From an uncultured Alphaproteobacteria bacterium (lineage in GTDB: Bacteria > Pseudomonadota > Alphaproteobacteria > RF32 > CAG-239): DNA of 64,000 bases. Made by a program: the position numbers and the translations under genes. The notes beneath the pieces were generated by a model, which saw only the letters and a list, made by a program, of their open reading frames with translations, was not told the DNA's origin and did not search any database. Positions 1 through 64,000 of the stretch are shown one piece after another (the first letter of the stretch is position 1; every line of letters starts with the position of its first letter). The stretch spans positions 46,766 through 110,765 of the forward strand of contig CASFQO010000008.1 in the NCBI GenBank assembly GCA_949297145.1, given 5' to 3'.

Positions 1-1
1 A

Positions 2-232
2 TTGCCAAATTCTGCAAAAGATAAAAACATAGTAAGCCTTCAAGATGGATTAAAAGAAAGCACAACAGCAAAAGACGATTACTCAATTGGAGCGCAAATT
101 AATTATTACACAACCCAGCAAATATTAAGTATTGTTGATGCGGATGCACAAAATCAACAAACAGAAATCTTAAAAGATCTTGAAACTTTTAACTACAACT
201 ATTTTGGAAAGCAGGCTGAAGGAGAAAGCTAA
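2..232 (+). CDS. C-terminal fragment of a hypothetical protein; no recognizable motif; translationally coupled (TAATG) to the next gene
   Basis: Open frame runs off the window start; stop overlaps the next start codon. Confidence 0.3.
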   Translation: MPNSAKDKNIVSLQDGLKESTTAKDDYSIGAQINYYTTQQILSIVDADAQNQQTEILKDLETFNYNYFGKQAEGES

Positions 233-930
233 TGAAAAAGAAACTATGTATCCTCCTCTTTGTCTCATTAATATCATATACGCGTGAAGCATATGCGATA
301 TTTGATATTATGGCAAAAGTAGAATCAGCCATGGAATTGTACAAAGATGTAGAGAATAAAGTACAGGAAGTTCAGAAAAAAATAAGAGATATAGAAAAAA
401 GAGCAAGACAAGGTTTTGAAATGGCAAGCAACTGCTATAAAAATCCAACGAAATGTGATCCCAAAGCCTTAAAATCATTTGCAGAAGATTCTGAAAGTTA
501 TGTAACCAGTCTGACAGAAATTAAAGTTATGCCGGGAGCAGAAGAATTAAAAGAAGGCGATTTAAAGAAGAAAAGCGATAACAGTTTGGCTCAAACAGTA
601 GAAAATACCTATATTTATCAAAGGGGACAAGGAGAAGATATTGATAAAACAGAAGAAAATCGTCGCTACATAAATGCCATTGTAGCAGACGATACAGCGT
701 TACTATTTGCCAAAGGCGTTTCCGCACGTCAAAGCATATTGGTGGAAGATGGTTCGTTATATCAGGCAGAATTCAAAAATGAAAATATGGATGAAATCCT
801 AAATGCACAAAATGTAGTGGCCATTGCAACAGAGCAAAGATTGAATAGGGTATTGGAAATGAGAGCGTATATGACAAGTGCCGGAGCAACGGCTGAGCTA
901 ACTCAACAAACAAGAGAAGCAGATGAATAG
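232..930 (+). CDS. Secreted hypothetical protein with Sec signal peptide (MKKKLCILLFVSLISYTREAYA) and a mostly helical, charged body; possible VirB5/TrbJ-like T4SS periplasmic component
   Basis: Signal peptide with AYA cleavage motif; coiled-coil-like K/E-rich composition; first complete gene of the T4SS operon. Confidence 0.5.
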   Translation: MKKKLCILLFVSLISYTREAYAIFDIMAKVESAMELYKDVENKVQEVQKKIRDIEKRARQGFEMASNCYKNPTKCDPKALKSFAEDSESYVTSLTEIKVMPGAEELKEGDLKKKSDNSLAQTVENTYIYQRGQGEDIDKTEENRRYINAIVADDTALLFAKGVSARQSILVEDGSLYQAEFKNENMDEILNAQNVVAIATEQRLNRVLEMRAYMTSAGATAELTQQTREADE

Positions 931-939
931 GAGGAAATT

Positions 940-2298
940 ATGAAGAAAAAAACAGCAATCATCTGCCTAATAATAGGACTAGCAACAGGAAATGCAAATC
1001 CTGCCAATGCCTTAATTTTGGATGCTCCGACATTAGCTGCCAAAATCAGTGAGTGGGTAGGAAAAATAACCGATGCCACAACAAAAGTGACCCAGCAAGT
1101 ATCACAAGTAAAACAAATGACATCACAGGGCTTTAACAAAGAAGAACTCTTCAGCATAGCAGAAGAATACGCCTCAAGTTATGGAAAAGATTTACTCAAA
1201 ACCAAAATGAAAAAAATAGTGGATGGCACAAAAAAGAAAAACCGAGACAAGATGGAAACAGAAAAAGAAGCCTATGTAGAAGCTCAGAATGCTTACTATG
1301 AAGAAAAAATTGGGATAATGGATGATAGTATAAAAGAAACCGAGAATGCACGCAATGAAGCGCAAACCGCTCGTACACAAAAGCAAGCAGAGGTTGATCA
1401 AAAAAAAAGCTACTATGAAAGCGTCAAAGGAAATCTGTCGAAAGAACCAAAAGCATATGATGAGTATATGAAGGCACAGATGGAATATGACGAATTAGAT
1501 AAGACTTGCCAAGAATTTGATGTTCTGCTGGAAAATTTAGAAATGCAGAGAAGCGTATTGCAAGAAGAAAAAGCCAAAGTAGGGACTTCTGATGATCCTC
1601 AGTATGCATTATATGAAAAACGTCTGGAAGAAATGGATAAAGAAATAGAAGAGGCCGATGGAGAAGGAGGAAAAGAAGAAATTGTTAATAAATCAAGTGG
1701 TAATGAGGCTGAATGGGACGATGAAAACGTTGTGAAAGATTTCTCACCTACCGAGAAAGATTACACAGATTTTCTTGAGAGATATTTCTACAATCCAGAG
1801 GATTTGTCTGCAGCTGGAGGAGATGCGCGAATTGAACACCAAACAAAAATAGATGCTGTCACCAGAGAAAGAAGATTTTTGCTTGTAAACAGTGCGGCAC
1901 ACTTACTACAGGTATCAGCAACATTAAGAAGGGAGATTCCAGTACGTAGTGAAATTATAGATGAGATGTTTCAAAATACTCCTAAATCGACAGGAGAATT
2001 AGAGGCAATATCATCATATTCAGCCACAAGAATAGAAAATATGAAAGCATTGCTTATGTATGCGAAACTTCAAAGTGCAAGATTACAGTATATGTCTGCT
2101 AAACAATTGCTTAGCATAGACGCCATAAAAGTACCAAATGGAAATTATTCTGATTTTAATTTAGAAAAATACATCTTGACCAAAGAAGATGTGGATAAGG
2201 CAATAGAAGAAGCCAACACAGCAAACAGCGGTGTAACTTCTGTTGAAGATAATTATGAAGTAAATGCGGGAGACTACCAATGGTTAACAAACAACTAA
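940..2298 (+). CDS. Secreted coiled-coil protein (signal peptide MKKKTAIICLIIGLATGNANPANA), 452 aa; candidate VirB5/TrbJ-like component; contains an A9 homopolymer at 1400-1408
   Basis: Signal peptide; long E/K-rich heptad-like segments; 9-nt gap from previous gene; 19-nt overlap with next gene. Confidence 0.5.
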   Translation: MKKKTAIICLIIGLATGNANPANALILDAPTLAAKISEWVGKITDATTKVTQQVSQVKQMTSQGFNKEELFSIAEEYASSYGKDLLKTKMKKIVDGTKKKNRDKMETEKEAYVEAQNAYYEEKIGIMDDSIKETENARNEAQTARTQKQAEVDQKKSYYESVKGNLSKEPKAYDEYMKAQMEYDELDKTCQEFDVLLENLEMQRSVLQEEKAKVGTSDDPQYALYEKRLEEMDKEIEEADGEGGKEEIVNKSSGNEAEWDDENVVKDFSPTEKDYTDFLERYFYNPEDLSAAGGDARIEHQTKIDAVTRERRFLLVNSAAHLLQVSATLRREIPVRSEIIDEMFQNTPKSTGELEAISSYSATRIENMKALLMYAKLQSARLQYMSAKQLLSIDAIKVPNGNYSDFNLEKYILTKEDVDKAIEEANTANSGVTSVEDNYEVNAGDYQWLTNN

Positions 2299-5200
2299 GA
2301 GTGCTACAAAGCCTAATCCTAAGTGTATTAATCTTAGGTGCAGGAATACAAGAGGCCAAAGCGTTTTTGTTTTTGCCACCGATGCCATGGGATATTGAAG
2401 TAGATATTCCGGGCAATGCTAATAAAATTGTATCAAACATAAAAGCAGCATATCGTCAGGCACAAACCATAAAGTCTGAGCTCAACAGCCAAAAATTGGA
2501 GATTTTAAAGAAAGGACAAGCTTTCTTAAAAACGAAGTTCAATAAATATTCAGAAAAGGGCAAGAGCAAAGTTCCCGGAAAAGGGGCACTTCGCAACAGT
2601 GAGCTGTTAAATATCACCAAAGGTGGATTGGATGAAGAAGAGAACTTTAACGCATTTCATACTCTATTTTTCGTATATCCGGCTAAGAGTGAATATCCGG
2701 ATAACTATCCTGCAGTAAAACAAGCTTATAAAAGAAAGGCCAATGAGTATAAGCAAGATGTAATTATGGAAACATACTTAACAGGACGTGTTACAGAAAA
2801 TTATTTGGCGTTAGTTGAAAAGACCATTGAACGTTTGGATAATTGCCAAAAGGGAATGTATACAGAAGCTGAAATGGCCGAACATTGCGTGTTCTTTGGA
2901 TTACAAATGGCTTATGTAGAACCGGAAAAAGAAAATTTGGACAATGAAGGCAGTCCGGAAGATAGTACAAATCCAGGACAATATGGCGAAGTTATGAATG
3001 CCTATATTGTGACGACCGTATACGATAGATTAATGCGCATTGTAGAAGACCTGACAGGAACAGAAGCGCAATTTATATCAGCTATGCAAATTGATAGTGT
3101 AGACCCGATAGAACCCGAAGAGCAGAGTTCCGCAGAAGAGTATTTAGATAAAGGATATCGTTTTGTATATAATGACAATAAAGATTATGCTTTAGCAACA
3201 GGGACAATGCTCGGGGGAAATTATATCCGCAGCCAAGAATGTAAAAATGGTGGTAAAAATTGCCCAGATCAAAACGAAGATAGAACAACAATTAAGAACA
3301 CAGATGATACAGCAATTTTAGGAAAGCTCCAGCCGATTGAAGAACAGTTAAATCGTGCAATGGATTTACATAATCTGAAATCTCAATTAGCCGAATATAA
3401 AACTCAGTACAGAAAATACCTAAAATCAAAAGAAATACACGATAGAATGATGAAGGTGCTGGAAAAGAGTGACAGCAGCGTTGTCGACTTTTTAAATAGA
3501 TATAGCGATGGCAAAGGCTCAGAAATTTGGTATGGCGAGAGTAAACCGACCAAAGTTAACGATCACAGTAGCCGTGGAGGTTTATCAAAAGATGTCATTA
3601 TGGAATATCAGGAAGATACAACAGATAAACTGATAGGTACGTCTACAGGGGAGTGCGATGGATTCTATGAAAGCTGCCCAGACGGATATACACCAGGAGA
3701 ACCTTGCACATATACGGACAGTACAGGTAAAACTGTAACAAGCACAACAATGTTTGCATGCGTACTTGATACAGTAACATCAGATACAGAACCGGTAGAT
3801 AGTCCAAAAGTTTCCTATGAGCCAAAATTAGAAGAAGATTATAGTATTGCCGGTAGTAATAATACCAGAGAATACAATGAGACAGATTATCTTAAAAACG
3901 GCAATCAAGCCGATGAAATAGAAACAGATAATAGGATCAAAGCTGAAAAGAACTGGCGCATCGGTTATGACAAAATTATGAAATTAACCGAAGACGGTAC
4001 ATTAAAATTTAAACCATGGAACGATCAAAAGAATTTGCAATCAGAATACTTGCGCAACAAATACCGTAATATTCGCATGATAATCAAAACAGCCGATCAG
4101 GGGATGTTATCACAACGTGTTGCAAAAGTTTTAGCAGACGGAAACAACAACATTGGTCCAATTGAAGAAGTTTTACCAGCAGTATCTGCTTGCCAATTAA
4201 CAACGGATGCTACAAAAGGCGATGCCTTTGATAAAGCTTGTGAGGGATACGATTTAAACAAATCTTGTACAGGGAGCGGAGATGAAGCATCTTGCCATGC
4301 AGAAAAGAAGATATTATGTACATGCTATGACTCTGATGGAGATCCATATTCTTGTAGTAAAAAATTAACATGTAACATTAGTGGCAGCAATGACACAGGC
4401 ATAATAACTGGTTCTAGAGAAGAAACTTGTGCTAAAGTATCTGTTCCGATTAGATATAGTCAAACGATTAAAAATTTAACTGGAGGCTGCGATTTCACCA
4501 AAGCCGGAAGTGACTATACCGCCGTTGAAGATAAAAGCGGAAAATGCCCGGGAGAATGGGATTTGACCACCAAATTCCTTGTCAAAAGGTATATTCCGGG
4601 TGTAACAGCAAGCTGGAAGCATGAGGGAGGTTATGAAGGTACTTGCCCAACATCATTAGATGCACAAAATACACATCTATATGAAAATACTCACGCAGCC
4701 GGAAGAGTTGTTGCATCAGATCATTTCCAAGAACTTTTGGATTTGCGTAAACAAGTAGAAGCGAAATTGAAAGCTTTTATACAACAGTATGAAAACGATA
4801 TTAGCGCCTTAAAATCCGAGCTCCGCACAACAATAGCTCAACGGAGCGAATATGGGCAAAAACTAAGTGATGCCACGGATATTAAAAATGAGGCGGTTCA
4901 ACAGCGTCAACGCTCATTAAAACGTGTAGATGCAATCATCTCACAAATAGCAGAGTTGGAAAATCGTGTTGTTGAACTAAAAGCACGCTTGAACGAAAGA
5001 ACGCCAAAGCCGAAGAGCCTACAAAAAGAAATAGAGTCTTTAGAAATTGGTGCTGGTGAAGACTTAAATAAATTTGAAAAGCCGACATTAGCTCAACGAA
5101 TTGGGCAGATTCCGGCACTTCGAGAAGAATTAGCGTACATCTGCTACAATTCGCCAACTGATGAAGCGTACAAAGTATGTGCCCCATATAGAGCAACGGA

Positions 5201-7685
5201 AAATAAAGAAAATCCTTATGATGAAAACACACGTGATGATGATAAGTTTGATAAGATAGCTGATTTACATAAAGTAATCACTGCTAAAAACACGGAAATT
5301 GACAGTGCACAGTCTATGATGAAAATTCTGCAAGATAAAATAGATTCGCTAAATGAACAGTTGGAGAACACTGCAACAAAATTTGCAGAAGACTATATTC
5401 AAAAATCAGAAGAAGGCCAAGCAGAAATAGAAACAGCCAATAAAGTATTTGAAGATAAGCTCGAAACCAAGGAGGATGGCACTGAGCCAGACAGAATGGT
5501 TAGTGAAAACAGGGAATGGTGCAAACGTTATGGTCCAATAGGCCTAATCTGCAGAGAACACAGCAGTGAATACAAATATGACAATTTAGGTTGGACGATG
5601 GCCCGCGTAATGTTTGGCACAGGAAGCTCAAACAACGAAGGCGATGTTAAAGGTGAATTGCCAAACATTGTAAAAGATACCATTAACCAGCGTTGGTTCT
5701 CTAACAGCAGTTGGATTAATAATGCTGCTTCCAAACTAACACAAAAAGGTGGTGTTGTTAGAAAATTTGTGGTTGAAGGGGGAGTTTTAGCGCCCTACGG
5801 CATTCCTGATGGTCTATATACGCCAAGTCTTTTAGCCCAAAAAATAAAAGAAAAATCTGTAGAAGAAGCCAAGACCGCTTTGGCAGAAGGTGACTATGCA
5901 TACATTAACAAAGCAGATAAACTCGTCAAAGACGAAATAGATGCAGCGGTTAATAAAGTCACAGAGGTTATGGAAGAATGGGGCGTAACCGGAGAAGAGG
6001 GTAAAGAAGCAAATCCTGCAATTTATGAGCATGATAACTATGCTGCAGACGGAGCCACAGAAGGTGAGCAAGTCGTAACAGCAAGGCACTATCAGTTACT
6101 GGAAGACTTAAAGAAAGCTGTACATCAAAGTACACTTGATGCAGCAGAGATTGATTTACAACAAGTCTTTGGTATTCCTAATAATATTGTAACTGATGAT
6201 GACTATTTTGCAGCTCTACCGGCAAGAGGAAACTACAAGGGAACAGATACCTTTGTTCAGTTCGGGCGTGAAAATGGAAAATTCATCTTTGATGAAAATG
6301 ACGGCCGCGATTACCAAGCTCCAAGAAAACCATTATTAAATTTAGCTCCAGTAAGAGAAGTATTTTACTTCAGTGCATTGGATTATGATGATGTTCCGCA
6401 AAAAGACGGAAAACCATCATTGTCAGCACTGGTAGATTTAAAATATAAAGGTACGGAAAACGCCGTAGAATATTTGCCTGAAACTTGGAGATATTTATTG
6501 GCAACTCCAAACTTAAGACCAGGCACGGAAAAATATCAGCACACCTTTGTAGAACGAGCATTTGGAGTGGATAAACTAAAGAAATACCTGAATAATGAGG
6601 GAATAATCGGTGCAGAAGAATGGCACTATAGAACCATCATTGATCGAGCAGGCGTATATCCATGCAAACTAGGTGGCACAATAATAGATATTGCCGGCGG
6701 CGATAATGTGGGCGATATACAATTTAAGCGCCGCAGTTCAATGCCCGCAGGTATAACCAAGATTGAAAATTGCCAAGAAGTACTTGCATATAAAAGCGGT
6801 GTACGACACTTATTGGCAGACCACGATTCGAAAGATGACAGCAAATCTAAAGCTTTACAAGGAAGTTTAGGAAATACATCCGAACCAATGTACTCAAAGT
6901 ATAGCGAATTAGGACAATTCCTAAATGGTAACTTGCAATATCGTCCGTTGCTAAAAAATATTTATGACTATTTACTTGATGAAAACAATCAAGAAAATAA
7001 CATAGAGCGTCAACGTGCAGATACGGCAATCTTTAAGCGCAATATCATAGGCTCCTTCCTTGAAGCTGTAAACGCAGAGCATACGGCAGAAAAGTCTTTG
7101 GAACAAAACAAAGAAGATGCTATGGATACACTGAAAAACTTATGTACACAACTTCACAATTTTGGCGAGAGCGTCAATGGAGAAAGCTGTGCAGATAGTG
7201 AAGACAGTGAATGCTCTGAAGATATTGCAACAAGTTGTGCTGAATACATCATGGCAAATGGCGGATTAGCTAAAAATTCGGCAGATGATGTATATGATGT
7301 TGATTGTGCAAAATCAAATACCGGTTCATATTATGAAACTATATTCTGCAAACTTAACGACTTAAAAGATGAGGCTATTAAGAATGCAGAGAATGGTTAT
7401 AGCGATGAAAATGGTGAATACGAAGGATATAATGAAGTGAAAGGAATGACTGGAAACGAAAAGGTAGAAGAACGCAAACAGCAAATTGAAAACTACATAA
7501 CCGTTTTCACAGAAACAGATCCTGATGAAATATCTTACGTACAACCAAATGCAACACCGGAAGCAGTAGCCGAAGATGTGAAAGAAGCTCAAGCTAACCG
7601 CGAGGCATCATTAGATGCAACTGAAGAAGGTCTGGCATCTATGGATAATCAAAGTCAAGCGGTACCTTACGCACCGATATATTAA
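2280..7685 (+). CDS. Giant (1801 aa) secreted Cys-rich, coiled-coil, acidic protein of unknown function, at the position occupied by rvhB9-1 in Rickettsia T4SS loci
   Basis: Signal peptide MVNKQLRVLQSLILSVLILGAGIQEAKA; GGGAGA RBS 8 nt upstream; no TM segments; Cys-dense block approx aa 450-800; long coiled coils (e.g. QELLDLRKQVEAKLKAF...); acidic C-terminus. Confidence 0.55.
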   Translation: MVNKQLRVLQSLILSVLILGAGIQEAKAFLFLPPMPWDIEVDIPGNANKIVSNIKAAYRQAQTIKSELNSQKLEILKKGQAFLKTKFNKYSEKGKSKVPGKGALRNSELLNITKGGLDEEENFNAFHTLFFVYPAKSEYPDNYPAVKQAYKRKANEYKQDVIMETYLTGRVTENYLALVEKTIERLDNCQKGMYTEAEMAEHCVFFGLQMAYVEPEKENLDNEGSPEDSTNPGQYGEVMNAYIVTTVYDRLMRIVEDLTGTEAQFISAMQIDSVDPIEPEEQSSAEEYLDKGYRFVYNDNKDYALATGTMLGGNYIRSQECKNGGKNCPDQNEDRTTIKNTDDTAILGKLQPIEEQLNRAMDLHNLKSQLAEYKTQYRKYLKSKEIHDRMMKVLEKSDSSVVDFLNRYSDGKGSEIWYGESKPTKVNDHSSRGGLSKDVIMEYQEDTTDKLIGTSTGECDGFYESCPDGYTPGEPCTYTDSTGKTVTSTTMFACVLDTVTSDTEPVDSPKVSYEPKLEEDYSIAGSNNTREYNETDYLKNGNQADEIETDNRIKAEKNWRIGYDKIMKLTEDGTLKFKPWNDQKNLQSEYLRNKYRNIRMIIKTADQGMLSQRVAKVLADGNNNIGPIEEVLPAVSACQLTTDATKGDAFDKACEGYDLNKSCTGSGDEASCHAEKKILCTCYDSDGDPYSCSKKLTCNISGSNDTGIITGSREETCAKVSVPIRYSQTIKNLTGGCDFTKAGSDYTAVEDKSGKCPGEWDLTTKFLVKRYIPGVTASWKHEGGYEGTCPTSLDAQNTHLYENTHAAGRVVASDHFQELLDLRKQVEAKLKAFIQQYENDISALKSELRTTIAQRSEYGQKLSDATDIKNEAVQQRQRSLKRVDAIISQIAELENRVVELKARLNERTPKPKSLQKEIESLEIGAGEDLNKFEKPTLAQRIGQIPALREELAYICYNSPTDEAYKVCAPYRATENKENPYDENTRDDDKFDKIADLHKVITAKNTEIDSAQSMMKILQDKIDSLNEQLENTATKFAEDYIQKSEEGQAEIETANKVFEDKLETKEDGTEPDRMVSENREWCKRYGPIGLICREHSSEYKYDNLGWTMARVMFGTGSSNNEGDVKGELPNIVKDTINQRWFSNSSWINNAASKLTQKGGVVRKFVVEGGVLAPYGIPDGLYTPSLLAQKIKEKSVEEAKTALAEGDYAYINKADKLVKDEIDAAVNKVTEVMEEWGVTGEEGKEANPAIYEHDNYAADGATEGEQVVTARHYQLLEDLKKAVHQSTLDAAEIDLQQVFGIPNNIVTDDDYFAALPARGNYKGTDTFVQFGRENGKFIFDENDGRDYQAPRKPLLNLAPVREVFYFSALDYDDVPQKDGKPSLSALVDLKYKGTENAVEYLPETWRYLLATPNLRPGTEKYQHTFVERAFGVDKLKKYLNNEGIIGAEEWHYRTIIDRAGVYPCKLGGTIIDIAGGDNVGDIQFKRRSSMPAGITKIENCQEVLAYKSGVRHLLADHDSKDDSKSKALQGSLGNTSEPMYSKYSELGQFLNGNLQYRPLLKNIYDYLLDENNQENNIERQRADTAIFKRNIIGSFLEAVNAEHTAEKSLEQNKEDAMDTLKNLCTQLHNFGESVNGESCADSEDSECSEDIATSCAEYIMANGGLAKNSADDVYDVDCAKSNTGSYYETIFCKLNDLKDEAIKNAENGYSDENGEYEGYNEVKGMTGNEKVEERKQQIENYITVFTETDPDEISYVQPNATPEAVAEDVKEAQANREASLDATEEGLASMDNQSQAVPYAPIY

Positions 7686-7704
7686 AGAGGAAAAATAGCA
7701 AAGA

Positions 7705-8463
7705 ATGGTTAATTTAATAAATCAAAAAATACTTCGGATAACAGATAAAGGAAAACCCAAAGAAGCTCCGGCATTTATTACGGAAGATGTCATAGAAGTA
7801 AAACGTGCAAAATTGATTTATTACAAATGGATAAGTAGATTAATGGCGCTACTTGCAACCATCTCTTTGCTATATGGTGTTTGTGCAACATTATCAATAT
7901 TAAAGTTAGCGCCGGAAATAGTAATAGATCCGCAATTATTTGTACGCCTATCCGATTCTGAGTCTTTAGTCAAAAGGGAGAGAGTTGACCGTTGGATGGA
8001 GTCTCGTGAAAAGATGATGGTGAATTTCATGAAACAATATGTAGAGCTCCGAAACACCTACATCAAAGATGAAAAAGAAATGAATAACCGCTGGTTATGG
8101 GGAGGTCTTGTGTCATACCTATCAACCTATCCGGTATATAAAGAATTTGAAAAGGTCTTTCCTAAATTAAAAGAAGAAATGCAAGAAAAGGAAGCAAGTC
8201 GTTCTGTAGAAATTCTCTCAGTTGAGCGAACGGGCGGTGAAAACAGTAATACATGGAAAATAGAGTTTAAGACGTATGATTTTACTTTTAAGCAAAATAG
8301 ATTAAGCCGACGAGCAAGCGTGAAGCCGATTATAGAAGAGAGATTCTGGACTGCGAACATTCGTGGATATGTCGATCCAAACAGAAGAACGGCCTACAGA
8401 CGCCTTTTAAATCCATTAGGATTTGTCGTATACAGTTATTTTCAAAGTGAAATTGAGACTTAA
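7705..8463 (+). CDS. virB8: VirB8-like T4SS inner-membrane protein, paralog 1 (bitopic: N-terminal cytoplasmic tail, one TM, periplasmic NTF2-like domain)
   Basis: Single TM WISRLMALLATISLLYGVCATLSIL; size 252 aa; conserved C-terminal NPLGF-V-Y motif shared with the second copy. Confidence 0.7.
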   Translation: MVNLINQKILRITDKGKPKEAPAFITEDVIEVKRAKLIYYKWISRLMALLATISLLYGVCATLSILKLAPEIVIDPQLFVRLSDSESLVKRERVDRWMESREKMMVNFMKQYVELRNTYIKDEKEMNNRWLWGGLVSYLSTYPVYKEFEKVFPKLKEEMQEKEASRSVEILSVERTGGENSNTWKIEFKTYDFTFKQNRLSRRASVKPIIEERFWTANIRGYVDPNRRTAYRRLLNPLGFVVYSYFQSEIET

Positions 8464-8606
8464 AAATTTTTTAAGTATTGATAGAGTATAATACAGATAA
8501 AACAATTTAGCCTGTTGATAAGTCGCGCCAATTTGTTTTCTAGTTAGACTTTTAAAAATAAAAGTTTTAATTATAAATAGATGGAAAATTATTTAGAGGG
8601 TTAATC

Positions 8607-8798
8607 ATGTATTATAAAGCTTTAGTAATCGGTTTCGCTGTTCTAATATTGGCTGCATGTAATTTAGTCGGCAGCTATTATGAACCAGAACCTGTTGGTA
8701 TAGGTAAAGATGTATACGAATTGAAACTATCACCATGTGCTTGCATAGAGGTGGAATTACCAAAAACATTGCCGGATTGGTTCAAGGCAATCAGCTAA
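8607..8798 (+). CDS. virB7: Small (63 aa) lipoprotein, VirB7-like candidate, sandwiched between two virB8 paralogs
   Basis: Lipobox L-A-A-C at residues 15-18 (LILAACNL); AGAGGG RBS; size and position match rvhB7 of Rickettsiales. Confidence 0.5.
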   Translation: MYYKALVIGFAVLILAACNLVGSYYEPEPVGIGKDVYELKLSPCACIEVELPKTLPDWFKAIS

Positions 8799-8809
8799 GG
8801 TAAAAATCT

Positions 8810-9568
8810 ATGGTAGAGCAGCTATCCTCGGAAAATACAAAAAAACTTTTATTGGAAGGGCAAACTGGAGAAAAGCCTCGTCCTAAAATGGCGCGTCCTC
8901 ACAAAAGAGGTTCAGCGGATGTTATTGTCGAAAACGCAACAGAAAAAAGATATTTATGGACTGCCAGAGCTTTTGCTATTATCTTTGCGGTGAGCTTGTG
9001 TTGTAACTTAATCTTAACATACGTTGTATTTGCTATAATGCCACTCTATCGTATAGAGCCGTATTTGTTTAGTTTTGCAGAGAAAAAAGATCAAATCTAT
9101 ACAATCCATCCGGTTAAAAATATTTATGAGTATAAATACTTAACGGAAATCTTTATAAGAGAATATGTTTTATTACGTAATACCTTTGTTAACGACGTTA
9201 ATGAGATGGAACAACGTTGGGGGACAGGAAGCACTATTCAAGAAATGTCATCCCCAGGGGTTTATAGTAAATTTAAAGAGGAATTTGCTGATAAGGCAAT
9301 TGATTTAATTAGAAATCACAATATTACACGCAACATTAAAATCGCCTCAGTAACAGAAGTTGGTGGTAAAAATGGTGAAATGTGGTGGCAGGTAGAGTTT
9401 AGAGTTGAAGATATGATGCCCGAATTTGAAACACCGAGGTTAAGTGTGTGGTTGGCATCTGTCAAAATACAATATAGGGCCAAAAGGGTAACTTTTGGAG
9501 AAAGATTAAAAAATCCATTAGGGTTTACGGTACTTGATTATAAACAAGTAGAGAGAAAAACAAACTGA
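8810..9568 (+). CDS. virB8: VirB8-like T4SS inner-membrane protein, paralog 2
   Basis: TM AFAIIFAVSLCCNLILTYVVFAI; C-terminal motif RLKNPLGFTVLDY parallel to paralog 1. Confidence 0.7.
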   Translation: MVEQLSSENTKKLLLEGQTGEKPRPKMARPHKRGSADVIVENATEKRYLWTARAFAIIFAVSLCCNLILTYVVFAIMPLYRIEPYLFSFAEKKDQIYTIHPVKNIYEYKYLTEIFIREYVLLRNTFVNDVNEMEQRWGTGSTIQEMSSPGVYSKFKEEFADKAIDLIRNHNITRNIKIASVTEVGGKNGEMWWQVEFRVEDMMPEFETPRLSVWLASVKIQYRAKRVTFGERLKNPLGFTVLDYKQVERKTN

Positions 9569-9587
9569 TTGGGTGTAGGATAATTAG

Positions 9588-11546
9588 ATGATGAAAAAAG
9601 TGAACATATTATCTGTAATGTTGGTATATTTGGGGATGCTAATGGCATCAGCTCAAGCTCAAGTGACAAAAGATAATCTGGATCAAAATGCAGATCAGAG
9701 TCAAGGAAACTATGCCGCAACCAATTTAAATTATTTAGGAGGTGTAGGGTCCTTAGGTATGATGCAAAGTGCATGGAAAGATCCTTTACAGCATATGGGA
9801 GAAGGACAAACTCGTCCAGGTTATACAAAATATTATTGGACACCAGAACTTGTCTTGCCTGTCAGAGTTAGAGAAGGTATGTATACCCTAATAAATTTTC
9901 CAAACTGGGAAGTGATTGAAAATGTCTACATAGGTGATGGACAATCATTTAATGCGGAAATACAAGGTCCATCAAGTTTGATGGTTTATCCTGATTCTTC
10001 GCAGTTTGTTGGTGTAGATACTAATATGATTGTCTTTGGTCGTTCTGGAAATAAATATGTTTTTTATGTTCAAAGTGAAACAGTTAATACAGATAGAATT
10101 ACAAATGCTATAATAGATATTGAAGTTGTGAAAAAAAGACAAAATGTTTCTGGTGCGTCAGCTATGGGGATAGGCACCGGAGGCGGTAATGGGCATATCA
10201 ATGCAAATACTTATGGGCAGAATGGAAGTAGTGTAGATGCAACATTTACAAGAGATTTACAAAAGGAAGACTGGATTGAAAAAATTCCGGTAGACCCGAC
10301 ACAGTTTCGTTTTGATATAGAAGTATATGTTCCCAATCCCGATGACATTGTTATAGCTCCAGAACGTGTTTGGAGAGATAATATTTTCACGTATATTGAT
10401 TTAGGAGATAAAGCGCTGACAGCAAACCAACGACCGATTGTAACTTTAATCGTAGAACGTTCAGAAACACCCGTTGGTTTTAGAACAGCAGGCCCAAATA
10501 ATCGTCTCATTATTGTAGAAGGCATGGGAGATATGGTTTTGCGTAGCGGAAAAAGAATTGTTTGCTTAAAATTAAGGCGCGCAGATTCGGATGGTTTGGA
10601 AAATACAGTTTATGCGAAGACAAATGAGTGGGATTTACAAGCTCAGCGCTACCAAAATCAGTCTTCAAGTACAGGAGAACCTGCTGAAAATTATGAAGAT
10701 GTTTATGGAAAAGAAACATCAGCTGATAATAAAAAAGATTCTTTCTTTGGTATTAATTCATTCTTTGGACCATCAGAAACTGCAACATCCTCGAAAGCAG
10801 AAACAGACAGTGGTATGAGCTATGAAGATATGATCAGTGGAAAACAATCTACGACGCCGCAAAACGAGGTTAAGTCCGAACCAAAAGAAAATAACCAAAA
10901 CAAGGTATCAGAGCCGTCAACTACAGATAAAGAAGCTTTGATAAATTCGATTCCAAAAGCGAAAACATATGTGGCTACACCGAATTCGGCTCCAAGTACG
11001 CCAGAATTGACAGGCCAATATGATGTAAATGCAAATGGAGCAGAATTAGTAACGCCTCAGTATGGTAATAAAAAAGAGGATACCATAACATACCAAAAGG
11101 ATGAACAACAAAGCTTGCAAAATTCTAACGTTGCTCCAAAACTTGGTAATTCTAGCAATAACTCTAGTCCTGTTTTGATTACACCAAAGGATGAAAATTT
11201 GGCCAAACAGAACTCTTTGGTTTCTGCGGAAACAGAAGCTCTCTTGAAAGAATTCAGGGACGGAAAGGTTTTTGAAAATACAGATGAAAGTAATATTTCT
11301 ATAGAATTAGGAACAGATAAAGACGTAAATAATCTGGAAAAATTATGGAATGATATTTCTAAAAATTACTCAGCAACATTGGGTAGATATCAACCATTTT
11401 ATTCTGTAGATACACCGGCAGACGGTCAAGGAAAAGAGGTCTTTCACCTGCGAGTAGGACCTGTAAAATCTCTGGAAGAAGGAGATAATATTTGCAGCCA
11501 ATTAGGGCGTAATGGAATATTTTGTAGTGTGGTTAGAATACAATGA
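9588..11546 (+). CDS. virB9: VirB9-like T4SS outer-membrane core protein, extended by a ~250-aa S/T/N/Q-rich low-complexity linker and a C-terminal SPOR-like peptidoglycan-binding domain
   Basis: Signal peptide MMKKVNILSVMLVYLGMLMASAQA; VirB9/TrbG/CagX-like beta-rich core approx aa 75-330 (…RFDIEVYVPNPDDIVIAPERVW…IVCLKLR); C-terminus …FHLRVGPVKSLEEGDNICSQLGRNGIFCSVVRI matches the SPOR consensus. Confidence 0.75.
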   Translation: MMKKVNILSVMLVYLGMLMASAQAQVTKDNLDQNADQSQGNYAATNLNYLGGVGSLGMMQSAWKDPLQHMGEGQTRPGYTKYYWTPELVLPVRVREGMYTLINFPNWEVIENVYIGDGQSFNAEIQGPSSLMVYPDSSQFVGVDTNMIVFGRSGNKYVFYVQSETVNTDRITNAIIDIEVVKKRQNVSGASAMGIGTGGGNGHINANTYGQNGSSVDATFTRDLQKEDWIEKIPVDPTQFRFDIEVYVPNPDDIVIAPERVWRDNIFTYIDLGDKALTANQRPIVTLIVERSETPVGFRTAGPNNRLIIVEGMGDMVLRSGKRIVCLKLRRADSDGLENTVYAKTNEWDLQAQRYQNQSSSTGEPAENYEDVYGKETSADNKKDSFFGINSFFGPSETATSSKAETDSGMSYEDMISGKQSTTPQNEVKSEPKENNQNKVSEPSTTDKEALINSIPKAKTYVATPNSAPSTPELTGQYDVNANGAELVTPQYGNKKEDTITYQKDEQQSLQNSNVAPKLGNSSNNSSPVLITPKDENLAKQNSLVSAETEALLKEFRDGKVFENTDESNISIELGTDKDVNNLEKLWNDISKNYSATLGRYQPFYSVDTPADGQGKEVFHLRVGPVKSLEEGDNICSQLGRNGIFCSVVRIQ

Positions 11547-14500
11547 GCGAGAATACTCGGTTTGAAGAATATGAGAGAAAAACCCGTAAGATAATTTTCA
11601 TCATAGGAATTATCGCGTTCTTTTTCTTTCTGTTTGGACTATTAGTAATATCATCAGAGACTGAGGTCTACAATCCGGAAGAAGCTACCCCTGACTTTGT
11701 AGAAAATCAAAACATACTACCTGAAATAACAACAGATACAGGGCCTATATTTGTTGACACAGAAGCCACAACAGGAGAAAGTAAAAATAAACCCATAAAA
11801 GTTACACCTGCACAGATAAATATGAATAAATTTATTTTAGGTGTAGATACGCAAAACCAAAGTGTTCTAACAATTGGAACAGATGGTAGTGAAAGTATTC
11901 ATATAGAACGTGTTGAATTGGTGGAAGAAACTGAAGACGGATTTGAATTTCGTGATAAATGCAGAAACAGAGATTTGCGAGGAGATGAAACATGTAACGT
12001 CTTGATCACCTGGGTTCCACATCTTCCGGGTAACGTGCAGAATAATTTTAAAATAATATGGTACGAGACGCGCTTGGATAAATCAAGTGCAAAATCTGAA
12101 GAGGTGAGCATTAAAGGGAGTGCAGTTTATCCTGAGGACAACCAACAAAATTGTCCACCAGGAAGCGGTTGCGCAATTGGCGAAGGAGAAAGTACTGGTG
12201 CACATCGATTAGCAATAGGACCTAATGGAGAAATAATAGGATATATAGACGAAGCAGGAAATGTACACGATAATGAGGGAAATATTATCGGTCGTGTCAA
12301 TGAAGACGGATTGATTGTCGATTCTGACGGCAATATTATTGGTGTAGCCCAAAATATGAAGTTAGCTTATGATAAAGATGGTAATATAATCGGATATGTA
12401 AAAACGGACGGAACAGTTGTTGATCTGCAAGGTGAAGTAATCGGAAAAGCATTACCAGATGGTACGATTGTTAACAGCAAAGGAGAAATCATCGGCAAAG
12501 CTGTTGAAGCAGGATTTGTATATGATAAAAATGGCAAAATTATAGGTCGCGTGCTACCGGATGGAACAGTTGTCGATATAAATGACCCCAAGAAAATCAT
12601 CGGTCGACTAAATGAAAATGGTGAGGTTGTAGACGAAAACGGCAATGTAATAGGCAAAGTTACCTCAGCTGGGAACATCGTTGTAGATGAAAATGGTAAT
12701 GTATTAGGTGTTGTTATGCCAGATAATAGCGTTGTAGACCAAGATGGCAATATTGTTGGCTATGTTGACGAAAATGGCAATGTTTACAAACTTGCAAAGG
12801 AAAAAATCGGCACAAATGGAGAAAGTCGGAAAATCGTGTATGACAAAGATGGTAAAGCCATCGGTTATATCGATGAAAATGGCAAAGTTGTTAAATTTGC
12901 AAAAGATAGCAATAAACCGGAAATAATTGGAAAAGTTGGGGCTAGCCGCCGGTTAGCCTATGATAAGAATGGCAATGTAATCGGCTATGTAGATAAAGAT
13001 GGTACAGTAAAGGATTTTAAGGGAAATACAATAGGCAAAGTCGATAAAGACGGAAATATAATAGATAAAAACGGCAATAAGATAGGCAAGGCCGGGGCTT
13101 TTGGTAAGTTGGCATTGGATAAAAACGGAAAAGTCATAGGGTATATTGATGACCAAGGCCGCGTATTTGACCATAATGGAAAGCATATCGGCAATGTCGA
13201 TAAAAATGGTAACATTGTAAAATTAGCTGAAAATGGCAATAAAGGGGAAGTAATAGGAAAATCTGGAGAAAGTCGCAGATTGGCCTTTGATAAAAATGGT
13301 AACGTTATCGGATACGTAGATAAAGATGGCACGGTAAAAGATTTTAAGGGAAACACAATAGGCAAAGTCGATAAAGATGGAAATATAATAGATAAAAACG
13401 GTAATAAGATAGGAAAAGTGAGCTCATATGGTAGATTAGCACTAGATGAAAATGGAAAAGTCATAGGGTATATTGATGACCAAGGCCGTGTATTTGACCA
13501 TAACGGGAAACAGATCGGTAACGTTGATAAAGATGGAAATATAATAGATAAAAATGGTAATAAAATTGGGAAATCAGGAGAAAGTCGAGAGTTGGCTTAT
13601 GATAAGAATGGCAATGTAATCGGCTATGTAGATAAAGATGGTACAGTAAAAGATTTTAAGGGAAATACAATAGGCAAAGTCGATAAAGACGGAAATATAA
13701 TAGATAAAAACGGCAATAAGATAGGCAAGGCTGGGGCTTTTGGTAAGTTGGCATTGGATAAAAACGGAAAAGTCATAGGGTATATTGATGACCAAGGCCG
13801 CGTATTTGACCATAATGGAAAGCATATCGGCAATGTCGATAAAAATGGTAATATCATTAGCACGCAACAGAAGAATGTAGCTGGAGAAAAAAAGAGGATA
13901 GCCTTAGGGAAAGACGGTAAGCCAATAGGGTATATAGATGATGATGGAAATGTTATAGATTTTGATGGAAATATCATAGGAAAGGTTAATGACAAAGGGG
14001 AAATTATAGGCAAGAATGGGCAAAAAATTGGTACTGCAGGAAATTATGAAACAGTTGCATATGATAAAAATGGCAAAGTAATAGGTTTCGTCGATGATAA
14101 AGGTCGTGTTGTTGGTAAAAATGGCAAATTACTTGGTTATGTTGACGACAAAGGGCAAATTATAGGGACAACAGGCGAGATAATTGGTAAAGTAGGAACA
14201 TCAAGAGAAATAGCCTATGATAACAATGGAAAATTTATCGGCTATGTAGACCAAGATGGCTCTGTGAAAGGCTGTGGTGGAGCAGTAATTGGTAAAAAAG
14301 ATAGTTCTGGAAATGTTATAGATAAAAATGGTAAAATTATCGGCAAAGTAGGTGGAATAAAAGAGTTAGCCTTTAATAATGAAGGAATTTTTATTGGCTA
14401 TATAGATGAAAAAAAACGAGTCATAGATTGTGAAGGCACAGCAATAGGTGTTGTGGATAAAAATGGTAATATTATAGCATCAAGTGGAGAAACGTTAGGA

Positions 14501-17500
14501 ACCGCAGGAACGTTTAAGCGCTTAGCCTATGATAAAAATGGAAAAGTCATTGGTTACGTAACGCCAGATGGTACAGTAAAAGATTTTAAGGGTAACTTGA
14601 TTGGACGTATGACTGAAGATGGAACGATTCTTGATAAAAATGGTCGTGTGATTGGTAAAGCTGGAGATTACAAACAGGTAGCGACAGACAAAAATGGTAA
14701 TGTTATCGGCTATGTGGATGAAAATGGTCGTGTTATAGATGAAAATGGCAAACTGATAGGCTTTATAGACAATGAAGGTAATGTCATTAAAGCAGGAACA
14801 AAGGTAATAGGTAGAACTTGTATTAAAAGAAAAATTATAAAAAACAAAAAGGGAAATATAATCGGATATCTGGATAAAAATAACATTGTAAAAAATTTTA
14901 GCAATAAAGTGCTTGGCACAAATAAAAATGGAGACATTCTAGATAATAAGGAATTGCTAATAGGTACGGTAAGCGAACTCCAAAATGTTGTACAAAAGGA
15001 AGCTGGAAATATCATAGGGTATTTAGATGCAAAAAACTATGTTAGAGGCGATGAAAATAAAATAATAGGAATTGTAGATGTAAAGGGAGACGTTTTAGCT
15101 GCAAAAGAAAATATAATTGGAAAATTAGACACAGATAGAAAAACCCTGAAAGACAATGGTAATAATATTATAGGCTACATGAAAGAGAATAATTTTGCTT
15201 TCAGTACTGATAATAAGCTAATGGGCTATGTAACGGAAGATAATGAAGTGAAAGCCGTTGGAGAAGTGATCTGTACTGCATGCAAAAGTGTCAAGTTGGC
15301 ATATGATGAAAATGGTAATATATTAGGATATATCGATGAAAATGGCAATGTAATAGATGAAAATGGTAAGATTGTCGGCAAGGTAGATGAAAACGGCAAT
15401 GTGATAAATGAAAACGGAAAAATTATCGGAAAAGTCGGAGATGCCCAAAATTTGGCCTATGATAAAGATGGAAAACTTATAGGATTCGTAGATAAGGACG
15501 GAAAAGTAAAAGATTTTAAGGGAAATGTAATAGGATATGTCGATGAAAATGGAAATATTCTTGAGAATACGAATGAAATAATAGGCAGTGTTGGAAAAAA
15601 TGGTAAATTAGCCTATGATAAAAATGGAAAAGTCATTGGTTACGTCGATAAAGATGGTAATGTCCGTGACTTTAAAGGCAATTTAATCGGAAAAGCTACA
15701 AAAGATGGTAAAATAATAGATCAGTATGGCCGTGAAATAGGAAAAGTTGGTGATACTAAAACATTAGCACTGGATAAAAATGGAAATGTAATAGGCTATG
15801 TCGGTGAAGATGGAAAGGTCTACGGTGAAAAAGGAGATTTGATAGGATTTCTGGATAATGACGGTAATGTTGTTGGTTTAACCGATGAAGTACTAGGCAA
15901 AGCCTCTACAAATCGTCAATTAGCACTTGATAAAAATGGAAATGTAATAGGATACATAGATGAAGACGGTACTGTTCGTGATTTTGAAGGAAAGCTGCTA
16001 GGGTATTTAGGCGAAGATGGAAGTATAAACGATATAAATGGCAATATTATTGGAAAAGCGGGCGATTATGCAAAAGTTGTTCTCGATAAGAATGGTAACA
16101 TAATAGGTTACACAGATGAACAAGGAAAAGTAATTGGAAATAATGGAAAAGTCATTGGTTTTGTAGGAGAAGATGGCAATGTTTATGGAAGCAGTGGTGA
16201 AGTTATTGGCCGACTAGCCGAAAAAGGGGAGGGAGATCTCAAGGTAATCAGTAGAAAATCAGTAATGGATGAAAAAGGTAATATAATTGGTTACATAGAT
16301 GAGAATGGTCTGGCTCGAGATTTTGATGGCAACATTCTGGGAACTCTTCAAGAAGATGGAAGCATTAAAGATAGCAAAGGAAATATAATAGGTCGAGCAG
16401 GAGATAATATTGATTTAACAGTAGATGGAAACGGAAAAATTGTTGGTCGAGTAGGTGATTATTCAAATTTAGCAATTGATGATGAAGGGAACGTTATTGG
16501 TTATATTGGTAACGATGGAAAAGTTTATGATGCAAATGGAATTGTCATTGGCTATATAGATGAAAACGGTAATGTCATTAGTACTAGGGGAATAAGAATT
16601 GGAACAGTTGTTAAAAAGGATATGATAGCTATATCACCAGCAGGATACAGTCTGGGGATTATTAACAATCGAGGTGAAGTTACTAACAATAAAGAGGAAG
16701 TTATCGGCAAAATATTACCAAATTCATTAATAAAAGCAACTGAAGGCGATCAAATAATCGGTAAAACAGTTATCGGAGGAATGGCTATAGGCTGGGGCTG
16801 CCAACATTACGGATATGTAGACAGAGATGCAAGAGTGAAAAAAAATGGAAAAGACACCGGATATAAAATGCTATTTGACAGAACAATTGTAGACAAAGAT
16901 GGCAATTATGTTGGAGATATAGCAAAAGTTGGAGCTGTGCGCGATGAAAAGTGTAACATTATTGGAAAAGCTGAATATGACGGTTATGTAAGAAACGATG
17001 CCGGAGATTATGTCGGTTGTGTAAACCCAGATGGAGGTGTGCTTGATCAAGATGGAAAACTTATAGGAAAGGTCTTTGAACCAGGATATGCACTATATTA
17101 TAGCGGAGAAATGATGGGAATAGTCAATCAAAATGGTTCAATAACATCCGGAACACAAGCTATTGGATGTACGAATTTTGATGGAGAAGTATTAAATAAA
17201 GATGGATTTGTCATTGGACAGGTAATGGATAAAACTCAAGCGTTTGATATTGAAGGGAATTTTATTGATAACCTATCAACATTTAAGTATGATAATACGG
17301 AAATCTTGCCTAATACGAAGATATTATTTAATAAATTCATAGTTAATCCGAAATTGGAAATAAAAGGAATTATATTGCCAGAGAGAAATGTTGTCATAAA
17401 TTCGGATGGAGACGTTATAGGACATCTGTTTGCAGATGGGTATATTTATAATCAAAAGGGAATTGCTGTTGATAAAATAGCATATGAAGGAAGAGCTTTT

Positions 17501-18463
17501 TATTCCCAAAAAGCTGGAAAGATTATGGAGCCTGGAAAAGTAGTTGACTTTAACGGTAACTATATAGGATTGGCAAATGCATCAGGTAAAGTAATAGACG
17601 TACTGGGTACAGAATTAGGCCATATAGATGGAAAAGGACGAATGTTTGATAAAGCAGGAGAATATAAAGGAGGACTGGTTAAAACAGGTGTTGGCATAGG
17701 TTATGATGGATCATATCTCGGATATGTAAGTAAAAGCGGCAAAGTTATAGATGTTGACGGAAATGTGAGTGGAAACGTCAGCTCTGAGGGACATATTTTA
17801 GATGCGAATAAACAAATTGTCGGAGAAGTTATAGCAGAAGACCTGACAATAGATATTCAGGGTAAAGTAAGAGGATATGTAAATGCTTTGGGCGATATTA
17901 TAGATGAAGATGGCAACATCATAACAACTATATTGCCAGGAGGCGCATCAAACAAAAATTATAATGTAATAAAAAGAGGGGTTGTGCTAACTTATTCAGG
18001 AAATGTTTTAGGACAAGTTGTTGCTGATGGAACAGTAATTTCGACAAACAATACTAAGATTGGTCACATATTAAATTCAGGACAAGCTGTTAATGATAAG
18101 GGGGTATTAATAGGAGAAATTGCAGAAGGCGACATCGTAATTGATGAAAAAGATCAAGTTGTAGGCTTCATAAATGCAGAAGGAAAAGTACTGGATAAAA
18201 ATAAGACGGTAATAGGAAAAACCATATCCTCAAATTTAATTGTAGATAACAATGGAAAAATATTGGGATATAGTTATAAAATAGGTGCTAATATACTAGG
18301 AAATGACGGAAAGTTTTTGGGAAGGCTGTCCTCAGATGGGACGATATTCAGCCTGACAAATGGAAAAATTGGATATTTAAAGAGCAACGGCTCATATGTA
18401 AATATTCGAAATCAAGTTTCCGGATATGTATTAGATGAAGTAGCGCAAAACCGGAGGAACTGA
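11543..18463 (+). CDS. Giant (2306 aa) membrane-anchored repeat protein. It has an N-terminal VirB10-like topology (short cytoplasmic tail, one TM, then a periplasmic region). The rest of the protein is an array of >200 copies of a ~10-residue D-x-(D/N)-G-x-(V/I)-I-G-x-V module (about 20-aa double units).
   Basis: TM IIFIIGIIAFFFFLFGLLVISS at aa 17-38; ATGA overlap with virB9 stop; repeat array from about nt 12218 to the end; near-identical DNA-level tandem repeats. Confidence 0.8.
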   Translation: MSENTRFEEYERKTRKIIFIIGIIAFFFFLFGLLVISSETEVYNPEEATPDFVENQNILPEITTDTGPIFVDTEATTGESKNKPIKVTPAQINMNKFILGVDTQNQSVLTIGTDGSESIHIERVELVEETEDGFEFRDKCRNRDLRGDETCNVLITWVPHLPGNVQNNFKIIWYETRLDKSSAKSEEVSIKGSAVYPEDNQQNCPPGSGCAIGEGESTGAHRLAIGPNGEIIGYIDEAGNVHDNEGNIIGRVNEDGLIVDSDGNIIGVAQNMKLAYDKDGNIIGYVKTDGTVVDLQGEVIGKALPDGTIVNSKGEIIGKAVEAGFVYDKNGKIIGRVLPDGTVVDINDPKKIIGRLNENGEVVDENGNVIGKVTSAGNIVVDENGNVLGVVMPDNSVVDQDGNIVGYVDENGNVYKLAKEKIGTNGESRKIVYDKDGKAIGYIDENGKVVKFAKDSNKPEIIGKVGASRRLAYDKNGNVIGYVDKDGTVKDFKGNTIGKVDKDGNIIDKNGNKIGKAGAFGKLALDKNGKVIGYIDDQGRVFDHNGKHIGNVDKNGNIVKLAENGNKGEVIGKSGESRRLAFDKNGNVIGYVDKDGTVKDFKGNTIGKVDKDGNIIDKNGNKIGKVSSYGRLALDENGKVIGYIDDQGRVFDHNGKQIGNVDKDGNIIDKNGNKIGKSGESRELAYDKNGNVIGYVDKDGTVKDFKGNTIGKVDKDGNIIDKNGNKIGKAGAFGKLALDKNGKVIGYIDDQGRVFDHNGKHIGNVDKNGNIISTQQKNVAGEKKRIALGKDGKPIGYIDDDGNVIDFDGNIIGKVNDKGEIIGKNGQKIGTAGNYETVAYDKNGKVIGFVDDKGRVVGKNGKLLGYVDDKGQIIGTTGEIIGKVGTSREIAYDNNGKFIGYVDQDGSVKGCGGAVIGKKDSSGNVIDKNGKIIGKVGGIKELAFNNEGIFIGYIDEKKRVIDCEGTAIGVVDKNGNIIASSGETLGTAGTFKRLAYDKNGKVIGYVTPDGTVKDFKGNLIGRMTEDGTILDKNGRVIGKAGDYKQVATDKNGNVIGYVDENGRVIDENGKLIGFIDNEGNVIKAGTKVIGRTCIKRKIIKNKKGNIIGYLDKNNIVKNFSNKVLGTNKNGDILDNKELLIGTVSELQNVVQKEAGNIIGYLDAKNYVRGDENKIIGIVDVKGDVLAAKENIIGKLDTDRKTLKDNGNNIIGYMKENNFAFSTDNKLMGYVTEDNEVKAVGEVICTACKSVKLAYDENGNILGYIDENGNVIDENGKIVGKVDENGNVINENGKIIGKVGDAQNLAYDKDGKLIGFVDKDGKVKDFKGNVIGYVDENGNILENTNEIIGSVGKNGKLAYDKNGKVIGYVDKDGNVRDFKGNLIGKATKDGKIIDQYGREIGKVGDTKTLALDKNGNVIGYVGEDGKVYGEKGDLIGFLDNDGNVVGLTDEVLGKASTNRQLALDKNGNVIGYIDEDGTVRDFEGKLLGYLGEDGSINDINGNIIGKAGDYAKVVLDKNGNIIGYTDEQGKVIGNNGKVIGFVGEDGNVYGSSGEVIGRLAEKGEGDLKVISRKSVMDEKGNIIGYIDENGLARDFDGNILGTLQEDGSIKDSKGNIIGRAGDNIDLTVDGNGKIVGRVGDYSNLAIDDEGNVIGYIGNDGKVYDANGIVIGYIDENGNVISTRGIRIGTVVKKDMIAISPAGYSLGIINNRGEVTNNKEEVIGKILPNSLIKATEGDQIIGKTVIGGMAIGWGCQHYGYVDRDARVKKNGKDTGYKMLFDRTIVDKDGNYVGDIAKVGAVRDEKCNIIGKAEYDGYVRNDAGDYVGCVNPDGGVLDQDGKLIGKVFEPGYALYYSGEMMGIVNQNGSITSGTQAIGCTNFDGEVLNKDGFVIGQVMDKTQAFDIEGNFIDNLSTFKYDNTEILPNTKILFNKFIVNPKLEIKGIILPERNVVINSDGDVIGHLFADGYIYNQKGIAVDKIAYEGRAFYSQKAGKIMEPGKVVDFNGNYIGLANASGKVIDVLGTELGHIDGKGRMFDKAGEYKGGLVKTGVGIGYDGSYLGYVSKSGKVIDVDGNVSGNVSSEGHILDANKQIVGEVIAEDLTIDIQGKVRGYVNALGDIIDEDGNIITTILPGGASNKNYNVIKRGVVLTYSGNVLGQVVADGTVISTNNTKIGHILNSGQAVNDKGVLIGEIAEGDIVIDEKDQVVGFINAEGKVLDKNKTVIGKTISSNLIVDNNGKILGYSYKIGANILGNDGKFLGRLSSDGTIFSLTNGKIGYLKSNGSYVNIRNQVSGYVLDEVAQNRRN

Positions 18464-18464
18464 G

Positions 18465-21400
18465 TTGCGAAAAAAAATATTAAATTTTATCCATATTCTT
18501 GAACTGGTGGTAGTCTGTATTGCCTTCAGTGTGAAGGCTATGGCTGCAGATATTAGTGCACTCAATTTTAATGGAGATTTAATAGGAAAAGTAATTCCTG
18601 ACGGTTCCGTAATAAATAGTGATAATGAGCTTATTGGGTATATGACTGCAGATGGGTTTATTTTTGATAATGATAATAATTTAATTGGAGGCATTGTACC
18701 GCAGGGTATAGCTATTTCATACAACAATAATATTTTAGGAAAAATCAACAATGATGGATCAGTTACGTCGCTAAACGATAGTCTAATTGGAAAGGTCTTA
18801 CCAAATGGCTTAGTCGTTAATGATAATTATGATATTTTAGGAGCCGCCGTTTCACCAAATTTAGTGTATAATGATGGTGGACAAGTTGTTGGACGAGTAT
18901 CAGGCGATGGTAAGTTTTATAATTTATCTGGAGAAAATACCGGATTTGTAACTGCAACAGGATTCGTCTATTCATCTAATGATAACGGAACAGAAAAAAA
19001 AATTAGCCTTATAGGAAAATTAATTACATCAAAGATGGTAATATCGTCAGGTGGAAAATATTTAGGCAGCATAGCTCCGGATGGAAAAGTACTAGATTTA
19101 AGGAAAAATATCATAGGGAATATTCATGCCAATGGTTTTGTATATAACAAAGAAGGGCAGGCAATAGGTCATGTTGTTGATAACGGGTATGCGTTTAATA
19201 ACAACGGACAATACATAGGGGTCGTAAGCTATAACGGTGAGGTTATAAATAAAGGAACAGTAGTTGCCCATGCCATAAATGGTAACAGAGTCATAAATAA
19301 AGAAGGAAATACAATTGGCTTTACAGTCAATATGGCTGCTACAGCAAATACATTAGATGGCAAGTATCTGGGGCGTATTACGGCAGAAGGAAAAATACTT
19401 GATAAAAGAAATATTATAGGAAGCATAGGTGCCTCTGGAAAAGTAGTTAATGAACAAGGTGCTGTTATCGGTATGGTCAATCCGGTAGGTCCTGTATTTG
19501 ATTATTTAGGAAATTTACGAGCAAATGCCGCCATAGGAGGTAAAATTGTTTCATTAGAAGGAATAGAACAGGGAACAGTTCGTCAAAATGAAGCAATAGA
19601 TAATAATGGAAACATTATTGGTAAAACGATAGATAATAATTTATGCTTTAACAGTAATAATGAATTTTTAGGAATAAGCGGTATAGGAACGTATCTAAAG
19701 GCAAATGGGCAGACATATAAAATCTCGCCTTACGGGTATGTCTTTAATGAAAATGGAGAATTAAGCGGTATCAATATTAAGCAAGGTGGTGTATACACAG
19801 AAGATGGAGCAACACTATCATATACATCAAATGAAGGAAAAACCGAAAATACTTCATTAAATGAAATAGCTAAATTTACAGGAGCCGGAATTTTTCTTGA
19901 TAAAAATAATAAGCTATTAGGAAAGATGATAGAAAACAAGTATATCACGAATTTTGAAGGCGAAATGCAAGGTGTCATCAATGCAGGCAATTTGGTTGTA
20001 AATAATAAAAATAAGATTTTTGCAAAAATATTACCAAATAATAATGTTGTTGGCATATCAGAGCGTATTGCCCAAAATTATGGAAGAGCCGGAACTGCAC
20101 CGATTAGCATAAGTATAAATGGGGATTACCTTGGTGCAAACAGTGTGACAGGGCAAATAACAAAAGGCTCCGAAATTGTAGGGAAAATAAGCTCAGATGG
20201 TTACGCTATAGATAATATGGGGGCATTATACGGAAAAACATTAAATATGGGAGCCGTAATCTCGCCAGAATGTAAAGTACTAGGAGTAGTCTCAGATAAG
20301 GGCGAAGCAAGAACATCTAAAGGAGCATATCTGGGGATGATACTAGCCAATAGGCAAGTTGTAGATGAGACAGAAAATGTGATAGGCTATGTTGTTGAAT
20401 CCCAACCGATAAACGGTAAAAATGGAGAAAGTATCGGTGTGGCTAATACATCTGGTAATGTTCTCAATTATAATAATCAAAATTTGGGATGTTTAGACAA
20501 TACCGGTAAAGTAAAAAATTCTCAGCAAGAAATAATTGGACAGGTGATTCCGTATATGTCTATTATGGGATATGACAATAAAATTATCGGATATACGAAT
20601 TTTTATGGAAATGTCATAGATAATTCGGGAATACAAATAGCAACTATAGATTTAGATGAAAGCGTATTATCTAAAACAGGAGAAAATATTGGTGTTCCGT
20701 TTCAATATACAGTAGCTTTTGATGCAAATAACATTTATTTAGGGCGAGTTAAGCCTGATGGAAATGTTGTGTCAGATGGTGGAGAAATTTTAGGTACAGT
20801 CTTATACACAGGAGAAGTAAAAACAACAAAAGGCGAAAATGGTTATGCCCTATATGATTTATATGTTTATGATAATGATGGAAAGACAATAGGCTATATA
20901 GCCAAGAATGGCCGCGTTTACAGTATTATGGGTGAATTAAAAGGTGCTATCTCCCAAGGATTTGTCTTAGATAAAAAACAAAATTTAATAGGTAGAGGAT
21001 TGAGAGATTATAATATAAGAAACAAAGATAATCAAATTATTGGATATTTGAAATTAGATGGAAGCGTTGTTGATATTAAGAATATTGAGATCGGAAAAAT
21101 TGATGAAAAAGGAAATGTCATAACCCTCTCGGGTCAAAACATTGCACAGGCTGGAAAGTTGCAATATTATCACCGTCCAGCTGAACCAATGACAGAAGAA
21201 AAGGTTTCGCAACAAGATACAAAAGAAACTAAACAGAATGAAAATATCGATACAATAAGAGATACAAAAAATACAGAAGAAGCAGAAGAAACAGAAGAAA
21301 TAGAAGAAGCAGAAAATCTAGAGGGTACAAAACGAGAACCCCAGGAAGATGTTGAAGCTTTATCTCCGGAGGAAGCCGCAGCAGCGGAAGTCAAAGACAA

Positions 21401-22820
21401 ATATCGAGTTATAGGCATTGCTGTAACACCAGGTGGACGCTATATTGGAGATGTATACAGCAATAATCAAGTAATAGATGAATCAGGAACTGTTATAGGT
21501 AGCACAAATGCTAATGGTGAGATTTTAGATAAGGAAGGTAACAAAGTAGGGACTTTTGAAAAAAACAAAGAAACCTCCAATCAAGGAATAAAAACAAAAT
21601 GGTGGGAACAAGTCGCGACCGGAGAAACAATTAGCCCCTACAGTAGCGGCAATGAAATAACTAATGTTGGCCCTGGAGGCGGTATTGGCCCTGGAGGAAG
21701 ATATAATCCAAGGCGTGCAGCAATATTATCCCAATTGCAAGATGAAAGACGGAGAACCATGGTCGCCGCGAAAATTGAGCCGGGATACGATGCTGCATCC
21801 TATACAGGTTGGCAAGATGACTGGGGAATTAATCGTTCCGTATCGACATTAAGGGTTAATATGGATAATATGATTACGGGAGATAAACCAATTCCGGCTG
21901 TTTTAGCAAGGTCCTTAATATCTCTTGGTTCTGCTCCGGTAACAGCAATTGTTGAAAGAAATATATATGGTGATTCAGGGCGTAACGTTATTATTCCTGC
22001 CGGTAGCAGAATTATAGGAGGTTTACAAACAACAGACGCAGAATCAAGATTTGACAGTACGAGTGGCGGTGTCAAATTAGAAATATCATGGGAAAGAATT
22101 ATACGTCCGGATGGAATAGCATTCTTGCTATCGGCTGGGAGGACACAAACAGGTGATGCACAAGGTCGCGGTGGTGGTGCGTTAGGTTATGTGGATGAGC
22201 AATTAGTAAAAAAATACACATTGCCGATTGTTGGTACAATGGTAACATCAGCCATAACATACATGATGGCAGTGGATGAAGAAAGCACGGGAGAAGTAGA
22301 AACCTCTAAACAGCAAGCTGCATCAGATGCACGTCAACAATTTATGGAAAAGATGGATGAAATTTTGCAAGAAATTATAGATAGTAAATCACAGATAGAG
22401 CCTGTTACCTATGTTCCGGCTGGCACAAGGGTTATCATTTATCCAATGCAAGATTTGTGGCTAAGAAGTACAAAAGATATTCAAAAAGGAATAATAACGA
22501 ATGTTCCAGGTGGCGGAGAAGGCGGACTTGTAAATGAAACGTTCTACGATGGAGGTGGAACAACCAGCACATCAACAGTTCAGAGTAACAACTCAAAGAA
22601 TAGCCAAAAGGTGATTTTGGGCAATCAGGCACAAACAAATAACACCAATAATAATGGTGGTGGCGGTACACCTCTTATGGAAGATACTTCTCAAAACAAC
22701 ACGCAGCAGCAACCTCATAGAAACATAGGAGCAATACCACCTCCAGCAGCTGATGGAACCATAACAGAAGCTCCAGAAAGCGAAGAGGATTTATCTGGAG
22801 AGGTGGAATTAATATACTAA
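18465..22820 (+). CDS. virB10: Giant (1451 aa) VirB10/TrbI-family protein: Sec signal peptide, ~870 aa of the same D-x-D/N-G hairpin repeats, an acidic E-rich linker, a VirB10 C-terminal beta-barrel domain (approx nt 21735-22575), and a G/N/T/Q-rich tail
   Basis: TTG start 6 nt after a GGAGGA RBS; h-region ILNFIHILELVVVCIAFSV with VKA-MAA cleavage motif; C-terminal …IPAGSRIIGGLQ…ISWERIIRPDGIAF…ALGYVDEQL…VPAGTRVIIYP… matches VirB10/TrbI CTD. Confidence 0.8.
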   Translation: MRKKILNFIHILELVVVCIAFSVKAMAADISALNFNGDLIGKVIPDGSVINSDNELIGYMTADGFIFDNDNNLIGGIVPQGIAISYNNNILGKINNDGSVTSLNDSLIGKVLPNGLVVNDNYDILGAAVSPNLVYNDGGQVVGRVSGDGKFYNLSGENTGFVTATGFVYSSNDNGTEKKISLIGKLITSKMVISSGGKYLGSIAPDGKVLDLRKNIIGNIHANGFVYNKEGQAIGHVVDNGYAFNNNGQYIGVVSYNGEVINKGTVVAHAINGNRVINKEGNTIGFTVNMAATANTLDGKYLGRITAEGKILDKRNIIGSIGASGKVVNEQGAVIGMVNPVGPVFDYLGNLRANAAIGGKIVSLEGIEQGTVRQNEAIDNNGNIIGKTIDNNLCFNSNNEFLGISGIGTYLKANGQTYKISPYGYVFNENGELSGINIKQGGVYTEDGATLSYTSNEGKTENTSLNEIAKFTGAGIFLDKNNKLLGKMIENKYITNFEGEMQGVINAGNLVVNNKNKIFAKILPNNNVVGISERIAQNYGRAGTAPISISINGDYLGANSVTGQITKGSEIVGKISSDGYAIDNMGALYGKTLNMGAVISPECKVLGVVSDKGEARTSKGAYLGMILANRQVVDETENVIGYVVESQPINGKNGESIGVANTSGNVLNYNNQNLGCLDNTGKVKNSQQEIIGQVIPYMSIMGYDNKIIGYTNFYGNVIDNSGIQIATIDLDESVLSKTGENIGVPFQYTVAFDANNIYLGRVKPDGNVVSDGGEILGTVLYTGEVKTTKGENGYALYDLYVYDNDGKTIGYIAKNGRVYSIMGELKGAISQGFVLDKKQNLIGRGLRDYNIRNKDNQIIGYLKLDGSVVDIKNIEIGKIDEKGNVITLSGQNIAQAGKLQYYHRPAEPMTEEKVSQQDTKETKQNENIDTIRDTKNTEEAEETEEIEEAENLEGTKREPQEDVEALSPEEAAAAEVKDKYRVIGIAVTPGGRYIGDVYSNNQVIDESGTVIGSTNANGEILDKEGNKVGTFEKNKETSNQGIKTKWWEQVATGETISPYSSGNEITNVGPGGGIGPGGRYNPRRAAILSQLQDERRRTMVAAKIEPGYDAASYTGWQDDWGINRSVSTLRVNMDNMITGDKPIPAVLARSLISLGSAPVTAIVERNIYGDSGRNVIIPAGSRIIGGLQTTDAESRFDSTSGGVKLEISWERIIRPDGIAFLLSAGRTQTGDAQGRGGGALGYVDEQLVKKYTLPIVGTMVTSAITYMMAVDEESTGEVETSKQQAASDARQQFMEKMDEILQEIIDSKSQIEPVTYVPAGTRVIIYPMQDLWLRSTKDIQKGIITNVPGGGEGGLVNETFYDGGGTTSTSTVQSNNSKNSQKVILGNQAQTNNTNNNGGGGTPLMEDTSQNNTQQQPHRNIGAIPPPAADGTITEAPESEEDLSGEVELIY

Positions 22821-22889
22821 AAAAGAACAGATTGACGAAGGTTAAGATGTTTGCTAAGATAAGACATAAGGAAATTTGGGAGTGTATAA

Positions 22890-23870
22890 ATGGGAAAGCT
22901 TGAGGATGAAGTTCTTTGCTCTGTATTAAGACCATTATCATATTGGTATGATCAGGAGAATATAGAAGAAGTCGCTATAAATCATCCTGGCGATATATGG
23001 CTGCGCTTGCGCGGCAAAAGAGCCTTTCCATGGGTGAACTATAAGGATCCTAAATTAACCAGAGAATATTTGACAAATTTACTGCATATAATAGCAAATT
23101 TAAATGATCAAGAGTTTGATCCGATAAATGGTTCACCGGTTGTTTACGCCAGAATTCCTGGAGGACATCGTTTTACAGGTATCGCCGGAAAAAATATTGA
23201 GTATGATTTAGATGATGCCGCGACTGGAGGAATAGCGATAGCGATACGTTTGCATTCGGATGATGTAGCATTTGGCTTTGGAGATTATGGCTTGGAGCAG
23301 GGGAAAAAATTAAAAGAGATTAATCCCTTAAAGCATATCAAAGATCCTGATGATGCGTATGAAAGGTTGCTGCTGGCATTACGCCGTGGAGACCATATCC
23401 TAGTGAGTGGTGGTACAGGAACTGGTAAAACGACATTATTAAACAACTTGCTAAAACTTCTGGATATACATAAAAGAGTAATAACGGTGGAGGATACGCG
23501 AGAACTTAATGTGCCGCAACCAAATCATGTACATATTGTTTTATCGCGTACAGAGCAGACGAATACGATGGATTATTCCAAAGTAATTGACTTGATTGTA
23601 CGTTTTACTCCAGATGCAATCATCGGCGGAGAAATTTCTACAAGTAATGCGGGAGCAATTTGGGAATTGATGGGATCAGGACACGATAACTGCCTAGCCA
23701 CAATACACGCAGAGAGCTCGACCGCCGCCTATGAAGCATTTGTAAAACGTATTATGAGAACACAGCCGAACATAGATGTTGAAAAAACGATAGAAGAGAT
23801 GCGTCGCAAACTTCACGTTGTGCAAATCGTAAGAGACGGCAATATTCGTGGAATTACAGAAATAACTTAA
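22890..23870 (+). CDS. virB11: VirB11 T4SS traffic ATPase
   Basis: Walker A VSGGTGTGKTT; 326 aa; VirB11/CpaF-like N- and C-terminal domains. Confidence 0.88.
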   Translation: MGKLEDEVLCSVLRPLSYWYDQENIEEVAINHPGDIWLRLRGKRAFPWVNYKDPKLTREYLTNLLHIIANLNDQEFDPINGSPVVYARIPGGHRFTGIAGKNIEYDLDDAATGGIAIAIRLHSDDVAFGFGDYGLEQGKKLKEINPLKHIKDPDDAYERLLLALRRGDHILVSGGTGTGKTTLLNNLLKLLDIHKRVITVEDTRELNVPQPNHVHIVLSRTEQTNTMDYSKVIDLIVRFTPDAIIGGEISTSNAGAIWELMGSGHDNCLATIHAESSTAAYEAFVKRIMRTQPNIDVEKTIEEMRRKLHVVQIVRDGNIRGITEIT

Positions 23871-23877
23871 ACATGAG

Positions 23878-24525
23878 CTAAGAATTTGCTAATTCAGCAA
23901 TTTCATATTTAAGCTCATCTAAATAAAGATTCTTTTCAGAGCTTGTTTTAAGTATGGTAACATGCGCAGCAGTATGTTCTTTAAGCTGTTTTTGAGTATC
24001 TTCGAGAATTCTTTCAAGTGCAGAAAGGCTAATTTTATCAATTTTCGTTAACACAACCTGATAAGTAACGGCCGCCTTATCCAACATATCCATAATTTCT
24101 GTATCAATTTTTTTGATACCATGCCTTGCATCTATCAGCAAGAAAACTCGCCGCAGATTAGGTCTGCCGACTAAATAAGCATTTATAAGTTGCTGCCAAT
24201 TACGAACAATATCTTTAGGCGCTTTCGCAAACCCATATCCGGGCAAATCAACAAGATAAAGTTTATCATCAAGATTAAAGTAATTAAGTTGTTGAGTGCG
24301 CCCTGGTGTAGATGATGTTTTAGCTAATTTTTTCTGCCCAAAGAGAGCATTAATCAAACTAGATTTTCCAACATTAGAACGTCCTGCAAAAGCAATCTCG
24401 GAGCGATCACCGTTTGGCAGCTGTTTCAGATTAGCGACGCTTAAAAGAAACGTGCATTTTTTATTGAAAAAATCTCGCCCTAATGCATATTTATCCATTT
24501 CGTCGTTGCTGTCATTAACCATCAA
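23878..24525 (-). CDS. engB: Ribosome biogenesis GTP-binding protein EngB/YihA
   Basis: G1 motif GRSNVGKSSLINAL; DLPGYG G3 motif; TKIDK G4. Confidence 0.9.
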   Translation of the reverse strand: MMVNDSNDEMDKYALGRDFFNKKCTFLLSVANLKQLPNGDRSEIAFAGRSNVGKSSLINALFGQKKLAKTSSTPGRTQQLNYFNLDDKLYLVDLPGYGFAKAPKDIVRNWQQLINAYLVGRPNLRRVFLLIDARHGIKKIDTEIMDMLDKAAVTYQVVLTKIDKISLSALERILEDTQKQLKEHTAAHVTILKTSSEKNLYLDELKYEIAELANS

Positions 24526-26198
24526 TCTACTCCGTTTTTGTGCATAATTGCTTTCTGTTGAATAATGGAGAGAATATTACTAAGTGTCCAGTAAATAACT
24601 AATCCGGATGCAAAATGTCCCAACATAAAGGTAAAGAATATAGGCATCAAAGCAAACATTCTAGCTTGATCTTTATTAACCGGAGCAGGGTTTAACTTTT
24701 GTTGCATCCACATCGTGAACCCCATGAAAATCGGCCATAAACCAATATCAATAAATCCCGGAACATAAATATGTAGAATTTGCGATAAAGTCAACGGGTC
24801 CGGAGCAGACAAATCCTTAATCCAACCAATGAAAGGAGCGTGTCTGATTTCAATAGCAATATTCAAAACTTTATACAAAGAAAAGAAGATAGGAATTTGA
24901 ATAAACAAAGGCAAACATCCTGCAGCCGGATTGATTTTTTCCCTTTTATATAATTCCATCGTAGCCTGCTGAATAAGCATCTGATTATCGCCGTATTTGG
25001 CACGAATATCATTGATTTTAGGTTGCAAAGCTTTCATCTTGGCCATACTGGTATAAGATTTATTTGCGATAGGGAACATACACAAACGTAGTAAAGCTGC
25101 AAACAATAAAATAGCCCATCCCATATTTCCAAGAAATCCGTACAAGAAATCAAGAATATAGAAGAATGGTTTGGTTAAGAAGTAATACCAACCAAAATCA
25201 ACCGCTAAATCAAACTTTGGAATATTATTGTCATTTGTATAAGAATCTAGCAATTTAACTTCTTTTGCCCCAGAGAAAAATCTATAAGAGTAAGACAGAG
25301 ATTTATGAGGAGGAACAATCATTCTGGAACCAAGGTAGTCTACTTGATAGTTATAATCGCCGTTATTTTTGAAACTAACAGAAGCCTTATCATCATTACC
25401 TAAAATGAGCGCAGAGAACCAATAACGATCAGAGAAACCAATCCATCCGCCCTTTGTATCAAATTTTTCACTATCTTCAGCATCCAAATCAGAATATTTA
25501 AACTCTTGGAGCGTATTATCAATAACGCCATTCATTCCTTCATGAACAACCGAACGAGTCTGAGCAAAATTCTTAATGTTACGACTAATAAGGGCATAAG
25601 GGAACAAATCAATATCCTGATTTGTATTATTGATAACAGTATCTTCAATCGTAAAGAGGTAGTTTTTATCAAGCGTGATTTTTCTCACAAATTCAAGCCC
25701 GTTACCATTATTCCAAGTTAAAACGACGGCGTTATCCGGAGTTAACTCAGAGGATGTTGAATTCCAAACAGTATCAGCAGTTGGTAATTTCAGAGACTTA
25801 TCTAGGGACAGCCATCCTAAATCAGCAAAATATTGATTTTCAGCCGCAGAAGGCTTTAATAGTTCAACCTTTGAACTATTTTCATCAAGAGAAACATTGT
25901 ATTTAGTTAAATACAAATCATCAAAGCGAGCACCTTTAAGCCGAATACTTCCGGAAACGGCATCATTTTTAAAATTAATGCGTTTATCCTCGGCAACAAT
26001 TTCCTGTGGTGTTTTTGCAGCTATCGGCGCTTTTTCTTCAACAACGGCATGATTTAAATTTTCAGCCATTTGCTCAACTTCAGAAACCTGTGTCTGAACA
26101 GTGCTGCTTTTATTAATACCAAAAAAATAATTAACGGTATAAATAGCAATAAACGATAAAACGATTGCTAAAGATAAAGCTCTTAAATCATCTTTCAT
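24522..26198 (-). CDS. yidC: Membrane protein insertase YidC
   Basis: 558 aa; large periplasmic domain followed by 5 TMs; conserved NPAAGCLPLFIQIP segment. Confidence 0.92.
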   Translation of the reverse strand: MKDDLRALSLAIVLSFIAIYTVNYFFGINKSSTVQTQVSEVEQMAENLNHAVVEEKAPIAAKTPQEIVAEDKRINFKNDAVSGSIRLKGARFDDLYLTKYNVSLDENSSKVELLKPSAAENQYFADLGWLSLDKSLKLPTADTVWNSTSSELTPDNAVVLTWNNGNGLEFVRKITLDKNYLFTIEDTVINNTNQDIDLFPYALISRNIKNFAQTRSVVHEGMNGVIDNTLQEFKYSDLDAEDSEKFDTKGGWIGFSDRYWFSALILGNDDKASVSFKNNGDYNYQVDYLGSRMIVPPHKSLSYSYRFFSGAKEVKLLDSYTNDNNIPKFDLAVDFGWYYFLTKPFFYILDFLYGFLGNMGWAILLFAALLRLCMFPIANKSYTSMAKMKALQPKINDIRAKYGDNQMLIQQATMELYKREKINPAAGCLPLFIQIPIFFSLYKVLNIAIEIRHAPFIGWIKDLSAPDPLTLSQILHIYVPGFIDIGLWPIFMGFTMWMQQKLNPAPVNKDQARMFALMPIFFTFMLGHFASGLVIYWTLSNILSIIQQKAIMHKNGVD

Positions 26199-26282
26199 TG
26201 GTAATGTTTCTCCTGTTTCTTATTAAATGATTTCTAGTCTTTCTAATATAAAAAAGCGTTTTTGTAAAGTCCAAGTAAAGAG

Positions 26283-26555
26283 TTAATCCGAGTGTTTCTG
26301 AGAGGATTGTTTAGGAGGAACAGGATCATAACCATGCCCGCCCCAAGGATTGCATCTTAAAAGTCTTTTAATCCCCAAATATAATCCCTTAATTAAACCG
26401 TGAATTTGAATAGCCTGCATCATATATTCCGAACAAGTTGGTGTAAAACGACAGGCGTGAGGCAAATAAGGAGAAATAGCCTTTTTATAAAACTGAAGCA
26501 AAGAAAGGACAATTTGCTCAAAAAAATAGCTCAAAAAAGAAAGTTTTTTAAACAT
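26283..26555 (-). CDS. yidD: Putative membrane protein insertion efficiency factor YidD
   Basis: [18 protein letters not shown]…[13 protein letters not shown] motif. Confidence 0.85.
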
Positions 26556-26570
26556 ACTAAATCTGATTAC

Positions 26571-26942
26571 TTAGCAATCAGCCTCTTCCTCAGATGATGG
26601 TAAAAAGTTTTTATTGATACGTTTAATGGCGTAAATAGTATCTTTTTTTAATTCAGAATAGGAGCATGCCGCCGTAGAATTACGTGCAATAAAAACATAA
26701 TCCGTATGAGGCAAAGCATATGTGGTCAAAACCTCTCTGACAACGGCTCTCAACCGACGTTTACTGCGATTTCTGCCCACAGCATTCCCAATTTTTTTAG
26801 TGGCAGTATATCCGACAAATAAATCATCAGATTCAAATAAACTAGGAGCCGCTTGAAGCACCACATTGCGAGTAGCAACATAAAATGCCTGAGCGACTCT
26901 TAAAAAATCTTTTCTTTTTTTGAAAACAATTATTTTAGTCAT
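26571..26942 (-). CDS. rnpA: Ribonuclease P protein component
   Basis: 123 aa basic protein; conserved position between rpmH and yidD. Confidence 0.85.
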   Translation of the reverse strand: MTKIIVFKKRKDFLRVAQAFYVATRNVVLQAAPSLFESDDLFVGYTATKKIGNAVGRNRSKRRLRAVVREVLTTYALPHTDYVFIARNSTAACSYSELKKDTIYAIKRINKNFLPSSEEEADC

Positions 26943-26954
26943 CTGCGAAAAGAC

Positions 26955-27089
26955 TAAGCTGAAAGTTTTTTACGACCTCTAGCACGACGAGCAGCTAAAA
27001 CTTTCCGACCACCAGCTGTAGCCATACGAGTGCGAAAACCATGGCGACGAGCTCTTACCAATTTACTTGGTTGATATGTACGTTTCATA
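26955..27089 (-). CDS. rpmH: 50S ribosomal protein L34 (not present in the supplied ORF track)
   Basis: Manual reverse-strand translation gives [44 protein letters not shown] (44 aa); classic rpmH-rnpA-yidD-yidC order. Confidence 0.85.
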
Positions 27090-27289
27090 TTAAAATCTCC
27101 GGTTAATTATTAATTATTTAAAGGTAAAATAAAATTACCTCTCGGTTTTACACAAGCGTTTATAATATAAAAGAAAAAGAAGTCAATCATTTTTTAAACA
27201 AATAAGGTTTAGAATACAAAAAAGATAAAAAACGAGCGATACAAAATCACTTGAAAAATAAAATCTATATGGTATAAAATCTATATACT

Positions 27290-27667
27290 ATGGAGGTTTA
27301 CGTTTTCGCCATGATAATTGATAGCAAAAATGAAACACAGAAAAGTATTTTAACAAACAAGTGTTTTTACCAGACAACAGCTCAAATTATGCGTGAATTT
27401 GAGAAGAAAGGGTATGCTAACTCTGCGGATGAAACCGCCAAGGTAATAGCCGCCTATCACGATCTGGTTCAAAAGAAAACGAAAAACAATTTCAGCAAAG
27501 ATTATAACGAAGCTTTTAAAAGAATAGACGATGCGATAAAAGGTTTGGCAAACAAAGTCTTTTATGGCTATGATAACAAGAGCTTAGATTATGCATACAA
27601 ATCTTTTGCAAAGTTTGACTATATAAATGCGATTATTGGTCGCCAAAGAATTAAAAAGAAATCATAA
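27290..27667 (+). CDS. Hypothetical small helical protein (125 aa)
   Basis: ORF only; no recognizable motif. Confidence 0.35.
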   Translation: MEVYVFAMIIDSKNETQKSILTNKCFYQTTAQIMREFEKKGYANSADETAKVIAAYHDLVQKKTKNNFSKDYNEAFKRIDDAIKGLANKVFYGYDNKSLDYAYKSFAKFDYINAIIGRQRIKKKS

Positions 27668-27773
27668 ATTTTATTTTCCATGTCTCCTGTTGATTCTTTA
27701 GAAAGTTAATTGCTAAAGTATGGATTTTAGCTTACATTGACATATATAAAGAAGATAACCAAGGAGAGAGACA

Positions 27774-28745
27774 ATGTCTGGAATATCTGTGATTGGTGGT
27801 GGACGCTGGGGAACATTTTTGGCGTGGTACGCGGCAAATTGTTGCAAAATGGATGCAGTAAAGCTTTATAGCCACCCTTCTTTAGAATATAAAAAAATGC
27901 AACAAACACGGAAAAATGCATATTTAACCCTGAGTGACAATATGTTGTTGTTTGAGAAATTATCAGATGTTCTGGACAATGATTTTATAATTATCTCCAT
28001 TGGCAGTCAAAATTTAAGAGGATTGGCTCAAGAATTAAATGAATATAATATAGCCGGAAAAACTTTTCTCCTGGCGATGAAAGGTTTAGAAGAACCTGCA
28101 GCAACACTTTTGAGCACGGTCATGGAAGAAGAGATACATCAGCCGATACACATCGCGACGTTAGGAGGCCCCGGACATGTCCAAGATTATGTTAAAGGTG
28201 TCCCATCATGCGCCGTGATAGATAGCAAAGAAGAAGAAGTGAAAGATAGAGCAATTAAAATGCTTCAAAGTGATTTAATCAGATTCTACTATGGTGAAGA
28301 TTTTATCGGTAATCAAATTGGCGCAGCGTTGAAAAATGTAATAGGTATCGCAGCCGGTATCTTGGATGGTTTAGAATGGTATGGCCTAAAAGGGGCTTTA
28401 ATGGCAAGAGCACCGGTAGAAGTTGGTCGCTTTATAAAATATTATGGCGGAAATCCTATGTCAGCTTACGGGTTAGCTCATTTGGGAGATTATGAAGCAA
28501 CTTTGTTTTCACAACATAGTCACAATCGAACCTTTGGTGAAATGTTTGCAAAAGGGGAGAAATTTACCAAATTAGCAGAAGGTTTCTATACATTAAAAGC
28601 TGTAAAAAATATTGCCGATAGAGAAAATATCAATATGCCTATTTGTCAGGCTTTATATCGTGTTGTGTACGAAAATGCGGATATCAAACAAACGATTCGC
28701 TCTATGTTCGATCGTGATTTAAAACACGAATTTGAGCAATTTTAA
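27774..28745 (+). CDS. gpsA: NAD(P)H-dependent glycerol-3-phosphate dehydrogenase
   Basis: N-terminal Rossmann motif ISVIGGGRWGTFLA; conserved GLKGALMARA…LAHLGDY C-terminal region. Confidence 0.88.
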   Translation: MSGISVIGGGRWGTFLAWYAANCCKMDAVKLYSHPSLEYKKMQQTRKNAYLTLSDNMLLFEKLSDVLDNDFIIISIGSQNLRGLAQELNEYNIAGKTFLLAMKGLEEPAATLLSTVMEEEIHQPIHIATLGGPGHVQDYVKGVPSCAVIDSKEEEVKDRAIKMLQSDLIRFYYGEDFIGNQIGAALKNVIGIAAGILDGLEWYGLKGALMARAPVEVGRFIKYYGGNPMSAYGLAHLGDYEATLFSQHSHNRTFGEMFAKGEKFTKLAEGFYTLKAVKNIADRENINMPICQALYRVVYENADIKQTIRSMFDRDLKHEFEQF

Positions 28746-28753
28746 AAGGAATA

Positions 28754-29992
28754 CTAAAAAGATAAAGTAACTTCTTTGACCGTGTTATCTTTAACTTCAA
28801 AAAATTGTGAGATATCCTTAAAAGAAACAAATTCAGATAAATCTGTGGTTGTTAACCATGCTTGCAGTTGTAAATTCTGAATTTTAGCCAAGAAAGCATC
28901 TCTTTTCGCCTCGTCAAGGTGAGCCGCAACTTCATCAAGTAATAAAATAGAAGGCATACCTCTGGAACAAAGTAAAGATTTAGCTTGCGCTAAAATAATA
29001 TTTAAAAGCAATGATTTCTGCTCTCCTGTAGAACATAAGGCTGCAGGAACATTTTTCTTTTTGTAAATAACACATAAGTCAGTTTTATTAAGATTATTGC
29101 CAGCATCATTAAATAATATATTCCGCCGCTGATTAAACAGGGATTCTCTGTAATAATCTTCCACATAAATAGCAGGCTTCTCGTCAAGCATGGTCTCAAT
29201 AGTGCCATCAAGGGTGAGAAGAGCGTCAGGAAAAGTGTCATCTGGATTCTGCTCAATAAAAGTATTAAGTTTTTGAACTTGTTCCCTTCTTGCCGCTGCA
29301 ATAGCAACACCAATTCCAGACATTTGTTCTTCTAAGGCCTCGAGCCAAGAAGTATTAATGTTACCACTTTTCAGAATTTGCAACCACTGCCGATAAAGAT
29401 TATCATAAGCGGAGATTCTTCTGGCATGTTCTACATCAAAAGCATATACGATTCTATCAAGAAAACTCCGGCGTAACTGAGCGCCCCCCTGAAAGAGCCT
29501 ATCCATCTGAGGTGTGACCCAAATAATAGAAAGATAATTGCCTAATTCATTTTGGGAAGAAAGTTTTTGATTATTGATTTGAACAATACGACGTTCAACT
29601 TCTTTTGTTTCATTGTAATCAAATTCTTTGAGGACACTTTCAACGGCGGTACCAATATTAAATTCTTCACCAAATTTTTCAACTTGAGCAGAAACGGCCC
29701 ACCCGCTATTATTGATAAAAACTGGGGAAGATTGTTGCTTAGCTAAAAAATCAAAAGTCTTAACTTCAGCGAGTTTTGCATTACGTAAACCTCTTCCTTG
29801 AGATAAAAAAGAAACTGCTTCAAGCACGTTAGTCTTGCCGCTACCGTTTTCTCCACCAAACACAATAAAAGGCTTATGCAGATTAAGACGCAAATATTTA
29901 TAGTTCCGAAAATTAACTAAGGTCAGGCGCCTTACGGCAGACCTAACCTTAGCATCATCAATGATAGAACTACTAAAAGCTACAGCACTCAC
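28754..29992 (-). CDS. recF: DNA replication and repair protein RecF
   Basis: Walker A GENGSGKTNVLEA; ABC-type signature; dnaA-dnaN-recF synteny. Confidence 0.9.
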   Translation of the reverse strand: MSAVAFSSSIIDDAKVRSAVRRLTLVNFRNYKYLRLNLHKPFIVFGGENGSGKTNVLEAVSFLSQGRGLRNAKLAEVKTFDFLAKQQSSPVFINNSGWAVSAQVEKFGEEFNIGTAVESVLKEFDYNETKEVERRIVQINNQKLSSQNELGNYLSIIWVTPQMDRLFQGGAQLRRSFLDRIVYAFDVEHARRISAYDNLYRQWLQILKSGNINTSWLEALEEQMSGIGVAIAAARREQVQKLNTFIEQNPDDTFPDALLTLDGTIETMLDEKPAIYVEDYYRESLFNQRRNILFNDAGNNLNKTDLCVIYKKKNVPAALCSTGEQKSLLLNIILAQAKSLLCSRGMPSILLLDEVAAHLDEAKRDAFLAKIQNLQLQAWLTTTDLSEFVSFKDISQFFEVKDNTVKEVTLSF

Positions 29993-31111
29993 TTAGATTC
30001 TCATTGGCATCAAAACATAAATAGCACTGTTATCAGAAGTGTCGTTAATTACCGTAGCAGCCGCACTGCCAGATAAACTAAAGCGTACTTCTTCACCTTT
30101 AATTTGAGCTAAAATATCCAACAAATAACGGAAGTTATATCCTGTATCTATCGGTTCCTTGTCATATTTTGCTTCTAATTCTTCTGTTGCATTACCAAGT
30201 TCTGCATTAGAAGCAGCAATTGTAACACGATTTGTATCTGTAATCATACGAATACCGCGGCTTCTTTCTGTAACAACGGAAACACGATCGACAGCAGCAG
30301 CTAGTTCTTTAACATTAACCTCTAAAATTTTATCATTATCGGTCGGAATAACTCTTTCATAATCAGGAAAAGTACCGTCAATAAGTTTAGAAGTCAAAGT
30401 GATGTCTTCAAACGAAATGCGAACTTTGTTTTCGGATAAGGCCATAGAAACCGTTTCAGTTGATGCATCATCAAGTAATTTTCTGATTTCAAGAACAGAC
30501 TTTCTCGGAATAATAACACCTTCCAACTTTTCAGCTCCCTCAGGAAGAGGAGATTCGGCGCAAGCTAATCTATGCCCATCTGTTGCAACAACACGCAAAA
30601 CTTTGGTATCACCTTCATTCTTAGCATGAACATAAAGACCGTTCAAATAATAACGAGCTTCTTCAACAGATGCTGAAAATTGTGTGCGATCAATAAGAGT
30701 CTTTAATTCATCTCTGCTAATATCAAAATTAACCGGTAAATCATCGCCTGAAATAATTGGAAAATCTTCAACCCCAATTGTTGATAAAGAAAACTTAGAA
30801 CGACCGGAAGAAATACTTAAAGCATTTTTTTCATCAGGATATGTAATTTCAACATCAGAACCATCAGACAGTTTTCTGACAATGTCATAAAGCATATGTG
30901 CCGGAGCTGTTGTTGCACCTGGTTCAATAACTTGAGCTTCAACGATTTCGGTTATTTCAATATCCATATCCGTTGCTTTAAAATTGATGCAAGAGTCTTT
31001 AGCTTCGATTCTGACATTAGATAAAACCGGAATGGTGTTTCTCTTCTCAACGATGCTCTGAACATGGCTGAGAGTCTTTAATAGATGTGCGCGTTCAATT
31101 GTAAATTTCAT
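29993..31111 (-). CDS. dnaN: DNA polymerase III beta sliding clamp. Start placed at the internal MKFTIERAHL; the upstream in-frame 20 codons are a likely ORF-caller over-extension.
   Basis: Three-domain clamp; typical N-terminus MKFTIER…; C-terminal …MPMRI. Confidence 0.9.
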   Translation of the reverse strand: MKFTIERAHLLKTLSHVQSIVEKRNTIPVLSNVRIEAKDSCINFKATDMDIEITEIVEAQVIEPGATTAPAHMLYDIVRKLSDGSDVEITYPDEKNALSISSGRSKFSLSTIGVEDFPIISGDDLPVNFDISRDELKTLIDRTQFSASVEEARYYLNGLYVHAKNEGDTKVLRVVATDGHRLACAESPLPEGAEKLEGVIIPRKSVLEIRKLLDDASTETVSMALSENKVRISFEDITLTSKLIDGTFPDYERVIPTDNDKILEVNVKELAAAVDRVSVVTERSRGIRMITDTNRVTIAASNAELGNATEELEAKYDKEPIDTGYNFRYLLDILAQIKGEEVRFSLSGSAAATVINDTSDNSAIYVLMPMRI

Positions 31112-31218
31112 TATCTTTATCCTAAAAAAAGACTTATTTTTATCTTTCCACACTGTATCACAAATCAACAAAAGCAGAAGTCAAAAAATAAGTCTTCAAC
31201 AAGTTTTTTTATATAGTT

Positions 31219-32679
31219 TTAATTTTCAAGCGTTCTTCTTAAAATTTCAATATTTTCAGCTAAAGACTGATCTTCAAGAATCAGTTCTTCAACTTTTCTG
31301 ACCGCATGCATAACAGTTGTATGATCTCTATCAAATTTACGGCCGATTTCCGGCAAAGAACGAGAGGTCAATTGCTTAGCAAGATACATGGCAATCTGTC
31401 TTGGTCTTGCAACTGTTCTAGCTCTGCGAGAAGACTGAAGTTCTTTAACGGAGATATTAAAGTGTTCAGCAACTTTTTTCTGAATTTCATCAATGGTTGT
31501 TTTTCTGTCAATAGAACGCAACATATCCTTAAGAACATCTTGTGTCATATCAAGAGTAATTTCTTTGCCTGACAAAAGCTGAGAATGTGCCGCAACTCTC
31601 TTTAAAGAACCTTCCAATTCGCGGACGTTTGAAGTAATTTTCTGAGCCAAGAATTCAGCAACTTTTTGAGGCAATTCAATTCCCATTAATTCAGCTTTTT
31701 TCTGTAAGATGCCCATTCTTAATTCAAAATTCGTCGGCATAATGTCAACAACCAAACCACCAACCAAACGAGATTTTAAGCGCTCTTCGATTCCTTCCAA
31801 ATCTGTTGGAGATTTGTCGGCTGAAATAATAACTTGTTTGCCTTCCTCAACCAATGAACTGAATGTGTGGAAGAATTCTTCTTGAGTCGTACCTTTGTTA
31901 CCCATAAACTGGAAGTCATCAACCATTAACACGTCAACAGAGCGAAATTGTTCTTTAAATGCTGCAGTATCTTTGTAACGAAGCGCCTTAACAAATTTAT
32001 AAACAAATTGCTCAGCTGTAAGATAGATAACATTACGGGTCGGATCATTCTTTTTGATGTGCCAAATAATGGAATGCATCAAGTGAGTCTTTCCTAATCC
32101 AACACTGGAATATAGGAACAGTGGGTTGAATGATACATTTTTAGATTCTGCAACTTTACGAGCAGCGGCATAAGCAAATTCATTTGTCTTACCAACAACA
32201 AAGTTTTCAAAAGTGTAGTTCGGATTTAAAGGTGTTCCGTTAGTGATATTGTTGTTTGAGCTGTCGTTAGCAAGACTTGATCCGGCAACCAAACCAAATG
32301 AACTGCTGTTTATATTACATCCATAAATATTTTGAGGTGTTGGTGAAGATGAAATCTTTTTCAAAAGAGATGTATCAACGCTACGTCTATCACCAAACCC
32401 TGTTTGAACAACAAAATTAATCTTCTTAACATCTGGATTCTGTTGCTCCCAAATTTTATTGATTCTGTCTGAATAGTGAGTAACAACCCAGTTTTTCATA
32501 AAAGCGGTCGGTGCGCATATATTCATAACTCCGTCTTTGAAGTCACCGACTGTAAGCGGTTTTAACCAACTGTCAAACGCAGTTTCCCCAAACTCCATTT
32601 TCAGTTGGTTGCAAATTTGGCTCCATTGTGTATCAATAGAACGTCCTTCACTTACAAATGCTTCTTCTGCCATATCCAT
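31219..32679 (-). CDS. dnaA: Chromosomal replication initiator DnaA
   Basis: AAA+ Walker A GSVGLGKTHLMHSI; C-terminal DNA-binding signature …FDRDHTTVMHA. Confidence 0.93.
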   Translation of the reverse strand: MDMAEEAFVSEGRSIDTQWSQICNQLKMEFGETAFDSWLKPLTVGDFKDGVMNICAPTAFMKNWVVTHYSDRINKIWEQQNPDVKKINFVVQTGFGDRRSVDTSLLKKISSSPTPQNIYGCNINSSSFGLVAGSSLANDSSNNNITNGTPLNPNYTFENFVVGKTNEFAYAAARKVAESKNVSFNPLFLYSSVGLGKTHLMHSIIWHIKKNDPTRNVIYLTAEQFVYKFVKALRYKDTAAFKEQFRSVDVLMVDDFQFMGNKGTTQEEFFHTFSSLVEEGKQVIISADKSPTDLEGIEERLKSRLVGGLVVDIMPTNFELRMGILQKKAELMGIELPQKVAEFLAQKITSNVRELEGSLKRVAAHSQLLSGKEITLDMTQDVLKDMLRSIDRKTTIDEIQKKVAEHFNISVKELQSSRRARTVARPRQIAMYLAKQLTSRSLPEIGRKFDRDHTTVMHAVRKVEELILEDQSLAENIEILRRTLEN

Positions 32680-33396
32680 CTCCCACAGTTAGATATTTAA
32701 ACATAAATACATAGTTGTTTGTTTTTTATTTCCCGAAACATCGGATGGCTCATAATACTTTTTACAATCAAAATTACAAACTTAAAACAACCCCTCATAA
32801 AACAAACTTTTGAATGAAGTTTTAAAAGTCTTGCACTGCATTTAAAAGTACCATCGCCATAATAATCATAAAAATAAGGTTATACTTTAAAAAATTTAAA
32901 ACAAACCATAGTAAATTCCAAGCGTAATTTACCCTAGCAATATAACATTGCATCACTAATTATTTTATAAGCAAGCCTTCCCCCGTAACGAAATCCTCCT
33001 AATGTTGGATGAGATACTCCTTAACAAAACTAATCAATAAAAACTAATCTGCTAATGCGTGCGTCCAACAAAGCTCAGCTCAATAAAATAATACAAGTGC
33101 TATCATCAGAGAAATATATAGAATTTTTTTATTACAAAGTCTGTTGGTTATATTTAGTAAAGCCACTCACACTTCAATTATAAAGTACAACTCTGTGCCT
33201 CTCATCTCATAACATGAAAAGACCTTATGCTATAAAAAAGTAAAAAACAACACATTATTTTAAGAATTTTTAAATAAAAGCGCTTGACAAAGATTCTAAA
33301 AGTGATTCGGAATAAGTGTTTGAAAAATAAACAAAAAAGCGCAAACAACTCTCTAACAACAAGAGGTGTTTGCGCTTTATGAAAAATCAAGAAAAA
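32680..33396. promoter_or_regulatory. 717-bp AT-rich non-coding region between rpsT and dnaA; candidate dnaA promoter / replication-control region
   Basis: No ORF of significant size; rpsT-dnaA adjacency is conserved in alphaproteobacteria; no canonical TTATCCACA boxes found by eye. Confidence 0.3.
33337..33383 (-). terminator. Rho-independent terminator of rpsT
   Basis: Perfect 12-bp stem AAAGCGCAAACA / TGTTTGCGCTTT with an 11-nt loop, followed on the minus strand by a T-rich run. Confidence 0.7.
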
Positions 33397-33657
33397 TTAT
33401 AAAGCTTTAACTTTTTGAGAAAGACGAGAAATTGTTCTGGAAGCTTTATTCTTATGGAATACACCTTTTTGAGCAGCTCTCATCATTTCGCTTTCAGCAA
33501 CTTTCAAAGCAGCAGCAGCTGATTCTTTATCACCAGCCAAAACAGCAGCAATAACTTTCTTTACAAAAGTTCTAACTCTGCTTCTGCGTGCACCGTTAAT
33601 GATGCTTCTTTTATTGTTTCTGTTTATTCTTGTTTTTGCCGATTTATGATTGGCCAT
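33397..33657 (-). CDS. rpsT: 30S ribosomal protein S20
   Basis: MANHKSAKTRINRNNKRSIINGARRSRVRTFVKKV… characteristic S20 N-terminus. Confidence 0.92.
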   Translation of the reverse strand: MANHKSAKTRINRNNKRSIINGARRSRVRTFVKKVIAAVLAGDKESAAAALKVAESEMMRAAQKGVFHKNKASRTISRLSQKVKAL

Positions 33658-33760
33658 ATTTTTTATCCTGTCAAAATTAAGTTAAACACAAATAAAATTC
33701 TGACACACTTATACTCTATAATCTGTGATAGTCAACAAATTTTTTCAAAAATCATTAAAT

Positions 33761-34132
33761 TTAGTTCTTGTTTTTTAAGCTAATACTGATTTTTAGAGGA
33801 TTTGAAGAAATTTTATTGATTTCTAGAATGTCATTTTCTCTAGAGAATTTCAAAAAGGTTGCAGAGGATTCTTGTAATACCCATCCAAGTTGAGGCAGAG
33901 TCTTGATGTAAAAATCTTTTATATGCTGAAAGTTCTTTTTTCTGACCGCCACTAACTGTGCTTCAAGATAGCGAGTTTCTTCGTTGCCAAACGCAACATC
34001 ATCAGCTTCAATTTGCTTTAAGCCTTCCATAAGAGGAATATCTTCAAATCCGGCCACAAAGTCTCTTCCATAAGAATTAAAAGAAAAACACATGATAACT
34101 AAAGACAAAAATGTATAAACAATTTTTTTCAT
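33761..34132 (-). CDS. Small secreted hypothetical protein (approx 123 aa). Start placed at the internal MKKIVYTFLSLVIMCFSFNSYG; the longer ORF in the track overlaps mutM.
   Basis: Signal peptide at the internal Met; avoids a 250-nt overlap with the mutM 3' end. Confidence 0.45.
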   Translation of the reverse strand: MKKIVYTFLSLVIMCFSFNSYGRDFVAGFEDIPLMEGLKQIEADDVAFGNEETRYLEAQLVAVRKKNFQHIKDFYIKTLPQLGWVLQESSATFLKFSRENDILEINKISSNPLKISISLKNKN

Positions 34133-34142
34133 TTTCGATTCC

Positions 34143-34991
34143 TCATTTTTGTAAGTGGTTGCAATAAAAAGTAGAACGTCCGGCCTGGATAATTTTTTGT
34201 ATGCCGCCGGTTTTGCAAATATCACATTGACAATCAGGGCAAGAGCTCCCCTCTTTGCCATACACGGCATGTTGAAATTGAAAATATCCCATACTTCCAT
34301 CTGGTTGCCGATAATCTTTAAGAGTCGAGCCTCCGGCAAGTATTGCTTTTTGTAGAATGGTTTTAACGGCTTCAATGAGAATTTGACATTCATGCAAAGA
34401 AATATCTTTGCAGAGTCTTAATGGTGAGATACGCGCTAAATACAAAGCCTCCGATGCATAAATATTTCCGATTCCACAGATAATGGATTGGTCTAATAAA
34501 GCGACTTTAATCGGAATATGCTTATCTTTTAATTTAGAAAAGAGGTATTGTTTGTTTAAGCGCTCATCAAAAGGATCGATTCCCAATTTTGCAAAAAGTG
34601 TTGATGCATAGAGTTCGTCCGTTTTAAGATAAGTCATTAAACCAAAACGCCGCGCATCATTAAAAACTAAGGTGCATTTATTTGTATAGATAATCACATG
34701 ATCATGCTTTTCTCGCGTAAAGCTCTCTAATTTATCCCGAGAAATGATACGAACTCTGCCGCTCATTCCAAAGTGCCACACAATGCTCAGCCCATTATCC
34801 AAATCTATGATAACATATTTAGCGATGCGCCGAAGATATTTGACAGTAGCGCCGGTGATTTTTTTTGCAAAATCATCAGGGATAAGAACACGAAAGCGCC
34901 TCTCTGTAATCGATACAGATTGTATAGCGGCTCCGTTCACGGCTCTGTTTAGGGCTTCTTTAATGGTTTCTACTTCAGGAAGTTCTGGCAT
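34143..34991 (-). CDS. mutM: Formamidopyrimidine-DNA glycosylase (Fpg/MutM)
   Basis: N-terminal MPELPEVE catalytic Pro/Glu; H2TH; C-terminal zinc finger CPDCQCDICKTGGIQKIIQAGRSTFYC. Confidence 0.92.
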   Translation of the reverse strand: MPELPEVETIKEALNRAVNGAAIQSVSITERRFRVLIPDDFAKKITGATVKYLRRIAKYVIIDLDNGLSIVWHFGMSGRVRIISRDKLESFTREKHDHVIIYTNKCTLVFNDARRFGLMTYLKTDELYASTLFAKLGIDPFDERLNKQYLFSKLKDKHIPIKVALLDQSIICGIGNIYASEALYLARISPLRLCKDISLHECQILIEAVKTILQKAILAGGSTLKDYRQPDGSMGYFQFQHAVYGKEGSSCPDCQCDICKTGGIQKIIQAGRSTFYCNHLQK

Positions 34992-35149
34992 AATATCCTC
35001 ATAAAATTACATAACCAAGATAAATCCAAAAAAAACGTATGCGAGCACAAACTTTTGTTTATACACTAACTTTTTTATTTTTTTATGTTTGACTGGAAGA
35101 GAAGTTTATACTAATATCCCAAAGATTCTAATCAAGAAAGGATAAAAAC

Positions 35150-35707
35150 GTGATAAAAGGGGCCACAACAAGGAAAAGAACGCGAAAATATTTTGCACCG
35201 CAAAATGAAGGTGTAAAACATAAATGCGATCATCCCGGATGTAATAAAGAAGGAGAATTTAAAGCCCCTAAAGACAGAACGTTAAAAGACTATTATTGGT
35301 TCTGCTTGGAGCATGTTCAGGAATATAATGCCAAATGGAATTATTATATGGATGATGAAGCTTCAGCAGAACAAGAAACTTTTAAGAAAAGAACAAAGTT
35401 CAGCGGATTTCACTCAAAAATAAAATACAAATTTGGCTGTGATTTAGATGAAGAGCTGGAATTTTTACATGGATTCTCCGGATATGACAAAGTAACGGAT
35501 AACGTTTACTTCAGCCAAGAAGATAGAAAAGAGATGGAGCATTTGGAATTATCTTCGGAAGATTTCAATATCGAGAACTTAAAAAAACAATATAAGAAAT
35601 TAGCCAAAACTTGCCATCCGGACTTAAATCCAGACGACAAAGATGCCGAAGAAAAGTTTAAACGTTTAACGGCTGCATATAAAAAACTCTTAGAAAAATT
35701 GTCATAA
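35150..35707 (+). CDS. J-domain protein with an N-terminal Cys/His (C-x-H-x2-C … C-x2-H) putative zinc-binding motif
   Basis: C-terminal J domain with HPD (…[31 protein letters not shown]). Confidence 0.7.
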
Positions 35708-35716
35708 GGGGCTTAC

Positions 35717-38700
35717 TCAAAGAGAAAGCTCATACAATTTAGAAACATATTTTTTAATAATGTCTAATCGTGTTTTATAAGAGGTTAAATCTCGTTCAAT
35801 AAATAGTTTCTGGTCAGGACGAATTTTAATGGCGCCCAGTTGTTTGGTAACAAAATCCATAAGTTTGTCAACATTCTTAAACGTATTATTATGAAAAGCA
35901 ATCAAAATACCTCGGGCTCCTGCTTCAATGCGTTCAATTCCCGTGAGCCAGCATATTTGTTTAATTTCTACCGTCTTAAGCAAATTTTCAACTTCTTCAG
36001 GAATAGGCCCAAAGCGATCAATCAATTCTTCTCTCATATCACTGATTTCTTCAACGGTTTTAAGTGAGCCTATGCGCTTATAAAGTCCCAAACGAACACC
36101 AAGATCTGCAACATATTTTTCTGGAATAATAATCGGAACACCCGTCAAAATCTGAACCGACCAATCAGAAGAAGCAGCAGTAATTTGATGTTCATCGCCG
36201 GATTGACGTGCTTTAATACGGTTGATTTCTTCTTCTAACAAATGATGATACAGCGCAATACCGACATCTTTGATATGACCGGATTGTTCCACACCTAAAA
36301 TATTTCCGGCCCCGCGAATATCCAGGTCATGATTAGCCAAAGAAAAACCGGCACCCAATTGGTTTAGCGCCTGTAAAATATTTAACCTCTTTTCAGCAAC
36401 AGGAGTTAAGACTTTTTGGTTCGGAATGGTAAAATAGCAATAGCCGCGAAGTTTAGAGCGTCCGATTCTCCCACGTAGTTGATATAATTGCGCCAAGCCA
36501 AACATATCGGCGCGATAAATAATCATTGTATTAACTTTAGGCAAGTCAATACCGGATTCTATAATTGTAGTAGAGAGTAAAATATCTGCCTTACCATCGG
36601 CAAAGTCACACATCACATCTTCAAGGTGTGTAGGAGACATTTGTCCATGAGCCACAGCAATTTTAACATCAGGAACCAACTCTTTTAATTTGGGTTCAAT
36701 TTGTAAAATATCAGAAACTCTGGGGCATACAAAGAAAATCTGCCCGCCACGATATTTTTCGCGATAAATAGCCTCTTTAATCATCACTCTGTCAAAAGGC
36801 ATGACAAACGTACGCGCTGCCAATCTGTCAACCGGAGGTGTCGCGATAATACTAAGCTGCTTAACGCCGGTTAGAGAAAGTTGTAATGTTCTGGGGATTG
36901 GTGTAGCGCTGAGTGTCAGAATATGCACATCCGACTTCAAATGTTTTAATCTCTCCTTGTGAGCAACCCCAAAATGTTGTTCCTCATCAATAATCAATAG
37001 TCCTAAATTACAAAATTCAATATCTTTAGCAAGCAAGGCGTGTGTTCCGATAACAATCTCCAAACTGCCGTCTTTAAGCTCTTGTTTAATCTCTCGTGCC
37101 TCTTTTGGGGTAACGAGTCTTGATAACATTTTAACTTTAACCGGAAATCCCTGTAAGCGTTCTTTAAAGTTCAGATAATGCTGTCTTGCTAATAGCGTCG
37201 TTGGAACAATAAGGGCAACTTGCGCGCCACAAGTAGCCACGGTAAAAGCGGCTCGCAAAGCAACTTCGGTTTTACCAAAACCAACATCACCGCAAATTAA
37301 CCGATCCATCGGAACGCCCAAAGATAAATCTTTTAAAACATCATTGACGGCATTCAGTTGATCATCTGTTTCGGTATACAAAAAACGGCTGCAAAATTCG
37401 TCATATAAACCACGTTCAGGAACGAAAATTTCAGCTTTTTTCATTTGTCTTTGCGCAGCAATTTGAATAAGCTTTTCAGCAATATCTTTAATTTTCTCTT
37501 TAACACGAGATTTTTTGGCTTCCCAGGCTGAGCCGCCCAAAACATCTAGTGTAACATTACTGTCTTCCGCGCCATATCGGCTGATAACGTCAATATTTTC
37601 AACAGGAACATAGAGTTTATCATTGTTCGCATAAATAAGTTTCAAACAATCATGGGCAACCCCATCGGTTACAATATTTTCCAATCCCTCAAAGCGCCCG
37701 ATACCATGTTCGATGTGAACCACATATTCCCCAACGTTAAGAGAAGAAATATCTGAGATCAGATTCTCTGCCGAAACTTTTTTATGCGAGCGAATATTTT
37801 TACGTTCGCCCCAAATATCCTGTTCGGTAACAATAAAGAAGTCGTCGTTGATGAAACCATGCTGAAGTTCAAGGACAATAAGAACGATTTTACCTTTTTC
37901 AGCATTCTTAAGAGCATCTTTCCAATTCTCGGTAATAATAAGATTCTTAAATTTGTTCTCCTTAAGGAGATTAAACATACGGTCCAAAGAACCCTGAGTA
38001 TAGCAACAAATAATTTTTTTCTTAGATTTGTTTAGCTGGCACTCTTGCGCTAAATCTTCGTACACGGTCAGATTGCTGATATTTTTAAGTGAAGCGAAAA
38101 TTTTTTGCGGAACAGAACCATAATTGATGTTGTCTTTAGCTTCCGGCAAAGCAAGTTTAGAAAGTTTCACATAAGAACGAGAATGAATAAGGTCAGTAAC
38201 CGCCTGAGTATTAAGATAAAGCAGGTTAGAATCAATCGGCCGATATTTATCAACTTCTGAAACATCCCGAATTTTTAGGGCTTCCAACCGTGCATCATAG
38301 TGGTCGGCAATAGTTTCTTCTTTGGCTTTAAGAGCATTATCGCAGTCAATTCCCAAAATAACATCGGCACCGGGCATATAATCAAATAAAGAAGGAAGCC
38401 CTTCTTCATAAAAGAAAGGCAGCCAGTTTTCCATACCCAAATATTTTTTACCTTCAGAAATACTGGCATACAATTCATCTTTAAGCCCCTCAGCGCCAAA
38501 AGCCTCACGATATTTAGAACGAAAAGTTTTAATGGTATTTTTATCTAAAACAACTTCGTTGGCGCTATCAAAACTATAAAATTTTAAATCTTCGGTACTG
38601 CGTTGCGTTTCCACATCAAAAAGTCTAAGCCGCTCCACTTCATCATCAAACAAATCAATACGAAGAGGCTGCTCCGCCCCACTTGGAAAAATATCAATAA

Positions 38701-39196
38701 TATCACCGCGAACGGCATATTCTCCGGATTCCATAACTTGTTCCACACGCGAATAGCCGTTAATGGCAACATAATGCAAAAACTCATCAAAATTAAGTTT
38801 GCCGCCAACCTGAATAGATTTACGCGTGTTAAGAAAGATTTTTTTAGGTGGCAGCTTTTGAATGGCCGCGCCGATACTGGTTAAAACGACTTTACGTTTT
38901 TTTGTATCGTCTAAGACAAGTTTGGCAAGTGTTTCAATACGCTTAGAAAGAACGGTAGCGTTTGGAGAAACTCTGTCATAAGGTACGGTATCCCACGCCG
39001 GAAAAGTTAATAACTCAATTTCCGGTGCAATAAATCTAAGAGTATCATAAGCTTGTTTTAGAGAAGTTCCATCGCTTAAAATACAAAGCACATCTTTTTT
39101 TGTTTTTTCTAATAAATCATATATAGCAAAAGCTTCCGCATCTTTGGCAACGCCGGACAAGTTTTTCTTATTAAAGTAATCAAAATCATTAGACAT
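35717..39196 (-). CDS. mfd: Transcription-repair coupling factor Mfd
   Basis: 1159 aa; superfamily-2 helicase motifs (GDVGFGKTEVA, DEEQHFGV), UvrB-homology and TRG motif. Confidence 0.93.
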   Translation of the reverse strand: MSNDFDYFNKKNLSGVAKDAEAFAIYDLLEKTKKDVLCILSDGTSLKQAYDTLRFIAPEIELLTFPAWDTVPYDRVSPNATVLSKRIETLAKLVLDDTKKRKVVLTSIGAAIQKLPPKKIFLNTRKSIQVGGKLNFDEFLHYVAINGYSRVEQVMESGEYAVRGDIIDIFPSGAEQPLRIDLFDDEVERLRLFDVETQRSTEDLKFYSFDSANEVVLDKNTIKTFRSKYREAFGAEGLKDELYASISEGKKYLGMENWLPFFYEEGLPSLFDYMPGADVILGIDCDNALKAKEETIADHYDARLEALKIRDVSEVDKYRPIDSNLLYLNTQAVTDLIHSRSYVKLSKLALPEAKDNINYGSVPQKIFASLKNISNLTVYEDLAQECQLNKSKKKIICCYTQGSLDRMFNLLKENKFKNLIITENWKDALKNAEKGKIVLIVLELQHGFINDDFFIVTEQDIWGERKNIRSHKKVSAENLISDISSLNVGEYVVHIEHGIGRFEGLENIVTDGVAHDCLKLIYANNDKLYVPVENIDVISRYGAEDSNVTLDVLGGSAWEAKKSRVKEKIKDIAEKLIQIAAQRQMKKAEIFVPERGLYDEFCSRFLYTETDDQLNAVNDVLKDLSLGVPMDRLICGDVGFGKTEVALRAAFTVATCGAQVALIVPTTLLARQHYLNFKERLQGFPVKVKMLSRLVTPKEAREIKQELKDGSLEIVIGTHALLAKDIEFCNLGLLIIDEEQHFGVAHKERLKHLKSDVHILTLSATPIPRTLQLSLTGVKQLSIIATPPVDRLAARTFVMPFDRVMIKEAIYREKYRGGQIFFVCPRVSDILQIEPKLKELVPDVKIAVAHGQMSPTHLEDVMCDFADGKADILLSTTIIESGIDLPKVNTMIIYRADMFGLAQLYQLRGRIGRSKLRGYCYFTIPNQKVLTPVAEKRLNILQALNQLGAGFSLANHDLDIRGAGNILGVEQSGHIKDVGIALYHHLLEEEINRIKARQSGDEHQITAASSDWSVQILTGVPIIIPEKYVADLGVRLGLYKRIGSLKTVEEISDMREELIDRFGPIPEEVENLLKTVEIKQICWLTGIERIEAGARGILIAFHNNTFKNVDKLMDFVTKQLGAIKIRPDQKLFIERDLTSYKTRLDIIKKYVSKLYELSL

Positions 39197-39266
39197 TTGC
39201 AGACACTTCTGTTATTAAGTTACTTAATTAATAACCTAAACCGGAAATTTGTAAAGAACATAAATT

Positions 39267-41348
39267 ATGCGTCCGAATATTTTATATCCTTTATTTGCCA
39301 GTATTGAAAGCATAAAAGGGGTAGGAACGAAATATAGTAAGTTAATAAAGAAGTTGTGCGGTGAAAAAATTATAGACATTTTGTTTCACCTTCCGGTGAG
39401 TTTGGTGGATAGAACTTATAATGAACCTTTGATAAATGCAAAAGATGGAAAAATCTGGACCGGTATTGTAACCATAACGGAACACGTTCCACCCCAAACC
39501 AAAAAACACCCATATCGCATATATTGCACAGATGGAACAGCAGAATTGGTTTTGGTGTTTTTTAAAGTATATGCGGATTCTATAGAAAAAAATTATCCAT
39601 TAGGCGGCAAAAGAGCCATTAGTGGAAAATTAGAATATTTCAACGGAATGTGGCAGATGAGTCATCCGGATTACTCCGTTTCGCCGGAACTACTGCCGCA
39701 AATTATGCGCTTAGAACCGGTTTATCCCCTCACGGCCGGCGTAACCAATAAAATGATATGTAAGCTCGTGGAAGAGGGGCTGAGAAACGTTCCGACTTTG
39801 CCGGAATGGCTATCGCCGGATTCGTTAGGAGATTTAGAATATATAGATTTTAAGTCAGCCTTATATCGTGTACATCATCCCAAAAATCCGGCGGATTTAT
39901 TACCATCATCAACCGCACGAAGAAGATTAGCCTATGATGAAATACTTTCAAACCAATTAGCTTTAGCGCTCATTCGTCAAAAAGTCAGAGCCAAAAACGG
40001 ACGTTCTTTTATTGGCACGGGGAAGCTTTATAAAAAGGCCATAGAAAATCTCCCGTTTAAGCTCACGTCAGCGCAAGAAGAAGCCTTGGCTGAAATAACC
40101 AAAGACCAAAATGCGCCGCATAAGATGCTGCGTTTATTGCAAGGAGATGTCGGCTCGGGGAAAACCGTCGTTGCATTTTTAAGTATGCTGAAAGTGATAG
40201 AAGAGGGGGCGCAAGCGGCACTAATGGCACCAACGGAAATTCTAGCCAAACAACATTATGAAACCATAAGCTCTTTGAGCAAAGGCTTAGGCATCACCGT
40301 AGGATTACTGACCGGCAAACTAAAAGTTAAAGAAAAAAGAGAAATTTACGAAAAGCTGCAAAATGGAGAAATCAATCTTTTAATAGGCACGCATGCCTTA
40401 TTTACGGAAGGCGTTACGTTTAAAGATTTAGGTTATGCCGTAATTGATGAACAACACAGATTCGGTGTAAATCAAAGACTATCGCTTTCCTCAAAAGGAA
40501 CAATGAGTGATGTTTTGGTAATGACGGCAACCCCGATTCCAAGAAGTCTATTATTAACTGCTTATGGAGATATGGATTATACCAAAATAGGAGAGCTTCC
40601 AGCCGGAAGAAAACCCTGCGTCACAGCGGTGATGAACGTGAATAAAATGCCAGACATTATCGCGGCATTACATCGCAAATTAGCAGAAGGAGGACGTGCA
40701 TACTGGGTTTGCCCGCTGGTGGAGGAGTCGGAAAAATCCGATTTGGCAGCAGCAACCGAACGAAGCGAAATGTTGAAGCAGTACTTTGGCGATGTTGTGG
40801 GGCTAATTCATGGAAAGATGAAAGAAGCCGAAAAAGACGCAGTCATGGAGCAATTTAAAAAAGGCGAAAAGAAACTGCTCGTTGCAACCACAGTCATAGA
40901 GGTTGGTGTGAATGTACCGGAAGCAACCGTGATGATAATAGAGCACGCGGAAAGATTTGGTCTTTCACAATTGCATCAATTAAGAGGAAGAATAAAAAGA
41001 GGATATGAAGCCGGAACTTGCATTTTGCTTTATTCATATCCGATAAGCAGTATTGCCAGAGAGCGTTTAAATATCATGAAGCAAACTGAAGATGGATTTT
41101 ATATTGCAGAAAAGGATTTGGAACTAAGAGGCGGTGGAGAGATATTAGGAACAAGACAATCTGGATTTACACAATTCAAGTTAGCCGATATGAGTGTCCA
41201 CCAAGATTTATTGATAAAAGCGCGAGATGATGTCCATAATATATTAAAACAAGACCAGAGTTTAACAACGCCTCGCGGACAAGCTTTAAGAGTATTGCTA
41301 TATTTATTTGAACAAAACGAAGCAGTAAAGACTTACCTTGCCGGATAG
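39267..41348 (+). CDS. recG: ATP-dependent DNA helicase RecG
   Basis: 693 aa; wedge domain plus helicase motifs GDVGSGKTVVA, DEQHRFGV, QLHQLRGRIKRG. Confidence 0.92.
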   Translation: MRPNILYPLFASIESIKGVGTKYSKLIKKLCGEKIIDILFHLPVSLVDRTYNEPLINAKDGKIWTGIVTITEHVPPQTKKHPYRIYCTDGTAELVLVFFKVYADSIEKNYPLGGKRAISGKLEYFNGMWQMSHPDYSVSPELLPQIMRLEPVYPLTAGVTNKMICKLVEEGLRNVPTLPEWLSPDSLGDLEYIDFKSALYRVHHPKNPADLLPSSTARRRLAYDEILSNQLALALIRQKVRAKNGRSFIGTGKLYKKAIENLPFKLTSAQEEALAEITKDQNAPHKMLRLLQGDVGSGKTVVAFLSMLKVIEEGAQAALMAPTEILAKQHYETISSLSKGLGITVGLLTGKLKVKEKREIYEKLQNGEINLLIGTHALFTEGVTFKDLGYAVIDEQHRFGVNQRLSLSSKGTMSDVLVMTATPIPRSLLLTAYGDMDYTKIGELPAGRKPCVTAVMNVNKMPDIIAALHRKLAEGGRAYWVCPLVEESEKSDLAAATERSEMLKQYFGDVVGLIHGKMKEAEKDAVMEQFKKGEKKLLVATTVIEVGVNVPEATVMIIEHAERFGLSQLHQLRGRIKRGYEAGTCILLYSYPISSIARERLNIMKQTEDGFYIAEKDLELRGGGEILGTRQSGFTQFKLADMSVHQDLLIKARDDVHNILKQDQSLTTPRGQALRVLLYLFEQNEAVKTYLAG

Positions 41349-41491
41349 ATGAAAGTTAAAACAACTATCAAGCAACCCCTTATACACATACAAGTACAAT
41401 CAAAGAGATGACGAGACTTTAATTTCTCTTTTAACGATAAATTCAGCATTCACCGCTAAAATACCATCAAAATCATAGGAGAAGAGAAAAG

Positions 41492-42274
41492 ATGAAAAAA
41501 ATCAGTATTGCCTGCATAATTGCCACAATCATAACCACCAGTTGCTCCTTGTTTAATCTGAACAAGGAAGAAAAATTTGTAAATCCGGTCTTTTATGAAA
41601 AAATGATTTCAGCATCGCATGCAAAGTTTGAAATGCAATTAACCCCAACAAATATTTATATGGTCTCCAGTAAAGACTTTAAGTATAATTATACCTGCAA
41701 ACTCATTAACAACCAAATGGATACAGTTAGTTTGGAATGTTTTAAATATAACTACAAAAACGAAAAAGAAGAGACACAAGTTTTCACATATACTCTAAAA
41801 CCTTGCAATGAAGAAAATATGTGTCTGGATAAAGGGGGCTGGCTCGTTTATCAAAAAATCAGACCTATCAAATATTATGATGAAACAATCACCTATATAA
41901 TTCCTTCAAAATCTGAAAACGCTCCCAAAGATAAATTTGTAAATCCTTTGTTTTATAAAAAATTATCTCCCAGATCCAAAAATACAAGACCAACCTTTTT
42001 AACACCGACTTCTGTCACATACTATGACTTATATGGCAACGCGGTTGTTGGAAGATGTAAAATACTGGAAAACACACCGATGTTTGTGACATTAGATTGT
42101 ACTTTTTATGTTGAAGAAACTAAAGAAACATATAGTCAAATTGTTCGCTATGTATTAAGAGGTTGCGATGAGCAAAAAGAATATTGCTTTGGCGGTAAAT
42201 GGTTTGTACTGGAAAATGCATTCGGAAATAGTATAGGAACACTCGTCATAGATAAAAAAGATATGGGGCAGTAA
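41492..42274 (+). CDS. Lipoprotein, tandem paralog A (260 aa), with an internal two-fold repeat of a ~125-aa 4-Cys module
   Basis: Lipobox ITTSC; about 90% identity to the next gene; conserved 5' region. Confidence 0.6.
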   Translation: MKKISIACIIATIITTSCSLFNLNKEEKFVNPVFYEKMISASHAKFEMQLTPTNIYMVSSKDFKYNYTCKLINNQMDTVSLECFKYNYKNEKEETQVFTYTLKPCNEENMCLDKGGWLVYQKIRPIKYYDETITYIIPSKSENAPKDKFVNPLFYKKLSPRSKNTRPTFLTPTSVTYYDLYGNAVVGRCKILENTPMFVTLDCTFYVEETKETYSQIVRYVLRGCDEQKEYCFGGKWFVLENAFGNSIGTLVIDKKDMGQ

Positions 42275-42288
42275 AAACCGCCCCTTTT
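42265..42288 (+). terminator. Rho-independent terminator after lipoprotein paralog A
   Basis: GGGGCAG…CCGCCCC stem followed by TTTT; the same element recurs at 43121-43144. Confidence 0.55.
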
Positions 42289-42347
42289 AACGATAAATTC
42301 AACTTTTCTCCCTAAAATACCATCAAAATCAATGGAGAAGATAAAAG

Positions 42348-43130
42348 ATGAAAAAAATCAGTATCGCCTGCATAATTGCCACAATCATAACCACCAGTTG
42401 CTCCTTGTTTAATCTGAACAAGGAAGAAAAATTTGTAAATCCGGTCTTTTATGAAAAAATGATTTCGGCATCGCATTCAAAGTTTGAAGTGCAATTAACC
42501 CCAACAAGTATCTATATGGTTTCCAGTAAAGATTTTAAGTATAATTATACTTGCAAACTCATTAACAACCAAATGGATACAGTTAGCTTGGAATGTTTTA
42601 AATATAACTACAAAAACGAAAAAGAAGAGACACAAGTTTTCACATATACTCTAAAACCTTGCAATGAAGAAAATATGTGTCTGGATAAAGGGGGCTGGCT
42701 CGTTTATCAAAAAATCAGACCTTTCAAATATTTTGATGAAACAATCACCTATATAATCCCCTCAAAGTCTGAAAACGCTCCCAAAGATAAATTTGTAAAT
42801 CCATTGTTTTATAAAAAATTATCTCCCATATCACGAGATACAAGACCAACCTTTTTAACGCCAACTTCTGTTACCACGATAGATTTATATGGAAAAGAGG
42901 ACGTTGGAAGATGTAAAATGCTGGAAAACACACCGATGTTTGTGACATTAGATTGTACTTTTTATGTTGAAGAAACTAAAGAAACATATAGTCATGTTGT
43001 TCGTTATGTATTAAGAGGTTGCAACGAGCAAAAAGAATATTGCTTTGGAGGTAAATGGTTTGTATTGGAAAATGAATCTGGTAGTGCTTTTGGAACATTT
43101 GTAATCAAAGAAAAAGATATGGGGCAGTAA
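42348..43130 (+). CDS. Lipoprotein, tandem paralog B (260 aa)
   Basis: N-terminus identical to paralog A; divergent in the last third. Confidence 0.6.
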   Translation: MKKISIACIIATIITTSCSLFNLNKEEKFVNPVFYEKMISASHSKFEVQLTPTSIYMVSSKDFKYNYTCKLINNQMDTVSLECFKYNYKNEKEETQVFTYTLKPCNEENMCLDKGGWLVYQKIRPFKYFDETITYIIPSKSENAPKDKFVNPLFYKKLSPISRDTRPTFLTPTSVTTIDLYGKEDVGRCKMLENTPMFVTLDCTFYVEETKETYSHVVRYVLRGCNEQKEYCFGGKWFVLENESGSAFGTFVIKEKDMGQ

Positions 43131-43144
43131 AAACCGCCCCTTTT
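43121..43144 (+). terminator. Rho-independent terminator after lipoprotein paralog B
   Basis: Same GGGGCAGTAAAAACCGCCCC TTTT element as after paralog A. Confidence 0.55.
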
Positions 43145-43203
43145 AACGATAAATTCAACATTCACCGCTAAAATGCCATTAAAATCAGTGGAGAAGAGAA
43201 AAG

Positions 43204-43701
43204 ATGAAAAAAATAGGCACAATTTTAGTTATCATACTACTAAGCATATCCGTAGCAAATGCCAAAGAAGTTATTCATGGAATTGATATTGATGAAGTGT
43301 ACAATAATGGCGATTGGAGTAGTAAAGAATACATTAAACAATTAATAAACGACTATACTTTATTTATAGAGATAAAAAAGCAATTAAACGAATGTTCAAC
43401 AAATCAATCAGATCAAGCAAACTGCATAGATACAATAACTCAAAAAATACTGCAAAATTTCTATACGGATTTTACCTTAAATTGGAATAATTACAATGAA
43501 TTTAAAAAAATAAGTCAAAAAATTTATTCCGTACCATATTGCTCTGATAAATTTTCAGGTGCAGGAGGTACAATGTGCGAAATAGACACAGAAATTCATA
43601 TTTCATCTATTTTAAATGCATATGCAGAAACGCTACTATCATCGCTAAATAATATTTTTAGTGAAAACTACCCTTTTTTACAAAATTACACCTCAAACTA
43701 A
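43204..43701 (+). CDS. Secreted hypothetical protein (165 aa, 4 Cys) sharing the repeated 5' UTR/RBS of the two lipoprotein genes
   Basis: Signal peptide MKKIGTILVIILLSISVANA; third copy of the conserved upstream element. Confidence 0.5.
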   Translation: MKKIGTILVIILLSISVANAKEVIHGIDIDEVYNNGDWSSKEYIKQLINDYTLFIEIKKQLNECSTNQSDQANCIDTITQKILQNFYTDFTLNWNNYNEFKKISQKIYSVPYCSDKFSGAGGTMCEIDTEIHISSILNAYAETLLSSLNNIFSENYPFLQNYTSN

Positions 43702-43741
43702 ATAGAGAGATGGAATTTTCCTCCATCTCTCTATTGGGCAA

Positions 43742-44575
43742 TTAGTCCGCTAGATGTGCATCTCGAGCTCTATTAAGCCAACCTTGTAAAAATTTTTTCT
43801 TTTTAGGTTCTTTTCTTACAACCTTATAAAAGTATTTCATCATTTCTGTCCGATATTGATTCAAAAAAAGCTCATAATCTTTCTGTGTAAAAGATTTAAA
43901 CTTATCTAATGTTGTTGTCCCGATAATATTACCTTCAGGAATACCTAAAACCCGATGTGTTGTTTTTATTGCTGTTAAAGGATTAGAAACAACACCAAAA
44001 TCAACAACAGCCCCACGTATTTGATAAGGTAGCTTATTAAGACCATTCCATTTATAATAATTTTTATAGAAAATAGCATTAGCTCTTTCTCTCGTTAAAT
44101 TTTTAATATCTTCATTTGGATAAGTATTTTTTGAAATACCCATATTTGTTTCACCACCACTATCATCTTTATCATTATTATATCCGCCCTCGTTAGGAAT
44201 AAGATAATCATTTACTATATGATAAAACTCTGCATCATTCAACATTTCATCAATAAAATTTTTACTAAAACCTTCACCATATTTTGCATAATCCACTGTG
44301 GCATCACTTGCATGGTTAGTCCTATCATTTTTGGCGTATTGTGTGCCTTGAGATGATAAAAGCGAATTTCCGGTTTCTTGTGTTAAAATTTTCTGAGCCA
44401 GCCCATTTTGATTAGCCATCATATAAGCCATTGAGTCATGAATATCGGCATTTTTTTCAATTCCCTCTAATGAGCCATATTTTCGCAACAATCTTTTCAA
44501 TTCCAATTCATTATCTGCATCCGCCAATCGCTGATGTTCAAGAATATCATCATCAAAATTATAAGAAAAGGTCAT
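43742..44575 (-). CDS. Glycoside hydrolase family 108 (lysozyme-like) protein with a C-terminal peptidoglycan-binding (PG_binding_3-like) region and a ~120-aa N-terminal extension
   Basis: NEGGYNNDKDDSGGETNMGI matches the GH108 EGGY-x-D-GG-T-x-GI signature; C-terminal …FLQGWLNRARD. Confidence 0.6.
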   Translation of the reverse strand: MTFSYNFDDDILEHQRLADADNELELKRLLRKYGSLEGIEKNADIHDSMAYMMANQNGLAQKILTQETGNSLLSSQGTQYAKNDRTNHASDATVDYAKYGEGFSKNFIDEMLNDAEFYHIVNDYLIPNEGGYNNDKDDSGGETNMGISKNTYPNEDIKNLTRERANAIFYKNYYKWNGLNKLPYQIRGAVVDFGVVSNPLTAIKTTHRVLGIPEGNIIGTTTLDKFKSFTQKDYELFLNQYRTEMMKYFYKVVRKEPKKKKFLQGWLNRARDAHLAD

Positions 44576-44861
44576 GTTTCTTTCCTTTCATAACAAAAAT
44601 TAAAACAAAAAAGAGCCACGAAAAAATGTCGTAGCTCTTGGTTAAAAATAGGATTGTCCACTTGTAAATTTCCCATAAAAAAAGCCCTCAAACCGAGAGC
44701 CAAATCCGGGATATACAAACACACTCACCCATTATGACAACATTTATACCTTCCCCCGACAGAACTGTCAATACATCTGAAAATAAAACGAAAAATATTT
44801 TTGCAAAGTAAAAATAAGACCATACAAATTGAATAAAATCTTCACGCAAGAATAAAGGCAC

Positions 44862-44895
44862 CGAGTAAAGAGCTTGGTGCCTTTATTTTATATAT
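44862..44895 (+). terminator. Orphan rho-independent terminator-like hairpin in a 490-bp intergenic region
   Basis: AAAGGCACC-(loop)-GGTGCCTTT followed by ATTTTAT. Confidence 0.35.
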
Positions 44896-45066
44896 AACTT
44901 TTGCCAAAAATTATTTTTCCAGTGGACTATAAATAATTCCTGCAAAAAATCATAAAGGTATTATAATTTCTATAACTATAAATTTGCTTTAAATGAGTTA
45001 AGCAGAATATTAGCAAATATTTTACCATTTGACGCTTATGATTTCTCAAACATAAGGAGAAAGATA

Positions 45067-46104
45067 ATGTCGTGCTATTTAATTACCGGAGGAGCCGGAT
45101 TTTTCGGAACAGTACTAAAACAATATTTGTTGGATAAAGGAAACGAATGCATCAGCATAGATTTGGAGCCGGATGCTTTTAGACATAAAAATTTCACAGC
45201 CTACCAAGGCGACATTAACGATAAAGAACTAATGGAAAAAATCTTCTCCACCCATAAAATAGACGCCATCTTTCATTGTGCCGCATTATTAGCACACGTA
45301 AAAAAAGACTTGAAGAGATTATGGCATGCCAATGTAGACGGTACACAAAGCGTATATGATTTTGCTCTTCGTTATGGTGTAAAAAAGATAGTGTTTATTT
45401 CAAGCAATTGCTTGTGGGCCAAAAATTTTGATACGGAAGTAACCGAAGAAGAAACACCAAATCCGGTAGAAATATATGGCAAGTCAAAATTAGAAGGTGA
45501 AAAAATCTTATTATCGCAACCAGATAAAATAAACAGTATCATTTTCCGCAGTCCAACGATAATGGATGAGGGGCGCTTGGGGTTGCTAGGAATCCTTTTT
45601 GAATTTATTGATGAGGGCCGAAAATTACCGATGGTCGGCGATGGCACAAACCGTTATCAATTTATTTACGCAAAAGATTTAGCAAGAGCTTGCGAATTAG
45701 CTTTAGATGCAGATTATTCGGACGTATTTAATATAGGCGCCGATGATGTTAAAAGTTTCAATGAAGTCTATGAATATGTCATCAAAAAATCCGGTTCCAA
45801 ATCACGCTTATTCCATTTTCCGAAACTCCCAATGATATGGGCGATGAAAATCTGTTTTTGGCTTGGAATATCGCCTTTAGGTCCGTACCAATATAAAATG
45901 ATTGCTTCAAATTTTATTTTTGATACTCAAAAAATAAAACAAAAATTAGGATTCAAACCAACCTTAACCAATGAAGAAATGCTTTTACGCGCTTATGAGT
46001 TTTACCACAAAAATAAGGATGAAATTTTACACCGTAAAAATGTATCAGCACACAATTCCGTTGCTAAAATGGGTGTAATAAAAATCTTAAAATGGTTGAT
46101 GTAG
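45067..46104 (+). CDS. NAD-dependent epimerase/dehydratase family protein (SDR extended family)
   Basis: N-terminal ITGGAGFFG Rossmann motif; Y-x3-K active-site pair (YGKSK). Confidence 0.8.
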   Translation: MSCYLITGGAGFFGTVLKQYLLDKGNECISIDLEPDAFRHKNFTAYQGDINDKELMEKIFSTHKIDAIFHCAALLAHVKKDLKRLWHANVDGTQSVYDFALRYGVKKIVFISSNCLWAKNFDTEVTEEETPNPVEIYGKSKLEGEKILLSQPDKINSIIFRSPTIMDEGRLGLLGILFEFIDEGRKLPMVGDGTNRYQFIYAKDLARACELALDADYSDVFNIGADDVKSFNEVYEYVIKKSGSKSRLFHFPKLPMIWAMKICFWLGISPLGPYQYKMIASNFIFDTQKIKQKLGFKPTLTNEEMLLRAYEFYHKNKDEILHRKNVSAHNSVAKMGVIKILKWLM

Positions 46105-46128
46105 AAATCTAAATCAACTATCTTCTTA

Positions 46129-47166
46129 TTACTTTTTAAATTTAAGAAAGTAATAAGCTGTGTAAGCAAAGGCATAATTTATGGCAAGCCAACCTATCCA
46201 ATAAATAATTTGCCAAATGGCAGATTGAGATTCAACAGCATACTGAATGAAATTTCCCCGATACAGAAAACCATTAAAACCAAAAAGATATGGACTTATT
46301 TTTCCAGTAAAAACCCAAAACTGGTTTTGAGTAGGAAATAATTTATAAATACTCAAAAAGATAACAGCACTAAAAAGGAAACTGAAAGCAAAAGCATAGA
46401 AGTATATTTGAGCCAAAATAAGTACTATAAGTGATACGAGTAGAGAGAGCAGATTGAAGCGACGTGCACTAAGAAAAAGTAATTTTTGCTCATACAAGGC
46501 TAAAAATATCCCTAAAGAAAATTCAGGAATATGTCCGGCAGCATTTGCATACAGACTAACCGTGGCTCCATTAAAATTAATCCAATAAAAGGCAAGAACA
46601 ACGTAAACAAACCAAATAAAAATAATGTTAGAAATATCTTTAGAAATCAATTTATATAAAACGAAAAAACAAAGATAAAGTTGAATAATTAAAGAAAAGA
46701 ACCACCATGGTCCACAAACAATAAATAAGGTTTCAGGAGTTAAAGTAGATGTTAACGATAAAACCTTACCAAGAGCTTTAAAATTAATATCAGGGACAAT
46801 AACACAGTAGACGCAAGCACTAATAAGAAATAGTTTATAAATCTTAAAAATATGCGCAGCAATAAATGGAATAACCTTTTTCTTTGTATTTACAAAAGAC
46901 TTAGTAATTCCGTATCCGCTGAGAAAAACAAAAATATACACGCCATAAAATCCTAAGAAGGAAAAAAGACAGTTAACAATTTCCGACCAACTGAAGTCTT
47001 GAATAAATTTAGAAAAGTTAGCAGGATTAAGCGCCATTTCATTTTGATAAGTAACAGGAGGAAAAAGATGAAAAAAATTATGGGAAATAATACAGAAAAT
47101 TGCGATTCCCTTTAAGGCAAGAGATTGATTTCTGGTCAAATATACCTCACTGTTATCGCTCATCAC
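46129..47166 (-). CDS. Acyltransferase-3 family integral membrane protein
   Basis: 345 aa with ~10 hydrophobic segments; composition typical of OafA/acyltransferase_3 proteins. Confidence 0.6.
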   Translation of the reverse strand: MMSDNSEVYLTRNQSLALKGIAIFCIISHNFFHLFPPVTYQNEMALNPANFSKFIQDFSWSEIVNCLFSFLGFYGVYIFVFLSGYGITKSFVNTKKKVIPFIAAHIFKIYKLFLISACVYCVIVPDINFKALGKVLSLTSTLTPETLFIVCGPWWFFSLIIQLYLCFFVLYKLISKDISNIIFIWFVYVVLAFYWINFNGATVSLYANAAGHIPEFSLGIFLALYEQKLLFLSARRFNLLSLLVSLIVLILAQIYFYAFAFSFLFSAVIFLSIYKLFPTQNQFWVFTGKISPYLFGFNGFLYRGNFIQYAVESQSAIWQIIYWIGWLAINYAFAYTAYYFLKFKK

Positions 47167-47698
47167 AAACCTCCTTATTTAAAATTTCCGAAGCAACGTC
47201 ATAATTAAAACCAGCCCGGATAAGCGTAGCAAGATCTTTTTGTTGCATCTCTTTACGGGTACTTTCATCGGCGCGAAAACAAGCAATTTTCTTTTTGCGG
47301 GCAAAGTTTAGAGCTGTTTCAAATTCAGAATATTCTGAATTATCAAAAAAACGATTGACAATTTGCTCATCAATACCTTTTGCTCGAAGTTTTTGCTCAA
47401 TGTATCGACGAGATTTTCCGGCACGAAGATAATCATTGATTTTAAATTCCGCAAAACGTTCATCACTAACAAAATGATGAGAAACACACTCCTCGATAAT
47501 TTCCTCCACCCACTGATAGGCTTGTTCTGGAGAGTAATCTTTATTGACGAAAGCATATTTATCAATCCGTTTACGCAAAACGCTGCGAAGATTGTCAACA
47601 GAAGTTTCGTAGCGCTCCAAATAATATAGAGCCACATTGCGCAAGCGAACTTTTGTCGGTATTTTAGGTTGCGATTTTTTCGTTTTTTCTGTAAACAC
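47153..47698 (-). CDS. recX: Regulatory protein RecX-like
   Basis: 181 aa; triple helical-repeat pattern; …AEFKINDYLRAGKSRRYIEQKLRAKGIDEQIV… resembles the RecX consensus. Confidence 0.6.
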   Translation of the reverse strand: MFTEKTKKSQPKIPTKVRLRNVALYYLERYETSVDNLRSVLRKRIDKYAFVNKDYSPEQAYQWVEEIIEECVSHHFVSDERFAEFKINDYLRAGKSRRYIEQKLRAKGIDEQIVNRFFDNSEYSEFETALNFARKKKIACFRADESTRKEMQQKDLATLIRAGFNYDVASEILNKEVCDER

Positions 47699-47769
47699 TT
47701 GAAAATTACCTTTTAATATACTAACTTCAACATAAGTGTATATATCTTTATATAATAGGAGATAAAGAA

Positions 47770-48693
47770 TTGTCTAACAAAAGTTTTGATGAATGTGCAT
47801 CATTCTTGATTGATAATGGCATATTTGTAGGTCGTATATGCCGCTTAGAAAATGTTTTAAAAACGATAATAGAAAAACATGGATATATGAAAAACGTATC
47901 AGCAGCGCTTAGTGAAACAACAGCGTTAGCGGTATTGTTGGCAAATGCATTAAAGTTTGAAGGCTTGTTTACTTTACAATTACAAGGTAACGGCCCTGTT
48001 TCAACCATTGTAGTGGATGTAACCTCAGATGGTAAACTTCGCGCATGCGCAAATTATGACAAAGAGAGATTGGAAAAAGCATTTGCTCTGCGTAAAAACG
48101 AAGGAGAAATAGAGGCAACGCCTCATTTGTTGGGAGAAGGGACTCTTGCTTTCACAATAGACGATGGCAAAAACAATTACCATCAAGGTGTAGTTGATTT
48201 GCAAGGTAAAACGTTGGAAGAATGTGCTTTGAGATATTTCAAGCAATCCGAGCAAATTGAAACAATGCTGAAATTATATATAGACATACCAACAACAGAT
48301 GAGGGAGTTTGGAAAGCAGGCGGGATAATCTTACAAAAGATACCGGAACTAGGAGGTAAACAAATTGACGTTTCTGAAATACCTGAGTTACGCAACGAAG
48401 CAGAAATTTTGCTGAATTCATTGACTAAAGAAGAATTGTTTGATGAAAAATTGAGTTTACAAGAAATTTTACACCGCCTATATCACGGTAATAATTTAAT
48501 GCTGACCAAAGATAATCATTACGAATTCAAATGTCGTTGCAGTAGAGAGAAACTCTTGAAAACGTTAAGAAGTTTTTCAGAAGATGAATTAGCATCAATG
48601 CTTGATGAAAATTCAAAAATAACTGCAAAATGCGGATTCTGTTCAGAAATTTATGAATTTACGATTCCAGAAATAAAAGAAAAACTTAATTGA
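47770..48693 (+). CDS. hslO: 33-kDa redox-regulated chaperonin Hsp33
   Basis: C-terminal zinc centre CRCSREK…AKCGFCSEIY (C-x-C … C-x2-C). Confidence 0.88.
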   Translation: MSNKSFDECASFLIDNGIFVGRICRLENVLKTIIEKHGYMKNVSAALSETTALAVLLANALKFEGLFTLQLQGNGPVSTIVVDVTSDGKLRACANYDKERLEKAFALRKNEGEIEATPHLLGEGTLAFTIDDGKNNYHQGVVDLQGKTLEECALRYFKQSEQIETMLKLYIDIPTTDEGVWKAGGIILQKIPELGGKQIDVSEIPELRNEAEILLNSLTKEELFDEKLSLQEILHRLYHGNNLMLTKDNHYEFKCRCSREKLLKTLRSFSEDELASMLDENSKITAKCGFCSEIYEFTIPEIKEKLN

Positions 48694-48777
48694 TATTAAA
48701 TAAGTATTAAACTTTATACACTAGAATCCCTTTATAAAGTAAGGCCTTGATTAAAATAACAGAAATGGAATAAATCT

Positions 48778-49395
48778 ATGAATAAGTTAAGAAATATCGC
48801 ATTAGTGTTTAGCAGTTTATTTTTATTCGCTTGCTCCACAACAAGTGACATTGATGCCGTTCCTCTAAGATACAGTGAGCCACGGTTTCAAACCATGGCG
48901 CCAATAGAATTGGATGTAGAAAAAGTAGAAGTAATATCCGAATTTATTCCATCTTTTACACGTCCGAATGTAGAGCATCTGTTTCCTGTATCAATTGAGA
49001 AATCTGCCAAATTATGGGCAGAAGATCGCTTGAAAGCAGATGGATTCTCCTCAAATCGTGTTGCAGAATATATCATCAAAGATGCATCAGTAACAGAAGA
49101 AGTAGAAAAATCAGAAGAGCTGTTACAAAAGGATAGATTAAAATACCGTGCAAATTTATCTGTTGTATTAAAGATAACGGATAAATCCAACATGGCTGCA
49201 GCTGAAACAACCATCAATGCATGGAGGGAATTGCGAATTCCGGTAGATACAAAAATAGCTGATAAAGAGAAATATTGGAACGATATGGTCTACAAATTAT
49301 TCGATGAGTTTAATCAGCGTATGGAGAAAAATATCAACGAGTATTTGAATATGTACGTCAAAAACAATTACTCAATTAAAGAATATCAAAACTAA
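48778..49395 (+). CDS. Hypothetical lipoprotein (205 aa)
   Basis: Lipobox LFAC. Confidence 0.5.
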   Translation: MNKLRNIALVFSSLFLFACSTTSDIDAVPLRYSEPRFQTMAPIELDVEKVEVISEFIPSFTRPNVEHLFPVSIEKSAKLWAEDRLKADGFSSNRVAEYIIKDASVTEEVEKSEELLQKDRLKYRANLSVVLKITDKSNMAAAETTINAWRELRIPVDTKIADKEKYWNDMVYKLFDEFNQRMEKNINEYLNMYVKNNYSIKEYQN

Positions 49396-49400
49396 AAAAA

Positions 49401-49420
49401 ATCCCCCATTGCTGGGGGAT
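49401..49420. terminator. Bidirectional hairpin terminator between the convergent lipoprotein gene and apaG
   Basis: ATCCCCCA-ttgc-TGGGGGAT flanked by A-run and T-run. Confidence 0.6.
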
Positions 49421-49435
49421 TTAATTTTATATAAA

Positions 49436-49840
49436 TTAATTGAGGATTCGCTGCTGATTATCATTGGCAATAAGACTAAGTACCGGAATTTCAATATTCA
49501 TAATTTTATGAGAACTATCAGCAATGCGGCAACTTCCGCACAGAACGGCACTTGCTTTCGAGGTGGCATAATCCTCAAATTCAAACACTTCACCGGGTTC
49601 AAGCTCAGGCAACTGACCTCCAAAGCCTTCAGAATTTAAGGAAACGGAACGTCCTTTAATATCCGTAATAGAGATATTTCGTCCCAATAAACTAATTTTA
49701 TCCTGTGAATTATTCTCTATACGGAGATAAAATCCCCAACAGAATTCATCTCCGGCAACTTTTTCTTGTAAAAGCTCATTGTAAGCAGAAATAACAATTT
49801 CTCCTTGCTGAGTTGTTTCAAAGTCCTGAGTCGAATACAT
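49436..49840 (-). CDS. apaG: ApaG-domain protein (DUF525); start placed at MYSTQDFE
   Basis: …GFYLRIENNSQDKISLLGRNISITDIKGRS…GQLPELEPGEVFEFED… matches the ApaG fold signature. Confidence 0.75.
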   Translation of the reverse strand: MYSTQDFETTQQGEIVISAYNELLQEKVAGDEFCWGFYLRIENNSQDKISLLGRNISITDIKGRSVSLNSEGFGGQLPELEPGEVFEFEDYATSKASAVLCGSCRIADSSHKIMNIEIPVLSLIANDNQQRILN

Positions 49841-49929
49841 AAAAAAGTCCCTCAAAGTTATTTTATATAAACAGTAATAAAAGACTTTGAGGGAAGTGTA
49901 AAAATGAATCTATACTTTTTCAACAGGGA

Positions 49930-50298
49930 TTACTTAATTCTGCCATAACTGTCTTCAAAACGAACAATATCATTTTCATCCAAAGTGGAACCTGTTTGTA
50001 TCTCAATAAAAGTTAGCGGCTTAGAGGAGGATACATTTTTAATGCGATGTTTTGTTTTCTCTGGAATGTAAATAGCATCATTTTGATGCCTAAAGAGCGT
50101 ATCTTCACCAAGAACAACCATCGCATCACCTTCAACAATAATCCAATGCTCTGCTCTAAAATGATGCAATTGCAAAGAAAGAATAGCCTCTGGATTGACT
50201 GTAATTTTTTTAACACAAAAATGTTCACCGGAATCAAGAACTTCCCATGTTCCCCATGGACGCGTATCGTGATCTCCTTTTTTGTAATTAGTCGTCAT
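49930..50298 (-). CDS. Cupin-domain protein (mannose-6-phosphate isomerase-like small barrel)
   Basis: 122 aa; cupin motifs G-x5-H-x-H…E and P-x-G-x2-H-x3-N. Confidence 0.65.
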   Translation of the reverse strand: MTTNYKKGDHDTRPWGTWEVLDSGEHFCVKKITVNPEAILSLQLHHFRAEHWIIVEGDAMVVLGEDTLFRHQNDAIYIPEKTKHRIKNVSSSKPLTFIEIQTGSTLDENDIVRFEDSYGRIK

Positions 50299-50393
50299 AA
50301 TATTTTATCCTTTTCATAAAAAATAGTCTGGAATAAAAGAATAATAAGATGTATAAAGAAAAAAACAAGCAAGAAATTTAGAGAGAGGGAAAG

Positions 50394-52601
50394 ATGTCGG
50401 AAACTAAAAATTTTGCACTGGAAGTGATAAAAAGAATACATCACGAGTTAAGCATGGAAAATAACGCCGACAAACTCAACCAAGTAATACAAATTATTGC
50501 AGAAGAAAGTAAAGTTCTGTCAGCAGACATTTATGTGAAAGCAGATGATGTTACGCTGGAACATATTACGGGCTATCCGATAGATTCAAAAGAAAAAAAA
50601 GCAGCCAGAATAGGCGAAGGAGTCGTAGGTAAAGCTGGCGCTGATAATCGAATTTCTTTTGTGAAAACTCAGCAAAATTTTCAGGTTGCAACTCCGTTAA
50701 GAAGATGGAACAAACCTGTAGGGGTACTGCTAGTGACATACCCATTGCCTCACGATTATGATGAGGTAGAAGCAGAAACTTTGGAAACAGTATGTATGTT
50801 TTTAAGTGAATTTCTTTCCTCAGAAGAAATGTCACAATATATCAGAAAATATATCAAAAGCCGAGGTATTGTTGCCAAAGATCGCCTTAAAGGAACGATT
50901 ATCAACGCTGGGTACGGACTAGGTAATGTTGTTGTTCATAGAAGAAGAAAAGCTGTTACAAAAATTTTTGCGAAAGATAAAGACAAAGAGTTGCAAAATT
51001 TGGAACAAGCTCGGCAAAAGATGAATGAAGATCTGAATGCTAAAATGAATCAAGAAGGAATGCAGAAAGGTGAGCACTTGGAGATTCTGGATGCATACAG
51101 AATGATAGCCAATGATAAGGGATGGTATAATCGTATTACCAATCATATCAATTTAGGTCTGACAGCAGAGGCCGCTGTAGAGCAGGCATACACAGAAATG
51201 TGGAACCGACTGTCAGGGGCTGCAGATGAATATCTCAAGGAAAGATTGCATGATTTACGAGATATTGCAGATAGGCTGAGATTGTATTTGAGTGGAGAAG
51301 ATTGTAATTCCGGTATGAATAATGACTATAAAGATATCATTATTGTTGCTACTTCAATGGGGCCGGCCGATTTAATGGATTATGATTATAAAAAGATTAG
51401 GGGCCTGATTATAGAAGAGTGCACACCAACGATGCACGTAGCTATTGTCGCAAAAGCATTGAATGTTCCGGTTATTGCAGGTATTGAGGGCTTATTTAAG
51501 GATATTAAAGATGGCTCATTAATTGCGATGGATGGCGCAGATGGGTCAGTCTATGTTAATCCTTCAAAATCCATTATTGAAAAAATAAGTGCCAAAGTTG
51601 AGGAGAAAAAGCAAGAATACAAACAAATACAAAAGCTCCGCAACTATAAGAGTCGCACAAAGGACGGCGAAAGAGTAAATCTTTATTTAAATATCGGTAT
51701 GGATTTTGATTTTGACTATATAAAAAGTACAAATTGTGATGGTGTCGGACTGTATCGAACGGAAATATTATTTATGTCATCAGATAAAATGCCAGATATA
51801 GAAAAGCAGGTTGAGTGCTACAAAAAACTATATCAAGCAGCAGATGGTAAAAAAATTATATTTAGGAGCTTAGATGTTGGATCGGATAAATTATTACCAT
51901 ATTGGAATGGAATAACCGAAGATAATCCGGCCATTGGATGGCGCTCGATTCGCATTACCTTGGATAGAAGAGCTATTCTCCGTAAGCAGATGAGAGCTTT
52001 CATTCGTGCAGCATCCGGAAAAGAATTAAATGTGATGTTTCCGATGATTTCAAATTTAGACGAATTCTTAGAAGCAAAAGAGACATTTATGTTTGCCTAT
52101 GAACGTGAAAAAAGAGAAGGGTATGAATTGCCGACAAAAGTAAATTTAGGCATGATGATAGAAGTTCCATCAGTTGTATTTCAATTAAGAGAAATATTAA
52201 AGTACTGTGATTTTATCTCGGTTGGAACAAATGATTTATTCCAGTTTTTCTTTGCAAGCGACCGAGGAAACCCCAGACTAAACGGACGTTATGATGTTTT
52301 ATCGGCCCCGTTTTTAAATTTGATGAAAAAAATAATCAAAGAAGCTAACAATGCCGGCGTACCATGCTCAGTATGCGGAGAAATGGCAAGTTCACCGCTG
52401 GATGCGATGGCTCTAATTGGATTAGGGTTTAGAAATCTATCAGTGTCGAGTGCTTCATATGGTAAGGTAAAAGCGATGATTCGTTCCTTATCGGCAAAGG
52501 GGATAGGAGATTATCTGAATAATATCTTATCGTCATCACGAAAGACGTTGCGCCCGCAGTTAAAATCTTATGCGGCAGATCACGCTATTGAAATATATTA
52601 A
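50394..52601 (+). CDS. ptsP: Phosphoenolpyruvate-protein phosphotransferase of the nitrogen PTS (EI-Ntr) with N-terminal GAF domain
   Basis: 735 aa; PEP-utilizing enzyme phosphohistidine region …TMHVAIVAKALNVPVIAG; C-terminal CGEMASSP. Confidence 0.85.
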   Translation: MSETKNFALEVIKRIHHELSMENNADKLNQVIQIIAEESKVLSADIYVKADDVTLEHITGYPIDSKEKKAARIGEGVVGKAGADNRISFVKTQQNFQVATPLRRWNKPVGVLLVTYPLPHDYDEVEAETLETVCMFLSEFLSSEEMSQYIRKYIKSRGIVAKDRLKGTIINAGYGLGNVVVHRRRKAVTKIFAKDKDKELQNLEQARQKMNEDLNAKMNQEGMQKGEHLEILDAYRMIANDKGWYNRITNHINLGLTAEAAVEQAYTEMWNRLSGAADEYLKERLHDLRDIADRLRLYLSGEDCNSGMNNDYKDIIIVATSMGPADLMDYDYKKIRGLIIEECTPTMHVAIVAKALNVPVIAGIEGLFKDIKDGSLIAMDGADGSVYVNPSKSIIEKISAKVEEKKQEYKQIQKLRNYKSRTKDGERVNLYLNIGMDFDFDYIKSTNCDGVGLYRTEILFMSSDKMPDIEKQVECYKKLYQAADGKKIIFRSLDVGSDKLLPYWNGITEDNPAIGWRSIRITLDRRAILRKQMRAFIRAASGKELNVMFPMISNLDEFLEAKETFMFAYEREKREGYELPTKVNLGMMIEVPSVVFQLREILKYCDFISVGTNDLFQFFFASDRGNPRLNGRYDVLSAPFLNLMKKIIKEANNAGVPCSVCGEMASSPLDAMALIGLGFRNLSVSSASYGKVKAMIRSLSAKGIGDYLNNILSSSRKTLRPQLKSYAADHAIEIY

Positions 52602-52650
52602 AAAGTATGTTTTAATACCCACATTGTAACAACAAAAGGAAGAGAATGCT

Positions 52651-53508
52651 ATGGAAAATACGGAAGAGTTAGATATAGATATTGATGATATCGGTACAAT
52701 ATTAAAAAGTAGCCGTCTAAAAAGTAAAAAAAGCTTGGAAGAAATTTCCAGTGAGCTTTGTATCAGAAAAATCTATTTGATAGCACTGGAAGAAGGGGAT
52801 TATGAGACACTCCCACCGATTCCTTATGGCGTTGGTTATGTAAGAACCTATGCTCGCTATTTAGGGTTAAATCCTGAACGAGCCGTAAAACTATACAAAA
52901 ATGCTTCAAAGACAGAAGAACAGAACCAAGAAGAAGAGATGACAGAAAAAACAGAAGCCAATAAAATAAGCAGCAAACATCTGATTGTTGGAATAATATC
53001 TTTGATTGCAATTTATGCTATATGGTCTTTTTATGCAAATATGACAACACCACAGCCGCAGCCTATTCAAAATCTAGCACCAGAAATGAATGTGTCAGAG
53101 GAAATAGCTAATCCTGAAATAGAAGAAAGATCTCCTGCAGAAGACGTTCAAACAAATGAACAACCTACAGAAAGCATGTCAGAAACGGTTATAAACACTC
53201 CTGAAACTGCAGATGATCTAAAACAGACGCCAATTCCGGAAGAGCCAGAAGTTGCCGAAGAAAAAGTTGAAGATAATAAAGTTGTGGTAGAGTTTCTGAA
53301 CGAGAGCTGGGTTGAATTGAAAGATAAAAATAAAGTATATTTTCAAGGAGTTTTCCATAAAGGGGATAAAAAAGAGATTGACTATATCGGAAATTTGTTT
53401 TTATCAGTAGGAAGACCTGAAAACGTAAAAGTTTATATTAAAGGAACAGAAAAAAATATCTTAGCGAAAAAGAGAAAAATGAATATACCATTGGATTCTC
53501 TCGATTAG
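52651..53508 (+). CDS. rodZ: RodZ-like cytoskeleton protein (N-terminal HTH, one TM, acidic linker, C-terminal DUF4115-like domain)
   Basis: HTH …[27 protein letters not shown]; [20 protein letters not shown]; C-terminal [14 protein letters not shown]. Confidence 0.65.
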
Positions 53509-53557
53509 AAAGATTTCTGATAAAACAAAAAAAATAAACATAAATAAGGAAGAATTA

Positions 53558-54631
53558 ATGAATTTTCAAGAAAAACTGGCTGGTGTCGTCAACCGCTATG
53601 AAGAAGTGCAATCTTTGGTGTCTTCCCCCAATCTCAATGCAGAGGAATTGGTGAAATTAAACAAAGAAATGGCTGTTCTGGAGCCGGTTGTGGACGCTAT
53701 ACATAACTATCAGCAGCAAGAAAAAAGTCTGAAAGAAGCAGAAGAACTCAAGGATGATGCAAGCTTAGATAAAGAAATGCGTGAGCTTGCTGAAGCCGAA
53801 TATTATGAAATAAAAGAAAAATTGCCGGAACTTGAAAAGGAAATAAAAATACTCTTATTGCCCAAAGAAGACGATGATGAAAAAAATGCGATTCTTGAGG
53901 TAAGAGCTGGTACCGGTGGAGATGAAGCAGCCTTGTTTGCCGCTGTTTTGTTTGAAATGTATCAACGCTATGCTCAAAAACAAGGATGGAAGTTTGAAAT
54001 TTTAGATGCAAACGAAAATGGTCTCGGCGGCTATAAAGAAGCATCTGCAAAAATTACCGGAAAAGATGTTTTTGCAAAATTAAAATTTGAGTCAGGGGCA
54101 CATCGTGTTCAGCGTGTTCCGATAACGGAGTCGCAAGGGCGTGTTCACACTTCCGCGGCTACGGTAGCTGTATTGCCGGAAATTGAAGAAGTAGACATGT
54201 ATATCAATCCGGCAGATTTGAAAATTGATGTGTATAGAGCATCGGGAGCAGGTGGACAGCACGTTAACAGAACGGAGTCTGCTGTAAGAATTACGCATAT
54301 TCCGACGGGTATCGTTGTACAATGTCAAGATGATCGTTCACAATTTAAAAACAAAGAAAAGGCCATGAATCACTTGCGCGCAAAATTATATGATGCGCAA
54401 AAAGCAAAAATTGATGCAACATATTCCGAAAAACGTAAATTACAAGTCGGAAGCGGCGACAGAAGTGAAAGAATTCGCACCTACAACTATCCGCAAGGCC
54501 GTGTAACAGATCACAGAATTAATTTGACTTTGTATAAATTAGATGAAGTTGTCTCAGGTGAAGCTTTGGGTGAAATCATCGACGCTTTGATAGCAGAAGA
54601 CCAAGCACAAAGATTAGCAGAACTGGATTAA
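53558..54631 (+). CDS. prfA: Peptide chain release factor 1
   Basis: GGQ motif [26 protein letters not shown]; tripeptide recognition motif PIT in [26 protein letters not shown]. Confidence 0.92.
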
Positions 54632-54725
54632 AAAATATTGTAACAAAATGTAACATCTTTTTAAAAGCATTTTAAAATAAAGAATGTTATATAAACCTCA
54701 AAAGATACTTAAAAAGGGGTTTACT

Positions 54726-55748
54726 ATGTCAAATTTAATTAAAGTTGCTGTTATTGGCGCAGGTATGATGGGTAGAAACCATCTTAAAACATATAAAACA
54801 TTACCGGGTGTAAAACTTGTTGGTGTATATGATATATTTCCTGAAAGTGCTAAAAAAGCCGCTGAAATGTTTGGTATTAAAGCATTCACATCTTTGCAGG
54901 AAGTTGCAAAGCACGTTGATGCCGTAAGTGTTGTAACAACATCTGTTGCTCACTGTGAAGTTGGTGAATTCTTCTTAAACCAAGGTATTCACTGCATGAT
55001 AGAAAAACCATTGGCAACAACTGAAGAAGAATGCCAAAGATTGATTAGTGCAGCCAAGAAAAACAATGTAACACTGTTAGTTGGACATATTGAACGTTTT
55101 AATCCGGCGGTAGAGCAGATGGGAAAAATCTTATCTGACACAAGCAAGATTCGTTCTTTGACAGCACAGAGAATGTCTGCAGCAAGCGGCCGAATTACAG
55201 ACGTAGACGTAGCAATGGATCTGATGATTCATGATGTGGAAGTAATCCAATCTTTAGTAAAATCTCCTGTAGCAAACATACAAGCTGCAGCCGTTAGAAC
55301 CCCGGGAAATGAAAGCGGAAAAGATTATATCACCGCTTTGCTTGAATTTGAAAATGGGGCAACTGCAAACATTACGGCAAGTCGTATTACACAGGCAAGA
55401 GTTCGTACATTAACCGTAACAACAGATACAAACTACATTGATATGGACTTCATCAATCAAAGTATAAATGTACACTCCCAAGGCCGTATGCCGTATGTAA
55501 ACCAAGAAAATATACCGGATTGGATGAATTATGGCTTAAAGGGAAGTGTTGAGCAATTATTCATTCCGACAAATCAACCGCTGCAAGCTGAATTATCTCA
55601 CTTTATCAGTTGCGTAAAAGGCGAAGCAACACCGCGTATCAGTGGTGAAGATGCGTTGAATGCATTGCGTGTAATTTGGAAAATACAAGATGTTTTGGGC
55701 TTATCAAGAACATCTGCTCCGGCAGAACCGATGCTCAAAGTAGCTTAA
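54726..55748 (+). CDS. Gfo/Idh/MocA family NAD(P)-dependent oxidoreductase; start placed at MSNLIKVAVIGAG with AAAAGGGG RBS
   Basis: N-terminal Rossmann VAVIGAGMMGRNH; conserved EKP motif. Confidence 0.75.
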   Translation: MSNLIKVAVIGAGMMGRNHLKTYKTLPGVKLVGVYDIFPESAKKAAEMFGIKAFTSLQEVAKHVDAVSVVTTSVAHCEVGEFFLNQGIHCMIEKPLATTEEECQRLISAAKKNNVTLLVGHIERFNPAVEQMGKILSDTSKIRSLTAQRMSAASGRITDVDVAMDLMIHDVEVIQSLVKSPVANIQAAAVRTPGNESGKDYITALLEFENGATANITASRITQARVRTLTVTTDTNYIDMDFINQSINVHSQGRMPYVNQENIPDWMNYGLKGSVEQLFIPTNQPLQAELSHFISCVKGEATPRISGEDALNALRVIWKIQDVLGLSRTSAPAEPMLKVA

Positions 55749-55754
55749 TAAGCA

Positions 55755-56495
55755 ATGCGTTATAAAATTACAATAGAATATGATGGCACTAACCTCCTCG
55801 GCTGGCAAAAACAAGACGAGGGGGTTAGTGTTCAATATTATCTTGAAAAAGCATTACAAGGATTCTCTCACCAAAATATAGATGTCTTTGGGGCAGGAAG
55901 AACAGATGCCGGAGTTCACGCTCTTGGACAAGTTGCACACTTTGACTTAGAAACAAAAATGGATTTATTCCACATCAGAGAAGCATTTAATGCGTGGTTA
56001 AGAGAGCTGAAAGCACCTGTTTCGGTGTTGGAAGTGGAAAATGTTTCACCAGATTTTCATGCGCGTTTTTCTGCAAAGGGAAGAGGATATATCTATCGCA
56101 TATTAAATCGTCGCGCTCCGACAGTTTTGTTAGCTGATCGTGTCTGGAATGTTGGCTATCCGCTGGATGTTGATCGTATGAAAGCCGGCGCGCAATATTT
56201 GCTCGGTCATCATGATTTTACATCGTTTAGAGGAGCAGGGTGTCAGGCTTTATCACCGATAAAAACCTTAGATAAATTAGAAATTGTAACCAATGGGGCC
56301 GAGATAGACTTTATTGTCGAGGCGCGCTCATTTTTATATCATCAAGTGCGCAATATGGTTGGAACACTAAAATCTGTTGGGGATGGAAAATTCTCTCCGG
56401 AAGATGTAAAAATAATTCTGGAAAAGAAAAATCGCGCTTGTGCCGGAGCAACGGCTCCCGCATGTGGTTTGTACTTAAATAAAGTCATGTATTAA
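55755..56495 (+). CDS. truA: tRNA pseudouridine(38-40) synthase TruA
   Basis: Catalytic Asp motif GAGRTDAGVHALGQV; 246 aa. Confidence 0.9.
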   Translation: MRYKITIEYDGTNLLGWQKQDEGVSVQYYLEKALQGFSHQNIDVFGAGRTDAGVHALGQVAHFDLETKMDLFHIREAFNAWLRELKAPVSVLEVENVSPDFHARFSAKGRGYIYRILNRRAPTVLLADRVWNVGYPLDVDRMKAGAQYLLGHHDFTSFRGAGCQALSPIKTLDKLEIVTNGAEIDFIVEARSFLYHQVRNMVGTLKSVGDGKFSPEDVKIILEKKNRACAGATAPACGLYLNKVMY

Positions 56496-56903
56496 TCAAA
56501 CCGTAAAATCCCGATGCAAGGCATTCTTAATATGTTTTACATGAAAAGGAAGATGGACAAAGAAAACATCAAATCGGATGGAAAAAGTAGAATATTGCGG
56601 ATTCTTGCGAATAAAATATTGAGCTCCGTTCATAATACGCTGCTGCTGTTTATAGGATAAAGCAAATAAAAAAGCTTTATCATTCTTCCGCTTTTTTACT
56701 TCACAAAAAACAAGAATTTTATGTTTTGCCGCTATAAAATCAAGTTCTCCGTAAGGCGTATTCTTGCCTCTGCCGCACCGATAATCTTTGGCAATAATTT
56801 TATAGCCTAAGAAACGCATATACCAGCGACAAAGAAATTCAGCAATTTTTCCGGAATTATTTGCTGTTATTTTTAATGGCCAAGGCTTTTTCATAAACAT
56901 CAT
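56496..56903 (-). CDS. yraN: UPF0102/YraN family endonuclease-like protein
   Basis: GELDFIA…VFCEVKKR motif; synteny with rsmI and lpoA. Confidence 0.75.
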   Translation of the reverse strand: MMFMKKPWPLKITANNSGKIAEFLCRWYMRFLGYKIIAKDYRCGRGKNTPYGELDFIAAKHKILVFCEVKKRKNDKAFLFALSYKQQQRIMNGAQYFIRKNPQYSTFSIRFDVFFVHLPFHVKHIKNALHRDFTV

Positions 56904-57702
56904 TTCTTTTAAGGTTATATTTTTGCGAAATATTTTTAACGGCTTCTTTGAGTGAAAAATGCTTCATTTCTTCCGCCAACAATGCATCAATATCCAAAGC
57001 AGACAGCTCTGATTCTGTATCAGCTGGAGGGGCAATAACCAAAACAATTTCCCCTTTAATCGGCATAGCAGAAATTTGTTGAATAACCTCCACAACGGTT
57101 CCTTGAATGCACTCTTCATAAATTTTACTAATTTCACGAATAACTGCAATTTCACGTAGAGGCATAACTTCTGCTAACACATTCAGTGTCTTTTCAATGC
57201 GCAAAGCCGTTTCGTACAAAACCAAAGTAGAATTGATATTTTTCAATTCATTGAATAAATCGAGCCTCGCTTTATCTTTGTTAGGGATAAAACCAGCAAA
57301 CATAAAACGATTCGTCGGAAGACCGGAAAGTTGTAAAGCACAAATAACCGCGCAAGGACCGGGAAGTGTTGTAACTTTAAGGTCTAATTTTCGACATTCT
57401 TTGACGAGCTTATAACCAGGATCAGAAATCAAAGGAGAGCCGGCATCGCTAATCAACGCAATGCTTTTACCCTCTAAGATAAGATTGATGATATATTGAT
57501 ATTTGTCTTGTTCAGAGTGATCTTCATAGGTAATAAAAGTTTTATTTGTAGGAATACCTAGAAGCGAAAAAAGCTTTTTACTGACGCGAGTATCTTCGGC
57601 AGCAATAATATCAGCCTCACTCAGAACATCAATGGCTCTTGGCGAAATATCGCGTAAATTTCCAATAGGAGTGGCAACAATATACAAACCTGCATCTAAC
57701 AT
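56857..57702 (-). CDS. rsmI: 16S rRNA (cytidine1402-2'-O)-methyltransferase RsmI; start placed at the internal MLDAGLYIVATP
   Basis: GLYIVATPIGNLRDISPRA…AEDTR tetrapyrrole-methylase-like N-terminus. Confidence 0.88.
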   Translation of the reverse strand: MLDAGLYIVATPIGNLRDISPRAIDVLSEADIIAAEDTRVSKKLFSLLGIPTNKTFITYEDHSEQDKYQYIINLILEGKSIALISDAGSPLISDPGYKLVKECRKLDLKVTTLPGPCAVICALQLSGLPTNRFMFAGFIPNKDKARLDLFNELKNINSTLVLYETALRIEKTLNVLAEVMPLREIAVIREISKIYEECIQGTVVEVIQQISAMPIKGEIVLVIAPPADTESELSALDIDALLAEEMKHFSLKEAVKNISQKYNLKRNDVYEKALAIKNNSK

Positions 57703-57774
57703 GTTATAGCTCTTTACAAAAAAGGTTTTTTGATTTAAATAGAATAACATAATTGTTTAATATTTTGGGAATAA

Positions 57775-59037
57775 ATGCAAGTGTTAAAAAAAATCGCTAT
57801 ATTTTTTCTTTGTTTTGGCATCTTTGGGTGCAATAGTCAGCTGACGAACAATCGTATAGAATTATCAGACCAACGCTATGATATTATAGATTATGATACT
57901 GTAAATAGGCCGATTTCTTTAGAAGGACAATTAAATGTTGCGATACTTTTGCCATTAACGGGTAAGGCATCTAATATCGGCTTAGGAATGCAAAATGCCA
58001 TGTTTATGGCTTTAGATGATTTGCAAAGCAATCGCTTAACCCTAAAATTTTATGATACAAAGAGCAACAAAATGGGAGCAAGCCTTGCAGCAGAAAAAGC
58101 AATTGATGAGGGAGCACAGCTAATTTTGGGGCCGCTGATGAGTGAAGAGGTAGAAGGAGCTTCTGCAGAAGCTTTGTCAGCCAATATCCCGATGGTATCA
58201 TTTACAACATCTCCGCAAGTGTTGCAAAAAGGAGTCTATAGTATAGGATTGTTAAATGGTGAACAAGTAGACCGAGCAATATCTTACGCGTCATCAAAAG
58301 GACGGCACAAAATGGCATTGCTTGTTCCAGATACAAATAGTGGACTAAATATTGTTAAATCAGCAATCATGTCCTCCATTGCTAAAGATATGTCACTGGA
58401 AAAAGTTGGGTTCTATAGCTCAGGAAATGTTGATTTTTCTATGCTTGTAAAAGAAATGTCCGAGGGGGCAGACTTTGATGCAGTAATGATAGCCGATAGC
58501 GGCAACAGATTAAAATCTTTAGCCTCAATGTTTGCATACAACGATATTATGTATCCGGATGTCTTGTTTATGGGAACATCGGCTTGGGATAATACAAATT
58601 TGAGTAAAGAAACAATTTTATACCATGGCGTATATCCGATGGTTTCTAAAAGTTACGGAACCTATTTTACAGATAAATATAAAGAGACCTTTGGGGAACA
58701 GCCGAAGAGTATATATTCATTCGCATATGATAGTGTGTTGTTGGCTTCAGTAGTATCAGGAAAAAGTGAAGAAAACATAGAAAATATCTTGACACAAACT
58801 AGTGGTTTTATAGGTGTAAATGGATTCTTTAAAATTTTACCGACAGGCCAGAGCTATCACAGCTTAGAAATGGTGGAAGTTACCAAGGACGGACCAAAAG
58901 TCGTATCTAGCGCGGATAATAGAGAGTCAGACTACATAGATAGTGAAATAGATATTCGATATGTCCCATATGAAAAATTACCGAAATTTTATGGAAAGAG
59001 CAGTTCGGAAGTGCTAAAGTGGTTATACAACAATTAG
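57775..59037 (+). CDS. lpoA: LpoA/YraM-like lipoprotein (periplasmic-binding-protein type I fold)
   Basis: Lipobox IFGCNS; PBP-like domain; conserved yraL-yraM-yraN neighbourhood. Confidence 0.6.
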   Translation: MQVLKKIAIFFLCFGIFGCNSQLTNNRIELSDQRYDIIDYDTVNRPISLEGQLNVAILLPLTGKASNIGLGMQNAMFMALDDLQSNRLTLKFYDTKSNKMGASLAAEKAIDEGAQLILGPLMSEEVEGASAEALSANIPMVSFTTSPQVLQKGVYSIGLLNGEQVDRAISYASSKGRHKMALLVPDTNSGLNIVKSAIMSSIAKDMSLEKVGFYSSGNVDFSMLVKEMSEGADFDAVMIADSGNRLKSLASMFAYNDIMYPDVLFMGTSAWDNTNLSKETILYHGVYPMVSKSYGTYFTDKYKETFGEQPKSIYSFAYDSVLLASVVSGKSEENIENILTQTSGFIGVNGFFKILPTGQSYHSLEMVEVTKDGPKVVSSADNRESDYIDSEIDIRYVPYEKLPKFYGKSSSEVLKWLYNN

Positions 59038-59103
59038 TGTTGATAGATACTTTTTAGCTTGAAAAATAGCTGGATATATTTCATAAAAGATAAGTATAAA
59101 TAT

Positions 59104-59189
59104 GAAGGGTGCAGGGTTGTTTTGCTGCCAACTCGGTCAGGTTCGGAAGAAAGCAGCCGTAACAGTTAAAATAAGGTCTGTTACCCTTC
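59104..59189 (+). ncRNA. ffs: Signal recognition particle RNA (small bacterial 4.5S type)
   Basis: Conserved domain IV motif GGUCAGGUUCGGAAGAAAGCAGCC; 5' GAAGGGU pairs with 3' ACCCUUC; typical position immediately upstream of dnaX. Confidence 0.7.
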
Positions 59190-59208
59190 TCCTCAAAAGA
59201 TAGAAAAG

Positions 59209-60903
59209 ATGGCAGAAGAAAATACAAACGAAAATCAATATGTCGTGTTGGCACGCAAATATCGTCCCCAAAATTTTGAAGATTTATTGGGGCAAGATGC
59301 ACTTGTGCAGACATTAACAAATGCCATTCAAAATAACAGATTACATCATGCCTATATATTAACAGGGATTCGCGGTGTTGGAAAAACAACAACAGCACGT
59401 CTAATTGCAAGAGCATTGAACTGCGTGGGGCCGGATGGTAAAGGTGGACCGACGATACATCCGTGCGGCGTATGTGATAATTGTAAAGCGATTGCAGCAG
59501 GGCGCCACATGGACGTTATGGAATTGGATGCTGCATCACATACCGGTGTAGACGATATTAGGGAATTGTTGGATAGTGCACGCTATGCCCCAACAAATGC
59601 GCGCTATAAAGTTTATATTATTGACGAAGTACATATGCTGTCCAAAGGAGCTTTTAATGCCTTGCTTAAGACATTGGAAGAGCCTCCGGCTCACGTAAAA
59701 TTTATTTTTGCAACAACTGAAATCAGAAAAGTTCCGGTAACGATTCTATCCAGATGCCAACGGTTTGATTTGCAACGCCTATCCGTTGAAACTCTGACGA
59801 AACTATTTACAAAAATATTGGCACAAGAAAATATTCCGGCGGAGAGCGAATGCTTGGATATTATAGCCAAAGCTGCTGACGGTTCTGCAAGAGACGGCCT
59901 ATCTCTATTAGATCAAGCCATTGTTTTGAGCAATGGAAACATCAAAACTGACACCGTTAAAAAAATGCTGGGTTTGGCAGATAGAAGCCAGACATTATCG
60001 CTGTTTGAAAAACTTGTAAAAGGTGATATGGAAGGCGTACTGAAAGATATTTCAGAACAATATACAAATGGCGCCACCCCGCTGATTATTCTGCAAGATT
60101 TAATCAACATCACACATGATTTAGCAAAGATAAAAATCGTTCCGGCTCTATTAAATTCTACAAGTTTGAGTGAGATAGAAAAAACAACCTTTACGGATTT
60201 AAGTGGAAAATGCTCTTTGGCAATATTATCTAAGATATGGCAAATGTTGATTAAAGGAATAACAGAAATCAATATGGCACCATCAGCAGTAGAAGCACTG
60301 GAAATGATTTTATTGCGGGTGGCATATTCTGCTTCACTTCCAACACCATATGAAATCTTAAACGAAGTAAAAAAAAACTCTAATTTAATAAGCTCAATCA
60401 ATACCAATCCTACTCAAGGAAATGAAAAAAAAAATAATGTAGCACCAGAAAATCAAAGTGAAGGGGTTACATTTAATACGATAGAAGATTTTTTACGCTA
60501 TTTAGAGGGAGCGAAAAAAGCTCTATTGGAATATTCCATCAAAAATGATGTCTGCATCAGAGAGTTTTCCAATGGCCATATAGCCATGAATATTGCTCCG
60601 ACAATCCATCAAGATTTCATAATGAATTTGCACAAATTGCTGAGCGAAGTAACCGGAAAACAATGGGAAATAGAGATAGTTAAAGGTGAATTAGGGGAAA
60701 CAATTGCCGACAAAGAAAAATCAGCGGTGGAAGCAAAGAAAAAAAATGTTGCAGAATATCCATTGGTAAAGAAAATATTAGAAGAATTTAAGGGTTCCAA
60801 AATTGAAACAGTCGTTCGTAAAAACTTAGATAACTTAGCGGAAGAAGAACCCGAAATTTCAGAAGAAAATAATAGTTCAACAGATTATGAAGAAGAGGAA
60901 TAA
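59209..60903 (+). CDS. dnaX: DNA polymerase III subunits gamma/tau
   Basis: Walker A GIRGVGKTTTARL; zinc module CVGPDGKGGPTIHPCGVCDNC; SRC sensor motif. Confidence 0.93.
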   Translation: MAEENTNENQYVVLARKYRPQNFEDLLGQDALVQTLTNAIQNNRLHHAYILTGIRGVGKTTTARLIARALNCVGPDGKGGPTIHPCGVCDNCKAIAAGRHMDVMELDAASHTGVDDIRELLDSARYAPTNARYKVYIIDEVHMLSKGAFNALLKTLEEPPAHVKFIFATTEIRKVPVTILSRCQRFDLQRLSVETLTKLFTKILAQENIPAESECLDIIAKAADGSARDGLSLLDQAIVLSNGNIKTDTVKKMLGLADRSQTLSLFEKLVKGDMEGVLKDISEQYTNGATPLIILQDLINITHDLAKIKIVPALLNSTSLSEIEKTTFTDLSGKCSLAILSKIWQMLIKGITEINMAPSAVEALEMILLRVAYSASLPTPYEILNEVKKNSNLISSINTNPTQGNEKKNNVAPENQSEGVTFNTIEDFLRYLEGAKKALLEYSIKNDVCIREFSNGHIAMNIAPTIHQDFIMNLHKLLSEVTGKQWEIEIVKGELGETIADKEKSAVEAKKKNVAEYPLVKKILEEFKGSKIETVVRKNLDNLAEEEPEISEENNSSTDYEEEE

Positions 60904-60906
60904 ATT

Positions 60907-61224
60907 ATGCTAAACATACAAGGATTGATGAAACAAGCTCAAATGATGCAAAGAAAGATGCAAGAAGCGCAAGAAAAACTTGCTGGAACGGAAATAACCG
61001 GTACATCTGGAAATGGCTTAGTAAGCGTTGTTTTAAATGGCAAATCCGAAATGAAAAAAATATCCATTGATAAAACATTAGCATCTGATGATATTGAAAT
61101 GTTAGAAGACCTAATAATGGTTGCCTATAATAATGCGCATGCACAAGTAGAAAATCTTGCAGAAGAAGGAATGAAAGAAGCGACCGGTGGCGTTAATCTA
61201 GGTGGGTTAAAACTTCCATTTTAG
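60907..61224 (+). CDS. ybaB: Nucleoid-associated protein YbaB/EbfC
   Basis: 105 aa; dnaX-ybaB-recR synteny. Confidence 0.88.
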   Translation: MLNIQGLMKQAQMMQRKMQEAQEKLAGTEITGTSGNGLVSVVLNGKSEMKKISIDKTLASDDIEMLEDLIMVAYNNAHAQVENLAEEGMKEATGGVNLGGLKLPF

Positions 61225-61232
61225 GAATATAA

Positions 61233-61826
61233 ATGTCAGGACAATATATAGAAGATTTAATAAAGATAATTGCGAAATTTCCATCGCTTGGATCTCGCTC
61301 TGCACGCAGAATAGTGTTACATTTGCTAAAGAAAAAAGAGACTCAGATACCGCAATTGATAAAAGCGTTGCAAGACGTTTATGATAATATAAAAGTGTGC
61401 GAAATATGTGGCAATTATGATACAGAAACACCGTGTTCAATATGCAGCTCATCAACAAGGGAGCAAAATACTTTGTGCGTCGTTCAGGATATAAGCGACT
61501 TATGGGCCTTAGAACGAGGAGGACTTTATCGAGGAAAATATCACGTATTGGGGGGAGTTCTTTCTGCAATAGAGGGCGTAACACCTGAAGATTTAAATAT
61601 AGATAAACTCATTCAAAGAATAGACACGGAAGAAATAACAGAAATCATATTAGCGCTTCCGGCAACAGTAGATGGGCAAATAACAATGCATTATATTTCT
61701 TCATTGTTGAAAGATAAGCCTATAAAGGTATCAACATTAGCGCAAGGCATTCCGGTTGGTGGAGAACTGGATTATATGGATGATGGCACCATAAAATTAG
61801 CGCTAGATCTACGCAAGCAAATTTAA
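61233..61826 (+). CDS. recR: Recombination protein RecR
   Basis: C4 zinc finger CEICGNYDTETPCSICSS; Toprim domain. Confidence 0.92.
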   Translation: MSGQYIEDLIKIIAKFPSLGSRSARRIVLHLLKKKETQIPQLIKALQDVYDNIKVCEICGNYDTETPCSICSSSTREQNTLCVVQDISDLWALERGGLYRGKYHVLGGVLSAIEGVTPEDLNIDKLIQRIDTEEITEIILALPATVDGQITMHYISSLLKDKPIKVSTLAQGIPVGGELDYMDDGTIKLALDLRKQI

Positions 61827-61832
61827 AGAAAA

Positions 61833-61866
61833 AGAGGATGGCTTTAGAGCTCATCCTCTTTTTCTT
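61833..61866. terminator. Bidirectional hairpin terminator between recR and the convergent response-regulator gene
   Basis: AAGAGGATG-(loop)-CATCCTCTT followed by TTTTC. Confidence 0.55.
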
Positions 61867-62566
61867 CAGTATTCTCCGGAAGCGAATTTTTATCAATGGA
61901 ATACCCATTAGCTCGTACCGTCCTGATATAATCCGGTCCATACTGATTAAGGGCTTTACGTAATCTTCTGATATGAACATCAACTGTTCTCGATTCGACA
62001 TAGATATTTTCACCCCAAACGGACTTCAAAAGCACCTCTCGAGAAAAGACTTTCCCAGGTTCTTTAAGAAGCATTTTAAGAAGCCTGAATTCTGTAGGAC
62101 TGAGGTGAAGTAAATGACCATTACGAAAAACTTTTCGCTCAGATAAATCCATCGTAATATCATCAAATACAATTATTTTTTCTTTTTCTTCAAACAGAGG
62201 AGCGCGTCGCATATTTGTTTTAACACGTGCCATCAACTCCGGAACAGAAAAAGGCTTTGTTACATAATCATCAGCACCCGCTCCCAAACCTTTGATTTTA
62301 TCCTCTTCTTGACCTTTTGCTGTCAACATAATAATGGGGATATTTTTGATATCTGGTTTAGAACGAATCATCTTACAAATTTCAATACCGGAAACTTCCG
62401 GAAGCATCCAATCAAGCAAAATAACGGAAGGCATCAATTTTTCAACTTCACTAACGGCATTTAAGCCATTGGTGACTGTTGCAACTTTATATCCTTCCTT
62501 TTCAAGATTATAGCTTAAAAGCATAGCTAAAGGTTCTTCATCTTCAATAATCATAACCAAACTCAT
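61844..62566 (-). CDS. phoB: OmpR/PhoB-family two-component response regulator
   Basis: Receiver domain with ILLDWMLPEVSGI; winged-helix output; strong similarity to the E. coli PhoB pattern …MLTAKGQEEDKIKGLGAGADDYVTKPFS. Confidence 0.7.
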   Translation of the reverse strand: MSLVMIIEDEEPLAMLLSYNLEKEGYKVATVTNGLNAVSEVEKLMPSVILLDWMLPEVSGIEICKMIRSKPDIKNIPIIMLTAKGQEEDKIKGLGAGADDYVTKPFSVPELMARVKTNMRRAPLFEEKEKIIVFDDITMDLSERKVFRNGHLLHLSPTEFRLLKMLLKEPGKVFSREVLLKSVWGENIYVESRTVDVHIRRLRKALNQYGPDYIRTVRANGYSIDKNSLPENTEEKEDEL

Positions 62567-63210
62567 CAGGCTATTCCTTTCAATTTTGCAATATTGTCAG
62601 CATAAGCATCATTTTTAAAAACAGTTGTGCCGGCAACAAGAATATCCGCTCCGGCATCAATGCATAAAGGTGCATTCTGAAAATTTATTCCCCCATCAAC
62701 TTCAAGTAAGATAGGTCGATTCCCAATAATTTTTTTTGTATGCATGAGGCGCTCAGGTGTATCTTCATAAAATTTTTGCCCACCAAAACCGGGCTGAACC
62801 CCCATCACTAAGATTAAATCAACCAAGTCAACTAATGGAGCAAGTAACTGCATATCTGAATTTGGCTTTAGGGTAACACCTGCTTTAATACCAAAGCTTT
62901 TAATCAATTGAATAGCTTGCAAGGGATTTGATGACGCCTCTAAATGAAAAGTAATCAAATCAGCTCCCGCTTCTGCATACCAAGGAATACAGTCATCGGG
63001 ATTGGTAACCATAAGATGTACATCAAAGGGAAGTTGTGAGAGAGGTTTTAATTCCTTAAGAATTTTAGGGCCAAAGGTAAGATTTGGAACAAAGTGCCCG
63101 TCCATAACGTCAAAATGGATAAAATCAGCTCCGGCCGCATCAAGACAAGCCACAGCTTTACCCAAAGAAGCGCTGTTTGCGGCTAAAAGACTAGGTGCTA
63201 TTTTGACCAT
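62566..63210 (-). CDS. rpe: Ribulose-phosphate 3-epimerase
   Basis: N-terminus IAPSLLAANSASLGKAV…HFDVMDGHFVPNLTFGP. Confidence 0.92.
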   Translation of the reverse strand: MVKIAPSLLAANSASLGKAVACLDAAGADFIHFDVMDGHFVPNLTFGPKILKELKPLSQLPFDVHLMVTNPDDCIPWYAEAGADLITFHLEASSNPLQAIQLIKSFGIKAGVTLKPNSDMQLLAPLVDLVDLILVMGVQPGFGGQKFYEDTPERLMHTKKIIGNRPILLEVDGGINFQNAPLCIDAGADILVAGTTVFKNDAYADNIAKLKGIA

Positions 63211-63352
63211 ATATAAACTCCTCTAATTACTATATTCACACTTTAAGCTACAAAACTTAAAGTGAGGTAAATAAAGAAAAGAGCAACTTGATAAATAGCA
63301 AGTAGAGATTATTTAGAGGACGTAATCATTTTATTAGTCAAAGGAGAAAACA

Positions 63353-63838
63353 ATGGGAGAAGTAGCACAGAGAATATGTAAACTGGAAAAGGAAGAAGTC
63401 ATAAAAATGCTGAATATTGCGTTTGCCGAGGAGTGGCTTGCATACTATCAATATTGGCTAGGTGCAAAGGTTGCCAAAGGGATAGAACGCCCTAAAATTG
63501 CCAAAGAGTTAAAAGAACATGGCGAAGAAGAATTAAAACATGCCGATTGGTTGGCAGAACGCATTATACAATTAGGAGGAACACCTCTGCTTGATCCATC
63601 CGAATGGAAAGAAACCGCTCAATGCAAATATGAAGCTCCTACAGATGGCAATACAGAAATCTTAGTATCACAAAATTTAACCGGAGAGCGATGCGCAATA
63701 GGTCGGTATCAGCAAATATGTGATAAATGCCGAGATAAAGATATAGAAACATACCGGATATCAGAGAAAATATTAAAAGAAGAAATAGAACATGAACAGG
63801 AAATGGAAGATTTTCTGACCGATTTTAAATACTATTAG
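63353..63838 (+). CDS. bfr: Bacterioferritin-like ferritin-family protein
   Basis: 161 aa; four-helix-bundle di-iron pattern E…E-x2-H…E…E-x2-H (…AEEWLAYYQYW…EELKHADWLAERI…). Confidence 0.7.
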   Translation: MGEVAQRICKLEKEEVIKMLNIAFAEEWLAYYQYWLGAKVAKGIERPKIAKELKEHGEEELKHADWLAERIIQLGGTPLLDPSEWKETAQCKYEAPTDGNTEILVSQNLTGERCAIGRYQQICDKCRDKDIETYRISEKILKEEIEHEQEMEDFLTDFKYY

Positions 63839-63863
63839 GTCATCAAGCGTTATAACCTATTAT

Positions 63864-63901
63864 TAACCTCTTAATGTTAAAACCAAAACATTAAGAGGTT
63901 A
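63864..63901 (+). terminator. Rho-independent terminator downstream of bfr
   Basis: Perfect 14-bp stem AACCTCTTAATGTT / AACATTAAGAGGTT followed by ATTTGAT. Confidence 0.6.
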
Positions 63902-63918
63902 TTTGATAGGGAGGTAGT

Positions 63919-64000
63919 TATGTTAGATAGAGAGCTCAAAAAACAGATGCAAAGATGGATAGATTGGCTCCAAACTCAAAGAAACTATTCTCCCCATACA
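63919..64000 (+). CDS. N-terminal fragment of a probable tyrosine recombinase (XerC/XerD-like), truncated by the window end
   Basis: MLDRELKKQMQRWIDWLQTQRNYSPHT resembles the integrase N-terminal SAM-like domain (…LSPHT). Confidence 0.35.

What the first reader, a model, noticed from the sequence alone, without database searches (positions are those of the whole stretch)
232..23870. A ~23.6-kb single operon encoding an rvh-type (Rickettsiales-like) T4SS core with massively enlarged components
Ten genes on one strand are joined by overlaps or gaps of 20 nt or less; the one exception is a 143-nt gap before the VirB7-like gene. The order virB8 - VirB7-like lipoprotein - virB8 - virB9 - virB10 - virB11 is the signature arrangement of Rickettsiales rvh systems, which have duplicated virB8/virB9 and rvhB7 between the virB8 copies. 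Here the scaffold components are enormous (proteins of 1801, 652, 2306 and 1451 aa), and three extra secreted proteins sit upstream. Gigantism of T4SS core subunits is otherwise best known from the H. pylori Cag system (CagY, CagX, CagT, Cag3, CagM). Composition matches the flanking chromosome, so this is probably not a recent acquisition.
Basis: partly seen in the sequence, partly recalled or inferred. Interest (0 to 1): 0.85.

Follow-up and report, generated by a model that had tools for sequence, protein, structure and literature searches.

The report
Oversized type IV secretion gene cluster
This is most of a roughly 31-kb type IV secretion system locus that is conserved in at least 39 species of uncultured gut alphaproteobacteria; its channel protein VirB10 has grown to about 3,750 residues of beta-flower repeats and is split into two genes, which makes it an unusual variant of a well-known machine, not a Rickettsia-type system.

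Summary
The ten ORFs exist as described. Profile searches confirm VirB8 twice, a lipoprotein between the two copies, VirB9 (with a C-terminal SPOR domain), VirB10 (TrbI domain) and VirB11.

- **Operon boundary.** The window cuts the locus. Upstream lie three virB2 genes, virB3, virB4 and two more secreted proteins, giving 17 genes over about 31.3 kb.
- **The 2306-aa gene.** It has no T4SS domain. It is the membrane-anchored N-terminal half of a split VirB10. Relatives encode one fused 2179-2683-aa VirB10, and the split junction is conserved in 22 of 22 species.
- **The organism.** It is an uncultured gut or rumen alphaproteobacterium, and at least 39 species carry the locus.
- **The rvh label.** Only the virB8-virB7-virB8 arrangement matches rvh. 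VirB9 is single, no VirB6 array follows virB4, no virD4 follows virB11, and the genes are contiguous.
- **The secreted proteins.** The 232-, 452- and 1801-aa proteins match no known family or fold.

I found no VirB6, VirD4, VirB1 or relaxase in about 74 kb of this genome. The substrate and function are therefore inferred, not shown.

Verdict: a real, conserved, expanded T4SS, and a new variant of a known kind.

The parts
1..232 (+). 3' end of a 727-aa signal-peptide protein gene (p727); it starts upstream of the window and overlaps the next start codon by 1 nt
   Evidence: L046 7818-10001 maps to the window through position 232. p727 is a paralogue of the 386-aa protein before it (hhalign probability 98.8%).
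232..930 (+). g1: 232-aa secreted all-alpha protein of unknown family, with two invariant Cys
   Evidence: Signal peptide ending AYA. No Pfam, NCBIfam or PDB hit. AF2 pLDDT 56 with three long helices. The family has 71 cluster representatives in 1.84 billion proteins, none with a VirB5/TrbJ domain.
940..2298 (+). g2: 452-aa secreted coiled-coil protein of unknown family
   Evidence: Signal peptide. Its N-terminal about 65 residues resemble g1 (hhalign probability 95%, an alignment that includes the signal peptide). Only coiled-coil noise against PDB.
2280..7685 (+). g3: 1801-aa secreted, Cys-rich protein with a central coiled coil and no known domain or fold
7705..8463 (+). virB8a: the divergent VirB8 copy, bitopic
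   Evidence: PF04335 7.5e-13. TM at 43-61. Weak PDB match only (TrwG, 0.056). 30% identical to virB8b.
8464..8606 (.). Conserved 143-nt intergenic region: invariant CCTGTTGATAAGT and the palindrome TTAGACTTTTAAAA(A/T)TAAAAGT(T/C)TAA at 8544-8569; candidate internal promoter or operator
   Evidence: Alignment of 14 species. The palindrome is unique in the window and in L046, with 0 matches expected by chance. No covariation. No Rfam family.
8607..8798 (+). virB7-like 63-aa lipoprotein
   Evidence: Lipobox LILAAC. Lies between the two virB8 genes in all 39 loci. 76-100% identical in clade A and about 47-58% in clade B.
8810..9568 (+). virB8b: the canonical VirB8 copy
   Evidence: PF04335 3.1e-17. 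PDB matches to Bartonella and Brucella VirB8 at 7e-6 to 7e-5.
9588..11546 (+). virB9 with a disordered linker and a C-terminal SPOR (peptidoglycan-binding) domain
   Evidence: CagX 4.2e-14 at residues 80-327 and SPOR 3.6e-4 at residues 578-650. SPOR is also found in clade B VirB9 (4.2e-5) and is precomputed for several homologues.
11543..18463 (+). virB10 N-terminal half: short cytoplasmic tail, one TM helix (17-35), a domain of about 200 aa, then about 2,050 aa of beta-flower repeats
   Evidence: Bflower_2 2.8e-163 in 24 stretches. TM score 3.18. Collinear with the N-terminal part of the fused clade-B VirB10.
12870..13851 (+). Near-identical tandem DNA repeats (327-nt period, 3 copies; 156-nt sub-period) inside virB10N; a site of copy-number difference and contig breaks
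   Evidence: TRF. Contigs of the same species start at 13193 or at 13733-13765, and one contig is 156 nt shorter.
18465..22820 (+). virB10 C-terminal half: cleavable signal peptide, about 1,000 aa of beta-flower repeats, an acidic linker, then the TrbI/VirB10 barrel domain (residues 1137-1333)
   Evidence: TrbI 1.9e-27 and Bflower_2 5.5e-52. ComB10 3.4e-32. PDB 2BHV ComB10 9e-17. The start TTG lies 1 nt after the upstream stop, behind a conserved CGGAGGAA, in 22 of 22 species.
22890..23870 (+). virB11 ATPase; last gene of the locus
   Evidence: TIGR02788 6.3e-47 and T2SSE 1.8e-26. Followed by yihA, yidC, yidD, rnpA and rpmH on the other strand.

Best explanation
Window 1-23870 is the distal two thirds of a chromosomal VirB-type (type IVA) secretion system locus of about 31.3 kb and 17 genes. 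The order is virB2 x3, virB3, virB4, five Sec-exported proteins (386, 727, 232, 452 and 1801 aa), virB8a, virB7, virB8b, virB9, virB10N, virB10C, virB11. The locus is a core feature of a clade of uncultured gut and rumen Alphaproteobacteria.

**Shown here.**
- The identity of the core genes.
- VirB9 carries a C-terminal SPOR domain.
- VirB10's usually short periplasmic linker is replaced by about 3,000 residues of beta-flower repeats.
- In this clade the giant VirB10 has been split. One half is an inner-membrane-anchored 2306-aa protein. The other is a Sec-exported 1451-aa protein that carries the outer-membrane TrbI barrel.
- The two halves have a junction arranged for translational coupling.

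**Inferred.**
- VirB7, VirB9 and VirB10C form an enlarged outer-membrane core complex that is pinned to peptidoglycan by SPOR.
- The two VirB10 halves meet through their beta-flower arrays. They rebuild the inner-to-outer-membrane bridge as a massive periplasmic cage or ring. This is analogous to the CagY and DotG expansions.
- VirB4 and VirB11 power the machine.
- The three VirB2 paralogues and the five secreted proteins occupy the operon position of VirB5 and VirB6. I infer that they form or decorate an extracellular pilus or adhesin, as in Bartonella Trw.
- No coupling protein or relaxase is in the locus, so the machine most likely mediates contact-dependent attachment and/or protein delivery to another cell, not conjugation.

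**Confidence by step.** About 0.9 for 'VirB-type T4SS with a giant, split, beta-flower VirB10 and SPOR-VirB9'. About 0.35 for the adhesion or effector-delivery function.
For: **Core domains.**
- VirB8 twice, VirB9, VirB10 and VirB11 are confirmed by profile hits.
- Upstream lie three TrbC/VirB2 genes, a 96-aa protein in the VirB3 position (no profile hit) and VirB4.

**Conservation.**
- The gene order is the same in 32 species of clade A. A reduced B8-B7-B8-B9-B10-B11 block is present in 7 species of clade B.
- VirB4 is 84-98% identical across human-gut and rumen metagenomes.
- The locus lies next to the yidC-rnpA-rpmH and dnaA-dnaN-recF region, with flank-like GC content.

**VirB10 fission.**
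- Clade B encodes single ORFs of 2179-2683 aa. The two scanned (2445 and 2179 aa) have beta-flower repeats and a C-terminal TrbI domain, and four of them start with a hydrophobic TM-like segment.
- These ORFs are collinear with the 2306-aa protein and then the 1451-aa protein.
- The N-half has one strong TM helix. The C-half has a signal peptide.
- The junction CGGAGGAAy-stop-N-TTG is conserved in 22 of 22 species while the stop codon varies among TGA, TAA and TAG.

**Other points.**
- SPOR is present on VirB9 in both clades.
- The five secreted proteins each have a signal peptide and no internal TM helix.
- Sizes of about 2,090-2,100 aa for virB10N recur in many independent assemblies, so the gigantism is not a misassembly.
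Against: - No VirB6, VirD4, VirB1 or relaxase was found in about 74 kb of this genome (window plus 10 kb upstream). All characterised T4ASSs need VirB6. It must be elsewhere or replaced, and I could not test either possibility.
- Nothing shows where the beta-flower arrays sit (periplasm or surface) or that the two VirB10 halves interact.
- The pilus or adhesin role of the five secreted proteins rests on gene position, signal peptides and helical content only. Every test for VirB5 or TrbJ homology was negative or inconclusive.
- Beta-flower is a predicted fold with no known function (PMC10584680).
- All sequences are metagenome assemblies, and expression is untested.
Confidence: 0.7

Rival explanations
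1. An rvh-type T4SS: the locus is a member or direct sister of the Rickettsiales vir homologue system, and its virB8-virB7-virB8 arrangement is inherited from the same ancestor.
For: - The virB8-virB7-virB8-virB9-virB10-virB11 order matches the core of rvh islet C (PMC2653234).
- One VirB8 copy is canonical and the other divergent, as described for rvh.
- Clade B carries this block as a stand-alone islet.
- The VirB10 domain is closest to ComB10. Gillespie et al. noted ComB affinities for rvh VirB7 and VirB9.
- The host is an alphaproteobacterium.
Against: - There is no second VirB9.
- No VirB6 array follows virB4.
- No virD4 follows virB11.
- virB2, virB3 and virB4 are contiguous with the rest in clade A.
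- Several secreted proteins sit where VirB5 would be.
- Neither VirB8 copy hit any Rickettsia VirB8 chain in the PDB sequence search at E <= 1.
- The two VirB8 copies are 30% identical, so an independent old duplication is equally possible.
- The nearest plasmid relatives are ordinary alphaproteobacterial conjugative VirB systems.
Confidence: 0.15
2. A ComB-like DNA-uptake (competence) system: a T4SS without a coupling protein that imports DNA.
For: - The VirB10 domain scores best against ComB10 (NCBIfam 3.4e-32 against 6.4e-24 for VirB10; PDB 2BHV 9e-17 against TrwE 6e-5).
- There is no VirD4 or relaxase in the locus.
Against: - From my own knowledge, ComB lacks VirB11. Here VirB11 is present, three VirB2 pilins are amplified, and 3,600 aa of secreted proteins are added.
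- Nothing here resembles ComEC or other DNA-handling genes.
- The score difference may reflect phylogeny only.
Confidence: 0.12
3. The conjugative transfer apparatus of an integrated element (ICE or plasmid remnant).
For: The nearest VirB11 in plasmids (41% identity) belongs to a conjugative-type VirB locus with MobA and VirD4.
Against: - No relaxase, VirD4, integrase or flanking tRNA is present.
- The locus and its internal gene order are the same in 32 species; the origin-proximal position was checked in this species only.
- GC content equals that of the flanks.
- VirB4 is 84-98% identical across species, which fits vertical inheritance under strong selection.
Confidence: 0.03
4. The giant ORFs are assembly artefacts (repeat collapse or expansion), or the 2306-aa gene is an unrelated repeat adhesin inserted into the operon.
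For: - Contigs of the same species break inside the 12870-13851 array.
- One contig differs by one 156-nt unit.
- The 2306-aa product has no T4SS domain.
Against: - Intact ORFs of 1990-3151 aa occur in more than 30 independently assembled species, with recurring lengths of about 2,090-2,100 aa.
- The fused clade-B VirB10 shows that the repeats belong to VirB10.
- The coupling junction is conserved.
Confidence: 0.03

Closest known systems
Rickettsiales rvh T4SS (islet C: rvhB9a-B8a-B7-B8b-B9b-B10-B11-D4)
   Same: - Two divergent virB8 genes flank a small virB7 lipoprotein gene, followed by virB9, virB10 and virB11.
- One VirB8 is canonical and one divergent.
- The host is an alphaproteobacterium.
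- Clade B carries the block as a separate islet.
   Different: - VirB9 is single.
- No VirB6 paralogue array is present, and no virD4 follows virB11.
- virB2, virB3 and virB4 are contiguous in clade A.
- Extra secreted proteins sit in the VirB5/B6 position.
- VirB10 is seven- to ten-fold larger and is split.
- VirB9 has SPOR.
- The hosts are gut and rumen MAGs not titled Rickettsiales (with one exception).
Helicobacter pylori Cag T4SS (CagY, a VirB10 homologue of about 1,900 aa with repeat regions; size from my own knowledge)
   Same: - A VirB10 homologue is hugely enlarged by internal repeats.
- The repeats include near-identical DNA copies that could recombine in frame.
- The core complex is expected to be expanded.
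   Different: - The repeats here are beta-flower hairpins, not CagY-type repeats.
- The combined VirB10 of 3,757 aa is about twice the size of CagY and is split into two polypeptides.
- No Cag3, CagM or CagT homologues were detected.
- The PDB match to CagY is weak (3.2e-4).
Legionella Dot/Icm DotG (a VirB10 homologue with a long repeat region) and DotK (a peptidoglycan-binding OMCC subunit)
   Same: The idea is the same: an elongated VirB10 and a peptidoglycan-binding module within the outer-membrane core complex (PMC12857230 for OMCC composition).
   Different: - This is a type IVA gene set, not type IVB.
- Peptidoglycan binding is by a SPOR domain fused to VirB9, not by a separate OmpA-like subunit.
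- The repeat type is different.
Bartonella Trw T4SS (own knowledge: amplified trwL/virB2 and trwJ/virB5, no VirD4, erythrocyte adhesion)
   Same: - Pilin genes are multiplied (three virB2).
- Several secreted proteins lie between virB4 and virB8.
- There is no coupling protein in the locus.
   Different: - Trw keeps VirB6 (TrwI) and has normal-sized core subunits.
- Homology of the secreted proteins here to VirB5 is not demonstrated.
Ordinary alphaproteobacterial conjugative VirB loci (for example Sphingosinicella sp. BN140058 plasmid p1)
   Same: This is the best plasmid match of VirB11 (41% identity). The order is the same: virB2-B3-B4-(two unknowns)-B8-B9-B10-B11.
   Different: The plasmid locus has one VirB8, a VirB9 of 430 aa, a VirB10 of 548 aa, VirD4 and a MobA relaxase. 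It has no beta-flower repeats, no SPOR and no giant secreted proteins.
H. pylori ComB competence T4SS
   Same: ComB10 is the best-scoring relative of the VirB10 barrel domain. There is no VirD4.
   Different: VirB11 is present here. The accessory content and subunit sizes are very different.

Membership tests
VirB-type type IVA secretion system | VirB4 ATPase | tested here: met
   An 806-aa CagE_TrbE_VirB protein lies 3.5 kb upstream of the window start on the same contig (L046 4104-6524).
VirB-type type IVA secretion system | Core complex genes virB7, virB9 and virB10 | tested here: met
   Lipoprotein with a lipobox, CagX 4.2e-14 and TrbI 1.9e-27.
VirB-type type IVA secretion system | VirB8 and VirB11 | tested here: met
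   PF04335 twice and TIGR02788 6.3e-47.
VirB-type type IVA secretion system | VirB2 pilin and VirB3 | tested here: met
   Three TrbC/VirB2 ORFs (2.1e-9, 3.2e-7 and 1.1e-3). A 96-aa membrane protein sits in the VirB3 position; it has no profile hit and is assigned by position and sequence features only.
VirB-type type IVA secretion system | Polytopic VirB6 | tested here: inconclusive
   No ORF with more than one TM-like segment, other than the pilins, lies between virB2 and virB11. None was recognised in the 10 kb upstream or the 40 kb downstream. The rest of the genome was not available.
VirB-type type IVA secretion system | VirD4 coupling protein | tested here: inconclusive
   Not in the locus or in about 74 kb around it. 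The rest of the genome was not searched. Several known T4ASSs lack VirD4.
Rickettsiales rvh T4SS | Duplicated VirB8 flanking VirB7 | tested here: met
   virB8a at 7705-8463, virB7-like at 8607-8798 and virB8b at 8810-9568. The arrangement is conserved in all 39 loci.
Rickettsiales rvh T4SS | Duplicated VirB9 (a B9a copy upstream of B8a) | tested here: not met
   Only one CagX-domain ORF is present. The gene upstream of virB8a is the 1801-aa protein, which has no VirB9 signal in Pfam, NCBIfam or the PDB profile search.
Rickettsiales rvh T4SS | Multicopy VirB6 downstream of virB3-virB4 | tested here: not met
   virB4 is followed by five signal-peptide proteins without internal TM helices.
Rickettsiales rvh T4SS | Duplicated VirB4 | not testable with these tools
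   There is one VirB4 in the locus.
Rickettsiales rvh T4SS | No VirB5 analogue | tested here: inconclusive
   Secreted helical proteins occupy the VirB5 position, but they show no detectable homology to VirB5 or TrbJ.
Rickettsiales rvh T4SS | virD4 immediately after virB11 | tested here: not met
   virB11 is followed by yihA on the opposite strand. Clade B also has no VirD4 after virB11.
Rickettsiales rvh T4SS | Orthology of the two VirB8 copies to RvhB8-I and RvhB8-II | not tested
   No Rickettsia sequences were available. Neither copy hit any Rickettsia VirB8 chain in the PDB sequence search at E <= 1, which is only a weak negative.
Cag-type expanded T4SS | Cag-specific core subunits (Cag3, CagM, CagT) | tested here: not met
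   No Pfam, NCBIfam or PDB hit of any operon product to these proteins.
Cag-type expanded T4SS | VirB10 homologue enlarged by internal repeats | tested here: met
   The repeat type is different. 24 plus 7 Bflower_2 stretches. 2306 + 1451 aa in the window, and 2179-2683 aa when fused in clade B.
Conjugative element (ICE or plasmid) | Relaxase, coupling protein, integrase or variable location | tested here: not met
   None in the 74 kb examined. The locus lies beside the origin-region genes in this species and has the same internal gene order in 32 species.

The most novel reading that the evidence does not exclude
An order-level lineage of uncultured human and ruminant gut Alphaproteobacteria depends on a previously undescribed architectural class of T4SS.
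- Its VirB10 has been turned into a two-piece scaffold of more than 3,700 aa. The scaffold consists of tandem beta-flower domains, a predicted fold with no known function.
- VirB9 anchors the machine to peptidoglycan through SPOR.
- VirB5 and VirB6 are replaced by five lineage-specific secreted proteins, one of 1,800 aa with a new fold.
- The machine serves an epibiotic or host-contact lifestyle.
- It shares the virB8-virB7-virB8 ancestry with Rickettsiales rvh. That would make it the first rvh sister system outside Rickettsiales.
Probability: 0.2. Interest if true: 0.8.

Novelty: new variant of a known kind. Interest (0 to 1): 0.6.

Why it matters
T4SS structural biology has three reference architectures: the minimised VirB/R388 type, Cag and Dot/Icm. 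This locus would add a fourth way of enlarging the machine.
- A VirB10 has been split into an inner-membrane part and an outer-membrane part. This is a natural experiment on VirB10, which is thought to couple energy at the inner membrane to gating of the outer-membrane channel as one continuous chain.
- It gives the predicted beta-flower fold its first clear functional context.
- It shows a SPOR domain recruited into a secretion-system core.
- The carriers are widespread but uncultured alphaproteobacteria of human and ruminant guts, whose biology is essentially unknown. A strictly conserved, origin-proximal 31-kb secretion locus is the strongest available clue to how they interact with hosts or neighbours.
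- It also shows that the virB8-virB7-virB8 arrangement is not diagnostic of Rickettsiales rvh.

Tried and rejected
**VirB5/TrbJ identity of the upstream secreted proteins.** All of these tests were negative or inconclusive:
- Pfam at E <= 10.
- Single-sequence and profile searches of PDB.
- An AF2 model of g1 (pLDDT 56) with a Foldseek search (no hit).
- A profile search of 1.84 billion representatives followed by a Pfam scan of the distant hits.
- hhalign against the VirB5-position protein of the nearest plasmid locus.

The idea remains a positional guess. The only internal relationships found are p386 with p727 (98.8%), and g1 with g2 at the N-terminus (95%, an alignment that includes the signal peptide).

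**Fold of the 1801-aa protein.**
- A profile against PDB gave only coiled-coil noise.
- The afdb50 library was unavailable.

**RNA element in the 143-nt gap.** There is no Rfam hit and no covariation, so I rejected this in favour of a DNA operator or promoter.

**Programmed +1 frameshift or readthrough joining the VirB10 halves.** I rejected this. The stop codon varies among TGA, TAA and TAG. In several species the +1 frame has stops just upstream. The downstream product starts with a typical signal-peptide n-region right at a conserved TTG behind a conserved Shine-Dalgarno sequence.

**Mobile-element origin.** I rejected this (see the rival explanations).

**Other points.**
- Literature searches for RF32, gut Alphaproteobacteria T4SS, SPOR with VirB9 and beta-flower with T4SS found no prior description.
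- My assignment of these MAGs to the GTDB order RF32 is from memory and was not tested.

Full report
**1. Observation.** The gaps and overlaps in nt are +9, -19, +19, +143, +11, +19, -4, +1 and +69. There are therefore two gaps above 20 nt, not one: 143 nt before the virB7-like gene and 69 nt before virB11.

- VirB8, 7.5e-13 (7705-8463) and 3.1e-17 (8810-9568).
- CagX/VirB9, 4.2e-14, plus a C-terminal SPOR domain at 3.6e-4 (9588-11546).
- TrbI/VirB10, 1.9e-27, at residues 1137-1333 of the 1451-aa product.
- VirB11, TIGR02788 6.3e-47.

The 63-aa ORF at 8607-8798 has a lipobox (LILAAC). The 232-, 452- and 1801-aa products have N-terminal signal peptides and no other hydrophobic segment. They hit no Pfam or NCBIfam family. 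The 2306-aa product matches only beta-flower repeat families (Bflower_2, 2.8e-163, 24 stretches; also Bflower and DUF3659). GC content is 0.34-0.40 against 0.32-0.40 in the flank. The very high GC skew at 12-18 kb coincides with the Gly/Asp/Lys/Asn-rich repeat gene.

**2. The window cuts the locus.** The 232-aa protein was found on 24 metagenome contigs. On ENA ERZ16268242 scaffold_425, which is 100% identical to window 1-10930, the same strand carries seven further genes upstream:
- Three TrbC/VirB2 pilin paralogues.
- A 96-aa membrane protein in the VirB3 position. It has no profile hit; the assignment rests on position and sequence features.
- An 806-aa VirB4.
- Two more signal-peptide proteins of 386 and 727 aa. 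They are paralogues of each other (hhalign 98.8%).

The last of these ends at window position 232. The locus is therefore 17 genes and about 31.3 kb.

Further upstream, on the opposite strand, lies a type IVb-pilus-like cluster (TcpQ, secretin, PilO-like). Downstream of virB11 come yihA, yidC, yidD, rnpA and rpmH, then gpsA, and then recF, dnaN, dnaA and rpsT. The locus therefore sits beside the chromosomal origin region. The rest of the window is housekeeping: mfd, recG, ptsP, a peptide chain release factor (PCRF/RF-1 domains), dnaX, hsp33 and fpg. I found no VirB6, VirD4, VirB1 or relaxase anywhere in about 74 kb.

**3. Who carries it.**
- A search with VirB9 returned more than 120 proteins at 60% identity or above and 578-697 aa. 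The few that carry names are called 'TrbG/VirB9 ... [Alphaproteobacteria bacterium]' or '[Acetobacter sp.]' MAG.
- A scan of one genome per species found 39 loci. All are from uncultured gut or rumen MAGs of human, mouse, buffalo, deer and sheep. Their titles include Alphaproteobacteria bacterium, 'Acetobacter sp. CAG:977', 'Rhodospirillales RUG10829' and one 'Rickettsiales bacterium UMGS1453'.
- From memory, GTDB places these in the order RF32. I did not test that.
- VirB4 is 84-98% identical across human-gut and rumen metagenomes.

**4. Comparative anatomy.**
- *Clade A* (32 species; VirB9 58-88% identical to the window) always has g1 (224-247 aa), g2 (432-472 aa), g3 (1683-1989 aa), virB8a, virB7, virB8b, virB9 (599-761 aa), the beta-flower gene (1990-3151 aa) and virB10.
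- *Clade B* (7 species, including CAG:977; VirB9 about 50% identical) has virB8a, virB7, virB8b, virB9 (495-525 aa, also with SPOR, 4.2e-5), one ORF of 2179-2683 aa (complete in five of the seven loci) and virB11. Unrelated genes lie upstream.

The clade-B giant ORF starts with a TM-like hydrophobic segment, continues with beta-flower repeats and ends with a TrbI domain (1.7e-31 and 8.7e-30). Its residues 17-1972 align with residues 8-2094 of the window's 2306-aa protein. Its residues 1042-2330 align with residues 36-1367 of the 1451-aa protein.

The 2306-aa gene is therefore not an extra subunit. It is the N-terminal half of a VirB10 that was already gigantic and was then split in clade A.
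- The N-half keeps VirB10's short cytoplasmic tail and one strong TM helix (residues 17-35).
- The C-half has acquired a cleavable signal peptide (MRKK...VKAMA|AD).
- The junction is ...CAAAAyCGGAGGAAy-stop-N-TTG in 22 of 22 species. The stop varies among TGA, TAA and TAG, and a Shine-Dalgarno sequence is embedded in the last codons.

This is the pattern of translational coupling of two separate products. It does not fit recoding. Together the two halves total 3,757 aa, and they would exceed 4,500 aa in L034. From my own knowledge CagY is about 1,900 aa.

**5. Repeats and assembly.**
- The tandem array at 12870-13851 (327-nt period, 3 copies, 81% matches; 156-nt sub-period) encodes near-identical 52-aa and 109-aa modules.
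- Several contigs of the same species begin at 13193 or at 13733-13765.
- Scaffold_425 is 100% identical on both sides but is 156 nt (one unit) shorter. Its product is called as 2254 aa instead of 2306 aa.
- The closest other species has 2093 aa. Its alignment with the window protein begins at residue 400 of the latter, and the rest of the window protein is not covered.

The exact copy number is thus uncertain or variable. The gene as a whole is well supported: lengths of about 2,090-2,100 aa recur in many independent assemblies.

**6. The rvh question.** The published rvh hallmarks are duplicated VirB8, VirB9 and VirB4, multicopy VirB6 and no VirB5 (PMC11077975). Rickettsia islet C reads B9a-B8a-B7-B8b-B9b-B10-B11-D4, and the genes are scattered in five islets (PMC2653234).

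Only one hallmark is met here, virB8-virB7-virB8.
- The two copies are 30% identical.
- Copy b matches Bartonella and Brucella VirB8 at about 1e-5.
- Copy a matches nothing better than 0.056.
- Neither copy hit any Rickettsia VirB8 chain in the PDB sequence search at E <= 1.

These features are not met:
- A second VirB9.
- A VirB6 array after virB4.
- virD4 after virB11.
- Scattering of the genes, in clade A.

The barrel domain of VirB10 is closest to H. pylori ComB10 (NCBIfam 3.4e-32 against 6.4e-24 for VirB10; PDB 2BHV 9e-17 against TrwE 6.2e-5 and CagY 3.2e-4). The best plasmid relative of VirB11 (41% identity) sits in an ordinary conjugative VirB locus. That locus has one VirB8, a 430-aa VirB9, a 548-aa VirB10, VirD4 and MobA.

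I therefore do not file the locus as rvh. Shared ancestry of the VirB8 duplication remains possible but was not tested.

**7. The secreted proteins.**
- *g1.* It is all-alpha with two invariant Cys. AF2 gave three long helices at pLDDT 56 and no fold match. Its family has 71 cluster representatives in 1.84 billion proteins, and the distant ones carry no VirB5 or TrbJ domain.
- *g2.* It shares about 65 N-terminal residues with g1 (95%). That alignment includes the signal peptide.

These proteins occupy the operon position of VirB5 and VirB6, but homology to either is not demonstrated. From memory, their mature N-termini (for example FIWPVIDLTEIV in p727) recall the IPxID start of TrbJ/VirB5. 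The nearest plasmid's VirB5-position protein starts QIPTIDPSLI. However, hhalign gives no support.

**8. How it most likely works.**

*Shown:* the gene content, the topology signals, the SPOR fusion, the fission and the coupling junction.

*Inferred:*
- VirB7, VirB9 and the TrbI barrel of VirB10C form the outer-membrane core.
- SPOR tethers the core to peptidoglycan. SPOR domains bind denuded glycan strands, which is established knowledge of the family.
- The N-half, anchored in the inner membrane, and the C-half, anchored in the outer membrane, fill the periplasm with about 3,000 residues per protomer pair of tandem beta-flower domains.
- Beta-flower is a predicted shallow beta-barrel fold. 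It is related to the Tubby C-terminal domain, and its function is unknown (PMC10584680).
- The two halves probably associate through these arrays. This would restore the envelope-spanning bridge and build a Cag- or Dot-like periplasmic ring.
- VirB4 and VirB11 energise the machine.
- Three pilins and five secreted proteins suggest an elaborate surface filament or adhesin.
- Without a coupling protein or relaxase in the locus, adhesion and/or contact-dependent protein delivery is more likely than conjugation. A ComB-like DNA-uptake role cannot be excluded.

The missing VirB6 is the main unexplained gap.

**9. Regulation.** The 143-nt gap before virB7 is conserved in length and largely in sequence across 14 clade-A species whose flanking proteins are only 60-70% identical.
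- It contains the invariant block CCTGTTGATAAGT.
- It contains a near-perfect 26-bp palindrome at 8544-8569. The palindrome is unique in the window, with 0 matches expected by chance.
- These are followed by TAATTATA and the virB7 ribosome-binding site.
- There is no covariation and no Rfam match.

A repressor or activator site at an internal promoter is the simplest reading. The 'single operon' claim is therefore unproven. In five of the seven clade-B loci the corresponding gap is under 15 nt.

**10. Verdict.** The finding is real and largely correct as an observation. The 'T4SS with gigantic parts' reading holds, and the 'rvh-type' label does not. I found no prior description in the searchable literature. 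I rate it a new variant of a known kind, with interest 0.6.

Noticed in passing
window 8464-8606 (palindrome at 8544-8569; block CCTGTTGATAAGT at about 8511-8523): The intergenic region before virB7 is almost invariant across 14 species. It contains a unique 26-bp palindrome, TTAGACTTTTAAAA(A/T)TAAAAGT(T/C)TAA. A TTAA-N7-TTAA (CtrA-box-like) motif spans the virB8a stop codon. This is probably an operator or internal promoter. The regulator is unknown.
   Followed up: partly
L053 810-7860 (- strand); also L046 1-2076: A type IVb-pilus-like cluster (466-aa membrane protein, TcpQ-domain protein, secretin, PilO-like protein, 526-aa unknown) is transcribed divergently from the virB2 end of the T4SS locus.
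   Followed up: partly
window 12870-13851: An array of near-identical 156- and 327-nt repeats lies inside virB10N. An otherwise 100%-identical contig has exactly one unit fewer, and many assemblies break here. This may be CagY-like in-frame copy-number variation, or only an assembly ambiguity.
   Followed up: partly
window 43742-44575 (- strand): A 277-aa protein carries glycoside hydrolase 108 (3.6e-19) and PG_binding_3 domains behind a 120-aa N-terminal extension. It is a peptidoglycan hydrolase and could stand in for the missing VirB1. No link to the T4SS is shown.
   Followed up: no
window 41492-42274 and 42348-43130 (+ strand); also 43204-43701: Two tandem, nearly identical 260-aa lipoprotein genes are each internally duplicated and Cys-rich, with no Pfam family. 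A 165-aa secreted protein of unknown family follows them.
   Followed up: no
window 23878-34400: The T4SS locus abuts the replication-origin gene neighbourhood: yihA-yidC-yidD-rnpA-rpmH, gpsA, recF-dnaN-dnaA and rpsT. This is an unusual, highly expressed chromosomal position for a 31-kb secretion locus.
   Followed up: partly
window 11780-12140 (VirB10N residues about 80-200): A conserved domain of about 120-200 aa lies between the TM helix and the first beta-flower repeat. It is also present in the fused clade-B VirB10 and includes the motif TCNV(L/V)(I/V)xW. I did not identify it.
   Followed up: no
window 12000-18000: GC skew reaches 0.36-0.43, against about 0.1-0.2 in neighbouring genes on the same strand. 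This is explained by the G-rich codon usage of the Gly/Asp/Lys/Asn repeat protein, not by replication.
   Followed up: yes

Follow-up and report, generated by a model that had tools for sequence, protein, structure and literature searches.

What role is played by a secreted protein of 1801 residues encoded in the middle of a T4SS operon? The question is raised by a chromosomal locus lying in a stretch of 64,000 nucleotides (the window) from an uncultured alphaproteobacterium. The protein, called BIG throughout, is best read as an accessory subunit, Sec-exported and disulfide-bonded, that is dedicated to a distinctive, enlarged T4SS with rvh-like gene order. BIG is a real gene, kept under purifying selection along its whole length: dN/dS relative to the L005 ortholog is about 0.05 at dS 0.9 (full length), and nearly all of 55 homologs are full-length. 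A GGGAG motif sits 7 nt 5' of the start. A reading made from the sequence only had predicted a signal peptide and no TM helices, and both features hold. Residues 5-30 form the sole hydrophobic stretch, no internal TM helix is found in BIG, and homologs show little or no change in the residues that flank the cleavage site (F29 is invariant, A28 conserved in at least 90%). Superfamily-wide, only 4 of 166 proteins feature any internal hydrophobic peak. The notion that BIG, a Cys-containing protein, is exported by Sec, is not a membrane protein and is dedicated to the T4SS is supported. The parts of BIG and the neighboring genes are listed in Table 1.

Table 1. Features of BIG and of flanking genes (nucleotide positions in the window)
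Feature	Position	Strand	Description
p232	232..930	+	co-conserved secreted 232-aa partner; signal peptide, no Pfam match
p452	940..2298	+	co-conserved secreted 452-aa partner; 3' end overlaps BIG start by 19 nt
BIG ORF	2280..7685	+	1801 aa plus stop, ATG start; complete
Signal peptide, aa 1-28	2280..2363	+	n-region K4/R7, hydrophobic core 8-22, cleavage A26-K-A28/F29
N-module, aa 29-290	2364..3149	+	conserved mature N-terminus F-x3-PPMPWDIEVDIPGNA-K-VSN, then helices; Cys189/Cys203 invariant
N-core, aa 345-610	3312..4109	+	most conserved block of the superfamily (core profile positions 320-423)
Cys-rich variable beta module, aa 611-800	4110..4679	+	long predicted strands 662-727, 12 Cys
Antiparallel coiled-coil hairpin, aa 812-1059	4713..5456	+	helices 812-906, 993-1059; AF2, SMC/Rad50 matches
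Moderately conserved helical region, aa 1060-1339	5457..6296	+	with 611-1059, insertion absent from P0056
Conserved C-domain, aa 1340-1700	6297..7379	+	alpha/beta plus helices
Acidic tail and C-terminal signature	7380..7682	+	...MDNQSQ-V-P-Y-[C]-P-x-Y; Y1801 99% conserved
Divergent virB8 copy	7705..8463	+	19 nt downstream of BIG
virB7-like lipoprotein	8607..8798	+	63 aa, LILAAC lipobox, SPCAC motif
Canonical virB8 copy	8810..9568	+	
virB9	9588..11546	+	CagX domain plus C-terminal SPOR

BIG had been placed at the head of the operon, an appearance due to the window edge. Homologous contigs have, upstream on the same strand, two to three virB2 genes, virB3, virB4 and a further four genes for secreted proteins, and the order of genes is virB2(x2-3)-virB3-virB4-two VirB5-like-p232-p452-BIG-virB8-virB7-virB8-virB9-giant-virB10-virB11. 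BIG is usually preceded by a VirB5-like gene, p232 and p452, and lies directly 5' of virB8 in each of the 41 loci examined in which downstream sequence can be read. T4SS genes are carried, as far as length allows, by 31 of 31 species-level loci, and also by the P0005 and P0054 contigs; in the distant-relative loci (9 of 9; L035, L037-L043) the BIG homolog is directly upstream of virB8-virB7-virB8-virB9. No homolog resides outside a T4SS locus among the loci examined. Gene starts overlap or abut, and promoters and terminators around BIG do not exceed counts in shuffled sequences, thus providing no sign of separate transcription. Parts of the machine are enlarged. VirB9 is 652 aa long with its SPOR domain, VirB10 reaches 1451 aa with Bflower repeats, and an extra bitopic giant of 2306 aa, carrying an N-terminal TM, is encoded between virB9 and virB10. 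The architecture is atypical as well, since neither virB6 nor virD4 was found within the window. The true VirB5-like genes of the operon are those of the p397/p731 family, which is similar to the protein occupying the VirB5 position in a Microvirga plasmid T4SS (E 6e-6); a relative matches DUF4141. Secreted proteins of this type vary from 4 to 6 per locus. All five secreted proteins encoded from virB4 to virB8 carry a related hydrophobic-Pro-x-x-Asp motif immediately after A-x-A cleavage, followed by an amphipathic helix, and the BIG N-terminus, once signal peptides are removed, can be aligned in register to the p397 family (hhalign probability 37%, E 3.6e-4; reversed control, E 0.08).

Exhaustive profile searches retrieved 211 cluster representatives (50%-identity clusters), 917 to 2028 aa in length, a figure to be read as at least 211 clusters. 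The host organisms are uncultured Alphaproteobacteria, the species-level genomes being labelled mostly as gut and rumen MAGs. Matches in Pfam, NCBIfam, PDB sequences and Foldseek do not go beyond coiled-coil noise, no enzymatic or toxin domain is recognisable in BIG, and no annotation of the superfamily was found in the literature. The searches indicate that BIG founds an undescribed protein family.

Conserved and variable parts alternate along the protein. The N-module occurs in locus L037 as a separate secreted protein of 462 aa (L037_8567, with a match to profile positions 12-269, E 2.4e-12), a case of gene fission. The N-core is marked by the motif LHNLK-QL-YKTQYRKYLKAKEIH..., a CxGYYExCPxGY hairpin and the stretch WRIG...F-PWNDQK-LQ-EYLRNKYRNI. 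Near-invariant residues of the C-domain, conserved superfamily-wide, include D1344, P1348, R1359, E1360, D1368, P1400, W1403, L1407 and E1425, and further R1456, P1461, C1462, D1470, C1498, E1543, N1588, G1591 and E1600; no fold match was obtained for residues 1340-1700. The acidic tail previously noticed is real (45 D+E vs 14 K+R in residues 1601-1801), and so are the long coiled coils, which rest on the AF2 helices, on SMC/Rad50 coiled-coil matches and on an NCBIfam SMC match at 817-1052. The arms of the hairpin measure about 95 and 67 residues, and the apex (906-992), which carries Cys955 and Cys967, is hypervariable. Conversely, no trace was found of the WxxY-rich stretches that had been described: BIG has just 13 Trp, none of them in a W..Y motif. 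AF2 secondary structure agrees with both beta module and hairpin. The models cannot show a contact between N-core and C-domain, because they were built as two separate halves and are of moderate confidence only (pLDDT 69 and 76, pTM 0.37 and 0.45).

Half of the 32 Cys of BIG fall within residues 459-789, where their density (4.8%) exceeds that of the rest of the protein (1.1%) and of other ORFs in the window (1.0%). The Cys-dense block of some 350 residues picked out from the sequence therefore exists, but is a feature of a subclade, as about half of its Cys (those in 663-692, 717 and 789) are present in only about 25-35% of homologs; in place of the many C-x-C and C-x2-C pairs reported, BIG holds one CxC (680-682) and no CxxC. 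The median number of Cys is 33.5 in the BIG-proper clade vs 10 in distant relatives. The Cys count is even in 30 of 35 homologs. Two further positions are not Cys in the window protein. Position 400 (nt 3477-3479), a Ser in the window, is Cys in 88% of relatives; at position 1798 (nt 7671-7673) the window has Ala and most relatives have Cys. The two vary together (phi 1.0 in 67 sequences). Superfamily-wide, both Cys are present in 135 sequences, neither in 17, the core one only in 7, the C-terminal one only in 1 (Fisher p 2e-16). All 7 core-only sequences have aberrant or truncated C-termini, which leaves one truly discordant case. The two residues have been lost together in several lineages, with differing replacements. 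Co-occurrence and co-loss imply a disulfide clasping the N-core to the C-domain, in relatives rather than in the window copy, which lacks both Cys. Covariation also links Cys 638/737, 682/692 and 1676/1690, of which 638-737 and 682-692 are putative disulfide pairs of the beta module.

The middle of BIG (beta module, coiled coil and helical region) can be regarded as a variable insertion. The 917-aa relative P0056 keeps N-core, C-domain and YCPIY terminus, and lacks residues ~600-1340. No part of BIG is less conserved or richer in indels than the beta module, which also has the highest dN; among homologs, conservation is minimal and indels most frequent at 651-750 and 901-1000. Hot spots of within-species variation depend on the species, and correspond to 611-800, to 906-992, or to 451-610 and 1101-1339, while 101-450 and 1340-1600 are nearly invariant. 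At the coiled-coil apex 44% of columns vary in one 90% within-species cluster. As dN/dS stays low in the variable module too (0.09-0.15), diversifying selection is not demonstrated. The within-species samples are small (14 sequences each). Within the operon no gene evolves faster than BIG: at the most distant locus, identity is 29% for BIG vs 87% for VirB4 and 62-65% for VirB8 and VirB9.

The explanation that we favor, with slightly better than even confidence, is that BIG is a T4SS accessory subunit made of a conserved docking base and a variable arm, similar in this to TraN but not homologous to it. The covariation suggests that the protein folds back, N-core and C-domain/C-terminus (345-610 and 1340-1801) forming a single base, ancestrally stapled by the Cys400-Cys1798 disulfide, both Cys having plausibly been lost together in the subclade of the window. 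From this base, which would dock on the secretion machine, the middle insertion would project, differing in length and sequence between lineages and strains. Through its distal surface, the arm may make contact with a target or an envelope partner, at the cell surface or in the periplasm. Alternatively, BIG might never leave the periplasm, and work as a scaffold or outer-membrane-core accessory functionally resembling Cag3/CagM of Helicobacter or the Dot/Icm rings, helping build an enlarged core with the SPOR-bearing VirB9, the 2306-aa giant and the 1451-aa VirB10. The expansion of the whole machine, the constant vicinity of BIG to virB8-virB7-virB8-virB9 and the low dN/dS, expected of a structural role, all fit this hypothesis; signal peptide and paired Cys suit a periplasmic protein equally well. 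No outer-membrane export route is evident for BIG, and we know of no route leading a folded, disulfide-bonded protein of 200 kDa across that membrane. Yet, a component spanning a fixed distance should keep its length, and the BIG family ranges from 917 to 2028 aa because the coiled-coil/beta insertion is gained or lost as a whole. Strain-level variation clustered in insertion patches, as at the apex, and the fastest rate in the operon are more typical of exposed parts, and BIG has no homology to any known core-complex protein. A purely periplasmic scaffold is thus regarded as rather doubtful, though worth serious consideration.

Two further hypotheses attribute to BIG a more distal fate. [quoted passage not shown] BIG could be a greatly enlarged minor pilin of this type, its mature N-terminus being lodged in stalk or tip and the rest working as an adhesin. 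The motif common to the five secreted proteins, the alignment with the p397 family and the ability of the N-module to stand alone speak for this view. It is nevertheless improbable, as the operon already has its VirB5-like p397/p731 proteins, BIG matches neither Microvirga proteins nor Pfam VirB5, nor TraC, TrwJ or CagL by sequence or Foldseek, the N-terminal similarity extends over just some 30 residues, with a sub-threshold probability, and 4 to 6 such proteins per locus do not support a fixed hetero-pentamer. BIG might otherwise be a substrate, or toxin, which reaches the periplasm by Sec, is assembled there, possibly acting with p232 and p452, and is exported in the way pertussis toxin is by Ptl. 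Pertussis toxin is a multi-subunit, Sec-exported protein, which the several co-encoded secreted proteins bring to mind. Signal peptide and paired Cys are in line with a substrate, as is the lack of a coupling-protein gene (virD4) in operon and window; Ptl, in turn, lacks VirB5 (PMC2653234). However, effectors usually vary in presence and position, and all lineages examined have BIG embedded in a structural block, from virB4/virB5-like genes to virB8, where gene order is conserved and starts overlap. Neither an enzymatic nor a toxin domain can be recognised in BIG; its N-core and C-domain, conserved in over 200 clusters, resemble surfaces that interact with the machine; and a T4SS channel is unlikely to let through a protein of this size with disulfide bonds. 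That BIG is secreted cargo is accordingly held to be very improbable.

How does such a subunit compare with known systems? SMC/Rad50 proteins provide the sole structural and sequence matches (residues ~790-1050), which fit an intramolecular antiparallel coiled coil with a Cys-bearing apex; homology was rejected, since the likeness lies in coiled-coil composition alone, an ATPase head is missing from BIG, and the E-values (2e-4 at best) are borderline. The slot of BIG is that of RvhB9-I, as had been proposed: in R. typhi the order is rvhB9-I, rvhB8-II, rvhB7, rvhB8-I, rvhB9-II, B10, B11 (PMC4676284), and BIG similarly precedes divergent virB8, virB7, canonical virB8, virB9, virB10 and virB11. 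BIG is not a VirB9 paralog, lacking a CagX domain (hhalign vs the VirB9 family, 3.4% probability), in agreement with the missing VirB9 signature already remarked. The system departs from other rvh hallmarks (PMC11077975): VirB5-like genes are present, and the locus has neither a multicopy virB6 nor virD4. Like Cag3/CagM and the periplasmic rings of Dot/Icm, which enlarge T4SSs beyond the VirB set, BIG is lineage-specific, has a signal peptide and no TM, and accompanies enlarged VirB9 and VirB10 and an extra giant. Yet it is much larger, its length varies by a removable insertion, and no Pfam or PDB match supports homology to Cag3 or CagM. With the minor pilins VirB5, TrbJ, TraC and CagL BIG shares Sec export, non-membrane nature, location between virB4 and virB8 and, with the VirB5-like proteins of its own operon, a related mature N-terminal motif, but is about 8 times longer, and resembles them over about 30 N-terminal residues at most. 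CagH, CagI and CagL of Helicobacter are adjacent secreted proteins with a common terminal motif, a situation reminiscent of the adjacent, motif-sharing secreted proteins of the BIG operon. A further parallel is TraN, the mating-pair stabilisation protein of F-like plasmids (Pfam TraN). The comparison advanced by the sequence-only reading stands for architecture and falls for homology, as neither sequence nor fold similarity, nor any Pfam or PDB match, connects the two. BIG has three times the length of TraN, its system is P-type and rvh-like instead of F-type, and its proposed arm is a coiled-coil hairpin and beta module in place of a beta sandwich; a TraN-like high number of Cys is found only in the BIG-proper clade. 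In TraN the conserved Cys are apparently all paired, the C-terminal portion doubles back upon the N-terminal one, and the variable central region is the distal tip that sets partner specificity (PMC9246713). BIG is likewise Sec-exported, Cys-rich and encoded within T4SS genes, and its even Cys counts, variable central insertion and putative clasp between N-core and C-terminus point to a similar plan.

BIG, the secreted Cys-rich protein of 1801 residues, is encoded by an ORF whose ATG is preceded, 7 nt upstream, by GGGAG. The ORF starts 19 nt within the preceding one (p452) and stops 19 nt ahead of the next gene; promoter-like and terminator-like sites occur around BIG in no excess over shuffled expectation. 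The sole hydrophobic segment of the protein spans residues 5-30 and ends in a signal-peptidase I site (A26-K-A28, cleaved before F29), as expected from the sequence-only reading, which predicted a signal peptide and no transmembrane (TM) helix; residues flanking the cleavage site are invariant or nearly so across homologs. The acidic tail reported in the same reading is real as well. The dense cysteine block holds in part: 16 of the 32 Cys residues fall within residues 459-789, a density of 4.8% (rest of BIG, 1.1%; remaining long ORFs in the window, 1.0%), but a single CxC and no CxxC motif were found, and W..Y motifs are missing altogether. The numerous Cys pairs and the WxxY-rich stretches described earlier were therefore wrong. 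BIG is under purifying selection over its full length (dN/dS 0.05 at dS 0.9 against a 91%-identical ortholog), and pairwise dN/dS is below 0.15 in every region.

Neither the single sequence nor the profile gave a Pfam, NCBIfam or PDB-sequence match, save for coiled-coil noise at residues ~790-1050. A word-indexed search retrieved 55 homologs, almost all of them full-length and 30-91% identical to BIG, none with a domain match or an informative name, and a scan of species-representative genomes located 31 loci, all in MAGs of uncultured Alphaproteobacteria, with record titles mostly referring to gut or rumen. An exhaustive HMMER search returned sequences representing 211 clusters at 50% identity, of which 170 scored E <= 1e-10; the profile covered the N-terminal part only (residues 25-800), because MAFFT smeared combined N- and C-terminal fragments on a 917-aa scaffold. 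More than 100 of the representatives are distant relatives of roughly 1050-1850 aa. None of these is a polytopic membrane protein, and those tested carry no Pfam domain and no informative name; a search seeded with a 922-aa relative recovered only itself. The superfamily is defined here by a signal peptide, the lack of TM helices, an N-core motif (LHNLK...YK.QY..Y...), a C-domain signature (R-E-[VI]-F, P-x-x-W-x-Y-x-L and P-C) and a [YF]-C-x-x-Y terminus. All these blocks are present in the BIG of the window, but Cys400 and Cys1798 are exchanged for Ser and Ala, a feature shared with the seven proteins most closely related to it. Every source name recovered for family members is "hypothetical protein". 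One cluster, from a single species, exceeds 1000 sequences in public assemblies. Literature searches found no description of the family or of this type of T4SS, and nothing relevant on T4SSs of RF32 or CAG-239, on beta-flower T4SSs or on DUF4141. BIG founds an unannotated superfamily.

Genes of the BIG-type T4SS and their positions (in the window, unless a locus is named)
Feature	Position	Strand	Remarks
p397 and p731 genes	L001 (a homologous T4SS locus) 4502..7952; p731-family 3' end at 1..232		
p232	232..930		secreted; no Pfam match; orthologs even in distant loci
p452	940..2298		secreted; no Pfam match; orthologs even in distant loci
BIG, 1801 aa	2280..7685	+	
divergent virB8	7705..8463	+	no PDB hit
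virB7-like lipoprotein, 63 aa	8607..8798	+	LILAAC lipobox, SPCAC motif
canonical virB8	8810..9568	+	second copy
virB9, 652 aa	9588..11546	+	CagX 4e-14; C-terminal SPOR peptidoglycan-binding domain (borderline match)
giant, 2306 aa	11543..18463	+	one N-terminal TM helix (aa 17-35); dozens of Bflower/Bflower_2/DUF3659 repeats
virB10, 1451 aa	18465..22820	+	TTG start; Bflower repeats inserted before TrbI domain

According to Pfam, the genes 3' of BIG are two virB8, a virB9 whose SPOR match (E 3.6e-4) is just at the cut-off, a gene for a Bflower-repeat protein (the giant), a virB10 combining Bflower and TrbI domains, and virB11; a lipoprotein with a virB7-like sequence separates the two virB8 genes. 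On contigs carrying homologs at 74% and 30% identity the full order is virB2 (two to three copies), virB3, virB4, p397, p731, p232, p452, BIG, virB8, virB7, virB8, virB9, giant, virB10. BIG thus lies mid-operon, not at its head as formerly assumed; the window starts inside the operon. In the window, and in every examined locus having downstream sequence, BIG sits directly 5' of virB8-virB7-virB8-virB9. By tblastn, gene order is identical in those of the 31 species-representative loci that have enough flank, and the homolog holds the same position in all nine distant-relative loci inspected (L035, L037-L043); those extending further include the giant gene in each case, and virB10 where reached. 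The Bflower insertion ahead of the TrbI domain is likewise found in distant loci. Giant counterparts of 1138-2367 aa occupy the same slot in every related locus reaching that far, and keep the N-terminal TM helix and a conserved C-terminus (...AGY.L.EVA.NRRN). GC skew across the giant gene is 0.37-0.43. No gene of the operon diverges faster than BIG: in the first set of loci its identity falls to 29% at the most distant one, where VirB4 keeps 87%, VirB8/VirB9 62-65% and VirB2 51-53%. The operon, which takes up 1..23870 of the window, ends with virB11 and abuts engB, yidC, recF, dnaN and dnaA, all read from the opposite strand; it is therefore located on the chromosome, near the origin of replication. 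No virB6, virD4 or virB1 was found in the operon or in the 64-kb window. BIG is exported by Sec, is not a membrane protein, and belongs as a dedicated component to one specific T4SS, which is enlarged and rvh-like. Elsewhere in the window, two tandem ORFs (41492..42274 and 42348..43130, forward strand) encode lipoprotein-like products of 260 aa, mutually 90% identical, each with an internal duplication and no Pfam match.

In the family alignment, residues 100-450, 551-600 and 1351-1600 are highly conserved; conservation is lowest, and indels are most abundant, at 651-750 and 901-1000. In AF2 models, run as two halves (pLDDT 69 and 76), the mature N-terminus is disordered, the N-module (residues 29-290) and the N-core (345-610) are helical, and the C-domain (1340-1700) is alpha/beta plus helical. 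A disulfide-bearing hairpin is predicted at 471-495, and long beta strands at 662-727. The coiled coil announced by the sequence-only reading is confirmed by helices 812-906 and 993-1059, the sole resemblance being to antiparallel coiled coils of the SMC/Rad50 type. The Foldseek check suggested there gave no significant neighbour: neither half matched the PDB, nor the C-half the BFVD, with E below 0.001.

Cysteine covariation gave the key result. Cys400, in the N-core, and Cys1798, in the C-terminal PYCPxY motif, are jointly present or absent (phi 1.0, n=67 close relatives). Across the superfamily both residues occur in 135 proteins, neither in 17, the core one only in 7, all with aberrant C-termini, and the C-terminal one only in 1. 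Co-losses have taken place in several lineages, with differing replacement residues, and the BIG of the window belongs to a subclade having lost both (Ser400, Ala1798). Cys pairs 638/737, 682/692 and 1676/1690 also covary, and the total number of cysteines is even in 30 of 35 homologs. Covariation argues that N-core and extreme C-terminus touch, and hence that BIG folds back on itself. On this basis, the segment from residue ~610 to ~1340 would be an excursion from a conserved base, and the protein would consist of a base and an arm, the base plausibly being held by a clasp disulfide in relatives that keep both cysteines. The excursion reading agrees with the length range of the family (917 to 2028 aa) and with P0056, a minimal relative of 917 aa which keeps N-core, C-domain and a YCPIY terminus, and lacks the excursion. 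It agrees also with the distant locus L037, where the N-module (residues ~36-293 of BIG) is found as a separate secreted protein of 462 aa (8567..9955), and the remainder as P0057, of 1245 aa (10001..13738), endowed with its own signal peptide, an arrangement resulting from gene fission or fusion. Cys richness is specific to the BIG-proper clade (median 33.5 versus 10 in distant relatives, which have 4-22). Two further sequence features were considered and discarded. The C-terminal Y-COOH is no outer-membrane beta-signal, given prolines at -3 and -6 and the lack of an alternating hydrophobic pattern, and a catalytic role of the HLLADH stretch was dropped because the stretch is not conserved in distant relatives.

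Variation among strains is patchy. In a small sample of three 90%-identity clusters, of 14 full-length sequences each, variable columns concentrate in one species at residues 451-610 and 1101-1339, in another at the coiled-coil apex (906-992, 44%), and in the third both in the tail and in the module rich in Cys (611-800, 36%); residues 101-450 and 1340-1600 are almost invariant. The pattern, mostly inside the excursion, is compatible with an exposed, interaction-prone arm. We infer that the conserved base, made by N-core and C-domain, would dock on the secretion machine, while the variable arm would make contacts.

Every protein whose gene lies between virB4 and virB8 has a signal peptide and no TM helix. 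The five families carry, directly past the cleavage site, a related hydrophobic-P-x-x-D motif followed by an amphipathic helix, and the mature N-termini of p232, p452, BIG and the VirB5-like proteins have in common a hydrophobic-x-D motif. p397 and p731 are paralogous (E 6e-42). In a Microvirga plasmid T4SS, the protein at the VirB5 position is matched by the p397 profile, and DUF4141 is hit by a relative of the family; p397 and p731 are therefore the VirB5-like components of the system. A VirB5-like protein used as tblastn query found no match in plasmids. The Microvirga system (L036; Microvirga sp. VF16 plasmid pMVF16-3, NZ_CP069357.1 671088..686254) hosts the closest plasmid-borne relative of VirB4 in the spread sample listed (36% identity versus ~24% for the others). 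This T4SS is compact and has no BIG homolog; it includes virD4, a VirB7 lipoprotein that is homologous (SPCAC motif), a VirB5-like protein of canonical type and a small protein with 3-4 TM helices.

Could BIG itself be a giant VirB5? The N-terminal motif is what speaks for it. BIG has no Pfam match to VirB5/TrbJ (PF07996 and relatives), it is not similar to the proteins holding the VirB5 position in Microvirga, and TraC, TrwJ and CagL were not hit in PDB sequence or Foldseek searches. Alignments by hhalign of BIG with p397, p731, p232 and p452 involve the first 50-65 columns only, signal peptide included, at 2-55% probability; once signal peptides are removed, p397 scores E 3.6e-4 at a suggestive but sub-threshold probability of 37% (reversed control, E 0.08). 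The likeness to partner proteins is thus confined to ~30 N-terminal residues, at sub-threshold significance, and because of its weakness the giant-VirB5 idea was demoted to a doubtful rival. A VirB5 hetero-pentamer built from five paralogs was discarded, since lineages differ in how many of these genes they have (4 to 6). Ranking second, after a base docked on the machine and a contacting arm, is the notion that BIG is a purely periplasmic accessory of the core complex, of the Cag3/CagM kind; no sequence or Foldseek similarity links BIG to Cag3, CagM or any solved T4SS component. Export through Sec would also suit a substrate of the pertussis-toxin kind, an explanation disfavoured by the invariant position of BIG inside structural genes and by the absence of a toxin domain. 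On a speculative and rather improbable reading, BIG, p232, p452 and the VirB5-like proteins might form a sub-assembly not seen before, either extracellular or trans-periplasmic, in a T4SS related to rvh whose operon is devoid of virB6 and virD4, and there act as stalk or tip; the coiled-coil/beta arm of BIG, variable among strains, would be the specificity determinant with which these uncultured gut Alphaproteobacteria select the cells contacted, be they bacterial, protist or host.

It is through lineage-specific accessory subunits that the general VirB machine becomes a specialised device, Cag and Dot/Icm being examples, and every new set of them has brought new architecture to light. A widespread, undescribed T4SS type has BIG as its signature (at least 211 protein clusters by exhaustive search); it is carried by Alphaproteobacteria without cultured representatives, and BIG may serve as a marker gene to detect such systems in metagenomes. 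The putative clasp disulfide and the division into base and arm provide concrete hypotheses for expression tests. As the system has the otherwise "Rickettsiales-only" virB8-virB7-virB8 arrangement, it bears on the origin of rvh.

The order of genes around BIG is that of R. typhi, rvhB9-I, rvhB8-II, rvhB7, rvhB8-I, rvhB9-II, B10, B11 (PMC4676284), and BIG occupies the rvhB9-I slot, as the sequence-only reading had noticed. It had also seen no VirB9 signature in BIG, and rightly so: paralogy with VirB9 (PF03524, TIGR02781) was rejected, since BIG has no Pfam or NCBIfam match, CagX included, the CagX protein being its 652-aa neighbour, and when an alignment of 30 VirB9 sequences was compared with that of BIG by hhalign, the probability was 3.4%, only signal peptides being aligned. 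As in rvh, duplicated virB8 genes, the first divergent and the second canonical, flank virB7, and virB9, virB10 and virB11 follow. Hallmarks of rvh are duplicated RvhB4 and RvhB9, multicopy RvhB6, the absence of a VirB5 analog and RvhD4 after RvhB11 (PMC11077975). In contrast, BIG-type loci have one virB4, one virB9 and VirB5-like genes, and no polytopic VirB6-like gene or virD4 in the operon and window. The virB8-virB7-virB8 set, considered a hallmark of Rickettsiales rvh, occurs here in MAGs classed outside Rickettsiales; one record is labelled "uncultured Rickettsiales".

Of the comparisons with TraN, Cag3 and CagM formerly proposed, that with TraN of the F plasmid survives, as the closest functional analogy and not as homology, BIG having no Pfam, NCBIfam or PDB match to F-type TraN. 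TraN has a base in which its C-terminal portion folds back onto the N-terminal one, some 20 or more conserved cysteines, all able to pair within the molecule, and a variable central tip that selects the outer-membrane protein of the recipient (PMC9246713). BIG would resemble it in its 32 cysteines, mostly even in number among homologs, in its covarying pairs including 400/1798, taken as putative disulfides, and in its variable central insertion. A lineage-specific accessory subunit of a T4SS is a known kind of component; the family, the proposed clasp architecture and the system carrying them are new.

Follow-up and report, generated by a model that had tools for sequence, protein, structure and literature searches.

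A beta-flower-enlarged VirB10 apparently divided over two genes in a type IV secretion operon of uncultured gut Alphaproteobacteria

The 2306-aa protein encoded between virB9 and virB10 in a 64,000-nucleotide stretch of DNA from an uncultured alphaproteobacterium (the window) is probably the N-terminal half, anchored in the inner membrane, of a VirB10 that beta-flower repeats have enlarged and that is now divided between two genes. This reading is preferred because sister lineages hold a homologous cytoplasmic tail, transmembrane (TM) helix and ASH-like domain together with beta-flower units and the TrbI domain in one chain. Canonical VirB10 is a single chain that joins the ATPase platform at the inner membrane to the pore in the outer membrane. 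The repeat itself is known already; what appears to be new, judging from the sequences, is an enlarged VirB10 divided over two genes in uncultured gut bacteria.

Organization of the operon and of the two proteins

The giant open reading frame proposed by the initial annotation is real and unbroken, and it lies among the following features:

7705-8463, + strand: virB8, first copy (Pfam VirB8 match)
8607-8798, + strand: 63-aa lipoprotein, VirB7-like by position (lipobox LAAC in the translation)
8810-9568, + strand: virB8, second copy (Pfam VirB8 match)
9588-11546, + strand: virB9 (Pfam CagX, E 4.2e-14)
11543-18463, + strand: giant ORF ("VirB10-N"), 2306 aa, uninterrupted from ATG
11543-11590, + strand: cytoplasmic tail of the giant, aa 1-16 (M..T.FEEYE.KT..; columns at least 90% conserved in 27 orthologues)
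11591-11653, + strand: single TM helix, aa 17-37 (Kyte-Doolittle peak 3.18)
11654-11851, + strand: acidic linker, aa 38-103, poorly conserved, most columns variable
11852-12127, + strand: Ig-like beta-sandwich of the ASH / HYDIN-VesB-CFA65 type, aa ~104-195
12215-18439, + strand: beta-flower array, aa 225-2299 (about 41 units of ~52 aa, which make up about 20 modules of ~104 aa)
12953-13591, + strand: in-frame duplication of 213 aa (639 nt), aa 471-683, the sole indel relative to locus L003
18416-18460, + strand: C-terminal tail (..V.GY.L.EVAQNRRN-COOH; at least 90% conserved in 27 orthologues)
18465-22820, + strand: virB10 proper ("VirB10-C"), 1451 aa (Pfam TrbI, E 1.9e-27, aa 1137-1333; Bflower_2, E 5.5e-52)
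18465-18545, + strand: predicted Sec signal peptide, aa 1-27 (cleavage between ..SVKAMA and ADIS; from sequence features and conservation)
21873-22463, + strand: TrbI/VirB10 C-terminal barrel domain (Pfam PF03743, profile positions 2-188 of 188)
22890-23870, + strand: virB11 ATPase (Pfam T2SSE, E 1.8e-26)

The giant occupies the slot first described for it, with the virB9 stop overlapping its start by ATGA. Its own stop lies 1 nt ahead of the virB10 start, a TTG with a GGAGG before it, and coupling and synteny are kept in more than 30 species. The arrangement of virB8, small lipoprotein and second virB8 recurs in loci L001, L035, L040 and L046, and the L035 operon holds a complete set consisting of three VirB2-like genes, VirB4, two VirB8, VirB9, VirB10 and VirB11. 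VirB9 is composed of a CagX domain (aa 80-327), a long low-complexity linker and a C-terminal SPOR-like domain (aa 578-650; 21.2 bits against a Pfam cut-off of 21).

The whole giant has one hydrophobic window, at about aa 17-37, in agreement with the lone N-terminal TM helix originally noted, and an AF2 model places a helix at aa 3-37. Basic residues directly precede this helix and, by the positive-inside rule, suggest an N-in orientation. The region of aa 38-225, Ig domain included, has a pI of 4.5, and pLDDT in the AF2 model is mostly <50 over aa 53-103. At the other end the array reaches aa 2299 and is followed by only 7 residues, in which Pfam finds no further domain and no enzyme or toxin domain, as had been anticipated. 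A variant of the C-terminal tail, ending in ..GEVAKNRRN, closes the giants of the distant split lineage L040-L042.

VirB10-C comprises, in order, a predicted signal peptide, 22 beta-flower units (aa 33-893 and 987-1029), an acidic linker, the TrbI barrel domain and a low-complexity tail; NCBIfam VirB10 and ComB10 matches to it fall under the cut-off. The observation that the repeat recurs within VirB10 is thus confirmed, with the units filling its N-terminal two thirds. In an alignment of 28 VirB10 N-termini (27 related loci and the window) a basic n-region gives way to a short hydrophobic core in which an E or K often intervenes, the residues at -3 and -1 are small, as the rule requires, in nearly all, and the sequences are variable ahead of the cleavage site and nearly invariant past it (ADISALNFNGDLIGKVIPDG). 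A signal-peptide-like VirB10 start is found at the matching junction in the L040-L042 lineage. We infer that VirB10 of the window's clade probably starts with a cleavable signal peptide, and not with a TM anchor as in canonical VirB10.

The beta-flower repeat

The repeat was at first taken to be novel, but its profile matches place it in families already catalogued. The giant matches Pfam Bflower_2 (PF21785; 533 bits, E 2.8e-163, 27 stretches), Bflower (PF21784; E 7.6e-99) and DUF3659 (PF12396; E 3.9e-76), and relatives appear at NCBI under the names "5-fold beta-flower protein" and "DUF3659 domain-containing protein". The beta-flower fold was catalogued by Durairaj et al. (Nature 2023), with its families in clan CL0395 and D-x-[DN]-G as the turn motif at the hairpin tip; no function or machine context is given there for the family (PMC10584680).

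The units of the array were listed with a self-derived HMM, and the periods are 17 aa (one hairpin, 7+10), 52 aa (three hairpins) and 104 aa, in place of the ~10, ~20 and ~108 aa first given; a 109-aa (327-nt) spacing does hold for a recent triplication at 12870-13851 (TRF: 327-nt period, 3 copies), but not for the rest of the array. The >200 copies claimed for the 8-residue motif D-x-(D/N)-G-x-(V/I)-I-G come down to 22 in the strict and 56 in the relaxed form; when every strand is counted, the giant has about 240 strand-plus-turn modules (about 120 hairpins). The repeat is far above chance, G-x-[VILMF]-[VILM]-G occurring 66 times versus 3.9 in shuffles and [DNEQ]xxG 193 times versus 93. Four units modelled by AF2 are all-beta with six strands per unit (mean pLDDT 79.7), and a similar fold was not found among PDB structures. 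Within the window, in all six frames, the unit occurs in the giant and VirB10 and in no other ORF. Calcium binding by the loops, suggested initially, is unsupported at the level of sequence patterns: searches of the giant for RTX GGxGxD, DxDxDG and TSP3-like patterns gave zero each, and its D-x-[DN]-G is the beta-flower tip turn.

The giant shares with the beta-flower families matches far over gathering scores, short antiparallel hairpins, the [DNEQ]xxG tip motif and an all-beta prediction with no solved structure alike. [quoted passage not shown] 12 strands. The units could be packed as closed flowers or as a continuous meander.

Single-chain relatives and the proposed architecture

In sister lineages VirB10 stands alone between virB9 and virB11 as one protein of 1498-2350 aa that consists of tail, TM helix, ASH-like Ig domain, 18-32 units and C-terminal TrbI domain; e.g. 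the order in L046 and L047 is virB8, small ORF, virB8, virB9, fused 2350-aa VirB10 (P0153 in L046), virB11. The N-terminal profile of the giant matches at least 10 cluster representatives, colinear at aa ~10-200, and its library-wide E values for the fused forms are 6e-12 to 3e-4. The VirB10-like N-terminal anchor of the initial annotation is therefore stronger than claimed, since tail, TM helix and Ig-like domain are all homologous to the N-terminus of the single-chain giant VirB10. The split pair further resembles the single-chain forms in its repeat units, TrbI domain and virB9-virB11 slot. In place of one polypeptide it has two genes, which are separated by a stop and a new signal peptide and bear conserved motifs at the junction, and its units total about 62, against 18-32 in the single-chain forms. 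The single-chain giants are database sequences only, with no description found in the searchable literature. An outgroup, L044, has an ordinary 556-aa VirB10 with a TM anchor directly 3' of virB9. The assignment of the giant as a T4SS component, neither toxin nor free adhesin, is supported. As first suggested, its array may form a periplasmic stalk or sheath, or may lie exposed at the surface.

The split could have arisen by gene fission, or by tandem duplication followed by reciprocal loss. The repeat regions of split and fused forms are too diverged for mapping a fission point, the junction motifs of the split pair, the EVAQNRRN-type tail among them, are absent from the fused forms, and the giant and VirB10-C do not share a colinear order of units.

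In a split VirB10 the link from inner to outer membrane would be rebuilt non-covalently from two chains. The giant would be anchored N-in at the inner membrane, its cytoplasmic tail accessible to the VirB4/VirB11 platform and its array projecting into the periplasm, and secreted VirB10-C would put the TrbI barrel into the outer-membrane core beside VirB9, with its own array hanging into the periplasm. The two arrays might then associate in trans, probably near the strongly conserved junction segments, i.e. the EVAQNRRN tail of the giant and the mature VirB10 N-terminus ADISALNFNG, and the outcome would be a very large periplasmic scaffold surrounding the channel.

Conservation, module number and alternative readings

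The virB9-giant-virB10 order is found in 32 related loci of species-level genomes, the carriers being Alphaproteobacteria of gut and rumen represented by more than 30 species-level MAGs. All 27 full-length giants (26 orthologues and the window) are intact, and the giant is under strong purifying selection: relative to L003, its closest orthologue (90.6% identical), its dN/dS is 0.035, and the values for virB9 and virB10 are 0.073 and 0.05. Identity at the greatest distance is 64% for the giant, 67% for VirB9 and 38% for an adjacent secreted 1801-aa protein; the last is the truly fast-evolving protein of the operon. Orthologous units are at least 64% identical versus a mean of 37% for paralogous ones, and positional identity is thus kept.

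The duplication of aa 471-683 is recent, blocks A1 and A3 sharing 97.4% nucleotide identity with exact repeats of up to 119 nt. Across species the giants range from 1990 to 3151 aa in ~104-aa steps, with about 17 to 28 modules (about 10 in the L040-type lineage), and in 10 of the 27 species the length is the same, about 2091-2093 aa. Such a varying module number is unlike a fixed-length strut and counts against the split-VirB10 scaffold.

The length steps and the recent in-frame duplication speak instead for a T4SS array displayed at the surface as an adhesin or for host contact, a reading that nevertheless seems unlikely, in which the chain would be threaded through or beside the outer-membrane core and exposed, and recombination would alter module number for binding or immune evasion. 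About 20 modules, if extended, would probably exceed the periplasm width, the hosts are gut and rumen bacteria, and variable repeat regions have precedent in CagY and DotG (PMC6761968, PMC9371333). CagY of H. pylori is a VirB10 homologue that tandem repeats ahead of TrbI enlarge to about 1900 aa; as in the giant, in-frame recombination changes repeat number, and CagY is part of an expanded core complex (PMC9371333, PMC6761968). Its repeats, however, are alpha-helical and reportedly surface exposed and fast varying, in a protein that is a single chain, unlike the window's beta-hairpin repeats in a split protein with the array under strong purifying selection. Legionella DotG (IcmE), also a VirB10 homologue, has variable-number repeats between TM anchor and TrbI and interacts with DotF, a second bitopic inner-membrane partner (PMC6761968), but the DotG repeats are pentapeptides, DotF shares no homology with the N-terminus of VirB10, and the system is of type IVB. 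Exposure of the giant is countered by its conserved TM anchor, which has no cleavage motif and pins one end to the inner membrane, by the low dN/dS and position-by-position conservation of units at the VirB9 rate, by the length common to 10 of 27 species, and by the occurrence of fast evolution in the secreted 1801-aa protein instead.

It is more doubtful still that the giant is a general envelope protein, e.g. a peptidoglycan- or glycan-binding spacer, independent of the secretion channel despite its operon location. Some beta-flower proteins do carry a "cell wall-binding" annotation (PMC10584680), and VirB9 of this system has a SPOR-like peptidoglycan-binding domain, so that cell-wall contacts matter in the machine; but position and translational coupling of the giant are invariant in more than 30 species, its repeat occurs elsewhere in the window only in VirB10, and VirB10 of the sister lineages physically includes the N-terminal module of the giant. 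The reading as an Rhs/YD-repeat or RTX-like toxin, or as a calcium-binding beta-roll protein, is close to refuted and highly improbable. Rhs/YD proteins share with the giant beta-hairpin repeats of a Y-D..G flavour and weak summed HMM matches (Pfam RHS_repeat, E 2.7e-20; TIGR01643 YD_repeat_2x, 83.6 bits), Rhs structure 7q97 is weakly matched (E 0.003), and one relative bears the JGI label "YD repeat-containing protein". However, the individual YD stretches all fail alone, the RTX, DxDxDG and TSP3 patterns are absent, and the giant is without Rhs core motif (DPxGL, PxxxxDPxG), cocoon-sized irregular repeat set, PAAR, plug or C-terminal toxin domain; it has instead an inner-membrane anchor, a T4SS operon location and a regular 17/52-aa period, and the beta-flower models outscore the YD models 4 to 7 times.

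The beta-flower array of the giant protein

The giant gene (11543-18463, + strand) begins with an ATG, whose overlap with the virB9 stop codon takes the form ATGA, and encodes a protein of 2306 aa; the TTG start of virB10, preceded by GGAGG, lies 1 nt past its stop. A repeat occupies the giant from aa ~227 to 2299, and identity autocorrelation gives peaks at lags of 52, 17 and 104 aa in place of the periods of 10, 20 and 108 aa described in the initial annotation. A unit HMM grown from one 52-aa unit gives 43 domain hits in the giant, of which 41 are significant, and recovers 22 copies in VirB10, all N-terminal to its TrbI domain; no other six-frame segment of the window contains a copy. The unit consensus, YDKNGNVIGYVDEDGKVIDNNGEVIGKVDADGNVLDKNGNIIG followed by a ~9-residue linker, amounts to three 17-aa hairpins with G at 68-100% at the turn positions. 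The strict motif originally put forward occurs 22 times in the giant vs 0.01 in shuffles, a relaxed form of it 56 times vs 1.8, and the [DNEQ]xxG hairpin-tip motif 193 times vs 93 +/- 7; since these counts far exceed those of the shuffles, the repeat is real and highly non-random, and the figure of more than 200 copies holds only when every strand is counted.

The repeat had been taken to be novel; it is in fact catalogued already as beta-flower (Pfam clan CL0395), the giant matching Bflower_2 (PF21785; 533.2 bits, cut-off 38, E 2.8e-163, 27 stretches), Bflower (PF21784; 326.6 bits, cut-off 25, E 7.6e-99) and DUF3659 (PF12396; 251.3 bits, cut-off 24.8, E 3.9e-76). VirB10 likewise carries Bflower_2 (E 5.5e-52) beside TrbI (E 1.9e-27), and relatives are named "DUF3659 domain-containing protein" or "5-fold beta-flower protein" by NCBI. 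The Pfam Bflower families were created for a fold described by Durairaj et al. in 2023 as a shallow barrel of 8, 10 or 12 short strands, with hairpin "petals" bearing a semi-conserved [DNEQ]xxG tip, that had neither a PDB relative nor an assigned function (PMC10584680). Many, although not all, beta-flower members enclose a C-terminal hydrophobic helix, whereas a modelled four-unit block of the giant is predicted to be all-beta with no helix, and the giant has no hydrophobic window besides its TM helix. Orthologues of the giant differ in length mostly by ~104-aa steps, which suggests that two units (12 strands) form one structural module, with ~20 such modules in the giant and ~11 in VirB10.

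A calcium-stabilized roll had also been proposed. The RTX GGxGxD, DxDxDG and TSP3 D-rich patterns each occur zero times in the giant, at or below shuffle expectation, and the pattern counts give no support to such a roll. YD/Rhs models give weak summed matches: RHS_repeat and TIGR01643 pass as summed scores only, with zero stretches passing alone, and an Rhs core (DPxG[LWIV] or P....DP.G) has no match in the giant. Nor does the giant have a C-terminal toxin domain, the repeats extending to 7 residues from its C-terminus. With its repeat catalogued and no support for a calcium roll, the giant is less exotic than was first proposed, but more precisely defined.

Outside the array, the sole hydrophobic segment of the giant is aa 17-37, 21 uninterrupted residues with a Kyte-Doolittle peak of 3.18. 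AF2 modelling of aa 1-234 places a helix at aa 3-37, an acidic linker of low confidence and a seven-strand sandwich at aa 106-194 (pLDDT about 70-80). Among orthologues the best-conserved parts are the cytoplasmic tail M..T.FEEYE.KT, the Ig domain and the C-terminal tail EVAQNRRN. The putatively periplasmic part has a computed mass of 242 kDa and a computed pI of 5.2. Pfam finds no TrbI domain (PF03743) on the giant; the domain sits on the next gene at aa 1137-1333, behind a very acidic linker between array and barrel (VirB10 aa ~900-985, window 21165-21420; pI 4.6 for aa 900-1130) and before a long low-complexity, N/Q/G/T-rich extension ending ..SGEVELIY (aa ~1334-1451, window 22464-22820).

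GC skew is very high, at 0.37-0.43, over the repeat array (window 12001-18000), whereas neighbouring genes show about 0.12-0.2; the simplest explanation is the codon composition of a repeat rich in G, D, N and K. The cumulative skew levels off past about 24 kb; dnaA lies at 31219-32679 (- strand). Scans for promoters and terminators gave counts at shuffle level and were uninformative.

Operon context and relatives

Parts of the type IV secretion system (T4SS) operon around the giant gene (window coordinates except in the last line)
232-930, + strand: signal-peptide protein, 232 aa, no family match
940-2298, + strand: signal-peptide protein, 452 aa, no family match
2280-7685, + strand: signal-peptide protein, 1801 aa, no family match
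8607-8798, + strand: 63-aa ORF between the virB8 paralogues, lipoprotein signal ..VLILAAC, no Pfam match
9588-11546: virB9, with CagX domain, low-complexity linker of ~250 aa and SPOR-like domain at aa 578-650
Upstream genes on contig L035: three VirB2/TrbC-like proteins, a 96-aa ORF, VirB4 (806 aa) and unassigned proteins of 386 and 727 aa

The three signal-peptide proteins are consecutive, lie upstream of virB8 and have a high content of coiled coil and cysteine. Candidate roles for them are those of pilus-tip protein, adhesin or substrate. After them the gene order is virB8, the 63-aa lipoprotein, a second virB8, virB9, giant, virB10 and virB11, and then come ordinary chromosomal genes (yihA, yidC, dnaA, mfd, recG, ptsI, dnaX). 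The 63-aa lipoprotein ORF occurs at this place in every related locus and probably corresponds to VirB7. An exact-sequence look-up found no record of the giant and did find the neighbouring 232-aa protein, which led to the upstream part of the operon on a contig encoding the identical protein (L035, 2367-10001). Pfam recognised no VirB6/TrbL, VirB5, VirB1 or VirD4 in the operon or window. The SPOR-like, peptidoglycan-binding domain of VirB9 is an unusual feature for that protein and a borderline match (Pfam 21.2 bits vs a cut-off of 21). Further along the window two tandem paralogues resembling lipoproteins, each of 260 aa and 90% identical, occupy 41492-42274 and 42348-43130 (+ strand).

Scanning species-representative genomes with VirB9 yielded 32 related loci, all in gut MAGs (human, mouse and ruminant) of uncultured Alphaproteobacteria; their database labels vary (Alphaproteobacteria, Rickettsiales, Rhodospirillales or Acetobacter), and presumably they belong to the GTDB order RF32. 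The slot between virB9 and virB11 holds the giant in the window and in the 32 loci, and the giant stands between virB9 and virB10 in every locus that reaches far enough. All 27 full-length giants (26 orthologues and that of the window) are intact, ranging from 1990 to 3151 aa and from 35 to 57 units. The giant shares 90.6% identity with its counterpart in the closest locus (L003), with a single indel between them: 213 aa inserted at aa 471-683, coinciding with a 327-nt tandem repeat and two blocks 97.4% identical in nucleotide sequence. The giant carries a recent 639-nt duplication. In the same comparison the dN/dS values are 0.035 (giant), 0.073 (virB9) and 0.05 (virB10). Identity to the most distant locus is 64% for the giant and 67% for VirB9, but only 38% for the 1801-aa secreted protein, which evolves much faster than the core parts. 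Because paralogous units share a mean identity of 37%, well under the orthologous identity, the units of the giant are individually constrained and not homogenised, and the strong constraint is the signature of a core structural part rather than of a variable antigen.

One-gene and probable two-gene forms of VirB10

The initial annotation had ascribed a VirB10-like N-terminal anchor to the giant, and this has been borne out by homology. A profile of the first 222 residues of the giant, searched against 1.84 billion cluster representatives, matches at least ten proteins of 1498-2350 aa besides the in-clade orthologues, colinearly and at their own N-termini (aa ~10-200), with library-wide E values of 6e-12 to 3e-4. 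Each of ten such fused proteins has a similar tail (..SSEQY.KK.NR) and TM helix, an Ig-like domain, 18-32 beta-flower units and a C-terminal TrbI domain, so that aa 1-222 of the giant are homologous to the N-termini of proteins ending in TrbI. One of them (P0153) is seen on two independent contigs in the order virB8, small ORF, virB8, virB9, a single VirB10 of 2350 aa, virB11; the surroundings are chromosomal with 47% GC, and its VirB9 and VirB11 are 51% and 62% identical to those of the window. The slot that two genes occupy here is thus taken by one gene there, the ends of whose product are homologous to the N-terminus of the giant and the C-terminus of VirB10.

The start of VirB10 was aligned for 27 related loci and the window (n=28). 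It shows a basic n-region, then a short hydrophobic core that is often broken by E or K, then small residues at -3/-1 (e.g. AMA|AD, AVA|AD, AKA|AD, VYA|AD), with a nearly invariant ADISALNFNGDLIGKVIPDG just after the putative site and variable sequence before it. On account of these features the VirB10 of the split clade is likely to follow the pattern of a cleaved Sec signal peptide, without the usual anchor; the giant, unlike VirB10, has no such putative site. In a distant split lineage (L040-L042) the N-terminal half is only 1100-1310 aa and ends ..GEVAKNRRN, and the C-terminal half opens with a putative signal peptide and then QEITAINFNGEPVGKVIPDG; hence the junction of the split is of old date and has been conserved, though the array lengths differ.

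Since ordinary VirB10 consists of one chain anchored at its N-terminus, the simplest view is that the single-chain giant form came first. Either fission or duplication with reciprocal loss could have given rise to the split, both being compatible with the data. With ~62 units in total, the split pair has roughly double the number in the fused forms, in keeping with duplication. None of the fused forms contains the junction motifs, alignment of segments to the fused proteins did not map the split point because the repeats have diverged too far (~30% identity, no colinearity), and the order of units in the giant is not colinear with that in VirB10 (Spearman -0.23, p 0.31). In an outgroup T4SS (L044), virB9 is directly followed by the gene for a VirB10 of ordinary size (556 aa) that carries a true N-terminal TM anchor; the locus has no giant, and VirD4 is nearby. 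The N-terminus of that VirB10 (P0076; L044 10001-11671) gives no significant match to the giant N-terminus by BLASTP, clade HMM or broader HMM; two short motifs in it (ITPEQIQ.. and ..LKSGQRCQITLT) are colinear with the Ig-like domain of the giant, at scores that are not significant. The presence of an ASH-like domain behind the TM anchor may predate the beta-flower expansion.

Four apparently short beta-flower VirB10s (P0031, P0042, P0047, P0063) were considered as intermediates and rejected; their gene calls are cut by scaffold gaps or contig ends, and the layout at their loci is the same split one. Within the repeat genes, short-read assemblies are broken by the repeats, as in L040, L041 and L042 (scaffold gaps at ~9830-9970) and many of the database protein matches. 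Many public entries are fragments, annotated only as DUF3659 in short proteins or as "partial VirB10", which hides the true architecture.

A proposed two-chain periplasmic link and known systems

VirB10, the subunit coupling inner to outer membrane, is usually seen as one chain relaying the state of the inner-membrane ATPase to the outer-membrane gate. Beyond the observed anatomy, homology, conservation and coupling of the giant, the more likely reading is that it forms the anchored half of a VirB10 divided between two genes. On that reading the giant would be a bitopic inner-membrane protein, N-in, with its array in the periplasm; the adjoining VirB10 would be exported by Sec and its barrel inserted with VirB9 into the outer-membrane core. 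The two arrays would associate, probably at the conserved junction segments, and so restore the link between inner and outer membrane that one VirB10 chain normally provides, the arrays together making a scaffold of very large size in the periplasm. VirB9 keeps its SPOR-like tail in the fused-VirB10 lineage L046 too, and this tail suggests that the machine is also tied to peptidoglycan. A bolder proposal, made tentatively and with considerable doubt, is that in these gut Alphaproteobacteria VirB10 can work as two polypeptides, inner- and outer-membrane halves joined only by contacts between beta-flower arrays. The usual symmetry of the T4SS core is 14-fold; with that symmetry the proposal, if true, would put beta-flower domains by the hundred into each machine, as a periplasmic lattice of a novel type, and the fold, so far without a function, would gain its first role, that of a self-associating component from which a secretion machine is built.

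The main rival explanation is an exposed array of the CagY type. CagY has alpha-helical repeats that vary by recombination; in DotG it is pentapeptide repeats that differ in number, and DotF is its second partner in the inner membrane (PMC9371333, PMC6761968). Here too tandem repeats lie N-terminal to TrbI (22 units in VirB10), and in the giant the copy number changes in-frame; the variable number of modules and the sheer length of the array both count in favour of an exposed array. The membrane anchor of the giant and the strong purifying selection on it speak against exposure. The repeats of CagY are alpha-helical and reported as surface exposed; those here are predicted to be all-beta.

Repeat-enlarged VirB10 homologues and the beta-flower fold were thus both known before. 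In the searchable literature we found no description of beta-flower arrays as T4SS building material, of a VirB10 split between one half with the anchor and another with the barrel, or of this gut alphaproteobacterial T4SS as a whole. Searches for RF32 with type IV secretion or secretion system found no literature and those for DUF3659 only unrelated work, and among the beta-flower matches listed no title concerned type IV secretion. The giant is of real interest for T4SS mechanism and gives the beta-flower fold a context: a fold of 2023 with no known function now lies inside a defined machine, where function becomes testable. The occurrence of VirB10 as one chain or two across lineages is a natural experiment, and their comparison can test the need for covalent continuity in the transmission of energy or signals. 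As the T4SS is chromosomal, is conserved in many uncultured Alphaproteobacteria of human, mouse and ruminant guts, and includes many secreted components that have gone unrecognised, a role in the gut habitat is probable.
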